Virus record (IMG/VR): IMGVR_UViG_3300022689_000070
Span: 1-52,458 of that record
Length of the DNA: 52,458 nucleotides
Strand: one strand, 5' to 3'
DNA from: a virus
Taxonomy: Duplodnaviria; Caudoviricetes
Shown: one piece after another, positions 1 through 52,458 of the stretch
Position numbering within the stretch: the stretch's first letter is position 1
Layout of the letters: every line of letters begins with the position of its first letter
The notes under the pieces: generated by a model
What the model was told of the DNA's origin: nothing
Databases searched by the model: none
The model's input: the letters and a program-made list of their open reading frames with translations, nothing else
Translations under genes and position numbers: made by a program

Positions 1-99
1 GCCCACCATTAACAGGAGATAGATAATGAGTGATGTTAAGAAACTCATGGAACAGGAGATGGAAAAAATAGAACTGTGTTGGTTTTGGTGTAAAGACAC
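1..99. repeat. Terminal direct repeat / circular assembly overlap (copy 1)
   Basis: 1-99 is identical to 52360-52458; 99 nt matches a typical assembler k-mer overlap. Confidence 0.95.
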
Positions 100-415
100 A
101 AACACTAAAGTTGTCGCAAAGAAATATGTTGTTAACCAAGTCACCGAACTCGCCAAACAAATAGACAAGCTACAAGAGCAAAAAACTTGCCCACACATCA
201 TTAGTGCCGACGAAGGAACAAGCTATTGCGACTTGGCGTATAAGACTGCGGAGGAGTTTAAGAAGCTACAGGCAGAGCGTGACCAGTTAAGGGATTTAAT
301 AGGTCACATGTGGGTACATAATGGCTATGAAGATTGTGGGAAGAAGCAAATGACTACCAAGCAAAAGAAACTGTATGAAGAAGTAATAGCACAGCAAACA
401 GAGGACAAGCCATGA
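26..415 (+). CDS. Hypothetical protein with coiled-coil segments
   Basis: 129-aa ORF, AGGAG RBS upstream, ATGA overlap with next gene. Confidence 0.75.
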   Translation: MSDVKKLMEQEMEKIELCWFWCKDTNTKVVAKKYVVNQVTELAKQIDKLQEQKTCPHIISADEGTSYCDLAYKTAEEFKKLQAERDQLRDLIGHMWVHNGYEDCGKKQMTTKQKKLYEEVIAQQTEDKP

Positions 416-762
416 ACAACATGACAGATAGAGAACTGGCGATAGCGGTCGCGGAGAAGTTTGGGTATTTCGTTGCAACGCCTATTACAGAGGCAAGCGA
501 CGAGTATATAATGATAAACAGCTACTTATGGACTGTTGACCAATACCTTAAACACAGAGCCGCTGACATTTTGTTCGACCAGACCAAAGACAAGAACGGG
601 CTGACTAATGCGGAGAGGGTTGATGATTGGTTGTGGCAGTTTTATATCGCCAATCAAGACGAGGGCGAATCATGTTTGGCTGGAAGGAACGTGGCTGCAT
701 GGTGGCGCACCATAACACCACGCAAGGTGCTGGAAGTGTATTTAGAACTGGAGAGTGAGTGA
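412..762 (+). CDS. Hypothetical phage protein
   Basis: 116-aa ORF, GAGGA RBS, translational coupling at both ends. Confidence 0.7.
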   Translation: MNNMTDRELAIAVAEKFGYFVATPITEASDEYIMINSYLWTVDQYLKHRAADILFDQTKDKNGLTNAERVDDWLWQFYIANQDEGESCLAGRNVAAWWRTITPRKVLEVYLELESE

Positions 763-863
763 TGAAATATTATTGCCGTCCAGCACTACACTTAAAGCCA
801 AGAGGTATTTGGCAATACGAACCTATTTGGATAACAAACCTGCAAGGCTACTACGGAGCGTGA
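762..863 (+). CDS. Small hypothetical protein (33 aa, MKYYCRPALHLKPRGIWQYEPIWITNLQGYYGA)
   Basis: Read manually; GGAG RBS, TGATG coupling to both neighbours; absent from the ORF track. Confidence 0.5.
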   Translation: MKYYCRPALHLKPRGIWQYEPIWITNLQGYYGA

Positions 864-1333
864 TGATGGATAGAATAATAATAGAAAGAATTGAAAGTAA
901 ATCAGAGTACATAACTGAGACCGGCTGCTTAATATTTACCGGCTCACAAGACGCTCATGGTTATGGGCGTATAAGATGGAAGGGTAAAACCATGCGTGCT
1001 CACAGGCTTAACTACATTTCTCGTTACGGAAGTTTGCCAAAAGGAATGTTCGTTCTTCACAAATGCGACATCCCATCATGCGTTAATATTAACCATCTTT
1101 ATGTCGGGACGCACAGCCAAAACATGTTGGACAGGTCAAATAGAGGTGGTTTTATATATCCGTCTGGCCAAGACCATTGGAGCGCAAAATTAACTGAACA
1201 TGACGTGATTGAGATAAGAAAAAAATGTGCCGAAGGAAAGATGACACAAACAGAAATAGCAAAACAATATGGCGTGAGGGATTCAGTAATAACTAACATC
1301 AAAAAACGTAAAACATGGAGCCACGTTAAATGA
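863..1333 (+). CDS. HNH homing endonuclease with C-terminal HTH
   Basis: GCLIFTG..GYG..RAHR..VLHKCDIPSCVNINHL..GTHSQNM motif, then AKLTE..EIAKQYGV; likely start is ATG 863 after GGAG (track start 755). Confidence 0.9.
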   Translation: MMDRIIIERIESKSEYITETGCLIFTGSQDAHGYGRIRWKGKTMRAHRLNYISRYGSLPKGMFVLHKCDIPSCVNINHLYVGTHSQNMLDRSNRGGFIYPSGQDHWSAKLTEHDVIEIRKKCAEGKMTQTEIAKQYGVRDSVITNIKKRKTWSHVK

Positions 1334-1479
1334 ATATCTCAGACGAACAGATTAGAGAGATTGCGGAAAAATGGGAATGCGCATATCAAAGCAACGACTG
1401 TTATGCTTTTGAAAAGTGCATCCGTGAAGCCTTGAAGCTACAACAGAATAAGATAGCGGGTAAGGTGATACATGAATAA
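1330..1479 (+). CDS. Small hypothetical protein (49 aa), paralog of the next gene
   Basis: Read manually: MNISDEQIREIAEKW...CIREALKLQQNKIA, similar to 1472..1678. Confidence 0.65.
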   Translation: MNISDEQIREIAEKWECAYQSNDCYAFEKCIREALKLQQNKIAGKVIHE

Positions 1480-1678
1480 CGAACAGATTAAAGAGATAGC
1501 AGATAAATATGACAAGTTGTCTTGTGGTTTTTGTAGTCAAGAATTTTATCGCAAAGCTATACGTGAAGCCTTGGAGTTACAGCGGAATGAAATAGCGGAT
1601 TGGTTATGTAGCCAAACCTACAGCGAGACAAGTCAACTGGCTAAGGTGGCAGAAAAAATCAGGAATGGTGAGATATGA
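1472..1678 (+). CDS. Small hypothetical protein
   Basis: 68-aa ORF with AAGGTGA RBS, coupled to the replication gene. Confidence 0.7.
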   Translation: MNNEQIKEIADKYDKLSCGFCSQEFYRKAIREALELQRNEIADWLCSQTYSETSQLAKVAEKIRNGEI

Positions 1679-2439
1679 GTATTAAGGTGCAGACACAGGT
1701 GTGGACATACTACCCCGGAAGCGGGACAGAATTGTTACTGGCTTTGGCCGTTGCAGATTTTGCTGATGACGAAGGTGCTGGTATCTGGCCGAGCGTAGAA
1801 ACGCTGGCAAAAAAAGTGCGATGTTCCGATCGTCAGGTTAGCAGGATAATCAGTGGTATGGTGAACAAGGGTTTTTTGTTGTTGGTTTCAGAGGCAAACA
1901 CAAAAAGAAAAACCCGTGAGTACGCCATCAACCTGTCATACCTGATGAATCAGAAAGAAACGGAATCAAACAGCATGAAAAAAGGTGAAACTCCTACCCC
2001 TGACAAAATGTCGGGGGGACAAATAGGGCAGCTACCCCTGACAAATGACGCACATACCCCTGACACCCATGTCACCCGATCCATTATTAACCATAAAGAA
2101 CCACCAACTGTAGGGAAGCGCAAGCGCATTCCCACCCGCGAAGAGGTGACTGAACACTGGAAACAAAAAGAATTGAACGGGGACCCGGGTGAGTTTTACG
2201 ACTACTGGGACAGTTTAGGCTGGAAGCGTGGGAAGACGCCTATCCAGAAATGGAAGGCGTGCGCGGCAACATGGTCCCGCAATCAGAAAAGGTTTGGTGA
2301 CAGGCAAAAGAAAAAAACAGCCATCCCGATGAACGATGACAGGGCAATGATGAGGTTGTGTCAGGAGCACGGCATACAAACGAGAGGGAAGACCAAGTGG
2401 GAGCTGAAAGACAAACTGGAGGCAAAAATAAATGGCTAA
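1675..2439 (+). CDS. Phage replication initiator (N-terminal winged HTH, lambda O-like position)
   Basis: LLLALAVADFADDEG..WPSVETLAKKVRCSDRQV HTH signature; C-terminal FYDYWDSLGW..KWKA motif; internal iterons. Confidence 0.85.
   Translation: MSIKVQTQVWTYYPGSGTELLLALAVADFADDEGAGIWPSVETLAKKVRCSDRQVSRIISGMVNKGFLLLVSEANTKRKTREYAINLSYLMNQKETESNSMKKGETPTPDKMSGGQIGQLPLTNDAHTPDTHVTRSIINHKEPPTVGKRKRIPTREEVTEHWKQKELNGDPGEFYDYWDSLGWKRGKTPIQKWKACAATWSRNQKRFGDRQKKKTAIPMNDDRAMMRLCQEHGIQTRGKTKWELKDKLEAKING
1995..2065 (+). repeat. Putative replication origin iterons: 3x TACCCCTGACA
   Basis: Exact 11-mers at 1995, 2033 and 2055, two with a TGACA-N3-4-TGTC partial palindrome, followed by an AT-rich stretch; lambdoid origins lie inside the initiator gene. 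Confidence 0.75.
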
Positions 2440-2800
2440 AAAAGAAGACCAGTGGTCCGCATCATCAAACGGAAAATGCACGGATCCGGGGTGTATATTC
2501 CCAGTTCAGGTAGACGGTCTCTGCTCAAAACACTACCAACTGCGTTGTAAGAAAGTTAAAAAAATTCACTGGACAGACGCGATTATTGACGAGGCGGTTG
2601 CCAACGACACCTACAAAAAACCCAAGCCCGGGACGCTGGCTAAGCTTGTGAATGACCGGCGCCCTGAGAGAGTCTCTCGCTACCAGCCTGTGGACTATGA
2701 CGAGCAGGAGTTGCTGAGGCAGCTGCCACCGGCCCTTGACCCCAGCGAGAGAGAGGAGATGACCCTCGAGGACCTGAAGCGGATGCACGGCGATGGCTAG
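2432..2800 (+). CDS. Hypothetical protein with N-terminal CxxxxC...CxxH Zn-finger-like motif
   Basis: 122-aa ORF overlapping both neighbours. Confidence 0.7.
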   Translation: MAKKEDQWSASSNGKCTDPGCIFPVQVDGLCSKHYQLRCKKVKKIHWTDAIIDEAVANDTYKKPKPGTLAKLVNDRRPERVSRYQPVDYDEQELLRQLPPALDPSEREEMTLEDLKRMHGDG

Positions 2801-3179
2801 ATGGAAAAAAAATAAGTACAACAACAAGCGAGTGTACGACTGCGACCACTGCGATATGTACCATGTAGAGAGCAAGCCAGAAAAATGCGTGTGTGGCCGT
2901 TCTGATTACACGGTGTTTGACTCATGGAAAGAGTTTACGCGCTGGGCTGAGCTTAAACTGCAGGAGCGTGCCGGTATGATCAAGAGCCTGAAACGACAAG
3001 TGAGGATGCCTATCTACATAAACGGTTTGAAAGTTTTTTCCTATGTCGCAGATTTCGATTATTACACCCACGACGACCAGCATATCGTGGAGGATTCCAA
3101 GGGCATGGAGACGGACACATTCCGCTTGAAGAAAAAATGCGTTGAGGCTTATTATGGGCTTCACATTAAAATCACATGA
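2793..3179 (+). CDS. DUF1064-family PD-(D/E)xK endonuclease
   Basis: FDSWKE..RWAELKL..RQV..YVADFDY..VEDSKG..FRLKKK signature. Confidence 0.88.
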   Translation: MARWKKNKYNNKRVYDCDHCDMYHVESKPEKCVCGRSDYTVFDSWKEFTRWAELKLQERAGMIKSLKRQVRMPIYINGLKVFSYVADFDYYTHDDQHIVEDSKGMETDTFRLKKKCVEAYYGLHIKIT

Positions 3180-3187
3180 GGACAGCC

Positions 3188-3556
3188 ATGAGCGACCCAC
3201 AGACACAAAGTGATGATATTCATCGCACCGAAGAGAACAAGCAGGAAGAGTTTGATCCGAAGCAAGCGCTGAATGGCCTGCGGTCTACTGGCATGAAGCA
3301 GAAAGTCATAGACCACTTTGAAAAAATGAAGCAGTTGGAAGAACAGCGGTCCGCTATCAACGACCAGCTTGCCGCTGAGCGTTCCAAGATGGAGGCGGAA
3401 GGCATTCCCAAGGAAGCTGTCAAGATTGCCTACAGGCTCTACAAGATGGATCTTGACAAGGTCCAATCAAATGTTATCGGCGTTGCATTATGTATGGATG
3501 CTACCGAGCTGCCCGTACAGATTGACTTCCTCGATAACGTAACCAAGTTGCACTAG
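3188..3556 (+). CDS. GapR/DUF2312-like (T4 DsbA-like) dsDNA-binding protein
   Basis: QLEEQRSAINDQL..MEAEGIPKEAVKIAYRLYKMD pattern; start moved to ATG 3188 after GAGGA. Confidence 0.65.
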   Translation: MSDPQTQSDDIHRTEENKQEEFDPKQALNGLRSTGMKQKVIDHFEKMKQLEEQRSAINDQLAAERSKMEAEGIPKEAVKIAYRLYKMDLDKVQSNVIGVALCMDATELPVQIDFLDNVTKLH

Positions 3557-3562
3557 CAATAT

Positions 3563-3615
3563 GGGACCCGGTGGTTACCGCCACCCATCACGCCGTAGTG
3601 ATGTCCGTGGGTCCC
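3563..3615 (+). other. Intergenic three-way-junction RNA structure
   Basis: GGGACCC/GGGTCCC closing stem with inner hairpins GGTGG/CCACC and CATCAC/GTGATG. Confidence 0.5.
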
Positions 3616-3634
3616 TCCTTTTAACCGGAGAACA

Positions 3635-4072
3635 GTGATGAAGTATATGTTTATAACCAACGTCGAATACCAACTTCTGGATCGCCCAATCATAGAGATC
3701 CTTGATATGCCACCCCTTGATGCTTACACGTTTACAAACGAAAAAGGGTTGCAAGGTGTTAGCACGACAGAAGCCCTAAGCAAGCAAACTATTAAAGCCC
3801 AGCACTTTGTTAACAGACTGGAGGGTCTGGATATTTGGGTGGGTTGTCATCCTCGCGTTGCTGATGCGTTACGCATTCAAGTCGAATGCTGGGGCATAAT
3901 GAATGAAGAGATAAATAAATTAAGCAGCGACTGCTACAAACTAAGAATAAAAAACCGTAAATTAAAAACAACAAAAAGGAACAACGATTTCTGGACGATA
4001 TTCAACCAATACGTCGAGGAAGTATTCACCAACCTTAACCACCAGATAGACGCGATGCCGGGAGTGCAGTGA
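3635..4072 (+). CDS. Hypothetical protein
   Basis: 145-aa ORF with GGAGAACAGTGATG start motif. Confidence 0.7.
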   Translation: MMKYMFITNVEYQLLDRPIIEILDMPPLDAYTFTNEKGLQGVSTTEALSKQTIKAQHFVNRLEGLDIWVGCHPRVADALRIQVECWGIMNEEINKLSSDCYKLRIKNRKLKTTKRNNDFWTIFNQYVEEVFTNLNHQIDAMPGVQ

Positions 4073-4257
4073 TGAAATCAGACCTAGAAGAACAGAAGCG
4101 CCAGATAGATAAAACCTACCAAGAGTACCTTTCGCAGCTGAATACGCTGCGCCTGAGAGGCTACGACTATTACCCAGACATTGATGGACCGTTTACGTGC
4201 GTACAGCTGATTGATAGCCAGATACGTCCTTACGGTGGCTTCAATGCCAAAGGGTGA
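4069..4257 (+). CDS. Small hypothetical protein
   Basis: 62 aa, GGAGTGCAGTGATG start motif. Confidence 0.65.
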   Translation: MMKSDLEEQKRQIDKTYQEYLSQLNTLRLRGYDYYPDIDGPFTCVQLIDSQIRPYGGFNAKG

Positions 4258-4489
4258 TTGGGCACGGGGCGACAAGTATTTTATAAAACATCCGACCGGC
4301 GCCACGATAAGCTGGGATGATAGCAAGGCATATGTTTTGTTATGGGTGGATAAAAAATCTTATCGTTTCCCGAACGCTACCATAGCCATCAAGGCTTTCG
4401 ATAAACTTAAGAAAAGACCGCACGACCAGACCGTGGAAGAATGGCTGGCTGATTACGAGGCGGCACTACAGGAGAACAGTGATGAGTGA
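4244..4489 (+). CDS. Hypothetical protein
   Basis: Likely start at ATG 4244 (MPKGDW) after GGTGG; fills the operon gap. Confidence 0.55.
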   Translation: MPKGDWARGDKYFIKHPTGATISWDDSKAYVLLWVDKKSYRFPNATIAIKAFDKLKKRPHDQTVEEWLADYEAALQENSDE

Positions 4490-4763
4490 TGAAGAAAGCT
4501 ACACAGCGAAAGACCTTATCAAGCACATGACTGAGGTGCAGGACGATATGATCAGCTGCTGCTTTAATCACAGTATCGACATAGAAGCCGCTCACGGGCT
4601 TAAACCTTACGACGTGCTGGTGCTGGCCCAGATGAGCATACTCGCCTTTTCTTACTACGCCGCAGAGGTAGTGGATGAACACACGCTAGTGACCATGTTG
4701 AAAAACTCAGCGGTTAAAGCAAAGGAGATACTTGACCATGGCGAAAATAAAACAGTCCACTAA
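4479..4763 (+). CDS. Hypothetical protein
   Basis: 94 aa, GGAGAACAGTGATG start motif. Confidence 0.7.
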   Translation: MMSDEESYTAKDLIKHMTEVQDDMISCCFNHSIDIEAAHGLKPYDVLVLAQMSILAFSYYAAEVVDEHTLVTMLKNSAVKAKEILDHGENKTVH

Positions 4764-5100
4764 GCATAAACAGTGGCTGCAGACCGTCGTTGAGTTCGCA
4801 GCGAAGCATGGGCCGGTGGTAAAAGGCCATGGCCGGGTCCAGATACATCACGTAGTGGGTCCGACGTATGTGCATAACAAGGTCCCAATCGGGCACTGGT
4901 TTTTATTGCCGTTGCCATTCGAGCTGCACGACGTGTCATCCAATCATCCGTGTAACGTCACTCACTTCCGTAAGCGCTTCACTGAAGAGCACGGGGAGCA
5001 ACGCATACTGTTTGAGTTGATGTGCGAAATCATACGCGCTGAGGGCGGCACGCTCCCGCCTGATGAAGCCCTGCAGGCAATACAGCAAACGAGGTACTGA
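4738..5100 (+). CDS. DUF968/Ref-like HNH-fold protein (Zn-binding cysteines degenerate)
   Basis: QIHHVVG..GHWFLLPL..LH..F...HG pattern typical of lambdoid nin-region proteins. Confidence 0.6.
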   Translation: MAKIKQSTKHKQWLQTVVEFAAKHGPVVKGHGRVQIHHVVGPTYVHNKVPIGHWFLLPLPFELHDVSSNHPCNVTHFRKRFTEEHGEQRILFELMCEIIRAEGGTLPPDEALQAIQQTRY

Positions 5101-5101
5101 T

Positions 5102-5542
5102 ATGCCGATATTAAACTACACTACCAGCGTAAAGGCAGAAAAAACGGTGAGTGAAATACAGAAAGCACTTGCTAAATCGGGCGCATCAAAAGTGATGTCC
5201 GAGTATGACGGCGAAGGGATATTGAAACACCTTTCATTCCAAATTGTCTGCAATAACATACCTGTTTTTTTCAGGCTTCCCGCACGTATAGATAACATCT
5301 ACGTCATCCTGCAGAACGATTCCGAGGTGCCCCGGAAATTAAAATCGCGTGAGCAAGCGAGCCGGGTAGCGTGGCGCATCATCAAGAACTGGATCGAGGC
5401 ACAGCTTGCGCTTGTTGAGGCAGAGCAGGCAGATATGGTAGAAGTCTTTTTGCCTTATGCACAGACTCATGGAGGCGACACGATATATCAGCTCGTCATG
5501 TCGAACCAACAAAAAATGTTAGGAGCACCAGATGGCAAGTAG
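5102..5542 (+). CDS. Conserved hypothetical phage protein
   Basis: MPILNYTT..EIQK.L..EQASRVAWRIIKNWIEAQLA pattern; GAGGT RBS before ATG 5102. Confidence 0.75.
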   Translation: MPILNYTTSVKAEKTVSEIQKALAKSGASKVMSEYDGEGILKHLSFQIVCNNIPVFFRLPARIDNIYVILQNDSEVPRKLKSREQASRVAWRIIKNWIEAQLALVEAEQADMVEVFLPYAQTHGGDTIYQLVMSNQQKMLGAPDGK

Positions 5543-6071
5543 AGACAGTGATGAGTACGGCACGCCACAAGGATTGTTCGATGTCCTGCACGATATGTTC
5601 AATTTTGAATTGGATGTCTGTGCGAGTTCAGTTAATCAGAAAGGTGTTGAGTACTGGACAAAGGAGGATAACTGCTTAACCAAGGACTGGCCCAAGGCCC
5701 CGGTGTTCATGAACCCGCCCTATTCGTCAGGTAATATAGGGAAGTTCATGGCAAAGGCCGTGGAGAGTTCCAAGACTGGTAGTCTGGTGGTGGCGCTGGT
5801 CAGGCAAGATCCATCCACAGCATGGTGGCAGTGTTGTGTTCACCCGCATGCAACCTACGTCGCCCAGTTTCGCAAGCGGTTACGGTTTGAGGGTCAGGCA
5901 GAAGGCGCAAATGACGCTTACAACTTCCCGGTGTGCTTAGTGATCTACGGCCCCAAACTTGCGGGACCTCCGACGACGCTATATCTTGACGAGCTTATCG
6001 ATACACTTTATTGGTGGCTCAGTGAAGGAGAGGCAGAAAGACATAGAGCAAGGCTTAAGGCGCTGGGCTGA
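5532..6071 (+). CDS. Phage N6-adenine DNA methyltransferase (Dam-like family)
   Basis: DEYGTP..F..LDVCAS..N..FMNPPYS motif set. Confidence 0.9.
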   Translation: MASRDSDEYGTPQGLFDVLHDMFNFELDVCASSVNQKGVEYWTKEDNCLTKDWPKAPVFMNPPYSSGNIGKFMAKAVESSKTGSLVVALVRQDPSTAWWQCCVHPHATYVAQFRKRLRFEGQAEGANDAYNFPVCLVIYGPKLAGPPTTLYLDELIDTLYWWLSEGEAERHRARLKALG

Positions 6072-6477
6072 GTGGGTTATTGCAAACCAAAAGCAGCTGC
6101 AGGTCCGGGCCGGGTATTCCGTCCCCGCCAGAACCGGGTGGCAATGCAGTAACTGCAAGAAGGAATACATCGAGCCTCCCCGGGACCTCAACAACCGACA
6201 CCAGAACAGATGCACCCGCTGCGGCTACGAGATTAAAGCCACCTTCATTGCCGGCGACTTTAATCACAATGACAAGATGGCGGAAGTCTACAACACCGGT
6301 ATTCAGATCATGCCGGTCGCTCAACGCACCGCTATTGTTTGGAAGTATCTCAGTCAGGAACCCCAGTCTAAGTTTGCCAAGAACCTCGGCGTCAGCACTC
6401 AGCACTTACAGCAGAATTTATCCCGTGCTTACTATTACTTGATGGGTTATCTCGACTGGAGAAAATATAACAAATAA
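6022..6477 (+). CDS. Antitermination Q-like / sigma70 region-4-like regulator with Zn ribbon
   Basis: LRRWAEW N-terminus, CxxC..CxxC, C-terminal HTH (FAKNLGVSTQHLQQNLSRA); last gene of the early-right operon; GTG start inferred. Confidence 0.6.
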   Translation: MKERQKDIEQGLRRWAEWVIANQKQLQVRAGYSVPARTGWQCSNCKKEYIEPPRDLNNRHQNRCTRCGYEIKATFIAGDFNHNDKMAEVYNTGIQIMPVAQRTAIVWKYLSQEPQSKFAKNLGVSTQHLQQNLSRAYYYLMGYLDWRKYNK

Positions 6478-6480
6478 GTG

Positions 6481-6509
6481 TTGAGGGGTGAGGCTTACTG
6501 CTCTACTAT
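6481..6509 (+). promoter_or_regulatory. Sigma70-like promoter in the pR'-like position
   Basis: TTGAGG (6481-6486), 17 bp spacer, TACTAT (6504-6509). Confidence 0.6.
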
Positions 6510-6514
6510 CAACG

Positions 6515-6590
6515 TGTCGATTGGTTATCGACGTCATCACTGTTCGCAGCGCCCCGGGTTGCTCAGCGGCTTCCCGGGGTTGCTGCACTT
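6515..6590 (+). ncRNA. Putative trans-acting antisense small RNA (seed UCAUCACUGUUC)
   Basis: Promoter upstream; hairpin GTCGAT/ATCGAC, unpaired TCATCACTGTTC (6534-6545), GC-rich hairpin 6546-6586; seed complementary to many gene starts. Confidence 0.65.
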
Positions 6591-6592
6591 AA

Positions 6593-7009
6593 TCACTTCA
6601 CTATCTTGAACACGCGTTTCACTCTTTTTCTTTTATGCGGGTTCTCAGTCACATCAACTATTGCCTTGGTCCAGCTATCCACGAACCGGTACCCGGCAAC
6701 AGCAACGTAATGGTTTGTCACGACCACGATGTAAGTTGACTTAAGGTCACGCTCCGGGGCCTGCAGCCACTGGTTAAAAGAGCAGTCACCCCATTCATAA
6801 TCCCAACGGTGACATTGCTTGACCTTGTAACCCAGCTCATGGATGACGCTGGTAAGCTCGTTGCAATACATGCCACGTATCTTTTTCTTTCCTGCATGCT
6901 TCAGCACCTGCTTGTAACTGCAGTTGGTCACGGCCATGATAGCCGTGGGTCCACAGAAGACCTCGGTGTCCTTGGGAAGCTTGGGCTTGTATAGTTTTGC
7001 TCTCATCAC
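6593..7009 (-). CDS. Papain-like/C39-like Cys-His-Asp peptidase-fold protein
   Basis: FCGPTAIMAVT ... YIVVVTNHYVAV...VDSW. Confidence 0.55.
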   Translation of the reverse strand: MMRAKLYKPKLPKDTEVFCGPTAIMAVTNCSYKQVLKHAGKKKIRGMYCNELTSVIHELGYKVKQCHRWDYEWGDCSFNQWLQAPERDLKSTYIVVVTNHYVAVAGYRFVDSWTKAIVDVTENPHKRKRVKRVFKIVK

Positions 7010-7254
7010 TGAGCCTCCTTCAGTATGGTTAATGCACCCTTGGTGATGCCGTGTTGGTTGCCGAAAGACCTGATGCGACGCACGGCCTTCTTCAGCGGGT
7101 AGTCGATGTCACGCAGGTAACGCGCATCGGATTTATTTATCTTGATCACCCGGACCGGGAAGTCTATCGATACACAAGAGATGTACTTGCGCCCCGCCTT
7201 GCTGATGACAACGCGGTGACCATTGTCGTTATGAAGTATTTGTACTTTCATCAC
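7006..7254 (-). CDS. Small basic hypothetical protein
   Basis: 82 aa, GGAGTGCAGTGATG start, coupled to 6593..7009. Confidence 0.7.
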   Translation of the reverse strand: MMKVQILHNDNGHRVVISKAGRKYISCVSIDFPVRVIKINKSDARYLRDIDYPLKKAVRRIRSFGNQHGITKGALTILKEAQ

Positions 7255-7284
7255 TGCACTCCAATTTATTTAAGATGAGGGATT

Positions 7285-7293
7285 ATTATATCA
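7285..7293 (-). promoter_or_regulatory. Extended -10 promoter element for the reverse cassette
   Basis: TGATATAAT (TGnTATAAT) on the minus strand about 30 nt upstream of the 7254 start. Confidence 0.5.
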
Positions 7294-7479
7294 AATGGGT
7301 TTTTGCCAAATTGCACGAAACCCTTGATATGACTCACTTTCCGGCCTGTAACCCGCATAAATACGTGGCCAAAAAAAAGCTTGACTCGATCTACATAGGG
7401 CAAAATGAAGCAATAATTGCGGGGTAGCACCTCTACAAGCTAGTATTGGCGCCATCGAAATTATTTTTCAGGGACTAAA

Positions 7480-8037
7480 ATGGCTGAAGCAGTAAAGAAG
7501 AAACGCCTTGCCAAGAAATCCACCAACAAGAGAGATGACAACTCTTACTGGAAGACGGACCCGCTCACCGGTAAGCGCTACAAGCATATTATTAAAACCT
7601 TCCCCGGTAGGCCTAGGTGCTTTGACGACTCGGGTGTTCTCTGGACTGAGTGTGTTCAATACATCGAGGAATGCGATAGAACCGCTGTCCCGCCTACCAT
7701 GGCCGGCCTCGCTGCCCACATCGGATGCAGCAAAAGAACCCTGAATGAATACATGAAAGGCTCATACGATACGGATGACGCAAATTTTTCTCGCGCTTTA
7801 GAGCTTGCCCGTACTATTATCGAAGACAGAAAGCTACGAGCTGGCCTGCAGAAGTCATTGGACTCAGGGCTAGTTAAGTTTGACCTAATTAATAACCATG
7901 GTTACACCGAGAAAGTGAGCAACGAAGTCACCGGTAAAGATGGTGGCCCTGTTGAGACAAGAGAGGTCTCTGATATGGAGTTTGCCAGACGTATAGCGTG
8001 GTTGTTTCATAATGCAAGCAAAGAGGAAAAGGTATGA
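7480..8037 (+). CDS. terS: Terminase small subunit
   Basis: GRPRCF..PPTMAGLAAHIG..L.EY..FDLINNHGY..VTGKDGGPV, resembling the DNA-packaging gp3-like family; first gene of the late region. Confidence 0.85.
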   Translation: MAEAVKKKRLAKKSTNKRDDNSYWKTDPLTGKRYKHIIKTFPGRPRCFDDSGVLWTECVQYIEECDRTAVPPTMAGLAAHIGCSKRTLNEYMKGSYDTDDANFSRALELARTIIEDRKLRAGLQKSLDSGLVKFDLINNHGYTEKVSNEVTGKDGGPVETREVSDMEFARRIAWLFHNASKEEKV

Positions 8038-8408
8038 GTGACAATGTGAAACGAGTAACGGTGGATGTGCTGACCAATGCTACTGGCGATTTCAGTGTTA
8101 ACACCCCAAACATTGGTGGCATCATCACGCAGATAATGTACGAACCTGATGACTCAGCGGGAAATAGACTAGCTTCAGCCGCTGATATTGATATTGTCGG
8201 CAGCGTGACTGGCATCGTATTATTGAATGCGGACAACTTCACTGACGCTGCGAACAATGTGCAATGGGTGCCTGTGCAGGACAGCGTATTAGTGGATGGC
8301 GCAGCTGGGGACAATCAGTATCTGTTCACAATCAACGAGCCGTTAACCATTACCATCGCAGCAGGCGGCAACACCAAATCCGGCAAAATTCATTTGTGGT
8401 ATGTGTAG
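8034..8408 (+). CDS. Hypothetical beta-rich virion accessory protein
   Basis: 124 aa rich in G/T/N/A; coupled to terS. Confidence 0.65.
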   Translation: MSDNVKRVTVDVLTNATGDFSVNTPNIGGIITQIMYEPDDSAGNRLASAADIDIVGSVTGIVLLNADNFTDAANNVQWVPVQDSVLVDGAAGDNQYLFTINEPLTITIAAGGNTKSGKIHLWYV

Positions 8409-9187
8409 TGAACCTTAGAAAAAAATTGATGATGCAAGTCCTAGGGCCTGCTGCTGCAGGAGAAAGCGTATATGGCACGTCGCTTGACGGAACCAATGAC
8501 TATTGGGCATTGACCAACGTTTCTGGGGTGGATGTGAGCGATTTCAGCTTGGTGTATAAGTTCAAGCAGCGAGCTAATTCTGATGGTGGGAGTAATTTTC
8601 GGGTTGAGAATACAAACACGACAGGTTTTTTACAGGACGCATTAAACATTAACACGTTTTCTATTATTGACACCGGTTCTGTTGTGGGAAACGTCAGCAT
8701 CAACACCAATGTATTCAGCGCAGCTGCCGGGCACGGCAATGCTCTTGCTGCTAACACAACTTATTTGGTTTTCTGTTCTCGAGATCAGAACGTAGCCGGA
8801 GGCGCTGTAATTACAGATGAGGACTTCAACGTGGTGGGGTCATTCTCTGCCGCAAGCCAAAACACGAATTTTGTTATAGCCTTAAATGACGGCACTGCCA
8901 CTAATCTATATGTTGGCAGAAATGGTTCTTCTTACTCAGGTATCGACATGCGCTGGCTTTACTGGGTACCCGAGTACATCGACTTTTCAGTGGCAGGAAA
9001 CCGCACGCAGTTCGTTGATAGCGTAATGGATACAGCAACTTCTCTTGGAGACCTATCCAGTATCAGCGCCACGCAACCTTTTCTTCTGCTTAACGGCGAG
9101 AATGATGTTTGGGGCGACAACAGCGTCGGCAGTTATGGCTCTCTTTCCCCTATAAACGGGCCTACCGCCCCATTGGTTCCGATATGA
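8408..9187 (+). CDS. Putative LamG/concanavalin-like beta-sandwich virion protein
   Basis: SLDGTNDY N-terminal motif, beta-rich composition, LYVGRNG; GTG start inferred at 8408. Confidence 0.55.
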   Translation: MNLRKKLMMQVLGPAAAGESVYGTSLDGTNDYWALTNVSGVDVSDFSLVYKFKQRANSDGGSNFRVENTNTTGFLQDALNINTFSIIDTGSVVGNVSINTNVFSAAAGHGNALAANTTYLVFCSRDQNVAGGAVITDEDFNVVGSFSAASQNTNFVIALNDGTATNLYVGRNGSSYSGIDMRWLYWVPEYIDFSVAGNRTQFVDSVMDTATSLGDLSSISATQPFLLLNGENDVWGDNSVGSYGSLSPINGPTAPLVPI

Positions 9188-9498
9188 TAAACGTGCGCTA
9201 CATTACCATTAAGCCCAGCCTGTTAACCGCAGAGCATATAGCGTGGCTTGAGCAGCAAAAGGAAATCTACAGACGTCATCACAAGATAGGCGCTGCCCTT
9301 GATATAGTGCAAAACCAGCTTTTTGATGAAGCCTATATCAAGGTGCCAGAGCAGCAGTACAACGATGAGGTACAAGCAATGGTCGAGGCATTACAGGGCA
9401 CTGTTGTGTTGCGAGTAGATAACAATAATAGCTGGATTAAGCAAAGACAGCTTGAGGCCGACATGGAAGCAAACCCGGAGAAGTATCGTGGCAACTGA
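9184..9498 (+). CDS. Hypothetical protein
   Basis: ATGA overlap with the previous gene. Confidence 0.6.
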   Translation: MINVRYITIKPSLLTAEHIAWLEQQKEIYRRHHKIGAALDIVQNQLFDEAYIKVPEQQYNDEVQAMVEALQGTVVLRVDNNNSWIKQRQLEADMEANPEKYRGN

Positions 9499-9772
9499 TA
9501 TTAAGCAGCAATACATGGAGAGCGCCGGCTGGATGCTCGAGGCACTGAAGATGTCCGGCACCCCGGATGAAATGCAGATCACCCTATCCATGCTTTGCAG
9601 TTACTTCTGTATCAAGATGGAAATACACCCCGACGCACTGCGCGAGGCCCTAACCAAGAACATGAAAGCGATTGCTGAGGACCGTCAGCTGATGCTTAAG
9701 ATGACCGAGTACATAGGGAATATGGAAGTACAAAGGAAAACTGATATAAAATCTCCTATCATCACTAACTAG
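9488..9772 (+). CDS. Hypothetical protein
   Basis: GGAG RBS before GTG 9488. Confidence 0.65.
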   Translation: MATDIKQQYMESAGWMLEALKMSGTPDEMQITLSMLCSYFCIKMEIHPDALREALTKNMKAIAEDRQLMLKMTEYIGNMEVQRKTDIKSPIITN

Positions 9773-9811
9773 CCAATACCGGATTAACTCCACAGCAACA
9801 GGAGAATTAAA

Positions 9812-9862
9812 ATGAGTGTATTTACTTTCTGCATGGCCGTTCAGGCGCTGACTAACTCATAA
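9812..9862 (+). CDS. 16-aa leader-type peptide MSVFTFCMAVQALTNS
   Basis: Strong AGGAG RBS; lies just upstream of a terminator preceding terL. Confidence 0.45.
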   Translation: MSVFTFCMAVQALTNS

Positions 9863-9887
9863 TCATGATCCTCTGTTCTACTCTTTC

Positions 9888-9915
9888 GGGGCCATCCGCT
9901 GGCCCCTATTTTTTT
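9888..9915 (+). terminator. Rho-independent terminator immediately before terL
   Basis: GGGGCCA-TCCGC-TGGCCCC followed by TATTTTTTT. Confidence 0.7.
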
Positions 9916-9919
9916 CTGA

Positions 9920-11512
9920 ATGAGCGCTGTTGAAGAGTTTCTGAGACACCTTGGAGAGCTGCCTGCCTCCGAGGTTCTGCCGCTTAAAGAAGACGTACTG
10001 AAGCGAACCAGCGATATGCTGTGGGTGCCCAACCCGGGTCCGCAGCTGCGAGCCTATGAGTCCAAGGCCGACGAGCTTTTTTATGGTGGCTCTGCGGGGG
10101 GAGGGAAATCTGATTTACTATGTGGGCTTGCTATCAACGAGCATAAGCGCTCCCTGATATTGAGGAGATTTAACGATGATGCGAAAGACTTGGCCTCCAG
10201 AGGTCTTGAGATCCTCGGCACCCGCGACGGGTACAACGGCACAGACAACGTCTGGAAGAGTGGTGAACAGAACATCAAGTGGGCAGGGTGTAAGGATGAA
10301 AAAGACAAAGAGCGGTACAAAGGACGACCGCATGACTTTAAAGCCTTCGACGAAATTGGCGACTTCTTGGAATCTCAGTACCGATTCATTATCACATGGC
10401 TTAGATCAGAAGACCCTCACCAGCGTTGCCGAGTGGTATGCGCAGGAAACCCACCTACTAATCCAGAGGGCCTGTGGGTTATTGAATACTGGGGAGCGTG
10501 GCTTGATCCTAATCATCCCAATCCTGCTGAGGAAGGAGAGCTGCGTTGGTACACAACTCATCCCGTCACTGGCAAGGACGTGGAGGTTGACGGACGAGGA
10601 CCGCATATCATCGAGGGACAGGAATGCCTTGCTCGAAGCCGCACGTTCATTCGAGCAAGACTCGAAGACAATCCAGACCTTGCCGCAGGAGACTACAAAT
10701 CTACACTGGACTCTCTGCCTATTGAAATCAGACGGGCCTATCGCGATGGAGACTTTGGCGCCGCGGTATCCGATAAGGACTTCCAAGTTATCCCAACCTC
10801 ATGGATTGTAGCGGCACAGGACAGATGGAATGAACGACCACCTTACCAAGTACCTATGTGCGCGATCGGCGCTGACCCGGCTGGTGGAGGCGGCGACGAT
10901 AACGTCCTCGCCCCGCGTTATGATGGATGGTTTCAACATCCCATTGTCATCCCCGGTGCAGAGCGACCTCTTGGAACAGACATCTCTGGAGACATCGTCA
11001 AGGTACGACTCGACAATGCCGTCGTCATACTTGACTGTGGCGGCGGATACGGCGGCTCTACATACAAGACGCTTAAAGAAAACGACATAGAAACGGTCGC
11101 GTTTAAAGGCTCAGAGAAAACAATCGAACGTACCGTTGAAGGGCAGCTGAAGTTTTACAACAAACGCGCACTGCAATACTGGCGTTTTCGTGAAGCACTG
11201 GACCCGGATCAGCCATGGGGTAGTCCGATTATGCTGCCACCAGACCCCGAGATCCGTGCGGACCTTGCCGCTCCAACATTTAAGATCACACCGCAAGGCA
11301 TATTGATTGAACCGAAAGCGGACATCATTAAGCGTATTGGACGTAGCCCGGGCAAAGGTGATGCGATTACAATGGCATGGAGTGGTGGCCAGAGGCAGAT
11401 AGCATACCGCTATCAAGCTGGCAGCAGGTCCGAGCAAGGACTGGGTGTAAGGTCAGGCAAACAAACAACGGCGAACATGGGTGGACGACACGCCGGTAGG
11501 AGAAGAAGATGA
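9920..11512 (+). CDS. terL: Terminase large subunit
   Basis: PNPGPQ, Walker A YGGSAGGGKS, Walker B AFDEI, GNP coupling motif, RNase H-like GADPAGGGGD and C-terminal RSPGKGDA. Confidence 0.95.
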   Translation: MSAVEEFLRHLGELPASEVLPLKEDVLKRTSDMLWVPNPGPQLRAYESKADELFYGGSAGGGKSDLLCGLAINEHKRSLILRRFNDDAKDLASRGLEILGTRDGYNGTDNVWKSGEQNIKWAGCKDEKDKERYKGRPHDFKAFDEIGDFLESQYRFIITWLRSEDPHQRCRVVCAGNPPTNPEGLWVIEYWGAWLDPNHPNPAEEGELRWYTTHPVTGKDVEVDGRGPHIIEGQECLARSRTFIRARLEDNPDLAAGDYKSTLDSLPIEIRRAYRDGDFGAAVSDKDFQVIPTSWIVAAQDRWNERPPYQVPMCAIGADPAGGGGDDNVLAPRYDGWFQHPIVIPGAERPLGTDISGDIVKVRLDNAVVILDCGGGYGGSTYKTLKENDIETVAFKGSEKTIERTVEGQLKFYNKRALQYWRFREALDPDQPWGSPIMLPPDPEIRADLAAPTFKITPQGILIEPKADIIKRIGRSPGKGDAITMAWSGGQRQIAYRYQAGSRSEQGLGVRSGKQTTANMGGRHAGRRRR

Positions 11513-11925
11513 AACTGTTTATAACTTACCTCATGGCAATATTATTTCCACGCGACCCCTTTGCCTTTGAAGGTATCGACATTCCCGTTGAGAAGAAACA
11601 AAAAGAAGACGGACCTGTCATCGCCACAGTGATGTTAAAAAGCATATTCAAGGCTGTCACCAATGTAGTTAAATCCATATTCTCGCCACCCAAGGCTGAG
11701 AAGGCGCCACCACCACCACCTCTACCAAAGAAAGAGGATCTTGCATCGCAGAAATCAGGTAACACCATGCCAGTGCCAGATGATAAAGCATTAGCGGAGA
11801 GTCAGCGCAAAGCCTATCTTACTAAGTACGGTGGCCGGGGCAGGAAAGGATCTATATTAACCGCTGACAACAAGGACAGGTTCAAAGAAGACAACGTCGA
11901 ATTTAATCAGTCCTCATACAGGTAA
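11509..11925 (+). CDS. Small Pro/Lys-rich protein preceding the portal
   Basis: PPPPP tract and GRKGSILT motif typical of the pre-portal gene in podoviruses; the true start may be internal (about 11629). Confidence 0.65.
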   Translation: MKLFITYLMAILFPRDPFAFEGIDIPVEKKQKEDGPVIATVMLKSIFKAVTNVVKSIFSPPKAEKAPPPPPLPKKEDLASQKSGNTMPVPDDKALAESQRKAYLTKYGGRGRKGSILTADNKDRFKEDNVEFNQSSYR

Positions 11926-11931
11926 GCCATC

Positions 11932-12258
11932 ATGACGACAATAACGAACAGACCCAACGTGCAAGCAAAGAGTCCATTCGGTGCAGGCACTGGCGCACCC
12001 GGAACAACAAAAGAAGTACGGCGAGCGGCGCCATCGAGCAGCACAACTAAGCCAAACCGTAACAAGCCAAAAGCTAAGCCTAAGCCTAAGTCAGTCGCGG
12101 CCAAGACCAAGGATGCCACTGAAGGCGTTAAGGACAAGGGCGGCTCCATCGGCGCGAAGAAAAAAGAAAAACGCACTGCAGCGGGTGGCCGTAAAGTCAT
12201 GACCCAAAGAGATGCCTTCAAAGAAGATGGCTCAACAGTAGCATCTGAATACCGGTAA
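11932..12258 (+). CDS. Basic low-complexity protein sharing a C-terminal motif with the previous gene
   Basis: K/P-rich; ends DAFKED..SEYR. Confidence 0.6.
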   Translation: MTTITNRPNVQAKSPFGAGTGAPGTTKEVRRAAPSSSTTKPNRNKPKAKPKPKSVAAKTKDATEGVKDKGGSIGAKKKEKRTAAGGRKVMTQRDAFKEDGSTVASEYR

Positions 12259-12267
12259 AGAACGCAC

Positions 12268-13911
12268 ATGTCATACAAAAATCCATCGGTTAAGTTTCTT
12301 GTTGATCTCGCAGAGAAGACGTTCACCCGCAAGAAAACATTGAACCAGCTGCATCAGGAGATAGCAGAAAACTTCTACCCTGAGCGTGCTGACTTCACTT
12401 ACAACCGCCACCTCGGTGATGAGTTTGCCGATCATCTTTACGACTCATACCCGGTGCTGGTCCGTCGCGACCTTGGTAATCAGTTGTCTGCGATGCTGCG
12501 TCCTACTGAGAAAGAATGGCACATCATGCAGACCACTAACTACGACAAGGTGGACCACGCTGGCAAGTCATGGCTTGAGTGGGCGAACAAGCGCCAGAAC
12601 TTCTTCATGTACGAACGCTCATCGAACTTCGTGCGTGCTACCAAGGAAGGCGATCATGATTTTGCTACCTTCGGCCAGACTGTTATTGAGCCTGACATCA
12701 ACAAGAACAGGACCGGTTTAACCTATCGCTGTCATCACCTGCGTGACATGGCGTGGGTTGAGGATGAGTTCGGACAGATCATCTACGTGTTCCGCAAGTG
12801 GAAGCCGATGGCTCATGATCTTGGTCGCATCTTCGGTGAAGACAAATGCCACGAGACGGTTAAGAGGGCGGTTAAGAAAGACCCGCTGAAAGAAATTAAC
12901 TGCATGCACATCATGGCCCCGGGTGATCGGTACGAGGGAGAAGGTTATAGGAATCAGTTCGACTGGGTGTCGCTGTACGTTGATATTGAAAACGAACACC
13001 AGCTGGAGGTGATGCCTTCACGTCGCCGTCGCTATGTTATTCCACGCTGGCAGACAGTGTCCGGTTCACAGTATGCGTACTCACCGGCCACCATCACCGC
13101 GCTGCCTGACGCAAGAATGATACAAGCAATGACATTGGTCCTACTCGAGGCTGGGGAGAAGTTTGTTAATCCACCACTAGTAGCTACACAGGAAGCTGTG
13201 CGCTCCGATGCCGCACTGTATGCTGGTGGTATCACATGGGTGGATAAGGATTACGATGAACGGCTGGGTGATGCACTGCGTCCTTTGACCACTGATAAGA
13301 ACGGCTTGCCTATCGGTTTCCAGATGTCAGACATGACCAAGCAGCAGATACGCGAGTGTTTCTATCTCAATCAGATTCGCATGCCTATGCTGGACAAAGA
13401 GGCTACTGCGTATGAGGTTGGCCAGATCGTGCAGGAATACATTCGTAATGCGCTGCCACTGTTCGAGCCTATGGAGGTGAACTACAACGGCGAGTTGTGC
13501 GAAGAGACCTTCGACCTGCTCTTCTGGAACGGCGCCTTCGGCGGCATCAACGAAATACCTGAGAGCTTGCGGGGTAAAGATATTGAGTTTAAGTTTATGT
13601 CTCCATTACACGATGCTGAAGGCCAAGGTGAAGCGCAGCGCATACTCGAAGTTCAACAGATACTGGGCAGCACGATGGAGTTTGATCCTACTGTGAACGT
13701 CCACGTTGATTTCCATCAGGCATTCCGTGGCGCGATAGATCGCATGAACGTGCCGAAGGAATGGATTGTTGATGAAAAGGTTGCTATGCAACGACTCGCT
13801 GCTATCCAGCAACAGCAGGAAGCCGCCGCTGAAGCTGAAGCCATGCAACAGGCGGCTGAGACTGCCAAGACCGGAAGCGAAGCAGAGAAGAACCTGAGCG
13901 ATGCAGAGTAG
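12268..13911 (+). CDS. Portal (head-to-tail connector) protein
   Basis: 547 aa, PRWQTVSGSQYAYSPA..ALPD and ATAYEV motifs of T7 gp8/BPP-1-like connectors. Confidence 0.92.
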   Translation: MSYKNPSVKFLVDLAEKTFTRKKTLNQLHQEIAENFYPERADFTYNRHLGDEFADHLYDSYPVLVRRDLGNQLSAMLRPTEKEWHIMQTTNYDKVDHAGKSWLEWANKRQNFFMYERSSNFVRATKEGDHDFATFGQTVIEPDINKNRTGLTYRCHHLRDMAWVEDEFGQIIYVFRKWKPMAHDLGRIFGEDKCHETVKRAVKKDPLKEINCMHIMAPGDRYEGEGYRNQFDWVSLYVDIENEHQLEVMPSRRRRYVIPRWQTVSGSQYAYSPATITALPDARMIQAMTLVLLEAGEKFVNPPLVATQEAVRSDAALYAGGITWVDKDYDERLGDALRPLTTDKNGLPIGFQMSDMTKQQIRECFYLNQIRMPMLDKEATAYEVGQIVQEYIRNALPLFEPMEVNYNGELCEETFDLLFWNGAFGGINEIPESLRGKDIEFKFMSPLHDAEGQGEAQRILEVQQILGSTMEFDPTVNVHVDFHQAFRGAIDRMNVPKEWIVDEKVAMQRLAAIQQQQEAAAEAEAMQQAAETAKTGSEAEKNLSDAE

Positions 13912-14200
13912 AAAACAATTACCATGGGAACCGGCTGAGTACGATTCCGCAATAGTCACTGCCGTGCAACACCTTGTTGCCGGTACCTGCGAGCCACAAC
14001 TCCAACAGAAATTCATCGACTGGCTTATCCATGAGTGCTGCGACACTTACGGCATGTCATTCCGACCCGACGATAAGGGAGGTCATGACGCCATGGTGTT
14101 CGCTGAAGCCAAGCGCTACGTGGGCAATCAAGTGGTGAAAATGCTCCAACTAAAACCTGCTGTCGTAGCAGGCGACGACGACCCAAAAGAACAAGGCTAA
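13901..14200 (+). CDS. Bbp19-like small protein downstream of the portal
   Basis: FAEAKRYVG motif and synteny. Confidence 0.7.
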   Translation: MQSRKQLPWEPAEYDSAIVTAVQHLVAGTCEPQLQQKFIDWLIHECCDTYGMSFRPDDKGGHDAMVFAEAKRYVGNQVVKMLQLKPAVVAGDDDPKEQG

Positions 14201-14310
14201 TGGAACAGCAAGTCTCAATCGAAACGATAATGCGTGCCAGAGCTATGTTGGATAATGACGAGATAGAAAAAGATTGGCCTTCATACATCATCGACCAGTA
14301 TGGTGAATGA
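14200..14310 (+). CDS. Small hypothetical protein (36 aa)
   Basis: TAATG coupling; MEQQVSIETIMRARAMLDNDEIEKDWPSYIIDQYGE. Confidence 0.45.
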   Translation: MEQQVSIETIMRARAMLDNDEIEKDWPSYIIDQYGE

Positions 14311-14373
14311 CAGTTTCTTGAACACTGGTGTTTCTTTCAGACATATAACGGAGCCTAAATGGAGGTGATTATC

Positions 14374-14424
14374 ATGGCTGGGTGTAAAGGTAAGAAGAAA
14401 GGCGGCGGCGGTCGCAAGAAGTAA
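14374..14424 (+). CDS. 16-aa basic peptide MAGCKGKKKGGGGRKK
   Basis: Near-perfect SD GGAGGTGA 5 nt before the ATG. Confidence 0.65.
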   Translation: MAGCKGKKKGGGGRKK

Positions 14425-14464
14425 TAGTTGCGGACTATCCGGGGGTTTATTATCTTAAGCCCCC

Positions 14465-14950
14465 ATGGATATAGAAGTTGTTTACGACGTACCACCCATC
14501 TTCGACGAAATAGTCAAAGTATTCCCCGGCGCAAGGAACGAGCGCGTCGTCTTCTCTTGGGGTAGCAGAGTCTACATCAACAGCAAAGAAAGAGAGCCTG
14601 TCCCCAAACCCATCATCGCTCACGAATCAATTCACGGTAGCAGACAAACCATCATCACCCGGTCCAAGCTGCGCGAGAAAGGTGTTAACGATTTCACTGC
14701 AGAGCATGCCGAAGAGTGGGAATGGGAAGTGCTGGCGTGGTGGCGTCGATACATGAGAGATGAGAAGTTCCGTTATGATGAAGAGCTGCTCGCGCATCAG
14801 GAGGAATACCGGGTCGCATGCGCTGAAGCAATATCACGCAGGCAGCGACAGTTCGCACTGAAAACAATTGCAAAGAAACTGGCCTCGCCGCTGTATGGGA
14901 GCATGGTGTCCCCGGCTAAAGCCAAAACATTACTTAAACAAGCAGCGTAG
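14465..14950 (+). CDS. HExxH zinc metallopeptidase-like protein
   Basis: IIAHESIHGSRQ and downstream YDEELLAH; start codon abuts hairpin 14441-14464. Confidence 0.6.
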   Translation: MDIEVVYDVPPIFDEIVKVFPGARNERVVFSWGSRVYINSKEREPVPKPIIAHESIHGSRQTIITRSKLREKGVNDFTAEHAEEWEWEVLAWWRRYMRDEKFRYDEELLAHQEEYRVACAEAISRRQRQFALKTIAKKLASPLYGSMVSPAKAKTLLKQAA

Positions 14951-14958
14951 GAGTTCAC

Positions 14959-15921
14959 ATGACTTTTGAAATACTGAAATACAAATATCTCGAAGAAGCA
15001 GGTGATGACGGCGGTCAGCCTGATAATTCTAACGGCGGTGAACCTGATGGTGGCGGCAGTCCTTCGGAAGGTAGTGATGGCGGCCAGCAGCCTAGCTGGC
15101 CAGACGACTGGAGAAACCAGTTCGCCGGAGAGTTAAGCCCTGAAGCTACGCCCGAGGAAAAAGAAGCCCACGAGAAAGCGCTCAAACAATTAACCCGGTT
15201 CAGCTCTCCCAGTGACGTGTATAAATCATTCAGGGAGGCACAGCAGAAGATTTCCGCCAACACCAAGGTGGACCTGCCTGAGAACCCATCGGAAGAAGAG
15301 ATTACTGCGTACCGGGAAGCAAACGGCATCCCTGCTGAGCCTGATGGTTACTATGAAACCTTTGGTGACCTGCAGGTGGGCGAAGAAGATAAGCCTTTCC
15401 TCGATGAGTTTATCAAGAGCGTGGCACACCCCAACAACTGGAAGCCTGAAGATGTGAAGGCGGCGTACGAGTTCGATCGCCAAAGCAAAGAAGCCCAGAT
15501 GGCCCAATATGAACAACAGAACGACGACGCTTACAAGGAAACCGAAGCCCATCTAAAAGAAAAGTGGGGTAATGAATACGATGGCAATGTCACTATGGTG
15601 AATAACTTGATAAGCCTGATGGGCGAAGAGGCTGCTGAGATATTCCACAATGTCAGGACCAGTGAAGGCATCGGCTTGCTGAATCACCCCTCAGTGGCCG
15701 AGGCTGTGCTCAGTATTGCCAAGGAAGTGAACCCTATACCCAGCTCGGTCGGTGGATCTGGAGCCAACGAGCAATCCATAGGCGATGAGCTGCGTGACAT
15801 CGAGAAGGTAATGACCAACAACCGGTCCGCCTACAACAAAGACAATGCTATGCAGGAGCGCTACCGAGACCTGCTGGTCGGCTATAAGAAGGTGACCGGT
15901 AAGGATTGGGGTAGGGGGTAG
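14959..15921 (+). CDS. Capsid scaffolding/assembly protein
   Basis: Acidic Gly-rich N-terminus, WPDDWR, GIPAEPDGY and LKEKWG motifs; directly upstream of the capsid gene. Confidence 0.85.
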   Translation: MTFEILKYKYLEEAGDDGGQPDNSNGGEPDGGGSPSEGSDGGQQPSWPDDWRNQFAGELSPEATPEEKEAHEKALKQLTRFSSPSDVYKSFREAQQKISANTKVDLPENPSEEEITAYREANGIPAEPDGYYETFGDLQVGEEDKPFLDEFIKSVAHPNNWKPEDVKAAYEFDRQSKEAQMAQYEQQNDDAYKETEAHLKEKWGNEYDGNVTMVNNLISLMGEEAAEIFHNVRTSEGIGLLNHPSVAEAVLSIAKEVNPIPSSVGGSGANEQSIGDELRDIEKVMTNNRSAYNKDNAMQERYRDLLVGYKKVTGKDWGRG

Positions 15922-15951
15922 TTGCTTTTTTCTAAAATCTAGTTCTATAAT
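15922..15951 (+). promoter_or_regulatory. Sigma70-like promoter for the capsid gene
   Basis: TTGCTT, 18 bp spacer, TATAAT. Confidence 0.55.
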
Positions 15952-15953
15952 CG

Positions 15954-15984
15954 AGGTGTGGCAATAATGCTGCACCTTTTTTTT
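15954..15984 (+). terminator. Rho-independent terminator after the scaffold gene
   Basis: AGGTGTGGCA-ATAA-TGCTGCACCT followed by a T tract. Confidence 0.75.
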
Positions 15985-16137
15985 GACGGTCAACTCTTAC
16001 ATTAAGACCCCGTCGTTTACTTTTAACAATTTAAACGGCCCCTTGTAAGTGTTGCACCGGCCCTCCTAGAGACAACCCGCGAAGCAGCACAATCAGAAAG
16101 GACAACCCGTGTGACTATATAAACCTTATGGAGGGTT
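15985..16137 (+). promoter_or_regulatory. Structured 5' leader of the capsid mRNA with three CC//WCAAC internal loops and an SD-sequestering hairpin
   Basis: Stems read directly from the sequence (see findings). Confidence 0.65.
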
Positions 16138-16142
16138 AAACA

Positions 16143-16178
16143 ATGTCACCAGATGCTGCACAAATTCAATACCGGCAG
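16143..16178 (+). CDS. Major capsid protein, exon 1 (MSPDAAQIQYRQ)
   Basis: GGAGG RBS; joined to exon 2 it gives QYRQEFIAGFEQ, the N-terminus I recall for this capsid family. Confidence 0.8.
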
Positions 16179-17099
16179 AGTTAAACCTGCTGTAATCGAA
16201 GCTAAATAACTGGAAGGCGAAAGCTAACCAGATGGAAGGCCCCGAAGCGACAACACATTACGGCTTATGGGAGTGAACATGAACGAAACTTTAGTAAAGT
16301 ACCTTGCGGGACTACTCGATGCGGATGGCTGTTTGTCATTTACATTCAGAAGGGACAAAAGGGATAAATCAAAATACCATCTTGGTCTACGTTGTTATTT
16401 AGGAGCATCAGACACGGTGGATATAAGCGGATTTATACCATCTTTACCCGAGCAAACTGGTCTTGGCTCCGTGTATAAACACACAGATAAACACTATGTC
16501 TGGCAAACACAAAAGGCAAACGAACTCGAACGACTTTTGCCAAGAGTGATGAAGCATATGGTTATCAAAGCCAAGCACTGGAACTGGATGTACGAAATAT
16601 GGAGAGCAAACAAGCAAAGGTCTTACGGTGAAAGCTATATAACCGAGGACGAAATGGAGCAGTTAAAAGCCGCTTCAAAAACATCAAGGTCTGTTAATGC
16701 GGGTCCATTGAAACCTAAAAAACATCCAACATGGGCTTGGGTATCAGGGTATTTAGATGGGGACGGGTGGTATTTACACAGAAACCCGTCTAAGCATCGT
16801 TACGGTATGCACGTAGGTGCTACAGCACACAAGAACGACAAAGTTGGTCTTGAGTTATTACTAAAGGCATTCGGAGGCAAGATTAAAGTACACAATCAAT
16901 CAGACAACGTGCTGATATGGGAGCGTAGTTTAAGCAATGCCAATCGATCATTCGCTCTTCGGTTTTTGCCGAAGGTAGCAAAACACTCAAAGCTAAAGCG
17001 ACACAAGATTGAAATCATGATTTACCACCACCAGCAACGACTGAGTGCTTCGACATCTAAGGATGATGCGACAGTCTGACAATGTATTTACATTGATTG
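16179..17099 (+). mobile_element. Group I intron in the major capsid gene
   Basis: P3 TCGAAGC(16196)/GCTTCGA(17047), P4-P5 CTGG..GGC-GAAA-GCT..CCAG, P7 GACTG(17039)/CAGTC(17072), P8 CATC/GATG, P9 CAATGT/ACATTG, terminal G; in-frame TAA at 16182. Confidence 0.85.
16279..17079 (+). CDS. Intron-encoded double-motif LAGLIDADG homing endonuclease
   Basis: YLAGLLDADG and WVSGYLDGDG motifs; GGGAG RBS; ORF runs through the intron core. Confidence 0.92.
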   Translation: MNETLVKYLAGLLDADGCLSFTFRRDKRDKSKYHLGLRCYLGASDTVDISGFIPSLPEQTGLGSVYKHTDKHYVWQTQKANELERLLPRVMKHMVIKAKHWNWMYEIWRANKQRSYGESYITEDEMEQLKAASKTSRSVNAGPLKPKKHPTWAWVSGYLDGDGWYLHRNPSKHRYGMHVGATAHKNDKVGLELLLKAFGGKIKVHNQSDNVLIWERSLSNANRSFALRFLPKVAKHSKLKRHKIEIMIYHHQQRLSASTSKDDATV

Positions 17100-17915
17100 G
17101 AATTTATTGCTGGCTTCGAGCAGCACCAGAGTTTGGTTCGTGATTCGGTTACCAATGAAGCGGTAATCAAGGGCAATCAGGCAACCTTTCTGGTAGCTGA
17201 CTCAGGTGGTGCGACCGCTGTTACTCGAGGTGTAAACGGCCTCATTCCAGCACGCGCTGATAACAACACTCAATCGACTGCTACCCTGCAGGAATGGCAT
17301 GACTTGGTCCGAAAGACCAACTTCAACATTTTTGCATCTCAGGGCAACCAGCGTGAGATCATGCAGAAGACCACCATGGCCGTGGTTAACCGTAAGATTG
17401 ACGATGACATCATCACCGTCTTGAATACGGCTACCAACGACACTGGTGCTGCAGCCACTGCTTCACTTCAGATGGTGATCCATGCTCAGACGATTCTGGG
17501 TAATAACGATGTTCCTTATGACGGTCAAATCTATGGTTTGATTACCCCTGCTTTCTTGGGCCGCTTGCAGATGGTCAAAGAGTTCGCGTCCGCTGACTAT
17601 GTCAAGAAGGCGCCTCTCGATGGTGATCAGGCTCAGTGGCGTGATGCTCCGGGCTACTACGTCTGGAACGGCGTTATGTGGATTGTACATCCGAACCTGC
17701 CGGGTAAAGGTACCAACGCTGAAAAGTGTTTCTTGTACCACCGCTCAGCTGTCGGTCACGCAGTCAACACTGACGGTATGGAGTGTCCTATTGGTTACGA
17801 CGAAGAGCAGGCTTATAGCTGGTGTCGTTGTTCCGTTGATATGGGCACAGTCTTGTTACAGAACTCAGGTGTCGCCGTGATGAATCACGACGGTAGTGGG
17901 TTCGCAGCTTCTTAA
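17100..17915 (+). CDS. Major capsid protein, exon 2 (spliced product about 283 aa)
   Basis: EFIAGFEQ..NRKIDDDII..EFASADYV..FLYHRSAVGHA; no RBS before the track's TTG start. Confidence 0.88.
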   Translation, partial: EFIAGFEQHQSLVRDSVTNEAVIKGNQATFLVADSGGATAVTRGVNGLIPARADNNTQSTATLQEWHDLVRKTNFNIFASQGNQREIMQKTTMAVVNRKIDDDIITVLNTATNDTGAAATASLQMVIHAQTILGNNDVPYDGQIYGLITPAFLGRLQMVKEFASADYVKKAPLDGDQAQWRDAPGYYVWNGVMWIVHPNLPGKGTNAEKCFLYHRSAVGHAVNTDGMECPIGYDEEQAYSWCRCSVDMGTVLLQNSGVAVMNHDGSGFAAS

Positions 17916-17929
17916 GGGAGGGTTAAAGA

Positions 17930-18184
17930 ATGGCTTATTCAACTTCAAACTCACCCGCTAAGATTGCGGAGGCTGTTAACGGCGCCGGTTCCGTCTGGAT
18001 TTACAAAGACGGCGACGCTATTGCAGCCATCGACGCTACCGATTATTTCTCCAACGCTGGTGATCTCGGTATGCAGACAGGCGACGTCCTGATTGTCATT
18101 GGTAACAATCTGACCTCTATCGGTCAGATGACAATCGATGCTGACGGTAACGGCACTGTCTCCGCGTTGACGGCTTTCCCGTAA
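17930..18184 (+). CDS. Small capsid decoration/cement-like protein
   Basis: 84 aa directly after the capsid gene, strong GGGAGG RBS, followed by a terminator. Confidence 0.7.
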   Translation: MAYSTSNSPAKIAEAVNGAGSVWIYKDGDAIAAIDATDYFSNAGDLGMQTGDVLIVIGNNLTSIGQMTIDADGNGTVSALTAFP

Positions 18185-18201
18185 GTTGTAGCGGTATAAA
18201 C

Positions 18202-18228
18202 AGGGGCCGGTCTATACTGGCCCCTTTT
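18202..18228 (+). terminator. Rho-independent terminator after the head genes
   Basis: AGGGGCCGGT-CTAT-ACTGGCCCCT followed by TTT. Confidence 0.7.
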
Positions 18229-18247
18229 ACCCAACTGGAGAAAGTCC

Positions 18248-18718
18248 ATGGCCGAAGCCGCAAAAGAGATAGAAGAAAAGAAACCTGTTCAAGGTTTAAC
18301 CCGTATTCGCTGGGCCACAGCGGAAACCAAACGAAACGTCTTTCAAGCATTAACTGCACCTGAAGCAACTCTTGAAGACGTACTCAAACCAGAATATTTT
18401 TCCAATGTCGTGCGTGACATTAAGGCCTTCGACAAGATCGAGGTACTGAATGAAACCGGTGCGTGGTATGCCGAGCTGCTTGTGATTTACAAGCTGGGCG
18501 GACAGATGCGATTACACGTACTGAACAAGGTGGACATCGAAGTGCCTGAGCTTCCTGTTACTGACATTGGTGGCCTGAAGATCGAGTGGGGAGGTCCTGC
18601 TCACAAGTATCGCGTTATCAATCCTGCGGACAACAACAGCGTGCTTAAGAAAGGGTTTGCTACCCGGGACGAGGCCCATGCTTGGACGCAGCAACACTTG
18701 CGTAACTTAGGAAAATAA
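18248..18718 (+). CDS. Hypothetical protein in the structural module
   Basis: 156 aa, GGAG RBS. Confidence 0.75.
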   Translation: MAEAAKEIEEKKPVQGLTRIRWATAETKRNVFQALTAPEATLEDVLKPEYFSNVVRDIKAFDKIEVLNETGAWYAELLVIYKLGGQMRLHVLNKVDIEVPELPVTDIGGLKIEWGGPAHKYRVINPADNNSVLKKGFATRDEAHAWTQQHLRNLGK

Positions 18719-18720
18719 TC

Positions 18721-19362
18721 ATGGCAGCAGCTACACAGTTATCGTTATACAACGGTGCCCTGCGTGCGCTCGGGCAGACGAAGCTCTCTTCTTTATCCGA
18801 AGACCGCGAAGCGCGTTATGTTCTCGATGACGAGTGGGCTGATGATCCTATCAAGGCTTGCTTGGAAATGGGGCTGTGGAACTTTGCTATGGCCTCTGTT
18901 TCCATCACCCAAAACGTATCCGAGACACCTCTGTTTGGTTACACGTATGCGTTCGACAAGCCGGCCAACTGGGTGAGGACAGCAGCTGTTTGTTACGACG
19001 AGTATTTCAAGACACCGAATCTGGAATACAACGATGAGACTGTATTCTATTTCGCCAACGTCACGCCCATCTACGTCCAGTATATCAGCGACGACGTTGA
19101 CTACGGTCGTGACTACAGTATCTGGCCGGAATCATTTCGCACCTTTGTTCATCACTACCTTGCGTGGAAGATATGCCCGACCCTGATTAAGAACAGCAGC
19201 GAAAGAGATGTGATCTTCGAGCTTTACAAGGAAGCGCGATCGGAAGCAAAGAACCGGGATGCGATGAACGAGGCAACACGCTTTCCGCCTCAAGGCACTT
19301 GGACCCGGGGGCGTCGCGGTGGTAGTCGAGACCGCGGCAATCGCGGCTCACTGTTAGGATGA
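18721..19362 (+). CDS. Tail tubular protein A / adaptor (T7 gp11-like)
   Basis: YNGALRALG..WNFA..YAFDKP..HYLAWKIC pattern and synteny. Confidence 0.8.
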   Translation: MAAATQLSLYNGALRALGQTKLSSLSEDREARYVLDDEWADDPIKACLEMGLWNFAMASVSITQNVSETPLFGYTYAFDKPANWVRTAAVCYDEYFKTPNLEYNDETVFYFANVTPIYVQYISDDVDYGRDYSIWPESFRTFVHHYLAWKICPTLIKNSSERDVIFELYKEARSEAKNRDAMNEATRFPPQGTWTRGRRGGSRDRGNRGSLLG

Positions 19363-19366
19363 GGGA

Positions 19367-22195
19367 ATGGGACAGACTAATGCACCGATATACGCACTTA
19401 ACAGGGGACTAATCAGCGAAGACGCACTTGCTCGATCAGACCTTGATAGGCTCGCTTTCTCTGCTGTTAAGCATCGCAACTGGATGCCCAAAGAACTGGG
19501 TGCCACATCCATCCGACCCGGCACCGAGTACATAGGCGCGACTGACTCCAACAACGTCGCCTTTTTCCTGCCGTTTATTTTCTCAACAACAGACACCGCG
19601 CTGATTGAACTCACTGATCAGACTATGCGGATATGGGATGATGATTCTCTGGTAGAGAACGCAACCGTCACCGCGTCGATCACTAACGGTGGTTTTAATA
19701 CTAACTTGTCTGGCTGGACCGACGACGACGACGCTGGTGGCACATCCGACTTTAAGACCGGTGGCTTCATGCGATTGGTGGGTAATGGCACAGCGGCTGC
19801 ACGACGCTATCAGGAAGTCACTGTTAACGAGACTGGCACACAGCACGCTGTTCGCATTGTGATTGAGCGTGGACCGGTGAATGTGCGTATCGGCTCCACT
19901 GCCGGTGATGATGACTTCTTCTCGGAAGCGGAGCTGGGCACAGGCACTCATTCAATTGCTATTGAGCCAAGCGGCAACTTCTTTATTCAGTTCGAGAGCT
20001 TCACTATTTACGAAAAGCTGGTGGACTCTGTTGCTATTGAATCATCCGGCCCGGTATCCATCCCGGCCCCATGGGCAGAAGCGGACCTGTCACTGATACG
20101 CTTTGACCAGTCAGGCGATGTTGTCTTTGTCTGCTGTGATGGCTACAAGATCCGCAAGATAGAAAGACGCTCGAACAACTCATGGTCCGTCGTGGAATAC
20201 GACACCAATGACGGCCCTTTCAGGGTAGGAAATACGACAGCCACGACTCTGGCAGCAGACGCAACAACCGGCGAAGTGACGGTTACCTCTTCAGCTCCAT
20301 TGTTTGAAAGCACGCATGCCGACGCGCTTTTTAAACTGACATCATCCGGCCAGAACGTAACCGCTTCCATCACAGCTCAGGATAACTTCACTGCCAGTAT
20401 TCGAGTAGCGGGTACCGGTGGACAGCGACAGTTTGGTTTAACGATTACTGGACTGACCGGAACCGGTTCAGAAGTGACCCTGCAGTATTCCATCGATGAA
20501 GGCTCTACGTGGATTGATTACTCAGGCTACACGGCTAACGCCTCAACCAATATTACTGACGGTCTTGACAATCAAGTTATCCTGTATCGCATTGGTGTGA
20601 AGTCAGGTGATTATACAGCCGGAACCATCGTACCCACGCTCACGTACTCTTCAGGTACGCAGACAGGCGTTGTACGCATCAGGAGTGTTACGAATAGCCA
20701 GTCAGCTGAAGCTTCCGTCCTGACGGAACTGGGAAGCACTGACGCTACTTCTGTGTGGTCGGAAGGGGCATGGTCTCCAATACGTGGTTATCCAACCTCG
20801 GTGCGGATCTACGAATCACGTCTGGTCTTCGCAGGCCGCGACAATATCTGGGCTTCTATCACTGACGTGTTCGACTCGTTCGATGAGGACTTCGAGGGCG
20901 ATGCTGCACCGATTAACAGAACCATTGGTGCCGGCCCGGTGGATGTCATCAACTGGCTTGAGGATGGCGACTGGCTGGTAGCCGGCTCACAGGGTGCAGA
21001 GCTTTCTATTCGTTCCACCAATGACCGGGAACCACTGACCACGGCCAACTTCAACATTAAGCGCCCCTCTACTCACGGTACCGGCGCAGTCGATGCGGTG
21101 AAGGTAGACAACTCGATTGTGTACGCCAACAGGACGGCGCGTGAAATCTATGACCTATCGTTCAGTATTGAACGTAATGACAAGGCCTCAGCTGAGTTGA
21201 CCGTTCATGTACCTGAAGTATGCGGCACCGGCATCACTAAGATGGCCGTGCAACGTGACCCGGATACCCGCATTCACATGGTGCGAGGTGACGGTATCGC
21301 TGTAGTCCTGCTGTTCAACAAGACTGAGAACGTGTTGGCCTTCACCGAGATTGAGACGGATGGGTTTGTGGAGGACGTGGTTATCATACCGGGCGCCACT
21401 GAGGACAGCGTTTACTACGTGGTAAAGAGAACCATCAACTCATCCACTGTTCGCTATCTTGAGAAGTGGTCCACCGAGGACAGCTGCATTTCATTCACTA
21501 CTGAATACGAAGGTGACTCTATTACCAGTATCACGGACCTCGATTACTTTGACGACGTGGAAGTAACTGTGCGCGACTCAGATGGCGCGAAGATAGAAAA
21601 CCTGACGGTCACAGCTGGCACCATCACACTCTCATCGGCAGCAACATATGCTCACATCACCCCGTCAATTTGCAAGCATGTGGATTCAAGCATCACCATT
21701 AGCCAAGCTTCCAGCACATCCGTATCTGGACTTGACCATCTCGAAGGCGAAACAGTCTACGTCTGGGCAGATGGAGCGGATGCGGGTTCGTATACCGTTT
21801 CCTCCGGTGCCATCACACTGGCCACAGCTGCAGAAGAGATTGTGGTCGGACTGTATTTCAAGGCGGATTGGAAATCAGTTGTATTAGCCTACGGTGCGAA
21901 CATGGGCACAGCAATGAACATGCGTAAGGACCTGACCGACCTCGGCCTGACATTAACGAAGACACACCACGAAGGCCTGAAGGTAGGCCCCAACTTTCAA
22001 ACCCTGCGAACTATCCAACAGGTGATAGATGGTAAAACAGTAGTGCCTGAAACGGTCCATCGTTTCCTTCATCAGGACATGATGGCCATAGCCAAGATCG
22101 CAAAAGCGGACCAGCGCCTTTGTATGCGTGCGGAGTCTCCAAAACCCTGCACTGTTGCCGGTCTCACTCTGGGGTTGGATGTGTATGAGCGTTGA
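19367..22195 (+). CDS. Tail tubular protein B / nozzle (T7 gp12-like)
   Basis: 942 aa beta-rich; NRGLIS..RSDL..RPGTEY, QSGDV, GYPTSV..ESRLVFAG, GLDHLEGETV. Confidence 0.85.
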   Translation: MGQTNAPIYALNRGLISEDALARSDLDRLAFSAVKHRNWMPKELGATSIRPGTEYIGATDSNNVAFFLPFIFSTTDTALIELTDQTMRIWDDDSLVENATVTASITNGGFNTNLSGWTDDDDAGGTSDFKTGGFMRLVGNGTAAARRYQEVTVNETGTQHAVRIVIERGPVNVRIGSTAGDDDFFSEAELGTGTHSIAIEPSGNFFIQFESFTIYEKLVDSVAIESSGPVSIPAPWAEADLSLIRFDQSGDVVFVCCDGYKIRKIERRSNNSWSVVEYDTNDGPFRVGNTTATTLAADATTGEVTVTSSAPLFESTHADALFKLTSSGQNVTASITAQDNFTASIRVAGTGGQRQFGLTITGLTGTGSEVTLQYSIDEGSTWIDYSGYTANASTNITDGLDNQVILYRIGVKSGDYTAGTIVPTLTYSSGTQTGVVRIRSVTNSQSAEASVLTELGSTDATSVWSEGAWSPIRGYPTSVRIYESRLVFAGRDNIWASITDVFDSFDEDFEGDAAPINRTIGAGPVDVINWLEDGDWLVAGSQGAELSIRSTNDREPLTTANFNIKRPSTHGTGAVDAVKVDNSIVYANRTAREIYDLSFSIERNDKASAELTVHVPEVCGTGITKMAVQRDPDTRIHMVRGDGIAVVLLFNKTENVLAFTEIETDGFVEDVVIIPGATEDSVYYVVKRTINSSTVRYLEKWSTEDSCISFTTEYEGDSITSITDLDYFDDVEVTVRDSDGAKIENLTVTAGTITLSSAATYAHITPSICKHVDSSITISQASSTSVSGLDHLEGETVYVWADGADAGSYTVSSGAITLATAAEEIVVGLYFKADWKSVVLAYGANMGTAMNMRKDLTDLGLTLTKTHHEGLKVGPNFQTLRTIQQVIDGKTVVPETVHRFLHQDMMAIAKIAKADQRLCMRAESPKPCTVAGLTLGLDVYER

Positions 22196-22544
22196 GATAC
22201 GAGACACGACAAAAGAAGATTGGGTTGAGCGGTTTAAGCATGAGCCTCATTTCAGCTTTCGTGGCATCACTATTGTTGATGATGGTCGTATTGTATGTGT
22301 GGGTGGAGTCACTTATCAGGGCATGCCGTATGCGTTCATGGACTGGGACGAAGACTACCCGAAGAAAAAAGTGCTTGTGGCAGCTTCCAAGCGATTTTTC
22401 GATAAAGTGAAAGAGTCTCATAAATTTATGTACGCAATTGCAAAAGACAAAGAAGTGGCTCCAGTGTTCTTGAAGCACTTCGGTTTTGAATATCATCACA
22501 CCGAGCTGAATGGCGAGGAAGTTTTTTTCTGGAGGGGAATGTAA
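22185..22544 (+). CDS. GNAT-fold virion assembly protein (T7 gp13-like position)
   Basis: VCVGGV..FLKHFGF; start at ATG 22185. Confidence 0.6.
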   Translation: MSVEIRDTTKEDWVERFKHEPHFSFRGITIVDDGRIVCVGGVTYQGMPYAFMDWDEDYPKKKVLVAASKRFFDKVKESHKFMYAIAKDKEVAPVFLKHFGFEYHHTELNGEEVFFWRGM

Positions 22545-23098
22545 TGGTGCCATGGCCTTTAATTGCAGCGGGTGTATCCACCGGCATGAGCATGATGGCG
22601 GAGTCCAACGCAGGCGACCTTGAGCAGGAAGGCTTGCGACAGGAGGGTCTCGCCAGACAAAACGTCGCGGAATGGAATGCCAGAGCGAACGAGCTTGAAG
22701 CGATACAGATGGACCGGCAGGCGAACATGTCCCGGGCCTCATCTCAACGTCAGGCCATGGAGATCCGTAGACAGAAGCGTCTAGCTATCTCCCGGGCCAT
22801 GGCAGTCGCTGGCGCATCAGGCGGTGGCGGTGTATCTGAGGATGCGGGTCTGGTCACTGAATTGGCTCGCATGTCCGAGATGTACGAATACGAAGCAGCG
22901 GGTGCAATCTTTGAAGGTGAAGAGCAAGCACTCAGCTTTGAAGACAATGCGGCGATGAAGAGAATGGCTGCAGGTATTGAGCGTTACGAAGGCAACGTGG
23001 CAAAGACCAACACGACGAATGCAGCCAGAGCCTCCAGCCTGAAGACCGCATCAAACATATTTAGCAAGGGGGCCAGCTTCGGCATGGCAATGGCGTAA
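22544..23098 (+). CDS. Internal virion/ejection protein (T7 gp14-like)
   Basis: Hydrophobic N-terminus, Ala/Gln-rich coiled coil, AVAGASG motif. Confidence 0.75.
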   Translation: MVPWPLIAAGVSTGMSMMAESNAGDLEQEGLRQEGLARQNVAEWNARANELEAIQMDRQANMSRASSQRQAMEIRRQKRLAISRAMAVAGASGGGGVSEDAGLVTELARMSEMYEYEAAGAIFEGEEQALSFEDNAAMKRMAAGIERYEGNVAKTNTTNAARASSLKTASNIFSKGASFGMAMA

Positions 23099-24867
23099 TG
23101 ACTAAGATACCTACATCATCCGATTTACAACGGACCACGCCCCAGTCAGGGAAGTCCATCGCTGCCGTTCCTCGCAGACAGTATGCCGGTGAAGGTCAGG
23201 GCGCACAGCAAATGGCTCAAGCCGTTCGCGGTGTAGGCAACGAGTTGTCTGAACTGGGTCTCGACTTTGTAGCGCTTGATAAAAAACGGAAGGAAAGAGA
23301 GAACCGTCTGCAGGTCACAAAGGCAAAAGCTTATTGGCAGCAGGAAGACATGCGTGCCCGGGCTGACCTGAGTCAGGATCAGGACTACAAAACATACGGC
23401 ACTCGCTACGAAGAGCGTATGAAGGAAGCGCGTGAAGTGGCACTGGGTATGGTCGACGACGAATACTCAAGCAACATCCTCGCTGAAGAGTTCAACACTG
23501 ACCTGACCCGTGGCTCTGTGACCATGCTTAAGAACTCACTGGAGAAGGAAGCCGAGGTGGGCCGCGCTGACATCGAGGACCAGTACGAACAGATCCTTGA
23601 GAACGCCAAACTGGCTGAAACAACAGCAGACAAAATGAACATCCTTTCCAATCTTGATCTGGTGTTGAGCGCCGGCAGGAAGAACGGATACATCAGTGCC
23701 GAGAAGGAAGAAGAAATGCTGGACAGGGGTAAAGAGTCCTTTGCTGACACGATGTACATTGCACTATCTCCTGAAGAGCAGCTTGATGTGCTTGCGAAAG
23801 AAGGCAACAACGGCCACTGGATAAACTACATACCAGCAGAGCGACGTGCTGCGTTAAAGGTTGCTGCTGAGAAAGCGGTCAAGGCTGAGAGCGAAGCCAA
23901 CGAAACAGACCGTCTCAAAGGTGAGGCTATACAGGAAGTCCTTTCCATGAAGGGAAGAGACATGACGCCGGAAGAGATGCAGGCTGAAGCCGAGCGTAAG
24001 TACGCCACGAGCGACCCGAAGAAATTCCTGTATCTGGAGTCACGCATCGCAGTACATAAAGCCCAAACCGAAGAAGCAGAAATTGATGCGGCTAACGACA
24101 CGTTTGACAAGTGGAGCAAGACCTTTACTCTCAACAAGAAAGATGAAACCTTTCTGAGCGAAGAAGGTGAAGCCGAATATTTCACGTTTGAAGACATTCC
24201 CAGTGCGGACCTCGAGATGATGAATGAAGCGCAGATACAGAACCTGCAAGCACTATCACAGGAAAAGGTCCTTGCGCGATCTGCTCCCGCTTACGATGAC
24301 CGCGCTAACAAGAATATGTTGATGAACAAAGTTAAGCAGGCAGAAGAGGGGCATATAAGGTGGGCCGAGGTCGCTAAATATTATGGCGAAATATCTGCAT
24401 CACTCACTGTAAAAACCCGGGAAGAGTATGACCAGATACTAATGGAAAAATCGGTACCTGCTAGGTTTGAAAGCGAATATGACGCCAATCAGCAGCTGGA
24501 AGCGAAGCTTGAATACATGAACATCAATGATGAAAACATCAACAACATCAAGCGCAACATGAATGACTGGCAGCGTCGTTACTATGAACAGAAAGGTGAA
24601 GCGCCATCTGAAAAGGTCTTGCAAGAGTACGTGGACGGTTTGTTTATACGTTACGATGCTCCGGGCTTAGGCCGCGACGAGTACGTTTACATGGATCCGA
24701 CTGTTGATCCTCGTACCGCACTATCTGTTTTCAGCGCGCATAAGAGAGCAAACAATAACGAGGAACCATCCGAAGAGCAGATGAAGATGTACATGGATCA
24801 GTACAAGCGAGAGGGCCGGGTGCAACTGGTTAAACCAAAAGAGCGAACCATAAAAGGTGGACGTTAA
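23098..24867 (+). CDS. Internal virion/ejection protein (T7 gp15-like)
   Basis: 589 aa helical protein, MTKIPT start, synteny. Confidence 0.7.
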   Translation: MTKIPTSSDLQRTTPQSGKSIAAVPRRQYAGEGQGAQQMAQAVRGVGNELSELGLDFVALDKKRKERENRLQVTKAKAYWQQEDMRARADLSQDQDYKTYGTRYEERMKEAREVALGMVDDEYSSNILAEEFNTDLTRGSVTMLKNSLEKEAEVGRADIEDQYEQILENAKLAETTADKMNILSNLDLVLSAGRKNGYISAEKEEEMLDRGKESFADTMYIALSPEEQLDVLAKEGNNGHWINYIPAERRAALKVAAEKAVKAESEANETDRLKGEAIQEVLSMKGRDMTPEEMQAEAERKYATSDPKKFLYLESRIAVHKAQTEEAEIDAANDTFDKWSKTFTLNKKDETFLSEEGEAEYFTFEDIPSADLEMMNEAQIQNLQALSQEKVLARSAPAYDDRANKNMLMNKVKQAEEGHIRWAEVAKYYGEISASLTVKTREEYDQILMEKSVPARFESEYDANQQLEAKLEYMNINDENINNIKRNMNDWQRRYYEQKGEAPSEKVLQEYVDGLFIRYDAPGLGRDEYVYMDPTVDPRTALSVFSAHKRANNNEEPSEEQMKMYMDQYKREGRVQLVKPKERTIKGGR

Positions 24868-27800
24868 TGGCCGAAGATGATTATTTTTATCCTGACGACG
24901 AACAACAAAACCGGGGCATCCCGGTTTCTGTTTATAACGCGGCCAAGTTAAATCCTGACAAAGAAGCCCAGTCAGTCAAGCTTGCGCGTGAGCGCGGCCT
25001 TCCCTCCGATGTTGTTAGTCGTAACTACGATGAAGTAAAACGCAACTCTGTACTTGAGCAATTCCAGAAGATGGGTCTGGCTGACTCATCACCTAAAACC
25101 AATGAATGGATTAGCGAGCCTGACAACGCCAAGATAGCGTATGACGACATCGACAGTCTTGTGCAGATCGAAGACACCTTCAAGGACACTACGTCACTGT
25201 GGGAAGACTTAGGCACTGCGTTCACCAACTTCGGTGACACAACAAAACTCAACTTAGAGAACACCTTCCTTGGTGCTGGTGTTGCTGCTGCCGACATGAT
25301 GATTCCTGATAAGGAAGAATTTCAGACAGGCCTCGAGGGCGGTTTTCAGTCTGTCATGAAACGTGCGCTGGGAGGTTTGCCGTTACCTCAGAACTTCATA
25401 AAGAGCATGATCACTGCCGCAGAATCTGTTGGCATCTTCGAGGAAGAGGATCTGCTCCGCCTGAAGGACGACTACATCAACCTGACGCTGGAAGAGATAC
25501 AGGCAAACGAGAAAGAGATACAAGCACTCACGCCTGAAGACCTGAGCATGTGGCAGTCTGGTATTCGCGGCGGTATCCAGTCCGTGGTCGAGCAGGCCCC
25601 GGGCATGGCCATGTCGATGATCACCCGCAACCCGTCATGGATGCTGACGCCGATGGCCGCTACTGTGTATGCCCGTTCGTATGGCGAGGCACGCAAAGAA
25701 GGCTACGACGAAAATATGGCGGCGCTGTATGCAACGCTACAGGCTGGAACGGAATGGCTGACAGAAAAGATACCTGCAGACAAGTTTCTGAAGATACCCG
25801 GCCTGCAGGAAGGCTGGAAAAAGACCATGAACGAGGTCGGCAGTTTCTTTCTTACTGAGCAGATCACTGAGCAGGTGGCGACGTTCTCACAGTCACTGAT
25901 TGACTACGGCTTCGAGTTGGATGAAGAGCTTGCTCAAGCTGAGAGCATAGGCGACTGGATTGACATCTTTGGTACACGCGCTGCAGTCACTTCTATTGCG
26001 ACGTTAACCGGTACTGCTGTTCAGGGCGGCGCGGCTGTGGGTGTTGGCACCATAACAAACAAGTTCACCAAGAAGACAGGCCGTGACACGGTCGACACTG
26101 CCAAACACCTCAATGAACAGGAGCGCATCGACAAACTTATTGGACTGTTCCAGACCACCGCTGTTAAGGACCGTGACCCAGAATCACTGAGAAGCTTCGC
26201 CAAGAAGGTCAGCGAGGACACGCAGTCACAGGATGTGTACATCGATGCCAACCGGGTAGAAGAGCTTCAGGAGCAAGGCGTCATTCTGCCGAAGTCTATT
26301 ATGGACGAGTTGGAAGCAGCGCAAGAATCGGGTGACGACATTGCTATCCCGGCCAGCGACTTCTTTACCGACGTGGCCACCAGTGAAGAGCTGGCAACCC
26401 AACTGCGTGACCACATCAAACTGTCAGCTGATGGCACATTCAAGAACGACTTCATTCGCAACGACGGCTACCTGAATCAACTGTTGAAAGATGCTGAAGC
26501 AGATCAGGAAACATTCGACGAGTCACAGCGCATCTATAACGAGATACGTGACAAGCTCATTGCTACCGGTCGTCAGGGTTCGTTCACCTCCAAATATTCC
26601 GCGCAGATCATCCCTGCCTACATTACTCGCGCATCGAAAGAATACGGTGTGCCTGTAGCCAAACTGTACGAAGACATGAACTTCGACATTGTGGGTCCTG
26701 AAGGACGTCCTGCTGCTGGTACACCTTCCACGCAAATAGAGGACTTGACTGTTGGCGAAACTGCTACTTTCTATGACCCAAAAGGTGAGCCGGTTGATTT
26801 CACTGTTAAAGCTGTAAGCGATCAGGGTGGCGTCATTGTTGAAGATGAGAACGGCGAAGAGATATTGATTGGTGATGAGTATTCATTGGCCAGCGCTGCT
26901 TCAGGCGATTACGTGCTGGAGACCATGGAAGGAAAAACTGTCAACTCTCTTTCAGACGAGGAGCTTGATGCGGGTATAGTACGCACTCGTGAAAAGCTGC
27001 AGGCAAAAAAAGAAGCAGGTCAGTCTGTTGCTGGTATGGCGCGTGAACTCAACGCACTCACCATCGAAGCAAGACGTCGTGATGTTTCCCGTGGAACATC
27101 TGGCACCACCATCATGGACCAGCCCCCTGCATACAAAGAGGCGAAGGTTTTTTACGAGGAAGCGCGTGACGTATTCCTTGAAGCGCTCCCTGAAGATGCT
27201 GGTTTTGAAGACGTCATGGTCATGATGGATGACTTTAGTCCCGGCTATCAGAACGTCTTGATGCAGCTGCAGGAAAATGACTGGCTGGGTTTTGACTACC
27301 CGGCTCAAGCCATCTCTGCATTATTCAGCGAAGACATCGAGCAGTATGAAATATCACAAGGCCTGAAGGCTGCACTGGGCCGGGTTGTAAACGGCACCGC
27401 TCAGTTGTCACAGGAAGAACAGGTCAGCCTGTCTCAGGACGAGTTCATTGACTTCTGGAAAGACTGGGAGCAAAGCACTTACGAAATCCCATTTGCTGAT
27501 GGCATGCGTGCGGTCATGAACAATGAGATTAATGACGGCCAGAATTTCGCCATGATCGAGCTTGGCAAATGGAGTGACGGCATCATGCTTAAGTCGATCC
27601 TGTCCTCGCAGGCACGCCGTGGTAATGGTCAGGCTGGCCTTGATGCGCTAACCGACATGGCTGACAAGTACGGCATGAACCTGTACCTGCAGCCAGAGGC
27701 CTTCGGCACACTGGAAGGCAAGATGACCACCAAGCAACTCGAAAAGTGGTACAAGAAAGCTGGTTTTATTGAGCAGTCTAACGGTATCTTTAAAAGAGAG

Positions 27801-30800
27801 CCTGTGGCGACCTTAATGCAGGGCAGGGCTACTCAGGCATTAACTTACGAAGAGGTGCCGTCCAGACGCAAACCACGCAAGACAAGGAAGGTTTATAAGC
27901 TAATGCGTGTCCGCGCCTCACACCCGGGCATGTACTTCCCGCTTTACGCCAAACCAGAAGGCGGCGCCCTGACAGGGTTCACTGCTGGCAAATGGTTCAA
28001 GGCGGAAGTTAACAAGGTCCGTATTGGCAGCAAGGACTTGGCTCATCGCCCGGGACTCCATGGTGTGAACCTTCCTGTTTTCGATCAAGGCAAAGGAACG
28101 GTCAAAGGCCAGCAGCGTGTCTGGGTAGAAATTGAGATACCAGACATCAACACAAAGACTCAGAAAGAAAGCGACAACTCCGAGTTGCTTAAGAACGGTA
28201 TGCGTAAGGGCATTACTGATCGACTAATCGATGTCAACGAGTCCTACGATTACAAGACCAACCCAAACGCATCCAATGATGCTGGCGGCTGGCCTATCGC
28301 AGGCTCAATGAAAATAAATCGCGTAGTACCTGACAGTGAAATTGCACAGATACTGAAAGATGCCGGCTTGAGCAAACAGGTCGAGAACTCCATGACCCAG
28401 ATCGATGAGGGTAAGGCCGAGGCGTACAATCAGCAGCAGCCCGTCTCACTGCAGCAGGGCGAGTTCGATGAGTACGAGGGCAGCGACGTGGTCCTGTCAG
28501 ATCGCCGCGCTAATCACTTGATCGAATACTTTGGCGACAGGAGAAACAGTAACGCGCACATGATCGACATGGCACCGGAAGATTTCCTCGAGTTGGCTCC
28601 AAAGTATTTCGACTTCGACAAAGACACCGAGGAACGCATCGAGGCCGGCAAACTGAAACCAACCTTCGGCATGCTGGATGAGGAAGAGCTGAGAAACCTC
28701 AAGCAACCCATCTACCTGCTGGTTAAGAAAATCGGAGACAACAAGTTCAAGGTGCTGGGCCATGAAGGCCGTCACCGCATGTACGCACTGCAGGACGCCG
28801 GAATTCGCAACGTCCCGGTCGTGCTAATTAACTACGAATCCACTGACGTCATTGGTCCTAATCCAGTATTGGAACAGCAGAAAGGTTTGCTAGGTGACCG
28901 CACTGATACACTGACAATCCCGTCCGAGCCTGTTGCTATAAACGAAGACAACCGCGGTCAGATAATGAAGCGCTTTGGCGACACACGTCGTGGTCCGGTC
29001 TTGTATCAACGCCCGAAGTACAAGGTGAAAAAGAACTCCAAGGGCAAGTACATGGGTGCGCCGAACTGGGTTAAGAAACCAAGCGACCTAGCCAAGATCA
29101 GAAAACTCATGCGGGAACTGACCAAGCTGGGTGAAGATGGTCGTATGTGGTACGAGGACTCAGCTGCAACGATACTGAAAGCGGCTAACAATGATCCTGT
29201 GCTGGCTGAAAAGCTTATCCAGCTGGTGGCTATCTACTCTCCACAGAACAGCATTGCGCCGAACATGTCTCAGGCCATCAAAGCCTACAACCAGTGGGCA
29301 ACCGGGGTACCGAGAGATAAGTTCAATGTGCGTGCCTTCGGTGGTGTGGGAAAGGAAACACTCGACGATAAAGCCATCGCTGTGCTGTACGACAACACGG
29401 TATGGAGCGGCAGGAAGACGAACAGTTTCTACCTGAACCTGATGCACGAGATTGTGCAGCAAGTGGGCGAGAGCGGTCTGGATCAGTTAGCACTACCGGC
29501 TGACCTGCGCCAGAAGGTGGATGAGGTTGTCACCGTGGACTTGTGGGTGCGTCGTGCGCTGGGTTACGACAATGACATGACCTCCGACGACAAGGGGTCC
29601 GGCGCTTACTCATTCGCTGAGAATGAACTCACCCTAATCGCTGACGAGATGGGATGGAAGCCTCATCAAGTACAGGCCGCACTGTGGACCGGCATCAAAT
29701 CACGATACGAACACCCGCAGGTAAAGGCCGACACGATCGAGGAAAGCGTCAAGAAAGGCTACTCCGAGTACAAGAACAAGAAAGGTAAAGCTAAATGGTC
29801 CGCCCCAACCAGCGCAGAGAACAAGCGCCTGCACATGGAGTTGTGGCGTAAGCACGCACTGGCGCTGGACCCAGCTGTCGCCCGGGAGCAGGTAGCCGCT
29901 GCGAAGTTCTCTTTCTCAGACGCATTATCCGCTATGGTGGAAACCATCACATGGGAAGCTATCCCGGCCCCAGAGCTGGATACGGACATCATGAAGGCGC
30001 CGGCCATACTGCAGGCGGAGTTCACCGAGAAGGCCCGTCGTTTGCTGCTGGACGAGAATGGTAACGACCAGCTGGCCATGCTGGTAGGTGCGCCTATCGC
30101 GGCCTCCGAGGCAGGCACAGGCGGTTTTGAGGGCGCTATCAGCCCGAACAATATCACGACCATCATTCCTACCAAGCCTGTCGGCACGTACAGCAGGGAA
30201 GAGGTCAGCGCCTATGCCAGAGCCATCCAGTACATCTATCGACAGAAAGCGGTGCCATGGTCAAGAGCTGATGCCAATATCTCCTTTGCCAAGGACTACG
30301 GTGTGTACAAGCCGGGTGGCAAGCGAGCCATGCGTAAGTTCGATTCCTACGAGGAAGCCGTTGCCTACGCAAAAGGACTCAGCTACGAGGCCGAGGTTCG
30401 AGGTGGCAGCAACTACCGTGGCGTGGTTGTCACGTTTGAGGAGGCCTTGAGCGAGCAGGCAGAGGGGGATTTTTATACCCAATTACAGGATGTTTTTGGG
30501 GAATATGTCGGGTATACTAAGACGTCCGACAATGAAATATTGATCGGCAACTTCCGTGACGAGAACGGTATTCCGTTCATGATGTCGGATACCGAGTTCA
30601 CTGACGCAATAGGAGGATTAAACAGTGGTGTTAATTACCAAATCAGAGAGTCAAAAGAGGTTGGCCTCGAGGGTGACTACGGACCAGAGCAAGACTGGGT
30701 CGCAGATCCGAAAGGGGAAAGTCTCCTCGCTGGAGAAGGCCTCGCCGGATCACCCGATTTACAAGCGTGGCTTGATAATCGGTGGGAAGCATTCGGGCAA

Positions 30801-33800
30801 CTTATCGAAGAGTATTCCGGCGACTCACTCCAAGAAAAAGTAACCAAACTTGACGCGCCTGTATCTCAGGCGTCAGAAGCACAGCTGGCCGGGGAGCAAG
30901 AAGCCCCGGTCACGCTGAACCAATCAGAAGTAATCAGCTTATTCCAAGACCTTAACGAGGCACCGCTCAACCCGATGTTCGTGTCGGGCCTGCATCGCAT
31001 CGTCGAAAAGAAAGGTCAGCCCAAGGCCACCGGTCAGCAGTGGATCAAACTACTCGAGAAGTCTGGCGGCAAACCGGTCGAGATGGACTGGATCGGGTTC
31101 ACCTCATTCTTCGACAAAAACAAAAGCTACACCAAGGAAGAGGTGCTGGACTTTATCGAATCAAACGGCATCGATGTTGAGACCGTGTACCGTGCTGGCG
31201 GCATTGAAGACGTGGGGACTGGTGAGGCTTACGAAAGTCAGGTTGAGTTCTCTTACGGGTATGAAGAATTTGTCCCGTTTGAAGACACTGGATACGCTGA
31301 ACAGGTTGAGGACTGGCGCGATTACAACGTGCTGGAAGATGAGTCAGGCGAGAAAAACAATTACTTCATGGAAAACTATGAAGGTTACGAAGATGAATAT
31401 TATGTTCCGGCTGAAACTATGGCCGAGGCCGTTGATAAGTTTGAAGCAACACTAAACGAAGAACAGAAAAAAGAGCTTGAGCTGCATCTTAAAGGCCGCG
31501 CCGAAGAAGAGCTGCGAGAAAGATATAACGAAGAGCCTGATTCGTACACGAATATTACGGCAGAGGCTAACGAAGAGCAGTTCAATATTAAGGTTATATG
31601 GTCTCAAGGAGAAATGGAGATTTACTCCATTGACCTTGGTGGCGAAGGATACTTTGGAGGTGGTTTTGGCGAAATCAGCCGGTTTGATCGAGTCGAGATT
31701 GAGGGAGAGGTCTATTCACGTCTTGAGCAAATGGGCAAGATCAAGACAGAAAAGCAGATAGCAGAAGAGATGGAAGCCAAGGCAAGGGATGTTGATGGCC
31801 TGCCTTTCAACGTCATGGCAGATGACAAGTACGGCATAAGCTCATGGACCACACCCGGTGGTGATCGCTATCACGAAACCATCCTCACCATGCCTGACCA
31901 AATTGGCCCATTCAAACCCGACACGTATCACTTCACTGAGGAAGGCGGAGGCACCGCGGTAGCATGGCTTCGCTCTGACATCCGTGACAACGGGACTAAC
32001 TATTTCATTCAAGAAGTGCAGTCCAAGCGTGCGATGGAAGGTCGAGAGAGGGGCTTTATTGCATCAGAGCAGAAAATTAAAGAAGCCGAACAAGTGATGT
32101 TTGAACTGGCTAAAGAGGCTAATAGTATTGCCGCAGAAAATGACTACTTTGGTTATGACACGTTTGCGGCCTTCGCCACGGATGTGATGCAGGATAACCA
32201 GCGGCTAACGTGGTATGAGTGGATGGATACAACAGACCTCGAGCAAAAAGAAATTGATGCAATAACGGACTATTTTAAGCAAAGGGTTCGAGTGAGAGAT
32301 CTTCGTGAAGGTGACGTCCCTGACTTCCCGTTTAAGAAATCCGATCACTGGCAACTACTCACACTGAAAGCGGCTATTAGAAACGCCACCATGATGGGCG
32401 CGGATCATGTCACTTGGACCCCGGGCACCATACAGGCTGACAGGTATTCACTGCGGTCACAGGTTAATTCTATTCGCATAACTAACATGCAGCCCGAGTC
32501 CGACTACAGCAAGATTGTTGTGTTAAGCACTGAGCGAGGAGAGATTCGTCTAGCGGTCACGGAAGACGGCACCGTCACTAATTCTAACCGTGACCAGATC
32601 ACTACACCCCAGCCACTAAAAAGTGTAGTTGGTGTCGCAGTTGCTGAGCAGATCATGGAGCCTGTCACTCCTGAAAATTCATTCTTAAACAAAAGGCACA
32701 AAAAACTGGGGAGGCCAACCGGTAACTATGTGGAAGGAAAAAGGATTGAAAACATCTACGAAAAAGATGGAAATTTCTATTTTGACTTTGAAGGAAAAAC
32801 CTCTATTCCATTAATACCACCATCCGCCGACGCTAAACTCGACGATATTAAGAGAATGGTGCAGGACCCTGCTTATGCTTGGATAGAATACGAAAAAGGT
32901 TTTCCTAGCATGCGAACTGAAATTAGCGAAGCGTTTTTTAGGATTGCGAATGAACAAGCCGCATACGACGAAGCTGCAAAACTAAGAGAAATCAAACCAG
33001 AAGAAATGAAAGTCGGTGGCGAAGGACTCATCAACCTCTATGACAACATCCTGCCCAAACTGGCTAACAAGTTCATCAAGAAATTCAAGTCCAAGATCGA
33101 GGTGTTTGATACGTTCCTTGGTGACGACGGAAGCAAAGCGGTTACTGCCCCAATGATGGAAGAGGCTGGCTACGACAAAGACAACCTAGATAATCCTTTT
33201 AAGTTTATATCTGACGTGGAAAGTGAAGAGGTTACTCTTGTTGTCCGCAAGCCTGACGGAACGAGGTATCAGTCAGAGTTCGCTAACAGGGAAGCCGCTG
33301 AAGAGAAAGCAGCTCAAATGTTTAGGGAAATATTTTCTACAAAAACACTTGGCTTCCGCATCACGCCAGAAATGAAAGCAGCTGCATCAGAAGGGTTTGA
33401 ACTGTTTCAGGATAAGACGAAAGGTCCACGAGGCAAGATTGATCTCGACCCGGTGACCGGCGAGCGTGTGATTAACTTGCTGGCTGGCTCCGATCTGTCC
33501 ACCTTCCTGCATGAGTCCGGCCACCTGTTCCTTGAGATGGAGAAGGTGTTCGCTCGCAAGTACGGTGTGAACAAGCGACAGCAGGCCATACTCGATTGGC
33601 TGGGTGCGCCTAACTTCGATGCTATCGACCCTACTACCAAGGCTGGTGTTGAGATGCACGAGAAATGGGCCAGAGGTTTTGAGGCTTACCTGCGCGAAGG
33701 CAAGGCACCATCACTGGCACTGCGTGATGCGTTCTCAGCGTTCAAGCGCTGGTTGACCTACATCTACAAGTCAGTCCGTCAGCTGGACGTGGAAGTCTCT

Positions 33801-36800
33801 GATGAGATGCGTGACATCTTCGATCGCCTGCTGGCCACCGAGGAAGAGATTGCTATCGCTCGTAGTAACCCGGCTTTCATGCAGATGCCTGATACAGCAA
33901 AGACTGCCGGCATGAGCGATGAAGAGAAGATTGAAATGCAGAAGCAGGACGAGCGTGCTAAAGATAAGGCCGAGTCCACCCTGTTAGCCAAACTGCTCAA
34001 GGAGCTGAAGCAGCGCAAGTCAAAGGAATGGAAGGCAGAGAAGGATCCTCTTATTCAGGAAGAGAAAGAGCGGCTGAAGGAAGAGCCTGTGTATCAGGTG
34101 TTGATTGATGCGGCCAACGAGCCAATGGACTACGACACCATCAAGGAGATCGTCGGTGATGATAAGAAGGTCATGGGCAAGTTCATTGGTAAGACGCAGA
34201 AAGACGGCGTCGACCCAGAGGTCTATGCAGAAGCTTACGGCTTCAAGTCAGTCCGTGACATGGTTAATCAGATTGCATCCGTCCAGACGCTAAATAAAGC
34301 GGCTGAGCAGGCAGCTGAGGAACGAATGATAGCCAAGTACGGCGACATCATGAATGACGGCACCATTGAGGCCGAAGCGAGAGAAGCTGTGCATAACGAA
34401 GAACAAGCAAAACTGCTATTGAAGCAAATACGCGCTATGGGCAGGAAGGCCAAGCGTGCCCCGATTAACAGGGACCAGCTAAAGGCCCGGGCAAAGGATG
34501 CAATTGGTTCCATGGCGTTCGGTGAGATTCGCCCTGACCGTTACTACAGAAACGAGATACGTCACGCGCAGAATGCTGCCAAGGCCACCAATCAGGAAGA
34601 GATACTCAAGCACAAAACCCTGCAGCTGTATAACCACTACCTGTTCAAGGAAGCGTCCGCTGCCCGGGAGCAGGCTGAGAAGCATCGCAAGTACATCAAG
34701 GATGTGCAGACCCGTGACTACTCACCAAACACGGTACACCCGGATTACATCCAGACGATGAAGATGATTGCGAACATGTATGAAGCTGTGAAAGGCCGCA
34801 GCAAATCAGCTCGCAAGAAAATGTTGTCCGATGTCATCAGCTGGTATCGCGCCCAGTCCATCGTTAATCAGGAAGATGGTGAGATTAACGACGAGTTCAT
34901 ACAAGTTCAGCTGCTGGACCCGAACCTGATTGAAGCGCTGGATGCAAAGCTTGCCGAAGAGAAAGGCGATGGCAACGCGTACATCGATTTCGAGTTGCCG
35001 TTCTACAAAGACATGACCACCGAAGAGCTGAAGGGTGTATACGAAATGCTTAAGCATCTTCGCTATGTTGGTGGTCAGATGGGTGATGCTAGTAAGGCGC
35101 AGTTCCAGAAAGAAAAGGAAAAGCTGATCAAGAGCGTCGACAAAAACGGTGGCAAGGATAAACAAATTCCTGACGAGCCGGGTCGTTTTGATTCCGCCTT
35201 CAACAAGACAAAAGGATTCTTTCTTGAGCTGGTAAACCTGCGTAACCTGATTCGCAAACTCGACGGCATGAAGGAAGACGGTCAGGCGTTCCAGAAAATA
35301 TTCATGGAAGTGCAGGCAGGTAACGATGCCAAACTATTACTGACCGACCAGATGGCGGAGATGTACAAAGAGGTGTTGTCGGATCTTAATAACGTCAACA
35401 TAAAGAAAACAGATAAGGTCACTATTATCAAAGAGAGTGGCGAAGAGTTTACTCTGTCAGCTGAAGGTCGACTCATGCTTGCGCTGTACTGGGGAACGGA
35501 ATCATCTCAGGAGGCCATCATGCAAGGTCATAAGGTGACTGAGCAGGACGTGCAGGACATGCTGTCGTTTATGACCGAGGATGAATTGGACCTTGTTAAC
35601 CGCATTTGGCAACTAAATGAAGCGCTATGGCCGCAGATGTCCGAGCTATCTAAGGACCTGTACGGCGTCTCCCCGGCCAAGGTTGAGCCGGTCCCTTATG
35701 AGATAAATGGCGTGCAGTTAACCGGTGGCCACATGCGTTTGTTTTATGGTCAGACAACAGCAGAGCTGCAGACCGAGGAGCAGCAGTTGGTTGCTTCATC
35801 ACCCCTGTCACAGACGAAAGCAGGCTCACTACATGAGCGCGTTGGCTCCGGTGGTAAGCGCGTCATGCTAGACAAGAGCAACATCATCCGTGCGCTGAGT
35901 GAAAACATTCACGCGATCTCCATGGGTCGCGCTACCAAGAATATTGCACGCATGGTCAACTCCCGTGACTTCAAGGATATGGTGGTGCAGAAGCATGGCA
36001 TGCCTTTCTACGAAACCCTGCTGAAGACGCTGGACGGTGTGCTGACTTACAAGACTGAGTACGAGTCACAACAGTTTCTGGCCACCCTGTCCAAGATGGT
36101 CCGCACCGCTGCCACCATGAAGCACTTGGCATTCTCTATTCGCAACACGGCCCAGCAGTTATCCGCATGGCCCATTGCTGCAGAAGAGGTTGGTACTGCT
36201 GCGTTACTGAGAGCGTATACAAATATCGCTCAGGACATGGGTAAGATAAAAGAGATTGACGCCCTCTCACCGTTCATGAGAAACCGCGCTAAACTGGTTA
36301 ACCGTGAAGCGCGTGAGATGATGGATAAGATCAGTGACAACCCGGCAGTTGCCGCCTTTAAGAAAGCTGGCTTCTTACCACAGACAATTATGGATTCATT
36401 GATTGCTTACCCGGTATGGACTGCTCGCTTTGAACAGGCGATGAACGAACACGGCAATCAGGCTAAGGCAATCATCGCAGCTGACCAAGCAGTAGCGGAG
36501 TCAGTTGGATCAGGCTCCGACCTCCACCTGTCAGCCATGTTTCAAGAGAAGCGCACCGAGTTCATCCGCATGTTCACTCTCATGGGTTCGTGGTTTAACG
36601 CTTACTTCAACCGCATATACCGCTCTGCGAACCGAGGCGATCGAGTAATTGACAAAGAATTGTTTCTGGCCGCAGGAACGACCCCGCTGATCTCTGGTGT
36701 ACTGGCCGCACTGTTGATAGCTGACATGCCTGACGAAGATGATGACGAGGGCTGGGCAGAATGGACGGCGAAACAATACGGTAGTTTCCTGATGGGCACC

Positions 36801-37094
36801 GCACCCATCCTGAGAGACATCGCTTCAGCAATGAAAGGCTTCTCTGCGAAGATGCCTGCTGCCACCGCTGCCGGCGCCCTGTACCGCATGCCGAAAGAGG
36901 TGGAAAGGTTTATATCAGGCGAGCAAGGCCTGTTTGAAACCGGTATCGATGTTGCCAAGGCTGTAACAACCATCGTGCCTGTAGCCGGGTCCGGCCAGAT
37001 TATCCGCATGGCTGAATACTGGATCTCCTACGAGGAAGGAAACGAAGGCGATTTCAATATGTTTCAGATGGCTTTGCAAGGAAAGACCCGATAG
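24867..37094 (+). CDS. Giant (4075 aa) polyvalent ejection protein with GNAT, ParB-like, HhH-like, nuclease-like and HExxH metallopeptidase modules
   Basis: Uninterrupted ORF in the gp16-like position; motifs RRGNG..LEKWYKKAGF, HEGRHR, VTVDLWVRR..QVQAALW, FIQEVQSK, STFLHESGH..HEKWARGFEAY. Confidence 0.85.
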   Translation: MAEDDYFYPDDEQQNRGIPVSVYNAAKLNPDKEAQSVKLARERGLPSDVVSRNYDEVKRNSVLEQFQKMGLADSSPKTNEWISEPDNAKIAYDDIDSLVQIEDTFKDTTSLWEDLGTAFTNFGDTTKLNLENTFLGAGVAAADMMIPDKEEFQTGLEGGFQSVMKRALGGLPLPQNFIKSMITAAESVGIFEEEDLLRLKDDYINLTLEEIQANEKEIQALTPEDLSMWQSGIRGGIQSVVEQAPGMAMSMITRNPSWMLTPMAATVYARSYGEARKEGYDENMAALYATLQAGTEWLTEKIPADKFLKIPGLQEGWKKTMNEVGSFFLTEQITEQVATFSQSLIDYGFELDEELAQAESIGDWIDIFGTRAAVTSIATLTGTAVQGGAAVGVGTITNKFTKKTGRDTVDTAKHLNEQERIDKLIGLFQTTAVKDRDPESLRSFAKKVSEDTQSQDVYIDANRVEELQEQGVILPKSIMDELEAAQESGDDIAIPASDFFTDVATSEELATQLRDHIKLSADGTFKNDFIRNDGYLNQLLKDAEADQETFDESQRIYNEIRDKLIATGRQGSFTSKYSAQIIPAYITRASKEYGVPVAKLYEDMNFDIVGPEGRPAAGTPSTQIEDLTVGETATFYDPKGEPVDFTVKAVSDQGGVIVEDENGEEILIGDEYSLASAASGDYVLETMEGKTVNSLSDEELDAGIVRTREKLQAKKEAGQSVAGMARELNALTIEARRRDVSRGTSGTTIMDQPPAYKEAKVFYEEARDVFLEALPEDAGFEDVMVMMDDFSPGYQNVLMQLQENDWLGFDYPAQAISALFSEDIEQYEISQGLKAALGRVVNGTAQLSQEEQVSLSQDEFIDFWKDWEQSTYEIPFADGMRAVMNNEINDGQNFAMIELGKWSDGIMLKSILSSQARRGNGQAGLDALTDMADKYGMNLYLQPEAFGTLEGKMTTKQLEKWYKKAGFIEQSNGIFKREPVATLMQGRATQALTYEEVPSRRKPRKTRKVYKLMRVRASHPGMYFPLYAKPEGGALTGFTAGKWFKAEVNKVRIGSKDLAHRPGLHGVNLPVFDQGKGTVKGQQRVWVEIEIPDINTKTQKESDNSELLKNGMRKGITDRLIDVNESYDYKTNPNASNDAGGWPIAGSMKINRVVPDSEIAQILKDAGLSKQVENSMTQIDEGKAEAYNQQQPVSLQQGEFDEYEGSDVVLSDRRANHLIEYFGDRRNSNAHMIDMAPEDFLELAPKYFDFDKDTEERIEAGKLKPTFGMLDEEELRNLKQPIYLLVKKIGDNKFKVLGHEGRHRMYALQDAGIRNVPVVLINYESTDVIGPNPVLEQQKGLLGDRTDTLTIPSEPVAINEDNRGQIMKRFGDTRRGPVLYQRPKYKVKKNSKGKYMGAPNWVKKPSDLAKIRKLMRELTKLGEDGRMWYEDSAATILKAANNDPVLAEKLIQLVAIYSPQNSIAPNMSQAIKAYNQWATGVPRDKFNVRAFGGVGKETLDDKAIAVLYDNTVWSGRKTNSFYLNLMHEIVQQVGESGLDQLALPADLRQKVDEVVTVDLWVRRALGYDNDMTSDDKGSGAYSFAENELTLIADEMGWKPHQVQAALWTGIKSRYEHPQVKADTIEESVKKGYSEYKNKKGKAKWSAPTSAENKRLHMELWRKHALALDPAVAREQVAAAKFSFSDALSAMVETITWEAIPAPELDTDIMKAPAILQAEFTEKARRLLLDENGNDQLAMLVGAPIAASEAGTGGFEGAISPNNITTIIPTKPVGTYSREEVSAYARAIQYIYRQKAVPWSRADANISFAKDYGVYKPGGKRAMRKFDSYEEAVAYAKGLSYEAEVRGGSNYRGVVVTFEEALSEQAEGDFYTQLQDVFGEYVGYTKTSDNEILIGNFRDENGIPFMMSDTEFTDAIGGLNSGVNYQIRESKEVGLEGDYGPEQDWVADPKGESLLAGEGLAGSPDLQAWLDNRWEAFGQLIEEYSGDSLQEKVTKLDAPVSQASEAQLAGEQEAPVTLNQSEVISLFQDLNEAPLNPMFVSGLHRIVEKKGQPKATGQQWIKLLEKSGGKPVEMDWIGFTSFFDKNKSYTKEEVLDFIESNGIDVETVYRAGGIEDVGTGEAYESQVEFSYGYEEFVPFEDTGYAEQVEDWRDYNVLEDESGEKNNYFMENYEGYEDEYYVPAETMAEAVDKFEATLNEEQKKELELHLKGRAEEELRERYNEEPDSYTNITAEANEEQFNIKVIWSQGEMEIYSIDLGGEGYFGGGFGEISRFDRVEIEGEVYSRLEQMGKIKTEKQIAEEMEAKARDVDGLPFNVMADDKYGISSWTTPGGDRYHETILTMPDQIGPFKPDTYHFTEEGGGTAVAWLRSDIRDNGTNYFIQEVQSKRAMEGRERGFIASEQKIKEAEQVMFELAKEANSIAAENDYFGYDTFAAFATDVMQDNQRLTWYEWMDTTDLEQKEIDAITDYFKQRVRVRDLREGDVPDFPFKKSDHWQLLTLKAAIRNATMMGADHVTWTPGTIQADRYSLRSQVNSIRITNMQPESDYSKIVVLSTERGEIRLAVTEDGTVTNSNRDQITTPQPLKSVVGVAVAEQIMEPVTPENSFLNKRHKKLGRPTGNYVEGKRIENIYEKDGNFYFDFEGKTSIPLIPPSADAKLDDIKRMVQDPAYAWIEYEKGFPSMRTEISEAFFRIANEQAAYDEAAKLREIKPEEMKVGGEGLINLYDNILPKLANKFIKKFKSKIEVFDTFLGDDGSKAVTAPMMEEAGYDKDNLDNPFKFISDVESEEVTLVVRKPDGTRYQSEFANREAAEEKAAQMFREIFSTKTLGFRITPEMKAAASEGFELFQDKTKGPRGKIDLDPVTGERVINLLAGSDLSTFLHESGHLFLEMEKVFARKYGVNKRQQAILDWLGAPNFDAIDPTTKAGVEMHEKWARGFEAYLREGKAPSLALRDAFSAFKRWLTYIYKSVRQLDVEVSDEMRDIFDRLLATEEEIAIARSNPAFMQMPDTAKTAGMSDEEKIEMQKQDERAKDKAESTLLAKLLKELKQRKSKEWKAEKDPLIQEEKERLKEEPVYQVLIDAANEPMDYDTIKEIVGDDKKVMGKFIGKTQKDGVDPEVYAEAYGFKSVRDMVNQIASVQTLNKAAEQAAEERMIAKYGDIMNDGTIEAEAREAVHNEEQAKLLLKQIRAMGRKAKRAPINRDQLKARAKDAIGSMAFGEIRPDRYYRNEIRHAQNAAKATNQEEILKHKTLQLYNHYLFKEASAAREQAEKHRKYIKDVQTRDYSPNTVHPDYIQTMKMIANMYEAVKGRSKSARKKMLSDVISWYRAQSIVNQEDGEINDEFIQVQLLDPNLIEALDAKLAEEKGDGNAYIDFELPFYKDMTTEELKGVYEMLKHLRYVGGQMGDASKAQFQKEKEKLIKSVDKNGGKDKQIPDEPGRFDSAFNKTKGFFLELVNLRNLIRKLDGMKEDGQAFQKIFMEVQAGNDAKLLLTDQMAEMYKEVLSDLNNVNIKKTDKVTIIKESGEEFTLSAEGRLMLALYWGTESSQEAIMQGHKVTEQDVQDMLSFMTEDELDLVNRIWQLNEALWPQMSELSKDLYGVSPAKVEPVPYEINGVQLTGGHMRLFYGQTTAELQTEEQQLVASSPLSQTKAGSLHERVGSGGKRVMLDKSNIIRALSENIHAISMGRATKNIARMVNSRDFKDMVVQKHGMPFYETLLKTLDGVLTYKTEYESQQFLATLSKMVRTAATMKHLAFSIRNTAQQLSAWPIAAEEVGTAALLRAYTNIAQDMGKIKEIDALSPFMRNRAKLVNREAREMMDKISDNPAVAAFKKAGFLPQTIMDSLIAYPVWTARFEQAMNEHGNQAKAIIAADQAVAESVGSGSDLHLSAMFQEKRTEFIRMFTLMGSWFNAYFNRIYRSANRGDRVIDKELFLAAGTTPLISGVLAALLIADMPDEDDDEGWAEWTAKQYGSFLMGTAPILRDIASAMKGFSAKMPAATAAGALYRMPKEVERFISGEQGLFETGIDVAKAVTTIVPVAGSGQIIRMAEYWISYEEGNEGDFNMFQMALQGKTR

Positions 37095-37125
37095 ATGAAC
37101 TTATACTGGCGACAGAGGTAAACAT

Positions 37126-37815
37126 ATGACCAGTGAAATTTTACAACGAGTAGCAGGATTCAATACGGCGCTGGCAATCAAGGCGCCGTGTGTCGTTGCG
37201 ACAGCTGCCAATATCACGCTTGCCAATGAGCAGACTGTTAACAGTGTGGCCGTCACAGCGGGTGATCGTGTGCTGGTTAGGGATCAGACTGACCAAAAAG
37301 AAAACGGCATATACCTTGTTGTGGCAAACGGTAGCTGGACCCGCACGCAAGACTTCAACGGCCCAAGAGACATCGTGCGAGGTACGTTGGTCCCTGTGCT
37401 GAACGGAGAAATATACGAACTCACAACACCCGACCCAACAATAGGCGCGTCAAACCTGACTTTTACACAAGCCGTGCTGAAAGCTAATTCACAAAACCAG
37501 TTCGCATTACCGCAACGCGCACCCGGCACAACAGGTACGGATCTGACTGGCCTTAACATTAGCACCAACACGCACTTCACGATCACACCTAGCGGAGCGG
37601 ATACTTTTTCCTTTGCCGGTATATTGGATAATTTAAGCGGCACAGTCTTGGTAAAGAACACAAGCGGCCATGCAATTACTATTGACACCGCTACCATCGA
37701 GGCGCCTGACGAACTTCAGGAATCTATCTCTGCAAGCGGCACATACCTTGTCAGCTATGTCGTGCCCCCGGGTGAGAGCAAGGTTTATATTGAGATAACC
37801 AGAACGTACACATAA
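37126..37815 (+). CDS. Tail fibre proximal/adaptor protein
   Basis: IKAPCVVATAANITL..GDRVLVRDQTDQKENGIY conserved fibre N-terminal motif. Confidence 0.8.
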   Translation: MTSEILQRVAGFNTALAIKAPCVVATAANITLANEQTVNSVAVTAGDRVLVRDQTDQKENGIYLVVANGSWTRTQDFNGPRDIVRGTLVPVLNGEIYELTTPDPTIGASNLTFTQAVLKANSQNQFALPQRAPGTTGTDLTGLNISTNTHFTITPSGADTFSFAGILDNLSGTVLVKNTSGHAITIDTATIEAPDELQESISASGTYLVSYVVPPGESKVYIEITRTYT

Positions 37816-40142
37816 TGCTTCTGCCTGTCTCGTTTAATCGTCGTCGCTACAACATCAGTAAACCTTATGCACCGGGGGCAAGCTTTGTTCACCGCAAAGG
37901 CAGCGACTACGAGAATGAACTGACTCGCGCATACGCAGCGATGACAGGCCAAGCTTACTCTTTTGGTGGGTGGTTCTTTGTTGAGAACGAAGAAGCTGAG
38001 GGTATGGTTTCTGCCTCCTACACCAACCTAATATTCTCAATATACGAGACAGCAGGGTGGGTTGATCCTGTCATGACGGCTTACTTCAATTCAGGTAATC
38101 TGAATATATTTAGCAACTCATCAACAGGCGCGTTTAGTGCCACACTAAGCACGGATATAGAGCCTGACCCTTATGGTGGGCAGTGGGTATTCTTCTGGGT
38201 CGCTATCGACACAGCACAGTCACCAGCAGCGAGCGCATGGTGCTATGATGAAAAAACCAGAACACTATACGATAGCGACGACTTTGCTATTGTTCAGCCA
38301 ACCGGTGTTAATTCCTTGCTGACTTCAGCTGGCACGTTTAGCACTGGCGACAACAGCATCCCCGGGGCGTTACGTCCACCATCATTATCCTACGGCATGC
38401 AGTTTATTGACGGACACAAAGTGAATCCGATAACCAGCGGCATTATTGTGCCGCATCCTATCGCCAACAACGTCTATGTCCCGGGCAATTACGCTGGATT
38501 AAAAGGCGAGGAATCTGCCGACCTATTTGTTCTGCCAGAGCGATCTACTGCTGCGGCTATTATCAGTAATGACTTTGGCAGTTGGGCGGAGGACGATGCC
38601 ACTGATGTCAACGTAGATAACGTCAGCCGTCATACGCCAGCAAAACGATTCCCACGGTTTGAGATTCTTTACTGCAACACGGCAGACTATGAACTAACTC
38701 ACCATCATCATCCTATCTATACCGGCACCAATTCTAATATATGGGACCGAACCGCGATGACAGACCTTCCTGTCGATGGTAACGATCCTGATGGCTGGTA
38801 CTTCGAGTTCGACTACAAGTCTGAGTCTGACGCAACAGATGGGCCGATGGTTGGCTTCTGCCCCGACCAGTTACGTTATTCTCATTACGCGAACGACGGC
38901 TTCTTTCGTATGGATGGAGATAAGTCTCAGGCAAGGTCTAGCGCATCATACGGTTCCACAGTTTCAGTCGGCACCAGAGTATGCTGTGCGTTAAAGGCCG
39001 GCGCTATCTGGTTTGGGACGGTCAGCGGCGGAACGATTACATGGGAGAACTCGGCCACGACCGCTGAGATTATTGCTGGCACCACAACGAATGCCGCTTA
39101 TACCAACCTGACTGACAGTGAACTGTACGTCACTATCATTCAAGATACAGCGACCACCGCGCAGGAAACCCGGTTCTATTTTGATAAGGCCGATTGGCAG
39201 GGCTTCGTTCCCGGCTTAAAGGAAATCTGCAATCTCAATCTGTACCCAGATGTTTCAGAAAGCGTGCTGGACCCTGACGATCACTTCTATCAAATTACCG
39301 GCAGCGGTTCTACTATCGAGGCCACCATCGCCAGCGCAGTCGCTGGGTGGACAAACTTTTTTTACATCCTGAAGAAACTTGATGACGGCACTTCTGGATC
39401 AAACGATGAGTGGTTTGTCCGGTTTAGTCATGACTCTGGCAATGAGTATTTTGTCGACAACTCTCTCATGACTCCACAAGGTTACCAGTCTCGTCATACA
39501 CTCAGCGCTTCCAATCAGTTTAGAGCGTGGGTCTTTCGATGCGACACGAATGGGGTGGGTAAATGCGGTTCAATCGCTGCCGGAGGTGGATCTACAAACA
39601 TCACGCATAATCACGGCACGACAGACTGCATCGTGATTCGAGCCGATAGAAGCACAGGTGAGATTCACTTTTCTCACCCGTTCACGGATATTAACTTTTC
39701 GATGGAGTTTGGAATGGAGGCAGCTGTGTCAGCGGCTAACGTGATCAACTCAATTACAACAACAACAGCCAATATAGACAGGGATGGTTCAACCCCTGTT
39801 GATTGGGTGGTTATTGCTAACGGTGATATTCACAAGATACAGGAGCTGGATGAAGCATGCGGTTTTATTGGCTCGCACGAGGCACGACCAAAGTTTATTA
39901 TGACCAAGCGTTGGTCAGCAAGTGGGCAGTGGCACCTTTATGACACAGCATCAATGTGGCGAGAATCTTCTGATCCTGACCTGTTCTATCAGGTAGGTCT
40001 GGGGGGAATACAGCCTGACGTAAATGGTGGTGCGGACGTGTATGATAATAAGCACGGCACGAAAATAGAATACGCCGGTGGATTTACAGCTGACGCCTTG
40101 GTGTGGCTAATTCCTGAATCAAGAGAGCAAAGAACATTTTAA
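37815..40142 (+). CDS. Tail fibre / receptor-binding protein with LamG- and SPRY-like segments
   Basis: 775 aa beta-rich; WYFEF..GAIWFG SPRY-like segment; TAATG coupling. Confidence 0.7.
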   Translation: MLLPVSFNRRRYNISKPYAPGASFVHRKGSDYENELTRAYAAMTGQAYSFGGWFFVENEEAEGMVSASYTNLIFSIYETAGWVDPVMTAYFNSGNLNIFSNSSTGAFSATLSTDIEPDPYGGQWVFFWVAIDTAQSPAASAWCYDEKTRTLYDSDDFAIVQPTGVNSLLTSAGTFSTGDNSIPGALRPPSLSYGMQFIDGHKVNPITSGIIVPHPIANNVYVPGNYAGLKGEESADLFVLPERSTAAAIISNDFGSWAEDDATDVNVDNVSRHTPAKRFPRFEILYCNTADYELTHHHHPIYTGTNSNIWDRTAMTDLPVDGNDPDGWYFEFDYKSESDATDGPMVGFCPDQLRYSHYANDGFFRMDGDKSQARSSASYGSTVSVGTRVCCALKAGAIWFGTVSGGTITWENSATTAEIIAGTTTNAAYTNLTDSELYVTIIQDTATTAQETRFYFDKADWQGFVPGLKEICNLNLYPDVSESVLDPDDHFYQITGSGSTIEATIASAVAGWTNFFYILKKLDDGTSGSNDEWFVRFSHDSGNEYFVDNSLMTPQGYQSRHTLSASNQFRAWVFRCDTNGVGKCGSIAAGGGSTNITHNHGTTDCIVIRADRSTGEIHFSHPFTDINFSMEFGMEAAVSAANVINSITTTTANIDRDGSTPVDWVVIANGDIHKIQELDEACGFIGSHEARPKFIMTKRWSASGQWHLYDTASMWRESSDPDLFYQVGLGGIQPDVNGGADVYDNKHGTKIEYAGGFTADALVWLIPESREQRTF

Positions 40143-40163
40143 ATCAGTTAAGGTAACTTAAAT

Positions 40164-40547
40164 ATGGAAATGTCAGACAAAGATATGAAGCAGCCTGTAG
40201 TTCATGTGTCAATCACTAAGATTGTGTTGATTGTTTTAGGGTTCTTTGCCACGTTGTTCGGTGCGCTTGTATCTGGCATTGCAGGCTGGTCTTTACTGGT
40301 CAACCTAAGCTATCACTCAACAATGCCCGTTGTGCTTGAGAGAATCAAAGCAATGGAAAACCAGCAGATGCAGTATGAAGGTATAATGCAAGAACGTATT
40401 TCTATGTCGTATACGGAAAAAGATGCCAAAAGAGATTTACAGATACGTGATATTAGGATTGAAAATAATAGCAAGCGAATTATAGGGCTTGAAAAACGCT
40501 ACCCGGGCTATAGGTCGCAGACAGGAACTCACACAAAAGGAAGTTAA
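40164..40547 (+). CDS. Membrane protein with one TM segment plus coiled coil (holin/antiholin-like)
   Basis: Hydrophobic IVLIVLGFFATLFGALVSGIAGWSLL; first gene of the lysis cluster. Confidence 0.6.
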   Translation: MEMSDKDMKQPVVHVSITKIVLIVLGFFATLFGALVSGIAGWSLLVNLSYHSTMPVVLERIKAMENQQMQYEGIMQERISMSYTEKDAKRDLQIRDIRIENNSKRIIGLEKRYPGYRSQTGTHTKGS

Positions 40548-40548
40548 T

Positions 40549-40953
40549 ATGCGTCTTTTATTGATCAGGGACTACAGAAACGAATCATGCACGTTGGGTA
40601 AATTGTGGAATCCTACCAGCAACATGTGCGTCGACACGTTAGAACTGCCGTGGAGAAACAACCAGCGCCGCATATCTTGCATCCCTGCAGACACGTATAT
40701 TTGCAAACGCGACCGGTACAACAGAGGAAATTATGAAGCCTTTGAGTTGCAAAATGTTACTGGACGAACTGAAATTAAAATTCATAAAGGCAATTATCCT
40801 AGTCACGTTCTTGGCTGCATTATTGTTGGTAGCAGCCGCGATTGCGATATTCCGGCTATTTGGCGTAGTGGTGCGGCTTTTTACCAGTTCATGCAAGACC
40901 TAAAAAACGTGGACACCTTTAAACTTGACATAGTAGAGCACAGGTTGCAGTAA
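40549..40953 (+). CDS. DUF5675-family protein, candidate endolysin
   Basis: TLG.L..DTLELPWRNN..SCIPADTY..GRTEIKIHKGN..GCIIVG signature; located in the lysis cluster. Confidence 0.8.
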   Translation: MRLLLIRDYRNESCTLGKLWNPTSNMCVDTLELPWRNNQRRISCIPADTYICKRDRYNRGNYEAFELQNVTGRTEIKIHKGNYPSHVLGCIIVGSSRDCDIPAIWRSGAAFYQFMQDLKNVDTFKLDIVEHRLQ

Positions 40954-41177
40954 TGCTTTTTAAGTTCGCAGTATTTTATTGTGCTGTGAGTTACTGCCCA
41001 TACAAGCACAACTTCATACAATCCGACATTGAGCCGTTTGACACGTTTCAACAATGCACTGATTACCTGCTTAATGACCCCGATCATAAAAAGGCGCTAC
41101 AATTGTATAAACAGTTTTATGACCGTTACCCAAAGTTCAGGTGTTTTCCGGTCAAAGTAAAAGGGAGATTAGCATGA
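40953..41177 (+). CDS. Small Cys-containing hypothetical protein
   Basis: 74 aa, TAATG coupling. Confidence 0.55.
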   Translation: MLFKFAVFYCAVSYCPYKHNFIQSDIEPFDTFQQCTDYLLNDPDHKKALQLYKQFYDRYPKFRCFPVKVKGRLA

Positions 41178-41305
41178 AGCAAGACCCTATAAAGCTCGAA
41201 TGCTGGGAACAGATAGTGGTCGGCCCTGACGGGGTTAAGTATAAGCACATCTATTGCAGGAAACGCGACTATATAACAGTAAATCTACCTGATAACGTGG
41301 GGTGA
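41174..41305 (+). CDS. Small hypothetical protein (43 aa)
   Basis: Read manually; GGGAG RBS and ATGA overlap. Confidence 0.5.
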   Translation: MKQDPIKLECWEQIVVGPDGVKYKHIYCRKRDYITVNLPDNVG

Positions 41306-41309
41306 TGAC

Positions 41310-41879
41310 ATGGCAATGGTACAAGCGACAGCGGAGCAAACCCTTTGGCAAATATGGCTGACGGTCCCTGAAGATCTTAAATGGCAGTTTCTTGCTGTCA
41401 CTGTGTCACCCGGTATCGCAGCTGTCGCCATCACCATCATCTTCGTCAGTACACTCAGGCACATGCTCTACCTGAACGACAAGCAAGCAGCGCTGACCAG
41501 TCTCATTTCTGCATCCATTTACGGTGGCGCAACAGTTTACTTCATGGGAGAAACAGTCAACGACATTATCGGGTTTGACCTGTACGACACCAAGACCATC
41601 GCGGCAGGCGTCTTCCTGTCCCCACCAGCCAACTTCATTACGTTTAAAATAATCACTCTGTCACTGTACTGCGTCTATCAGATAGCCAAGGCTGCGCCAG
41701 AAAAACATACTTTAGCGTGGCTGGGCGTGCCGGCTATGAAGATAGCGAACATGATCCACATCACTCTCACGGCTAAGCCTCTGTTCGTTTTTAAGCAAAC
41801 GCCACTTGAAGACGGCGACACTGAGACGGATACTGAAACCAAGTATTGCCACACTCAAGTGTATCGACCGGAGGAATAA
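41310..41879 (+). CDS. Multi-TM membrane protein (holin candidate)
   Basis: Three to four hydrophobic segments; upstream of the spanins. Confidence 0.6.
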   Translation: MAMVQATAEQTLWQIWLTVPEDLKWQFLAVTVSPGIAAVAITIIFVSTLRHMLYLNDKQAALTSLISASIYGGATVYFMGETVNDIIGFDLYDTKTIAAGVFLSPPANFITFKIITLSLYCVYQIAKAAPEKHTLAWLGVPAMKIANMIHITLTAKPLFVFKQTPLEDGDTETDTETKYCHTQVYRPEE

Positions 41880-42277
41880 TGCCTACATTCATCATCTATG
41901 CGATCGTGGTCGCAGCTGTAACTGGTCTCGGTTATGGTATTGTCAGCACCTACAACAACGCTGTTGAAACCGCTCAGGAAGAGAAGCAATTGCGACAGGC
42001 GGCAGAGCAGAAAAATCTAGCACTCGAGAGCCAGATGCTTGACAAGGAATACGACAGACAGATAGCGCTGTTTGAAAAGCAACAGGCCGAGAAGGCTAAC
42101 AAGGAAACGAAGGAGCAGGTGGAAGACTTACAAACTATATTCAGCGATCATGACTTTGGAAATCTTTATGACAAAAAGCCGGGCCTTATTCTTAAGCGTG
42201 TTAATGCTGCTACTGACAGGGTGCTTACACAACTCGTCGAAGCCAGCAGAGGCGCCAAGCAAGAACCAGAAGAGTGA
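41879..42277 (+). CDS. i-spanin (Rz-like)
   Basis: N-terminal TM plus coiled coil, KKPGLI..VN..T motif; GGAGG RBS before ATG 41879. Confidence 0.8.
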   Translation: MPTFIIYAIVVAAVTGLGYGIVSTYNNAVETAQEEKQLRQAAEQKNLALESQMLDKEYDRQIALFEKQQAEKANKETKEQVEDLQTIFSDHDFGNLYDKKPGLILKRVNAATDRVLTQLVEASRGAKQEPEE

Positions 42278-42491
42278 ATGTATTAACCCTCCCGGGGTTG
42301 ATGCAGTATCGCCTTTAAAGATTGTCTGGTATGAGGCATGGACCAAGAACGGCGTTCATGTCATGGGTATCACGCCACGCGATTACGAAGAGCTGAGCAT
42401 TGCTATCAATCAAGCTACCTCCACCATCACTCACCTGTGGAACCGGAGCGAGTATTACGAGAACTGCATCAAGCGGACTCAAGATAACTAG
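42168..42491 (+). CDS. o-spanin lipoprotein (Rz1-like)
   Basis: MTKSRALFLSVLMLLLTGC lipobox; overlaps the i-spanin in another frame. Confidence 0.8.
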   Translation: MTKSRALFLSVLMLLLTGCLHNSSKPAEAPSKNQKSECINPPGVDAVSPLKIVWYEAWTKNGVHVMGITPRDYEELSIAINQATSTITHLWNRSEYYENCIKRTQDN

Positions 42492-42972
42492 CGCCCTGTA
42501 TCACACGCGCATTACGCATACAGATAAACATATTATTCCTTAACGCCTTCCCGCCGTTCACAGTCCTTTGCGTCTGAGTCACCTCGGTTCGCGCTGTGGC
42601 GATAGCGACATTATTTTGACCGTCGTAGATCCAGACAAGATAAACCAAGTCATCGGGGACCAGATATAAAACACCAAAGAAATTACACCTGAGAGACTTT
42701 GCCACCCGGCACCCGCGCTGCACCTTGTCAGCTGTAACTAGCCACTCAAATCCAAACTGATTCTCGAACGTACTGCGGTTGCAAGTCCTGCACTTTACCT
42801 CGATGACGCTGGACACAACGCCATCATTTATCTTGAGGTAGTCAATATCAGCTGGTCTGTCTTTGTTAGTTTCTACATAGACGCCCGGGTAACACTGCTG
42901 CAGGATAGTGATGGCTCGGGCTTCCTGAGCCAAAGTGACGCGGCCTCTCGAGGTGTTAATATCAAGACCCAC
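42469..42972 (-). CDS. PD-(D/E)xK nuclease-like protein
   Basis: ADIDY..VIEVKCR motif. Confidence 0.65.
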   Translation of the reverse strand: MGLDINTSRGRVTLAQEARAITILQQCYPGVYVETNKDRPADIDYLKINDGVVSSVIEVKCRTCNRSTFENQFGFEWLVTADKVQRGCRVAKSLRCNFFGVLYLVPDDLVYLVWIYDGQNNVAIATARTEVTQTQRTVNGGKALRNNMFICMRNARVIQGASYLESA

Positions 42973-42973
42973 G

Positions 42974-43186
42974 CTAAGCTTTCTCTCTCAGACTTTTGTT
43001 GGCGACGAGGAACGGACCCCAAATAGTGTGGATGGTGGTGTATTTATTTTCCTCCTCCTCCTTTTGCTTAAACCTGTACCTCTTTCTTTCCTGCAGAAAA
43101 TGATACCGGCATAACAGCCCATACTTACGGTTGCCTTTTTTCGGTAGCCGGGTCGTGCAGCCCCTGACCTTGCAGTAGTCAATCAT
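42974..43186 (-). CDS. Small Zn-finger-like protein
   Basis: CKVRGC..GLLCRYH; start at ATG 43186. Confidence 0.55.
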   Translation of the reverse strand: MIDYCKVRGCTTRLPKKGNRKYGLLCRYHFLQERKRYRFKQKEEEENKYTTIHTIWGPFLVANKSLREKA

Positions 43187-43391
43187 CTTGGTTCTCCCGA
43201 ATGCACCGAACCATCCCGTCATCCGACATGCCCTGCCGGCGAAAGAACTCCACCATGTGCAGGAACATGTCAGACATCCGGGTGTCACGATGTTTCGCTT
43301 TGCGGCATTCATCACTGCAGAACTTCCCGTGCGGTTTTTGAGCCTCAAAGGAACGCTGGCAGTGAAGACATACCTTGGGATAGGTTTTCAT
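43179..43391 (-). CDS. Small Zn-finger protein
   Basis: CLHCQRSF..KFCSDECR. Confidence 0.65.
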   Translation of the reverse strand: MKTYPKVCLHCQRSFEAQKPHGKFCSDECRKAKHRDTRMSDMFLHMVEFFRRQGMSDDGMVRCIRENQDD

Positions 43392-43416
43392 GTTTGTTGC
43401 GTCTGGACGCTACAAA

Positions 43417-44415
43417 TTAGCCTTCTTGTATGGATTGAATGACCTGATTGAGCAGGGTCATGTTTTCATCCAGCAAATCACCTGTTAGATTCTCAACAGC
43501 CAGCTCAGTCAGCGCTTCTGCCTCCTGTGCCAGCTCGGCCTTGCGCTTTTTGGTGATGGTTTTCTTGGACGCCTCATCGACCAGCAGCTTAATCTGGGTG
43601 ATGCACTCCACCTCGCTCTCTTCATCCGTCTCGACAAGCTCAGAATCCACATCAGCCTCGTTGCCTTCATTGCCCAGCGTCTGTTCCGGCTCGGACTCTT
43701 GCTGCTCGCGCTTCAGGTCCGCAGCTGTCTTCATGCCGGTGACGACCTCAGCTGTTTCAGTGGTGGTAGTGACCTCACTGAAGTCGGCATCCACTATGTG
43801 TGCATCTTCCCCTTCGATGATTCGCTCGGCCTCATCCTGATCGTAGATGCCGGAAAAGCTGAAGGCATAACGCAGGCCCTGTATCAAGGTCTTGTGTCGC
43901 AGCATGCGCTTGGTGTGCGTCTGCCATGGGCCGTTGACTGCATACGAGCCATTACGGCCACTACCCTTGAAAGGCGGACGGTACACCTCATCAAAATATT
44001 CCTTGATGATGACCGGGTGCTTGGAGCCTTTCTTGTAGATGGTCACCTCCATCCAAGCAGGACAGTTCTTATGCTCACTGGACTCGACCATCTGGTCAGA
44101 CTCAGTGAAGTGAAACCCGTCCATCTGCGGATGTTCGTTGGCGATACGCGCCCAACCATCTACACCCACAACAGGAACGATGCCGTTGTTCTTGTCGGGG
44201 AACGCATAGATTTCCTTGGTGAATGGATTGAGATTGTGCTGGTCCGCCACCACCAGTAGCGCAGCCATCTGCTCATTGGTGATGATGGTGCCCTCCTTTT
44301 GCTTGAAGGCCGTTGCTGCCAGCGTGGCCATAAGTTTATTGGCCTCGAGGTTGTACTTGTTGGCAAATTTACTTACCAGTGATTTAGGCTTTTCAGCCGT
44401 TTGCATGTCAGTCAT
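43417..44415 (-). CDS. bet: Bet/RecT-family single-strand annealing recombinase
   Basis: ALLVVADQHNLNPFTKEIYAFP..IVPVVGVDGW..PWQTHTKRMLRHKTLIQ..AFSFSGIYDQDEAERI closely matches lambda Bet. Confidence 0.93.
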   Translation of the reverse strand: MTDMQTAEKPKSLVSKFANKYNLEANKLMATLAATAFKQKEGTIITNEQMAALLVVADQHNLNPFTKEIYAFPDKNNGIVPVVGVDGWARIANEHPQMDGFHFTESDQMVESSEHKNCPAWMEVTIYKKGSKHPVIIKEYFDEVYRPPFKGSGRNGSYAVNGPWQTHTKRMLRHKTLIQGLRYAFSFSGIYDQDEAERIIEGEDAHIVDADFSEVTTTTETAEVVTGMKTAADLKREQQESEPEQTLGNEGNEADVDSELVETDEESEVECITQIKLLVDEASKKTITKKRKAELAQEAEALTELAVENLTGDLLDENMTLLNQVIQSIQEG

Positions 44416-44424
44416 TTCTTTCTC

Positions 44425-45333
44425 CTAGTATATTTCTTGGAACTTCGCATACCCCGGCATCGCTAAGTCACGAACGGGAATCTCATTTCTGTAGCCGTAA
44501 CCCGGCCACTCTCCACTTTCCTTGCAACGCGCATACTCAAGCATGGCGTTTTGGATCTGAATGGAACCTTGCCTGACCCACTGCGGATCAAGCTTATACA
44601 CCGCGCACTGGTAAGGCGGCTCCTTCTCAACCACGACAAAGAACATGCCGTTTTTAATATCCAGATTAAGGTCCTTGCTGGCAGCTCCGCCAGTGTAGAA
44701 GGCCTCCTGAATGTTGTAGTCGAACTTATGGCAGGACCTCTGGAAGCCACTGTAGGAAGCGTCATTGGTAGACTTTAAATCAACGATGCAGCTGTGAGCG
44801 TCGTTGTAATTGTCCATGCGAAACTTACACAGCTTTCCAGTGCCTTCGTACACATCACCGTCACCCCGGTCGATAAAGAAACCCGACGACTCGAAGTACC
44901 CGTCATCACAGAACACGCCTGCAAAAGGGTGATTCCTAACGCTCTCAGCCATCCTGTGAACCATGTCCCACTCCGAGACATTCCAGTAGTTGTCCGACTC
45001 GAAAGAACTCAGCACGGTGTAACCCATCTGCTCGCAAGTCTCTTTCCATATTTTTGCTTCCTTCGTGCGAAAGTCCGGGTACTTGGCCTGCTTGTACATG
45101 GCTTTGAATTTTTCAGGCTCGAACACCAAGCAGTGAAATGCGTGGCCAACCCGGAAGTCCCGGGTCTCTGGCCGTGGATGTAGGCGTCCATGCTGGAAGG
45201 TTAAAGGGGAGCGACGAAAATCCTTCAGGCCGCTGTTATTCATGCCCGGGGCTTTCCGGTATTCCTCGAAGTCCATATCAGGATAAAAGCCCAGCAGGCG
45301 GTCTTCTTTCTTTTCAGCTACCTCGTTCATCAC
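44425..45333 (-). CDS. RecE/exonuclease VIII-like PD-(D/E)xK nuclease (DUF3799)
   Basis: GHAFHCLVFEP, CKFRMD..IVDLKST, Y.IQEAFY, FVVVEKEPPY; adjacent to bet. Confidence 0.9.
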   Translation of the reverse strand: MMNEVAEKKEDRLLGFYPDMDFEEYRKAPGMNNSGLKDFRRSPLTFQHGRLHPRPETRDFRVGHAFHCLVFEPEKFKAMYKQAKYPDFRTKEAKIWKETCEQMGYTVLSSFESDNYWNVSEWDMVHRMAESVRNHPFAGVFCDDGYFESSGFFIDRGDGDVYEGTGKLCKFRMDNYNDAHSCIVDLKSTNDASYSGFQRSCHKFDYNIQEAFYTGGAASKDLNLDIKNGMFFVVVEKEPPYQCAVYKLDPQWVRQGSIQIQNAMLEYARCKESGEWPGYGYRNEIPVRDLAMPGYAKFQEIY

Positions 45334-45784
45334 TTAACCTACTTGAAAGCTGACCCGCCAACCACTGCACTTCTCTTTCGACGTAACAAAAATCCCGGTA
45401 AACCTCATCACCGAACCAAATCTCAGTCTTGTATGCAGGAGACAGATCACCAAGGTGGGCGCAATCAAAGCCTAACCACCAAACATCATTGTTAGCTGCA
45501 TCACATTCTTCGTGACAAATGCCCTTGGAGGGATCGCCGCTTTCATCACATAAACCCGAAAAAGTAAGACCACCGTGAATGTTCACGTCCACATCGTCAT
45601 AATCCTTTTTATAATACGGGTGCCCTTGGGGGACTCCAACGTAGCCACATAATGCCCCTGACCCTCCACGGACAATCAAGCAATCCAGCCCCGTGTCCTT
45701 GTCGACCCAGTGAGCCTTGTCTGGCTCCTTCTTCCAAGCGCCTTCACCCCAGTCACTTTTGTCTATCGTGTTCCAAGTCTTCAT
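45314..45784 (-). CDS. Conserved hypothetical phage protein
   Basis: LCGYVGVP..HGGLTF..WWLGFDCAH motif. Confidence 0.8.
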   Translation of the reverse strand: MKTWNTIDKSDWGEGAWKKEPDKAHWVDKDTGLDCLIVRGGSGALCGYVGVPQGHPYYKKDYDDVDVNIHGGLTFSGLCDESGDPSKGICHEECDAANNDVWWLGFDCAHLGDLSPAYKTEIWFGDEVYRDFCYVEREVQWLAGQLSSRLSDERGS

Positions 45785-45906
45785 GGCTCCTGCACCTCCA
45801 CAAAAAGAAAAAGGTAAAGCGCCACGAACGGGCGCGTAACGGGTGGAAATTGGTGTAAATATCTGCGCCTCATAGCTTCATGCAGCAGGTGGTTATCTTT
45901 TCTCAT
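45781..45906 (-). CDS. Small hypothetical protein (MRKDNHLL...)
   Basis: GGAGGACAGTGATG start motif at 45904-45917 defines the start inside the track ORF. Confidence 0.55.
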   Translation of the reverse strand: MRKDNHLLHEAMRRRYLHQFPPVTRPFVALYLFLFVEVQEP

Positions 45907-45919
45907 CACTGTCCTCCGA

Positions 45920-46135
45920 TTAACTAACGCAGGTAACATCGTTTTCAATAAGGTCCGTAATACGCAGACCCTCTTTGATGCCCTCGTCTTGGTAAATCTT
46001 CTTCCCCTCTGCGTGGGCGTCATGATAGTTGGCGTGGCGAGAAACTTCTTGCCACTCGTATTTTCCGCTATTCAGTTTGTTGTCTGGGTGCGGCGGTTCA
46101 ACGCACACAAACCTTTCTAAAATAAAATACATCAC
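45920..46135 (-). CDS. Small hypothetical protein
   Basis: AGGAGAACAGTGATG start motif. Confidence 0.7.
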   Translation of the reverse strand: MMYFILERFVCVEPPHPDNKLNSGKYEWQEVSRHANYHDAHAEGKKIYQDEGIKEGLRITDLIENDVTCVS

Positions 46136-46156
46136 TGTTCTCCTATTGCTTGAGTG

Positions 46157-46187
46157 ATTATAGTACCAGTTAAAAGGGTATTATCAA
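46157..46187 (-). promoter_or_regulatory. Sigma70-like promoter
   Basis: TTGATA, 16 bp spacer, TACTAT(AAT) on the minus strand. Confidence 0.5.
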
Positions 46188-46189
46188 TC

Positions 46190-46567
46190 CTATATTTCGC
46201 CGTCCAGAGACAGCACTCGCTTTTTGTCCTGCAGCTGCTCCAGCCATTTCACCTGCGTCTGGATCTCGGTGACGGCATTGTCAACATCCCACTCGAGATC
46301 ACGCAGACGCTGACGTCGGTCTTCCACTGCCTCACGCACCAGCCGATCCTTGATGATTTCAAAGCCGTAGGAATCGCGCTGACTCAACACCTCGATGTTG
46401 GGCAAGGTGCCACGACGCACGTATTTGTAGGCCTGTTTCACAGCTGATGCTTTGGCGCCATACTGCTCCACTTTGCCTATCCGCGATCCATCGACAGCGT
46501 GCCGCTGGACCTCCCACGCTTTGACTCCATTATTGAAATGCACGGTCACTAATAAAATTGGTCTCAC
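46190..46567 (-). CDS. Hypothetical protein with C-terminal coiled coil
   Basis: AGGAGAAGAACAGTG start. Confidence 0.7.
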   Translation of the reverse strand: MRPILLVTVHFNNGVKAWEVQRHAVDGSRIGKVEQYGAKASAVKQAYKYVRRGTLPNIEVLSQRDSYGFEIIKDRLVREAVEDRRQRLRDLEWDVDNAVTEIQTQVKWLEQLQDKKRVLSLDGEI

Positions 46568-46597
46568 TGTTCTTCTCCTAAGTTAAATCATAGTAGT

Positions 46598-46675
46598 GGT
46601 GCCAGACGCCGGACTTCATCCGACGCCAGCACCTTGGGTTAGAGAAACCACCGCGAGCATAGAACTCGCGGCGGC
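46598..46675 (-). other. Intergenic twin hairpins
   Basis: GCCGCCGCGAG/CTCGCGGTGGT and GGTGCTGG.CGTCGGA/TCCGGCG.CTGGCACC stems. Confidence 0.5.
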
Positions 46676-46693
46676 TTATTGGCATGGACCCGA

Positions 46694-47896
46694 TCACGCC
46701 ACTTTATCCAGCAGCTTGCCGGCCTTGCGCTCAAGGTCCAGACGTTCATCCTGTCTGCCCTTGCTACGCGCATGTGCTGTGATTCCTTGCACGAATTGCC
46801 AGACGGACTTCGGCTTGTCACCTTCTTCCTCGACAACGCAGTTAATCACTTCACGGACCTCTTTCTTGTTGAAGCCGCGATTACGCAGGAATGACTCCCG
46901 GTCATCGTCGTTGTAGGCCACGACAGCTTCCTTGGCTCGCTGTACGCCCTGTATTAAGGCCGCATCATTCGACTGGATGAAAGACTGCAGTGCCGGTCTG
47001 GCGGACTCCAGAAAGCGACGTGGTGCATTCTTGGAGTGGGTCAGGCGGATCTCCTGATACCCTTCCACGCCCCAGAGCATACGGTTGGCGCACGAGGCGC
47101 GGAAGTAAAAACAGGCTATGCCGAATGAGCGGTTGCCAACCTCGGAGTTCCAGACGTAGAAACCGCGGTACACGATGTCGTCTTCCAGCTCGCCCTGTTT
47201 GTTACGGAACGTGCCCACCTTTATCGGATGGGTGTGGTCCACGAGGAACAAGAACACATCCCGGTCACTGGCAAACAACGTCGTGGTCTGCTTGGTGATA
47301 GGCGCCTGCGTGTCATAGATCATGCTGTTACTATTCAGCAGGCCCGGGACCGTCCAGCAAGTATCACCGGCACCGTTGCCAGCCAGATTCCTGACCGCAT
47401 CCACCACGGCGTGGTCATAGATACGACCGTAATCAGGACCGGTAGCAGCACGCAGCTCCGTATTGCCGTTGCGCGTGGCATACACCTTGATGGCCTCAGA
47501 CCTGACTTCACTGATGCCCCACTGCAGGTTAATGCCTGCGATTGTGCCCGGGAGTGTCCGCAGGTACTTGGCCGGCGCTTTCACCAGCTGGCATATCTGT
47601 CCAAACGAGTAGTGGTTTGGATGGGTTACGAAGTCACCCTGCTCACCCGGGATAATGAGATCCAGATTCTCCGGGTCATCATTCTGGGCACTCACCTTGA
47701 TGTCGCGCACGTCGACTATCTGGTTGAACGAGTTGTCAGCAGCGTCTTTACAGAACGTATGCAGGCTGTCCAAGTCCAGAAACTTCTGGTCATCTGGACG
47801 GTGAAACCACTGGGAACCGATAGCGTGACTCCAGCCACCGGCATCTGCGTTGACGCCATGTTGCGTCGGGGTTATATCAATTACTTCACTCATCAC
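46694..47896 (-). CDS. DUF932-family protein
   Basis: QWFHRPDDQKF..RAATGPDYGRIYD..LFASDRDVFLFL..RGFYVWNSEVG..CANR. Confidence 0.85.
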   Translation of the reverse strand: MMSEVIDITPTQHGVNADAGGWSHAIGSQWFHRPDDQKFLDLDSLHTFCKDAADNSFNQIVDVRDIKVSAQNDDPENLDLIIPGEQGDFVTHPNHYSFGQICQLVKAPAKYLRTLPGTIAGINLQWGISEVRSEAIKVYATRNGNTELRAATGPDYGRIYDHAVVDAVRNLAGNGAGDTCWTVPGLLNSNSMIYDTQAPITKQTTTLFASDRDVFLFLVDHTHPIKVGTFRNKQGELEDDIVYRGFYVWNSEVGNRSFGIACFYFRASCANRMLWGVEGYQEIRLTHSKNAPRRFLESARPALQSFIQSNDAALIQGVQRAKEAVVAYNDDDRESFLRNRGFNKKEVREVINCVVEEEGDKPKSVWQFVQGITAHARSKGRQDERLDLERKAGKLLDKVA

Positions 47897-47912
47897 TGTT
47901 TCTCCTTGACGC

Positions 47913-48266
47913 TTATGCGTCGGTTAAGGTATCGACCACAAAAGCATTGATGCGGTCATAGTATTTACTAAGAACGAGGTCTGCTAATTCCTCGTCGATT
48001 TCTTCCTCAATTTTTGAGGTCATGTATTCCAGCAGCAACGCGACATACTCAACAGTCAGCACGTCTTGGAAAAGCTGAATTTCGTTCCTTGCCAGCACTT
48101 GGTGCTTCAGCCAAGCCAGCGCGATTTCACGCTGAGCCGTATCTGACAGTTCAGGCAGGCCGTCGACTTTTTGCTTGTGAAAATTAACCTGCACCTTAGC
48201 GTTATCAACAATCTGCTCGATTAAATTGATACGCGCTTTTGCTAAATTCAATTCATCTGAGGTCAT
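47913..48266 (-). CDS. Hypothetical helical protein
   Basis: 117 aa, AAGGAG RBS. Confidence 0.7.
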   Translation of the reverse strand: MTSDELNLAKARINLIEQIVDNAKVQVNFHKQKVDGLPELSDTAQREIALAWLKHQVLARNEIQLFQDVLTVEYVALLLEYMTSKIEEEIDEELADLVLSKYYDRINAFVVDTLTDA

Positions 48267-48414
48267 ATTCCTGCTCCTTTAAGTTATAGACGGTCCGGTT
48301 GCCAGAGGTGCAGTTGTACACATGGACCGGCACCTTCCCTGCCTCGTCCACAAAGGCGTCGACCAGACCGCCCCCGGTGAACAAGTAGGTTGAAAGGTTA
48401 ATGTAATCCCACAT
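48253..48414 (-). CDS. Small hypothetical protein (53 aa, MWDYINLSTY...)
   Basis: Read manually; GAGGTG RBS and TGATG coupling. Confidence 0.55.
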   Translation of the reverse strand: MWDYINLSTYLFTGGGLVDAFVDEAGKVPVHVYNCTSGNRTVYNLKEQEYDLR

Positions 48415-48671
48415 CACGCCACCTCTTCTTGGTTTGAGTTGGTGAACTGCCAGAAGTCACAGCTACCAATACCACCGGTATAGTAGGCCCGGTCAGACAG
48501 CGCCTGATCCAAATCTTCCTCATCCAGCTTGCCTTCCCAGTGTTCTTTGAACACCTCGATAAAAGCTTCTTTCACGTAGCCCGGCAGGGGCGGATAGAAG
48601 TTTACCGAGAGGTGGGTGTTCAGGGCCTGCTCGAGACCCTGAAATTCTACGAATGATTGAATGTCTTTCAT
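48414..48671 (-). CDS. Hypothetical protein
   Basis: 85 aa, GGAGG RBS. Confidence 0.7.
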   Translation of the reverse strand: MKDIQSFVEFQGLEQALNTHLSVNFYPPLPGYVKEAFIEVFKEHWEGKLDEEDLDQALSDRAYYTGGIGSCDFWQFTNSNQEEVA

Positions 48672-49054
48672 GACACTGCCTCCAGTTCTTTGTAGCCAGA
48701 GCTTTCGCCGTAGACAGCGAGATGCTGTTCAACGGTGGTGTACTTCCAAGTGTGGCCGTTGGTAGCCCACTGTGGTGGATATGAGTTCAAGTAGGCCTCG
48801 TATGGAGCGTCCAGACTGGTCAGCTCAGCAATGCGCCAGCCGGTACCAGTAGAGTGCGGTGCGCTGGTCTTGTAGTTTCCGGCCAAAGTAATGCCGCCAA
48901 GGTCCGACTGGAAGGAAACCACTCTTTTTCCGTCCCGGTCGGTGTAGAACCCATAGGTACCGGCCTTCGAGATGAAGACACGGAACCCCTTGGACAGAAG
49001 CTTGGATGCAAGCTCCTGTATTTTCTGTCGCTTATAATCAATCTTACTCATCAC
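48668..49054 (-). CDS. Hypothetical protein
   Basis: 128 aa, AGGGGGCAGTGATG start. Confidence 0.7.
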   Translation of the reverse strand: MMSKIDYKRQKIQELASKLLSKGFRVFISKAGTYGFYTDRDGKRVVSFQSDLGGITLAGNYKTSAPHSTGTGWRIAELTSLDAPYEAYLNSYPPQWATNGHTWKYTTVEQHLAVYGESSGYKELEAVS

Positions 49055-49060
49055 TGCCCC

Positions 49061-49372
49061 CTATTTCTTTTTCGCCGTAACAACGACGCGGTTAACTTCA
49101 GACTGCTTGGTGTTAGCTGAGACGATCTGGCGAGACGCGCCCAGCTTCTCAGCGATACCTTTCCAGTTGACCACTTTCTTGAAGCCCTGAGTGAACACGA
49201 CACGGAAGAGCTTACCTTCCGCTGGGTCACCACCCGTCAGGTTGAAGAGCAGGCCTTCGGCCCCCTTCAGCTGCTTTTTCAGGTCATCAATATCAGCGCG
49301 TAATTGGCCGATGTGATCTGCGATCGCTTCCGGGGAAGCTTCTACTAATTTTGCATTTTTAACTTTCATCAC
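49061..49372 (-). CDS. Hypothetical phage protein (coiled coil plus small beta domain)
   Basis: 103 aa, AGGAGAACAGTGATG start. Confidence 0.75.
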   Translation of the reverse strand: MMKVKNAKLVEASPEAIADHIGQLRADIDDLKKQLKGAEGLLFNLTGGDPAEGKLFRVVFTQGFKKVVNWKGIAEKLGASRQIVSANTKQSEVNRVVVTAKKK

Positions 49373-49386
49373 TGTTCTCCTGTTGG

Positions 49387-49812
49387 TTATTTTCTATCTT
49401 TGTAAATATCACAAACACGTTGCTGAGATATTCCGTATTCAGCAGCAAGTGACTTTCCTGATTCGCCGCTTGCTCTGCGCTGTTTAATTTCAGCGCGTTG
49501 CTTCTCGGTTATAAGAGCGCCAGACCTATGCGTGCCATGACGGACAGAGTCCAGCAAGTTCTCGCTCTGAGAACCCCAAGCCAAGTTTTCAGGCCTATCA
49601 TCTCTTGGGTCTCCATTTAGATGCCTGCTAACAGCGCCTTCGGGCCTAGGTCCGTGGTAAGTTTCCAAAACAAGCACATGCCTGCGTTGGCGAAACTTTC
49701 CATTTCTTATTTGATGGTAACCACCGCTATCAACAGACGGGGTTAGCTCACGAAAAACACGACCATCCTTGGTCACATATATTTCATTGTGTACGGGGTG
49801 CTGTTTCATCAT
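49387..49812 (-). CDS. HNH homing endonuclease with C-terminal HTH
   Basis: HVLVLETYHGPRP..RHLNGDPRDDRPENLAWG..EN; LAAEYGIS. Confidence 0.9.
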   Translation of the reverse strand: MMKQHPVHNEIYVTKDGRVFRELTPSVDSGGYHQIRNGKFRQRRHVLVLETYHGPRPEGAVSRHLNGDPRDDRPENLAWGSQSENLLDSVRHGTHRSGALITEKQRAEIKQRRASGESGKSLAAEYGISQQRVCDIYKDRK

Positions 49813-49843
49813 ATTCTCCTAGCGCAAAAAAGTATGGTAGCAA

Positions 49844-50431
49844 CTATCCCCAAGGCAATCCATATTTTTTGCTGCACACCTTTCCATATCCCACAGCTGT
49901 GGATTTCTCATCGCTAAGTGGGCGGCTGCAGAAGCAGCACTCACCGGTCAGCTTGCCGTACTCGCTGGCCACGCCTTCAGGGTCCTCGACCAGCGCATTG
50001 ATTACTTCGATGACACCGTCAGTGATGTCACGGCCAGCGCGAAACTGACCCTCGTGGATACGACCGAAATACTTGTTGTCACCATAAGGACCACCGTCAG
50101 TGATCTGGATGGCGCCCGGGGTGCGACTGCGGTCACCGGCTACGTGTAGGCGAACCGGATTGCCGTCCGCATCCTGAAGCTTAACCTTCGGGTGCTTCAG
50201 GCCAGCGCTCTTCGCACGGTTCAGGAATGAGGTGAGACCGTCAGCATTGACGGCAAACGCCTTGGGCTTGATTTTACCCGTGGCACGCTTGGTCAACTGG
50301 TCAACCCAGTAGGCCTGCTTCTCGGAAAGGTAACCGCGACGGTTAGCTGCGGTAATAAGGTTGTCGGCAAAACCGTGGTCTTTGGCCGGCAGGTTGGCGA
50401 GGTTATCGCGTAAGTCATCAACTGTGTACAT
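49844..50431 (-). CDS. Protein with C-terminal DUF6011-like Zn domain
   Basis: CCFCSRPLSDEKSTAVGYGKVC; first gene of the leftward operon. Confidence 0.8.
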   Translation of the reverse strand: MYTVDDLRDNLANLPAKDHGFADNLITAANRRGYLSEKQAYWVDQLTKRATGKIKPKAFAVNADGLTSFLNRAKSAGLKHPKVKLQDADGNPVRLHVAGDRSRTPGAIQITDGGPYGDNKYFGRIHEGQFRAGRDITDGVIEVINALVEDPEGVASEYGKLTGECCFCSRPLSDEKSTAVGYGKVCSKKYGLPWG

Positions 50432-50511
50432 GGATATACTCCCATCAAAGTAGCCCCTGAATCAGCGCGGGGCCTTCCGCTACCACTTGCGGTAAACACA
50501 AGATGGGGAGA

Positions 50512-50582
50512 ATAATACACCCCTGAATTTCAATTGCAAGGGTTTTTAATCCCTTGACACAGAATCCACATAGGAGGATATT
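50512..50582. promoter_or_regulatory. Divergent early promoters (PL/PR-like)
   Basis: Minus strand TTGCAA-16-TATTAT; plus strand TTGACA-17-GATATT; located where the two early operons diverge. Confidence 0.55.
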
Positions 50583-50589
50583 CGCGGTT

Positions 50590-50784
50590 ATGGAAAGTAA
50601 ATTATTGGAAGAGACGTTGGACCTACTGAGCAGGGCATCGGAGCAGCGACCAACCATCGCAGAGAACACCGGCCTGAAAGCAGACTGGCTCAAAGCATTA
50701 TCCCGGGGGGACTTCAAGGACCCGGGCGTAGTAAAAATTGAGACACTTAACCGGTACCTCAAAAAGAAAGGTAAAACGATTTAA
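50590..50784 (+). CDS. Cro-like HTH DNA-binding protein
   Basis: IAENTGLKADWLKALSRG..DPGVVKIETL; AGGAGG RBS; first rightward gene. Confidence 0.75.
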   Translation: MESKLLEETLDLLSRASEQRPTIAENTGLKADWLKALSRGDFKDPGVVKIETLNRYLKKKGKTI

Positions 50785-50791
50785 CTAGAGT

Positions 50792-50833
50792 GGCCCGGGG
50801 ACCCCGCTTTCCTTTGCCCCGGGTCTTTTTTTT
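50792..50833 (+). terminator. Rho-independent terminator after the cro-like gene (tR1-like position)
   Basis: GGCCCGGGG...CCCCGGGTC followed by T8. Confidence 0.7.
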
Positions 50834-50843
50834 ACAGGAGACA

Positions 50844-51125
50844 GTGATGAAGATTGAAAAAGACATACCCATCCCATCAACTCAGGCTTCTAACATGGCC
50901 GACACGGAGCTGTACGACACAATGAAACAGCTCGAGGTGAGGGACTCGTTCGCTATCAAGCTGGACGATGAACTTCGTGTTGACCACCCGGGCGTTAATC
51001 GCGTCAAGGCCGGGACTATACGCATGACCGTGGCAAGGTATGGGGAAAGACTAAAACGCCGTCATACGACCAGAATCATCCGTCAGGACGGAAAAACAGA
51101 GCTGCGTGTTTGGAGGACGAAATGA
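50844..51125 (+). CDS. Small putative DNA-binding phage protein
   Basis: MKIEKDIPIP..LEVRDSF..LRVWRTK pattern; AGGAGACAGTGATG start. Confidence 0.75.
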   Translation: MMKIEKDIPIPSTQASNMADTELYDTMKQLEVRDSFAIKLDDELRVDHPGVNRVKAGTIRMTVARYGERLKRRHTTRIIRQDGKTELRVWRTK

Positions 51126-51640
51126 ATAAACAAGAGATGCAAAAGAAAATAGATGATTTCAAAGCCTTTATTGAAAACGAAAAAGTTGCCAATGAAATCC
51201 AGATAGAAAGGCTCCAAGAGATGCTTGAAGATTGCTTTTGTGAGGAATGGGGTGACCCTGAGACTCATCGGACTAATGACACAGTTTTGAGTGGTGATGG
51301 CATTATTTATAGCACTTCAAGTACTTCGCTTCGTCCATACTGGAAGCGTGGACGTACAGGCACAAAAGAATACCTAAAAGCCTACGACAAAGCCGAGATA
51401 GCCACTGCCATTATCAAGCGATACCGGAAACATATCGGTGCGGATGAGTGTGATTGGAGTAATTCTATTATAAGCAAGTTTTGCTACGCATATGACTGGA
51501 GGTATCAAAAGTTTGATGTAATAGGTCATACCTTTTATAAAAACCCAAACGTTATCTACTGGTCAAAATATATTGAATTTGAAGACCTCCCATCTATCGT
51601 CCAAGAAGCCTATAACACGTTATTGGAGTGTGATGTATGA
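51122..51640 (+). CDS. Hypothetical protein
   Basis: GGAGG RBS before ATG 51122. Confidence 0.7.
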   Translation: MNKQEMQKKIDDFKAFIENEKVANEIQIERLQEMLEDCFCEEWGDPETHRTNDTVLSGDGIIYSTSSTSLRPYWKRGRTGTKEYLKAYDKAEIATAIIKRYRKHIGADECDWSNSIISKFCYAYDWRYQKFDVIGHTFYKNPNVIYWSKYIEFEDLPSIVQEAYNTLLECDV

Positions 51641-51879
51641 AAGCAAATGACTTAATTAATCCAAAATGGATAGAGGACGAGCAATCAGGGTGTAAATGGC
51701 TTAATGAAGGATTAACAGTACGTGACCATATTGCTATTCAGGCAATGCAAGGGATTATTTCTATTTATGATGCCAGAGACCTTCAAAACCAAAAAGACCC
51801 TGAATGGATAGCAATGCAGTCTTATCGACTAGCCGATGCCATGATTACCGAGTCCAACAAGGAGAATAGTGATGGGTGA
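51637..51879 (+). CDS. Conserved small phage protein
   Basis: GLTVRDHIAIQAMQG..SYRLADAM motif common in phages. Confidence 0.8.
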   Translation: MKANDLINPKWIEDEQSGCKWLNEGLTVRDHIAIQAMQGIISIYDARDLQNQKDPEWIAMQSYRLADAMITESNKENSDG

Positions 51880-52156
51880 TGTAAATGATCTGATAGATGA
51901 TATTGATTGGTACTCATACAACGTGCCCGGAGACCCTGCTTGCAAGTTAATAAAGAAATGCGGCAAAGCGTTATCCGAACAACAAGCCCTGCTGGATGAG
52001 TGTGAGAAAGCTTGCACTGAAATGTTTGAAGATTTTAAGAGAAGAGCTGATTTCTATGAAGCAAACAAAGAATATCTAGGTGGTTTAACTGTGGGCAATT
52101 CCGCCCTTGCTGGGTTTTCAGGAATGCTAGTCAAACTCCAGAACAGGAACAAGTGA
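51869..52156 (+). CDS. Hypothetical protein
   Basis: 95 aa, GGAGAATAGTGATG start. Confidence 0.65.
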   Translation: MMGDVNDLIDDIDWYSYNVPGDPACKLIKKCGKALSEQQALLDECEKACTEMFEDFKRRADFYEANKEYLGGLTVGNSALAGFSGMLVKLQNRNK

Positions 52157-52270
52157 ACAATGAAGCGTAATAGGGTATCAAGTATAGCTATCTCACAATG
52201 GGCTGTACTGAAAGCCACTCCTGCCAGTGGGATGATGCCTGAATATACTGGACGCTTCGCCAATGACAAT

Positions 52271-52367
52271 GGGCTGTGTAGCTTAATGGTAAAGCTCACG
52301 TGTTTAAAAAAGGGGGCATCGCGTTGACCATCCTTGATGCAGGTTCGAGTCCTGCCACAGCCCACCA
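52271..52367 (+). tRNA. tRNA-like RNA (8-bp acceptor stem, intact D and T arms, CCA end, no canonical anticodon arm)
   Basis: GGGCTGTG/CACAGCCC-A-CCA; TAGCTTAATGGTAAAGC; GCAGG-TTCGAGT-CCTGC. Confidence 0.65.
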
Positions 52368-52458
52368 TTAACAGGAGATAGATAATGAGTGATGTTAAGA
52401 AACTCATGGAACAGGAGATGGAAAAAATAGAACTGTGTTGGTTTTGGTGTAAAGACAC
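52360..52458. repeat. Terminal direct repeat / circular assembly overlap (copy 2)
   Basis: Identical to 1-99. Confidence 0.95.

Follow-up and report, generated by a model that had tools for sequence, protein, structure and literature searches.

A sequence motif fixed on the start codons of early genes in an uncultured phage: a possible operator for coordinated translation

Eleven unrelated early, non-structural genes of the uncultured phage represented by IMG/VR record IMGVR_UViG_3300022689_000070 share a motif that runs from the Shine-Dalgarno (SD) sequence through the ATG start codon and that probably allows their joint translation or silencing. We analyzed the whole 52,458-nt stretch of this record (the window), in which an earlier note had described 11 exact copies spanning start codons; all 11 were recovered where it had placed them. 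At each, the start codon coincides exactly with the ATG that ends the 8-mer CAGTGATG, in the layout GGAG, 1–3 bases, CAGTG, ATG, A. The motif ATGs lie at 3638, 4072, 4482 and 50847 on the + strand and at 7006, 7251, 45906, 46132, 47893, 49051 and 49369 on the − strand, and the site, which is asymmetric, points in the direction of transcription at 11 of 11 starts. The window holds 17 exact copies of CAGTGATG, whereas 100 shuffles gave a mean of 2.23 ± 1.64 and at most 6, so that the earlier chance estimate of 1.6 was of the right order. Copies at 5546 (codons 5–8 of the Dam ORF) and 11627 (internal) had also been described correctly, and we found further ones at 6535(−), 33709(−), 43310(−) and 50020(+).

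We curated the gene starts using a simple codon model and inspection of SD sequences. Eleven of the 62 curated starts bear the motif against 0.074 expected (binomial tail 3.5e-21), the expectation being drawn from position-specific base frequencies at −5..−1 of the other 51 starts, which give P(CAGTG) = 0.0012. Thus, SD plus ATG composition, the control raised by the earlier note, is insufficient to account for the enrichment. Across 86 loci that had been selected without regard to the motif, CAGTG preceded ATG at 0 of 672 SD-N-ATG sites and GTG occupied −3..−1 at 9 versus 6.5 expected, indicating no general preference. CAGTG adjoins ATG at 11 of 11 exact sites, an invariance that is partly ascertainment because the motif itself defines the exact set, whereas the linker between GGAG and CAGTG differs both in length (1–3 nt) and in sequence (AA, TG, GA, CT, A, AAA, GG). 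This pattern argues that the AUG and the bases beside it are under constraint; it is the ATG, rather than the SD sequence, that anchors the motif. An in-frame GTG lies 3 nt 5′ of the motif ATG, and the program-made ORF list starts there; GGAG stands 6–8 nt from the motif ATG but only 3–5 nt from this GTG.

On the + strand, the site at 3627..3641 (GGAGAA-CAGTG-ATG-A) opens a 144-aa ORF of no known family, after an 81-nt gap with a Y-shaped hairpin and a U-run. Those at 4061..4075 (GGAGTG-CAGTG-ATG-A) and 4471..4491 (GGAGAA-CAGTG-ATG, with a second AGTGATG immediately after) open ORFs of 61 and 93 aa. The site at 50836..50850 (GGAGA-CAGTG-ATG-A, 1-nt linker) belongs to the first cistron after a terminator-like hairpin plus T8 at 50793-50833; this gene heads a chain of overlapping genes in which 51122, 51637 and 51872 follow to the end of the window, and which continues past the terminal repeat with seven more starts, 412 to 2793, that overlap the upstream gene. 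On the − strand, the site at 7003..7018 (GGAGGCT-CAGTG-ATG-A) opens a 137-aa ORF with a weak phrog_3754 match and an ESM Atlas assignment to a viral hypothetical family, and that at 7248..7262 (GGAGTG-CAGTG-ATG-A) opens an 81-aa ORF, the first of a two-gene minus-strand unit with a promoter-like site upstream (7309-7282). Further − strand sites are found at 45903..45917 (GGAGGA-CAGTG-ATG-A; 41-aa ORF, weak coding score), 46129..46143 (GGAGAA-CAGTG-ATG-T; 70-aa ORF; the sole exact site without A at +4), 47890..47905 (GGAGAAA-CAGTG-ATG-A, 3-nt linker; a 399-aa DUF932 / phrog_1362 protein), 49048..49062 (exact, but with GGGGG replacing GGAG; 127-aa ORF) and 49366..49380 (GGAGAA-CAGTG-ATG-A; 102-aa ORF).

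The variants previously listed at 46567, 48671, 51872, 45330 and 49809 were as described, the last having just 2 of 5 spacer bases in common with the motif. The others are GGAGAA-TAGTG-ATG-G at 51861..51875(+) (C to T; 94-aa ORF), GGAGG-CAGTG-TC-ATG-A at 48668..48683(−) (85-aa ORF), AGGTTA-AGTG-ATG-A at 45327..45341(−) (C to A; PDDEXK exonuclease gene) and GGAG-AAGAA-CAGTG-AGA at 46562..46578(−) (125-aa ORF), where CAGTG is intact and its GTG, 7 nt after GGAG, is the start codon. The exact 8-mer in the Dam methyltransferase ORF (5546..5553, +; preceded by AGAGA) is read in frame as D-S-D-E; the ATG within it belongs to a different frame, which has a non-coding score. This copy lies at +15..+22, inside the ribosome footprint, and in genes 26, 755 and 4482 AGTGATG likewise stands right behind the start codon.

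The motif is confined to early genes (Fisher p = 0.0016): 11 of the 36 early starts bear it and none of the 26 late ones. The claim that structural and lysis starts lack it thus held throughout the curated late set, which runs from TerS (7480) to 41879 and includes starts that follow gaps. Seven motif genes out of 10 come after a gap, whereas overlap with the upstream gene is the rule among the other early genes (17 of 23; Mann-Whitney p = 0.009). As had been noted, the motif's TGA serves as the upstream stop in only 2 of 11 cases (4072 and 7006, gap −1 each). Each of the two divergent early operons contains motif genes, as does a small unit of two genes, and terminator-like hairpins precede two of them. 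No Pfam family was found for 10 of the 11, and self-folding of the translation-initiation region (TIR) did not differ between motif genes and other genes.

No close relative of the phage was found in the collections searched. No other record with several motif copies was detected among 117 loci (15-mer scan) and 7 loci (18-mer scan) of viral contigs or among 120 loci of genome contigs (17-mer scan), and none of 401 genomes from the family of one motif-matching record titled Enterobacter exceeded 2 copies. Stereotyped start regions of their own were seen in a few other uncultured phages: L193 (five copies), L135 (four), L035 (four to five) and G011 (eight). The DUF932 orthologues in G011/L184 and L193 each carry that phage's own repeated start motif, indicating that the motif belongs to the genome and does not travel with the gene. 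In G011 the block GGAGAWAGTGA is fixed relative to the SD sequence while the ATG floats by −1 to +2; being anchored in this way, it looks like an extended SD, unlike an AUG operator.

Our best, though still tentative, reading is that the motif is an operator that acts on the mRNA and places the translation of early genes under common control. It would be a start-associated sequence, a phage-specific and selectively maintained extension of the translation-initiation region with the RNA form A-NN-GGAG-N1-3-CAGUG-AUG-A, that marks early cistrons, most of which would initiate independently, with no overlap with the upstream gene. A trans-acting factor, possibly a phage protein without an assigned family or the antisense element at 6534-6545, would recognize CAGUGAUGA and occlude −9..+4, thereby coordinating translation of the motif cistrons, most probably as a shut-off, and also affecting genes translationally coupled downstream of them. 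This would follow the logic of T4 RegA or RegB in silencing early messages. We infer the action on RNA, the factor in trans and the direction of control, and the reading as a whole is supported by several features: the enrichment at starts, the restriction to early genes, the preference for starts that follow gaps, the additional copies that a ribosome at the start would cover (Dam codons 5–8; genes 26, 755 and 4482), an orphan 12-nt copy without an SD sequence in non-coding, folded DNA, the attachment of the motif to the genome, and the fixing of CAGTG on the AUG, as RegA operators overlap or abut the AUG. Several results argue against it. No family of RNA-binding repressors or RNases was found in the 50 ORFs, 42 of them from the early region, scanned against Pfam, and PDB sequence and ESM Atlas look-ups for a regulator gave no informative match. 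The analogous G011 block is anchored to the SD sequence, TIR self-folding is the same in motif and other genes, and the 17–18 identical bases shared by pairs of sites show copying, a process that by itself could have spread an efficient ribosome-binding site.

The operator reading is further supported by a precedent with the same defining layout, the start-associated sequence (SAS) known from cluster K mycobacteriophages (Pope et al. 2011, PMC3203893; Kiselev et al. 2025, PMC12699233), whose authors suggested that an RNA or protein of the host or the phage binds it. SAS, like our motif, is short, asymmetric, multi-copy and in a single orientation a few nt from start codons, is limited to the non-structural part of the genome, includes the SD core, is strongly associated with ATG and is carried by genes of different families. 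Copy numbers are 11–19 per SAS genome and 11 exact plus about 4 variants here, and both have one odd copy untied to a gene start. The sequences are unrelated: with 2 mismatches allowed, GGGATAGGAGCCC occurs once in the window, as expected by chance, and away from any start; ESAS-like inverted repeats were not seen upstream of the motif starts. The SAS conserved block surrounds the SD sequence and ends 3–7 bp before the start, whereas the invariant block here lies between the SD sequence and the start and includes the ATG; SAS conservation has been shown across relatives, none of which was found for our phage in the collections searched. The host is probably not an actinobacterium. The motif would thus combine an SAS-like form with a RegA-, RegB- or small RNA (sRNA)-like logic, as a variant of a known, still unexplained kind of start-region sequence.

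T4 RegA represses about 30 early mRNAs by competing with 30S subunits at A+U-rich, poorly conserved sites that either overlap the AUG or lie directly beside it (review PMC3014915). The RegA-like operator proposed in the earlier note therefore fits in its AUG anchoring and early-gene restriction, but not in the invariant 8-mer of mixed composition, nor was a RegA, RegB or CsrA family matched in the 50 ORFs scanned against Pfam. RegB/S1 endoribonuclease sites, GG*AGRAYARAA (same review), are likewise extended, begin with the GGAG of the SD sequence and lie in early, not late, start regions. GGAGRAYAR fits 5 of 11 exact sites and one variant, with 8 matches in the window versus 3.1 expected; however, 6 of 11 sites are off-pattern, the RegB consensus ends in AA where the motif has TG, and the motif's invariant part is anchored to the ATG rather than to GGAG. 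Citrobacter phage Mordin has a 26-bp repeat upstream of 8 hypothetical genes (PMC4611695). Like the repeats of G011, L193 and L135 and our motif, it is genome-specific, ends in the SD sequence or SD plus spacer and precedes several small uncharacterized genes in one genome arm; all differ from our motif in sequence, and the Mordin repeat lies upstream of the SD sequence and includes it.

The main rival to the operator, possible but doubtful, needs no trans-acting factor: a strong, self-sufficient ribosome-binding module (an SD sequence, a fixed spacer, GUG and AUG in tandem and in frame, and A at +4) would have been copied onto independently initiated early cistrons, by short-homology recombination or as new genes arose behind duplicated start regions, and its uniformity would reflect common descent plus ordinary selection for efficient initiation. 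Two pairs of sites, 4061 with 7249 and 4469 with 49365, share 17–18 identical bases (GGAGTGCAGTGATGAAA twice and ACAGGAGAACAGTGATGA twice), so copying did occur, and the phage encodes RecT and a PDDEXK exonuclease. The motif also occurs where a stand-alone ribosome-binding site is needed, and the same habit with unrelated sequences is seen in L193, L135, L035 and G011. Neighboring stretches of the 16S rRNA 3′ tail can pair with GGAG and with GUGA(U), and GGAG-N3-GUGA is also present in G011; pairing of GUGAU with rRNA would, however, cover part of the AUG. A copied module leaves it unexplained that late genes starting after gaps never carry the motif and that CAGTG stays constant although the adjoining linker varies and neither CAGTG nor GTG is generally preferred before ATG, and it gives no role to the orphan copy or to those inside coding starts.

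A specific form of the operator reading, preferred in the earlier note but in itself rather unlikely, makes the factor an antisense sRNA. The orphan copy, GAACAGTGATGA without GGAG at 6534..6545(−), lies between convergent operons, and the ORF that it would open (6537-6418) has a non-coding score of −0.195 per codon. Over all 12 nt of 6534-6545 the + strand complements the consensus perfectly, a match with a probability of about 1e-5 in about 115 nt by our own arithmetic, and it is the sole extended, all-Watson-Crick antisense match not opposite a motif at or just inside a gene start. The surrounding intergenic region (6478..6600) is predicted to fold into three hairpins on each strand, far more strongly than shuffles do (z of −4.5 and −4.7). 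In the predicted + strand fold the anti-motif is an unpaired linker from hairpin 2 to a 13-bp G+C-rich hairpin, 0.80–0.90 unpaired in three sequence contexts versus about 0.52 for the − strand motif copy. A + strand RNA of this region would carry the seed UCAUCACUGUUC, pair with −9..+4 of the motif start regions and block 30S binding; as the 3′ end of a rightward, roughly 8-kb early operon it would be transcribed last and could act as a timer ending early-gene translation. [quoted passage not shown] The architecture thus fits the sRNA that the earlier note had placed near 6515, but we found neither a promoter-like site upstream of 6478-6600, nor a U-tract after its last hairpin, nor an Rfam match or homologue; G011 has no orphan antisense copy of its 8-mer, and the orphan here could equally well be a relic of a lost minus-strand gene start or a protein-binding decoy.

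Boundary sequences have been proposed as exchange joints in mosaic phage genomes, and the motif could similarly be a short conserved boundary for exchange of gene cassettes between co-infecting relatives. Its position at boundaries of small accessory genes without assigned function, the encoded RecT and exonuclease and the identical 17–18-mers agree with this. We nevertheless consider such joints highly improbable: 8–15 nt is short for annealing-based exchange, joints need neither a strict ATG register nor A at +4, none of the other loci and genomes scanned showed several copies, and only 5 of 36 early proteins have a homologue in the fetched loci. Together, the three interpretations in the earlier note, sRNA targets, RegA-like operator and recombination joints, are partly supported and none is proven. 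Least credible of all is a DNA-level operator, an asymmetric repressor site that blocks transcription elongation through early operons on the model of the stoperators of cluster A mycobacteriophages: the site is multi-copy, early-restricted and co-oriented with transcription at 11 starts, but its fixed ATG register and association with SD spacing point to translation, and no candidate DNA-binding repressor is linked to it. The authors who described SAS likewise contrast it with stoperators (PMC3203893; PMC12699233).

The octamer CAGTGATG occurred 17 times in the window, as compared to 2.23 ± 1.64 times in shuffled sequences, and none of 100 shuffles contained more than 6 copies. Eleven of the 17 copies supplied a gene's ATG as their last three bases, and GGAG (GGGGG once) lay 1–3 nt before CAGTG. 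The genes in question start at 3638, 4072, 4482 and 50847 on the plus strand and at 7006, 7251, 45906, 46132, 47893, 49051 and 49369 on the minus strand; a motif search of the window returned all eleven exact sites reported in an earlier note made from the sequence alone, and the variants listed there were also right. Together with about four variants, every copy at a start was oriented in the same direction as its gene. We curated 62 gene starts within the window (36 early and 26 late), and CAGTG occupied positions −5 to −1 in 11 of them, whereas 0.074 would be predicted from the base frequencies at these positions in the 51 other starts (binomial tail, 3.5e-21); the runner-up spacer occurred only twice. 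All of the motif starts belonged to the early class (11/36 versus 0/26 late starts; Fisher p = 0.0016), which bears out the earlier claim that the motif is absent from the starts of structural and lysis genes. Conservation outside the octamer was limited to the GGAG, an A at −14 (9/11) and an A at +4 (10/11), and there was no information content upstream of −14 in the 11 exact sites. The shorter word AGTGATG was found 37 times in the window (7.7 expected), and was located immediately 3′ of the start codon in three further early genes (26, 755 and 4482). By contrast, at 672 GGAG-N5-9-ATG sites opening ORFs of at least 60 codons, taken from 86 loci chosen without reference to the motif, CAGTG was never found (0/672) and GTG occupied positions −3 to −1 nine times (6.5 expected). 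The motif is not a general trait of ribosome-binding sites; chance and base composition as its source are ruled out by the shuffles, the 62-start test and the 672-site comparison, and the observation is real and strong.

The window, a complete IMG/VR virus record of 52,458 bp, carries an exact 99-nt direct repeat at its ends (1–99 and 52360–52458), so its map is circular or permuted. Since gene 26 has its start region and first codons inside this repeat, the record probably represents a circularly closed assembly, and not a genome whose terminal repeats are genuine. The rightward early operon runs on the plus strand from ~50,590–50,850 through the window end and then from 1 to 6477, the leftward early operon runs on the minus strand from 50,431 down to ~42,470, and a two-gene unit occupies 7251–6593 (−). 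The late operon starts at TerS (7480, GP3_package), goes on with TerL, portal and a 4075-aa protein of polyvalent type, and extends through the lysis region to 42,277. The early genes encode RecT, a PDDEXK exonuclease, two HNH endonucleases, Dam, a replication initiator with HTH_36 and DnaD_N domains, DUF1064 and DUF932, and the early region also holds many small ORFs without family. The exact motif was absent from the named-function genes RecT, replication initiator, Dam and HNH; 10 of the 11 motif genes had no Pfam family, and the remaining one was DUF932. The 4075-aa ORF of the late operon (24867–37094, +) carries LPD22 at its N terminus together with a DUF7178 domain, and is a large polyvalent-type protein that, by Pfam, is not an RNA polymerase. 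The last ORF of the rightward operon (5959–6477, +) is ambiguous in its start placement, its longest form overlapping Dam by 113 nt; since it shows weak similarity to sigma-70 region 4 (Pfam 0.003; PDB SigF 0.022), its product may be a late-gene activator. A tRNA-like gene of ~92–97 nt at 52271–52367 (+), with CCA at its end, extends into the terminal repeat. It matched the Rfam tRNA family at 47.8 bits, ARAGORN gave a four-letter ‘ttaa’ anticodon and no assignment, and the gene may encode a tRNA with a long arm and either an odd anticodon loop or an insertion.

CAGTG adjoined the ATG at 11/11 exact sites, and the linker to GGAG differed in both length and sequence. In the variant at 46567, the GTG within CAGTG serves as the start codon, 7 nt 3′ of GGAG, and in that at 48671 CAGTG and ATG are two bases apart. 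Seven of ten motif genes followed a gap, whereas 17 of 23 other early genes overlapped the upstream gene (Mann-Whitney p = 0.009). Motif gene 50847 lies 3′ of a terminator-like site (hairpin+T8) and heads a run of genes overlapping by 4–8 nt. In this region (50554–50833, +), a TTGACA-17-GATATT promoter-like site ends 7 nt 5′ of the ATG of a 64-aa ORF with a good coding score (50590–50784), which is followed by the hairpin+T8 site and then by the first motif gene; because of the position of the promoter-like site, the mRNA of this ORF would be leaderless. Such an arrangement points to a rightward operon under antitermination or read-through control. Motif gene 3638 is preceded, within an 81-nt gap, by a Y-shaped hairpin and U-run at 3563–3625 (+; −34.2 kcal/mol, z = −2.9), in the inner stem of which (CAUCAC/GUGAUG) an anti-motif is paired with a decoy copy of the motif 3′ half.

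Several simple origins of the motif were rejected. Paralogy of the motif genes was ruled out, since second codons and the sequence past +5 differ and the proteins have no common family. Stop–start coupling is not the cause, because the TGA serves as an upstream stop at only 2/11 sites, a count that the earlier note had right. Secondary structure of the translation-initiation region did not distinguish the motif genes (mean of −4.97 kcal/mol versus −4.9 for the others; p = 0.44 by a Mann-Whitney test versus all other starts). We also discarded a start at 43312 as an alternative: both overlapping ORFs there were weak in coding score, and the 43391 ORF resembles a zinc-ribbon protein. We tentatively favor the reading that the motif is an operator at the level of the mRNA, with which a trans factor would coordinate, and probably shut off, translation of the independently initiated early cistrons and of the genes coupled to them. 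The main rival, in which the motif is a copied, self-sufficient ribosome-binding module that works without any regulator, is possible, if somewhat unlikely. Recombination joints, another reading put forward earlier, are a less likely explanation and in our judgment an improbable one; a DNA-level operator is slightly more improbable again.

For the mRNA-level operator, the most concrete candidate trans factor would be an antisense element at 6534–6545, although we consider it doubtful that this element is the factor. The minus strand carries there a 12-nt copy of the motif, GAACAGTGATGA, without GGAG, in the 115 nt separating the rightward operon from the convergent two-gene unit. A 39-codon minus-strand gene opened by this orphan copy (6537–6418) was rejected as non-coding (−0.195 per codon versus ~+0.2 for accepted small genes). 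The surrounding region, 6478–6600, is predicted to form three hairpins on each strand (z = −4.5 and −4.7). On the plus strand, 6534–6545 is a perfect 12-nt complement of the motif, UCAUCACUGUUC, and is predicted to be an unpaired linker from hairpin 2 to a 13-bp G+C-rich hairpin (P(unpaired) of 0.80–0.90 in three sequence contexts, as compared to ~0.52 for the motif copy on the minus strand). Every other extended all-Watson–Crick antisense match in the window faces a motif site located at a gene start or just within one, and the complement at 6534–6545 has the arrangement of an sRNA seed. For the putative transcript, prediction gave no promoter-like site, no U-tract was present 3′ of the last hairpin in 6478–6600, and 6380–6700 matched no Rfam family and no homologue by BLAST. 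It is conceivable, but we think unlikely, that a single phage RNA from 6478–6600 (+) is an RNA-based timer for global early-gene shut-off. Such an RNA would derive from the 3′-terminal, structured part of the rightward early operon, and its 12-nt seed would pair over the spacer between Shine-Dalgarno sequence (SD) and AUG and over the start codon of stand-alone motif cistrons. The pairing would span 9–12 nt, as set by the linker, and translational coupling would spread silencing to whole early operons.

The closest description of the motif found in the literature is that of the start-associated sequences (SAS) of cluster K mycobacteriophages. As described in two reports (PMC3203893, PMC12699233), SAS are 13-bp asymmetric repeats, present in 11–19 copies, that lie 3–7 bp before mostly ATG starts; the genes concerned are all non-structural and come from different families. 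Each genome also has one odd copy away from any start, and an upstream 17-bp inverted-repeat extension (ESAS) accompanies about half of the sites. Their function is described there as unknown, the authors proposing that a host or phage RNA or protein binds them; by these accounts, SAS have been known since 2011 with no mechanism, and have been described almost solely in actinobacteriophages. Like SAS as so described, the window motif is short, asymmetric, in a single orientation, within a few nucleotides of many starts, and limited to the non-structural part of the genome. Unlike SAS, its invariant block lies on the opposite side of the SD and includes the ATG, and unlike ESAS its 11 sites have no upstream inverted repeats. 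The SAS consensus GGGATAGGAGCCC (≤2 mismatches) matched the window once, at 20850 (−), away from any start, a count that 55 of 100 shuffles equaled or exceeded. The window is a very clean second start-associated case, with an unrelated sequence at another position (SD to ATG, ATG included), a clear rule (early cistrons, mostly self-starting) and, in the orphan complementary copy, a candidate trans element. If the reading of the 6478–6600 RNA were true, it would suggest that the single reverse-oriented SAS copies of mycobacteriophages act likewise.

In their logic, the sites also resemble two T4 systems, whose sequence features fit partly. RegA operators, as described in PMC3014915, overlap the AUG of ~30 early mRNAs and are A+U-rich and loosely conserved. 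The window motif likewise adjoins the ATG and is confined to early genes, but it is an invariant octamer with 4/8 G/C, not A+U-rich. No RegA-family repressor was found by Pfam in 50 ORFs scanned (42 of them early-region), a scan that a repressor of unknown family could escape. RegB/S1 sites, given in the same source as GG*AGRAYARAA, lie in early start regions; positions 1–9 of this consensus (GGAGRAYARAA) fit 5/11 exact sites and the final 2 fit none, and the same Pfam scan found no RegB homologue.

Searches for relatives covered nucleotide, protein and motif levels. Megablast of two 10–12 kb pieces of the window against phage records gave no match, and related-locus scans of viral contigs came back empty both for DUF932 used as a single protein and for the 137-aa motif protein. 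In a search of 5.8 billion proteins, the DUF932 protein had its closest relative at 59% identity. Portal relatives were found at 6 loci (33–51% identity), and the octamer was not enriched in five of their records (0 copies in four, and 4 copies in one versus 3 for a reversed control). An alignment-based scan with DUF932 gave 80 viral loci (44–54% identity), which had at most one GGAG-linked CAGTG each and a maximum of 4 octamer copies, in 21 kb. Only 5/36 early proteins had any homologue in the fetched loci, and PDB sequence searches with four proteins and ESM Atlas searches with two gave no informative family. Because no close relatives of the phage were found by megablast against phages or by the protein and locus scans, motif retention in orthologues, a check proposed earlier, could be judged at long range only; at that range the motif was not kept, being carried by none of the 80 fetched DUF932 loci, and DUF932 starts differed in nearly every phage.

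Longer forms of the motif gave a similar picture. A 15-mer matched at least 117 stretches of viral contigs; among the matches listed, L082 and L044 had two each and all other loci one, and the whole records behind five of these loci contained 3–11 octamers, mostly away from starts. An 18-mer matched 7 stretches of viral contigs (two in locus L145), and a 17-mer at least 120 stretches of genome contigs, with never more than one GGAG-linked copy among the matches listed. Single matches were at about the estimated chance number for all three (for the 15- and 17-mers, among the matches listed). The 15-base pattern GGAGNNCAGTGATGA was matched in 53/401 genomes of one bacterial family, picked solely since one record, titled Enterobacter, contained the 17-mer; no genome had more than 2 copies, and the 52-kb window has 6. 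Literature searches, which were not built to recover it by sequence, turned up no account of a start motif of the CAGTGATG type.

Other uncultured phages carried start motifs of their own. In record G011 (locus L184), GGAGAWAGTGA occurred 8 times versus 0 in the control, and 8/8 copies preceded ATG-ORFs of 62–396 codons in two divergent early operons (24206–28453). This block has GGAGA...AGTGA in common with the window motif and is anchored to the SD, the ATG floating by −1 to +2. Locus L193 had five copies of GGAGTT(A/T)AAAAACATG and L135 four of GGAGGTTTCCATG; in all three phages the repeated SD-spacer-ATG words sit on small early genes. A regulator gene common to G011 and the window phage was looked for by tblastn, in which no protein other than DUF932 gave a significant match. 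A spacer was repeated at least four times in 5 loci (4 phages) among ~220 tallied, of which the window is the extreme, with a top spacer found 10 times versus at most 5 elsewhere. In the window, G011 and L193, the DUF932 orthologue bears the motif of its own genome, indicating that the start motif is a property of the genome and is not inherited with the gene. Several unrelated uncultured phages have their own stereotyped start regions, and the DUF932 motif differs by genome, which suggests that the barcoding of early translation starts, genome by genome, may form a more widespread and overlooked layer of control over phage genes. We also observed that AACTACGGAG, 5′ of the DUF932 start, is common to many of the DUF932-bearing loci.

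What the first reader, a model, noticed from the sequence alone, without database searches (positions are those of the whole stretch)
6481..6590. Candidate phage small RNA that silences a regulon of early genes by pairing with their start codons
Seen: right after the Q-like gene is a sigma70-type promoter (TTGAGG-17-TACTAT) and a ~75-nt non-coding unit. It consists of hairpin GTCGAT/ATCGAC (6516-6532), an unpaired linker TCATCACTGTTC (6534-6545) and a GC-rich hairpin (6546-6586). The linker is the exact reverse complement of GAACAGTGATGA, the SD-spacer/start-codon sequence of many genes in this genome. Perfect 11-12 nt matches occur at the starts of 3635, 4479, 46135(-), 47896(-) and 49372(-). 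Several imperfect sites differ in ways that keep G-U pairing (GGACAGTGATGA 45906-, GGGCAGTGATGA 49054-, GACAGTGATGA 50844, GAATAGTGATGG 51869), which fits RNA-RNA pairing better than protein-DNA binding. Established: bacterial sRNAs and P1/P4 c4/CI RNAs repress targets through unpaired seeds. Inference: one sRNA, at the position of lambda pR'/6S RNA, shuts off translation of a dozen or more early/middle genes, either at the early-to-late switch or as an RNA substitute for the missing CI repressor.
Basis: partly seen in the sequence, partly recalled or inferred. Interest (0 to 1): 0.93.

Follow-up and report, generated by a model that had tools for sequence, protein, structure and literature searches.

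The report
Candidate phage RNA masking gene starts
Between two converging gene blocks of a lone lambda-like phage lies the most stable RNA fold of the genome, and its only unpaired stretch is the exact mirror of the start-site sequence shared by about 14 early genes; this may be a regulatory RNA, but nothing yet shows that it is made or works.

Summary
The sequence observation holds. At 6516-6586 two hairpins flank a 12-nt linker (6534-6545), which is the exact reverse complement of GAACAGTGATGA. That 12-mer is part of a shared translation-initiation region, GGAG-N1-3-CAGTG-ATG-A, found at about 14 early gene starts and at no late gene start. The match is not chance. The identity stops exactly at the 12 nt, and those 12 nt coincide with the only open stretch of the strongest 75-nt fold in the genome.

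- The promoter matches only 8 of 12 consensus positions.
- Neither strand has a U-tract after the GC hairpin.
- The G-U "covariation" is what chance gives (9 of 21 changes keep pairing).
- The "Q-like" label rests on sub-threshold hits.
- The motif is also in sense orientation for the adjacent minus-strand two-gene cassette, where it opens an SD-less 39-codon ORF.

No related locus could be retrieved, so conservation is untested, and there are no RNA data.

My odds are: anti-start-site RNA about 0.38, orphan or vestigial minus-strand gene start about 0.30, and structural 3'-end element with a functionless match about 0.17. It is a testable candidate, not a finding.

The parts
6481..6509 (+). 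Promoter-like pair TTGAGG-17-TACTAT. It would place +1 near 6516.
   Evidence: Read. It matches 8 of 12 consensus positions and is not listed by the scan, which needs 9. Matches of this quality occur once per 617 nt of strand.
6516..6532 (+). 5' hairpin with a 6-bp perfect stem (GTCGAT/ATCGAC) and a 5-nt loop. It forms on either strand.
   Evidence: It is the only perfect 6-bp stem between 6400 and 6700. The genome has 64 such stems, one per 820 nt.
6534..6545 (+). Unpaired 12-nt linker TCATCACTGTTC. It is the reverse complement of the shared start-site 12-mer, so on the minus strand it reads as the motif itself.
   Evidence: Exact match. Unpaired probability is 0.87-0.96 on the + strand and 0.51-0.58 on the - strand. 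Similarity to the other motif sites tested does not extend beyond 12-15 nt in ungapped alignment; the one longer gapped alignment, to the 4474 region, scores no higher (25, shuffle maximum 23).
6546..6586 (+). GC-rich hairpin: outer stem GCAGC/GCTGC, inner stem CCCCGGG/CCCGGGG. No U-tract follows on either strand.
   Evidence: Not reported as terminator-like. The 6516-6590 stretch is the most stable 75-nt fold among 5,239 sampled windows.
6022..6477 (+). Last gene of the rightward early block. It encodes a 151-aa protein with CxxC...CxxC and a C-terminal HTH resembling sigma region 4 (the 'Q-like' gene).
   Evidence: Pfam Sigma70_r4_2 at E 0.003, below the cut-off. PHROG 79 'Q-like' at E 6.9e-5 over 44 aa. 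Only two relatives are known, at 80% and 44% identity.
6418..6537 (-). 39-codon ORF opened by the motif's ATG. It has no GGAG upstream, the hairpin covers about +4 to +21, and its last 20 codons run antisense through the Q-like gene.
   Evidence: It ends at a TTA Leu codon of the Q-like frame.
6593..7006 (-). 137-aa gene of the minus-strand cassette. Its start carries the motif core (GCTCAGTGATGA, 7014-7003). Its stop lies 6 nt before the GC hairpin.
   Evidence: PHROG 3754 at E 1.3e-4. No relative apart from itself.
7006..7251 (-). 81-aa first gene of the cassette. Its start carries GTGCAGTGATGA (7259-7248). A promoter-like site lies upstream at 7309-7282.
3630..3641 (+). Perfect 12/12 target at the start of a 144-aa gene, preceded by a branched hairpin (3563-3614), a T-rich tail and GGAG.
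4474..4485 (+). Perfect 12/12 target at the start of a 93-aa gene. The GTGATGA element is doubled here (4479-4492).
49366..49377 (-). Perfect 12/12 target at the start of a 102-aa gene.
46129..46140 (-). 11/12 target at the start of a 70-aa gene.
47890..47901 (-). 11/12 target at the start of a 399-aa gene (PHROG 1362).
45903..45914 (-). Target with 11 Watson-Crick pairs and 1 G-U, at the start of a 41-aa gene.
49048..49059 (-). Target with 10 Watson-Crick pairs and 2 G-U, at the start of a 127-aa gene.
50839..50850 (+). Target AGACAGTGATGA at the start of a 92-aa gene, right after a canonical terminator (50794-50832).
51864..51875 (+). Target GAATAGTGATGG at the start of a 94-aa gene.
5543..5554 (+). 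Motif copy AGACAGTGATGA inside codons 4-8 of the Dam gene and out of frame. It is not a start codon.

Best explanation
**Proposed mechanism.** The + strand RNA of 6516-6590 is a structured element that displays a 12-nt anti-start-site sequence between a 5' hairpin and a very stable 3' hairpin. This sequence is certainly part of any rightward early transcript that runs past the last early gene. It may also be made as a short RNA from the weak promoter-like site at 6481-6509.

The exposed linker would pair with positions -8 to +4 of the mRNAs that carry GGAG-N1-3-CAGTG-AUG-A. Three sites pair perfectly, six more form 10-12 contiguous pairs if G-U is allowed, and about five share only the 9-nt core. 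Pairing would block 30S binding and so turn down a set of mostly orphan early genes once the distal end of the early operon has been transcribed.

**What is shown and what is inferred.**
- Shown: the sequence, the fold, the exact complementarity and its non-randomness, and the restriction of the motif to early gene starts.
- Inferred: that a discrete stable RNA accumulates, that it pairs in trans, and that this represses translation.
For: 1. The exact 12-mer has four copies. By arithmetic, about 0.006 copies are expected for one given 12-mer in 2 x 52,458 positions. The motif family gives 18 matches against 5.3 +/- 2.5 in shuffles, and 0 of 100 shuffles reach 18.
2. The motif sits on the start codon of 14 plausible genes. 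All lie in the early regions 42,974-52,156 and 3,630-7,259, and none lies in the late block 7,480-42,300.
3. Similarity to the other motif sites tested ends at 12-15 nt in ungapped alignment, so this is not a segmental copy of another gene start in this genome.
4. The 12 nt coincide with the only open stretch between two hairpins. Unpaired probability on the + strand is 0.96, 0.94, 0.87 and 0.87 in four contexts of 75-351 nt. On the - strand it is 0.51-0.58.
5. 6516-6590 folds at -39.5 kcal/mol. None of 5,239 sampled 75-nt windows reaches that; the best outside this locus is -35.4. Perfect 6-bp stems occur only once per 820 nt, yet one starts 1 nt from the 12-mer.
6. Predicted duplexes with the perfect sites are -19.6 to -19.9 kcal/mol, against a background of -7.8 +/- 3.1 over 34,946 windows.
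7. Precedent at the same map position: lambda 6S RNA binds Hfq and has one lambda early-operon target, and the 74-nt StxS arises from early termination of the late-promoter (PR') transcript (passages; abstract).
Against: - There is no U-tract after the hairpin on the + strand, so no intrinsic terminator and no Hfq-type 3' end. This phage does have canonical terminators elsewhere: at 9888-9915 and at 50794-50832, read (the scan does not list that one, its 16-nt loop being above the limit).
- The promoter matches only 8 of 12 positions and has no TG extension. Such matches occur once per 617 nt of strand.
- The motif is in sense orientation for the adjacent minus-strand cassette. 'Hairpin then motif' also occurs in sense at 3563-3641 and 50794-50850.
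- The seed does not extend into the anti-SD, which is the most conserved part of the targets.
- There is no covariation signal: 9 of 21 differences give G-U and 12 of 21 give mismatches.
- Energy alone does not single out the start sites. Four unrelated windows score -19.2 to -20.6.
- If the RNA is made only as a 3' UTR, one anti-site faces about 5 sites on its own transcript and about 8 on the leftward one.
- There is no Rfam family, no relative to test conservation, and no RNA data.
Confidence: 0.38

Rival explanations
1. **Orphan or vestigial minus-strand gene start.** The 12-mer is simply one more sense-strand copy of the family's start-site sequence. It lies at the downstream end of the minus-strand cassette (81-aa gene, 137-aa gene, 3' hairpin). 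It is either left over from a neighbouring gene lost by deletion or illegitimate recombination, or it still opens a poorly translated 39-codon ORF. On this reading it has no RNA-pairing role.
For: - All 12 other CAGTGATGA copies are in sense orientation for local transcription. This one is in sense for the cassette, whose last stop codon is 47 nt upstream.
- Both cassette genes use the same start-site core.
- A stable hairpin followed by the motif recurs in sense at 3563-3641 and 50794-50850.
- An ATG-initiated ORF of 39 codons follows the motif.
- The cassette gene has no relative anywhere, which fits a recently acquired insert.
- Another motif copy that is not a start codon exists at 5543.
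Against: - There is no GGAG. The bases upstream are CTGC, part of the hairpin stem, whereas 11 of the 14 real starts have GGAG (one more has GGGG).
- The spacing from hairpin to motif is 0 nt, against 14-15 nt with a T-run at the two sense examples.
- A 6-bp hairpin covers about +4 to +21 of the ORF.
- Twenty of the 39 codons are the same-codon antisense frame of the Q-like gene, and the ORF ends at a TTA Leu codon. Its openness is therefore a frame effect.
- No similarity beyond 12-15 nt (ungapped) to any other start region tested in the genome.
- A decaying remnant would not be expected to keep all 12 consensus positions. Only 3 of the 14 working starts do.
- The exact fit of the 12-mer to the open linker, and the adjacent 5' hairpin, would be coincidences.
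Confidence: 0.3
2. **3'-end structure between convergent transcription units.** The two hairpins act as a barrier to 3' exonucleases or as a weak or factor-dependent terminator for the rightward early operon and the minus-strand cassette. Alternatively they are part of a 6S/StxS-like short leader of a late promoter served by the Q-like protein. On either version the 12-mer match has no function of its own.
For: - The element fills the 115-nt gap between the converging stops at 6477 and 6593.
- It is the strongest local fold of the genome on both strands, with z = -4.64 and -4.61.
- Its position after a putative late regulator mirrors lambda-type PR'/tR' units (passages; abstract).
Against: - It leaves the exact 12-mer unexplained. 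About 0.006 copies are expected genome-wide by arithmetic, and fewer within intergenic DNA.
- There is no U-tract on either strand.
- The genes downstream of the putative late promoter are on the opposite strand for about 660 nt.
- The Q identity is not established: sub-threshold Pfam and PHROG hits, and a best PDB sequence hit to a SigF fragment at E 0.077.
- TerS and TerL have promoter-like sites of their own, and a canonical terminator lies at 9888-9915.
Confidence: 0.17
3. **Minus-strand start-site mimic.** The 3' UTR of the cassette mRNA displays the start-site 12-mer between hairpins. It would act as a decoy for whatever recognises this sequence: ribosomes, a RegA-like translational repressor, or the + strand RNA itself.
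For: The same two hairpins form on the minus strand. The cassette transcript has no terminator before the motif.
Against: On the minus strand the start-codon half of the motif is predicted to be largely paired, with a mean unpaired probability of 0.51-0.58. No candidate binding protein was identified. No precedent was checked.
Confidence: 0.06

Closest known systems
StxS (74-nt sRNA of Shiga-toxin phages) and lambda 6S RNA, both short transcripts from the late promoter PR' just downstream of gene Q
   Same: The map position is the same, directly after the last regulatory gene of the rightward early operon. The size is similar (about 75 nt). Both known RNAs have been shown to pair with mRNAs. 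According to the preprint, 6S binds Hfq and has one lambda early-operon target (passages; listing and start of abstract).
   Different: Those RNAs end at a strong intrinsic terminator and start at a strong constitutive promoter. Here there is no U-tract and the promoter match is 8 of 12. The genes that follow are on the other strand. The protein upstream is not a demonstrable Q. There is no Rfam hit and no sequence likeness.
P1/P7 c4 RNA, P4 CI RNA and P22 sar RNA (phage immunity and antisense RNAs; named from my own recall)
   Same: They are small structured phage RNAs whose exposed loops or linkers pair with ribosome-binding regions or repeated short target sequences in the same genome.
   Different: As recalled, they act on one operon (ant, or the P4 left operon), not on a dozen dispersed start sites. 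No covariance model in Rfam 15 matches this locus at gathering score, or at E up to 10 within 6400-6700.
T4 RegA (a translational repressor protein that binds many early start sites) and T4 RegB (which cuts GGAG in early mRNAs). Recalled; the T4 review PMC3014915 was seen only in a search listing.
   Same: The logic is the same: one factor shuts off many early genes through a feature shared by their translation-initiation regions.
   Different: Those factors are proteins. Here the proposed factor is an RNA that reads the shared sequence by base pairing.
3'UTR-derived enterobacterial sRNAs (class recalled; CisR, from the prtV 3'UTR, seen in the listing)
   Same: The seed lies in the 3' UTR of the last gene of an operon and is followed by a stable hairpin. 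An own promoter would not be needed.
   Different: Known members carry the mRNA's intrinsic terminator with a U-tail for Hfq. That is absent here.

Membership tests
Any described RNA family (Rfam 15, which as I recall includes phage antisense RNAs of the c4 type) | Match to the family covariance model at gathering score | tested here: not met
   Whole window: only a tRNA at 52272-52363. Region 6400-6700 at E up to 10: four chance-level hits, the best at E 0.51 to an insect lncRNA region.
Hfq-type trans-acting sRNA | Unpaired seed complementary to target start regions | tested here: met
   Three other sites pair 12/12. The seed's unpaired probability is 0.87-0.96.
Hfq-type trans-acting sRNA | Rho-independent terminator with a 3' U-tail | tested here: not met
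   The hairpin at 6546-6586 is followed by ACTTAATCACTT. It is not listed by the terminator scan.
Hfq-type trans-acting sRNA | Own promoter or a defined processing site, and a detectable discrete RNA | tested here: inconclusive
   The promoter-like site matches 8 of 12. No sequencing run was listed, so there are no RNA data.
Lambda-type PR'/tR' unit (6S RNA, StxS) | Lies directly downstream of a Q antiterminator gene | tested here: inconclusive
   The position is met (stop at 6477). The Q identity rests on PHROG 79 at E 6.9e-5 over 44 aa and a sub-threshold Sigma70_r4_2 hit. There is no PDB relative. The family has 3 members.
Lambda-type PR'/tR' unit (6S RNA, StxS) | Strong intrinsic terminator that ends the short RNA, with late genes downstream on the same strand | tested here: not met
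   No U-tract. The next two genes (6593-7251) are on the minus strand, and TerS starts only at 7480.
This genome's own start-site family (GGAG-N1-3-CAGTG-ATG-A) | GGAG (or GGGG) 1-3 nt upstream of CAGTG | tested here: not met
   The bases upstream of the minus-strand copy are GCGCTGC. Eleven of the 14 gene-start copies have GGAG and one more has GGGG.
This genome's own start-site family (GGAG-N1-3-CAGTG-ATG-A) | Opens a credible protein-coding ORF | tested here: inconclusive
   The ORF has 39 codons, 20 of them antisense to the Q-like gene in the same-codon frame. The 12-mer scans turned up no related locus; the 39-aa product itself was never used as a query.

The most novel reading that the evidence does not exclude
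A phage makes a small RNA, from a weak promoter or by processing of the early operon's 3' end, whose single exposed 12-nt seed is the mirror image of a start-site cassette shared by a dozen or more accessory early genes. One RNA would then switch off a whole temporal class at the level of translation initiation. That would be an RNA counterpart of T4 RegA, and would extend the sRNA role of the lambda 6S/StxS locus to control of the phage's own gene classes.
Probability: 0.35. Interest if true: 0.8.

Novelty: new variant of a known kind. Interest (0 to 1): 0.5.

Why it matters
If the RNA is real, it would show that a phage can time a whole class of genes with a single base-pairing RNA that reads a sequence built into their start sites. 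Known phage regulatory RNAs act on one or a few targets, and class-wide translational shut-off is known only for proteins. It would also explain why about 14 unrelated orphan early genes keep nearly the same 9-12 nt around their start codons. The seed and target pair could be re-used as a simple orthogonal translation switch.

If instead it is an orphan gene start, the locus is an ordinary scar of mosaic phage evolution. Either answer can be reached with a Northern blot and a few reporter fusions.

Tried and rejected
**Relatives (none usable)**
- Phage records: near, distant and protein searches found nothing for the locus, the 151-aa protein or the 137-aa protein.
- E. coli genomes, near search: no match.
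- Plasmids, protein search: no match.
- Viral contigs, all 8 scans used:
  - the 137-aa protein, the 151-aa protein, the 399-aa protein and alignment A2 gave no relative;
  - TerL gave 16 loci at 45-53% identity that lack the early region and the motif;
  - RecT gave 80 loci at 61% identity or less, with no shared neighbours and no motif enrichment;
  - the linker pattern gave 6 chance hits, and the seed-plus-hairpin pattern gave 0.
- Metagenome contigs, both scans used: A1 found nothing, and the seed-plus-hairpin pattern gave 6 chance hits with no homology.
- Genome contigs, both scans used: A1 and A2 found nothing.

**Sequencing runs.** None was listed and no RNA holder was listed.

**Ideas rejected**
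- The cassette as a compositionally foreign island: no GC break is seen.
- The minus-strand copy as a segmental duplicate of another start region: ungapped similarity ends at 12-15 nt.
- Shared late-promoter motifs with other intergenic regions: only chance k-mers appear. About 0.7 chance 12-mers are expected for this 123-nt region, and 3 non-motif ones were seen.
- The 11-mer shared with 42290: there is no hairpin there.
- An inversion between inverted motif copies: there is no + strand copy to the right of the cassette.

**Supplements.** The supplementary files of the papers were not consulted. Target lists for lambda 6S RNA may be there.
Full report
**1. The genome**

The window is a whole 52,458-bp contig with a 99-bp terminal direct repeat. 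It is therefore most likely a circular or circularly assembled genome of about 52.36 kb, with 49.8% GC.

The layout is lambda-like.
- **Leftward early block (about 50,431 to 42,469, minus strand).** It carries two HNH endonucleases, a RecT/Bet-like annealing protein and an exonuclease VIII-like protein.
- **Rightward early block.** It starts with a promoter-like site at 50554-50582 and a 64-aa ORF, followed by a canonical terminator at 50794-50832. It then runs across the contig ends through an O-like replication gene (1675-2439), a Dam methylase (5532-6071) and a 151-aa protein (6022-6477).
- **Minus-strand two-gene cassette.** It runs from 7251 to 6593, with a promoter-like site at 7309-7282.
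- **Late block on the + strand.** It starts with a P22-gp3-like small terminase at 7480 and TerL at 9920.

No close relative exists in any collection I could search (section 6).

**2. The observation**

- TTGAGG (6481-6486), a 17-nt spacer, then TACTAT (6504-6509).
- GTCGAT/ATCGAC (6516-6532).
- TCATCACTGTTC (6534-6545).
- A GC-rich hairpin at 6546-6586, with outer stem GCAGC/GCTGC and inner stem CCCCGGG/CCCGGGG.

The + strand RNA folds as hairpin, open linker, hairpin. The energy is -39.4 kcal/mol, z = -4.64, and 0 of 200 shuffles fold as well. The minus strand folds almost as well (z = -4.61). The 6516-6590 stretch (-39.5) is more stable than any of 5,239 sampled 75-nt windows of the genome; the best window outside this locus reaches -35.4.

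**3. What the motif is**

GAACAGTGATGA with up to 2 mismatches occurs 18 times, against 5.29 +/- 2.50 in shuffles. None of 100 shuffles reaches 18. The contexts show that it is the 3' part of a shared translation-initiation region, GGAG-N1-3-CAGTG-ATG-A.

Of the 37 AGTGATG sites in the window, I read 14 as real gene starts. Each has an ORF of 41-399 aa that fits the gene map. They are 3630, 4064, 4474, 50839 and 51864 on the + strand, and 49377, 49059, 47901, 46140, 45914, 45338, 43320, 7259 and 7014 on the minus strand.
- Eleven of the 14 have GGAG upstream, and one more has GGGG.
- All lie in the early regions. None lies in the late block 7,480-42,300.
- Of the 10 proteins scanned (9 of them from motif-bearing genes), only the exonuclease VIII-like gene matched a PHROG family, so these are mostly orphan accessory genes. 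add PHROG 3754 (weak) for the 137-aa cassette gene and PHROG 1362 for the 399-aa gene.
- For the exonuclease VIII-like gene, the longer form that starts at the motif's ATG aligns from residue 14. This supports that start.

One further copy (5543-5554) lies inside Dam codons 4-8, out of frame, and is not a start. Part of it is explained by the S-D-E coding of the Dam N-terminus.

**4. The copy at 6534-6545**

It is one of four exact copies. By arithmetic, a given 12-mer is expected 0.006 times in 2 x 52,458 positions, so this match is not chance. A caution applies: some 12-mer of this 123-nt region matching somewhere in the genome is expected about 0.7 times, and three such non-motif matches do occur. 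What is improbable is a match to this particular multi-copy sequence.

Similarity to the other motif sites tested stops at 12-15 nt in ungapped alignment; one gapped 33-column alignment to the 4474 region scores no higher (25, shuffle maximum 23). Those 12 nt are exactly the stretch left open between the two hairpins. On the + strand the mean unpaired probability is 0.96, 0.94, 0.87 and 0.87 in contexts of 75, 85, 171 and 351 nt. On the minus strand it is 0.51-0.58, because the start-codon half pairs with a segment upstream of the big hairpin. Perfect 6-bp stems with 3-8-nt loops occur once per 820 nt in this genome, yet one begins 1 nt from the 12-mer. So the 12-mer looks as if it is deliberately displayed, and displayed slightly better on the + strand.

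**5. What weakens the sRNA reading**

a. **Orientation.** All 12 other CAGTGATGA copies are in sense for local transcription. This one is in sense for the minus-strand cassette, whose last stop (6593) is 47 nt upstream. 'Stable hairpin then motif' recurs in sense at 3563-3641 and 50794-50850. There, however, 14-15 nt with a T-run and GGAG separate hairpin and motif. Here the spacing is 0 nt and the upstream bases are CTGC.

b. **Promoter.** The promoter-like site scores 8 of 12, has no TG extension and fails the scan. Matches of that quality number 170 on both strands, one per 617 nt of strand.

c. **Terminator.** No T-run follows the hairpin on either strand, although the phage has canonical terminators at 9888-9915 and, as read, at 50794-50832. 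A 75-nt unit is therefore not delimited, and an Hfq-type 3' end is missing.

d. **G-U argument.** In the 11 imperfect gene-start copies, 21 positions differ from the 12-mer. Nine give G-U and 12 give mismatches (my count). One change in three would preserve pairing opposite U or G even without transition bias, so this is no evidence for RNA pairing.

e. **No anti-SD.** The seed does not reach the anti-SD.

f. **Energy.** Duplex energy alone is not specific. The perfect sites give -19.6 to -19.9 kcal/mol, against a background of -7.8 +/- 3.1 in 34,946 windows, but four unrelated windows reach -19.2 to -20.6.

g. **'Q-like' label.** It rests on PHROG 79 at E 6.9e-5 over 44 residues and Sigma70_r4_2 at E 0.003, below the cut-off. 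The best PDB sequence hit with any meaning is a SigF fragment at E 0.077. In 1.84 billion representatives the family has only two other members.

**6. What weakens the minus-strand gene-start reading**

- The 39-codon ORF has no SD.
- A hairpin covers about +4 to +21 of the ORF.
- Its last 20 codons run through the antisense same-codon frame of the 151-aa gene and end at a TTA Leu codon. The ORF's openness is therefore a frame effect.
- A decaying remnant would not be expected to keep all 12 consensus positions. Only 3 of the 14 working starts do.

**7. Conservation could not be tested**

No search of phage records, E. coli genomes or plasmids found the locus or its flanking genes. All 8 viral, 2 metagenome and 2 genome scans gave either nothing or chance hits. 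No sequencing run was listed. Rfam has no family for the locus.

**8. Comparison with what is known**

The closest functional analogues are the short RNAs made just after gene Q of lambdoid phages.
- Lambda 6S RNA is 194 nt with a processed form of about 121 nt. [quoted passage not shown]
- StxS, 74 nt, arises from early termination of the late-promoter (PR') transcript in Stx phages and acts as an sRNA.

For the preprint 10.1101/2024.10.31.621285 I read passages. For PMC7547250 I saw only the search listing and the start of the abstract.

The present element shares position and size with these RNAs. It does not share the strong promoter, the intrinsic terminator, a demonstrable Q, or co-oriented late genes.

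From recall, P1 c4, P4 CI and P22 sar share the principle of an exposed RNA stretch pairing with ribosome-binding regions in the same genome. T4 RegA and RegB share the logic of class-wide early shut-off through a feature of start sites, but they are proteins.

**9. Verdict**

The 12-mer needs an explanation, and two explanations are close.

I put the + strand anti-start-site RNA first, at about 0.38. Three things favour it: the identity is confined to the open linker, the adjacent 5' hairpin is otherwise unexplained, and the + strand is the more open one. It may be made as a stable 3' end of the early transcript or from the weak promoter.

An orphan or vestigial minus-strand gene start follows at about 0.30. 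A purely structural 3'-end element with a functionless match is at about 0.17. A minus-strand decoy is at about 0.06.

As it stands it is an attractive, cheaply testable candidate and not a demonstrated regulator.

Noticed in passing
window 1-99 and 52360-52458: There is a 99-bp terminal direct repeat, so the contig is probably a complete, circularly assembled genome of about 52.36 kb. Motif hits at 25 and 52384 are the same site counted twice.
   Followed up: partly
window 52271-52367 (+): A tRNA-like gene scores 47.8 bits in Rfam, but 38 nt stand where the model has a 17-nt anticodon arm. ARAGORN reports an undetermined tRNA with a four-letter anticodon, ttaa. It could carry an intron, be degenerate, or be a suppressor-like tRNA.
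   Followed up: partly
window 9784-9919 (+): A promoter-like site (TTAACT-18-TAAAAT), a 16-codon ORF with a good SD (9813-9862), and a canonical terminator (9888-9906 plus a T-run) lie directly in front of the TerL start at 9920. This looks like a leader or attenuator, or a short RNA, inside the late block. It resembles a PR'/tR' unit more than the locus under study does.
   Followed up: no
window 3563-3641 (+): A branched hairpin has an inner stem, CAUCAC/GUGAUG, that contains a partial copy of the start-site core and its complement. It lies 15 nt upstream of a perfect motif copy, and an alternative pairing with the real start codon is conceivable. It is the next most stable fold outside the 6516-6590 locus and the 30851 window.
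   Followed up: partly
window 5543-5554 (+): A 12-mer identical to the 50839 start-site copy lies inside Dam codons 4-8, out of frame with Dam. It opens only a 42-codon overlapping ORF.
   Followed up: partly
window 24867-37094 (+): A 4,075-aa ORF carries an N-terminal LPD22 domain ('large polyvalent protein') and a DUF7178 domain. It is probably an injected polyvalent protein of the DarB type.
   Followed up: partly
window 50554-50850 (+): A 10-of-12 promoter-like site, a 64-aa ORF in the position of cro, and a canonical terminator (CCCGGGG...CCCCGGG plus T8) lie immediately before the motif-bearing gene at 50847. This is a tR1-like arrangement and implies antitermination in the early operon. 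None of the ORFs I scanned matched a repressor or integrase family.
   Followed up: partly
window 4474-4492 (+): The start-site element is doubled in tandem (GTGATGA-GTGATGA), so the upstream ORF stops inside the second copy.
   Followed up: no
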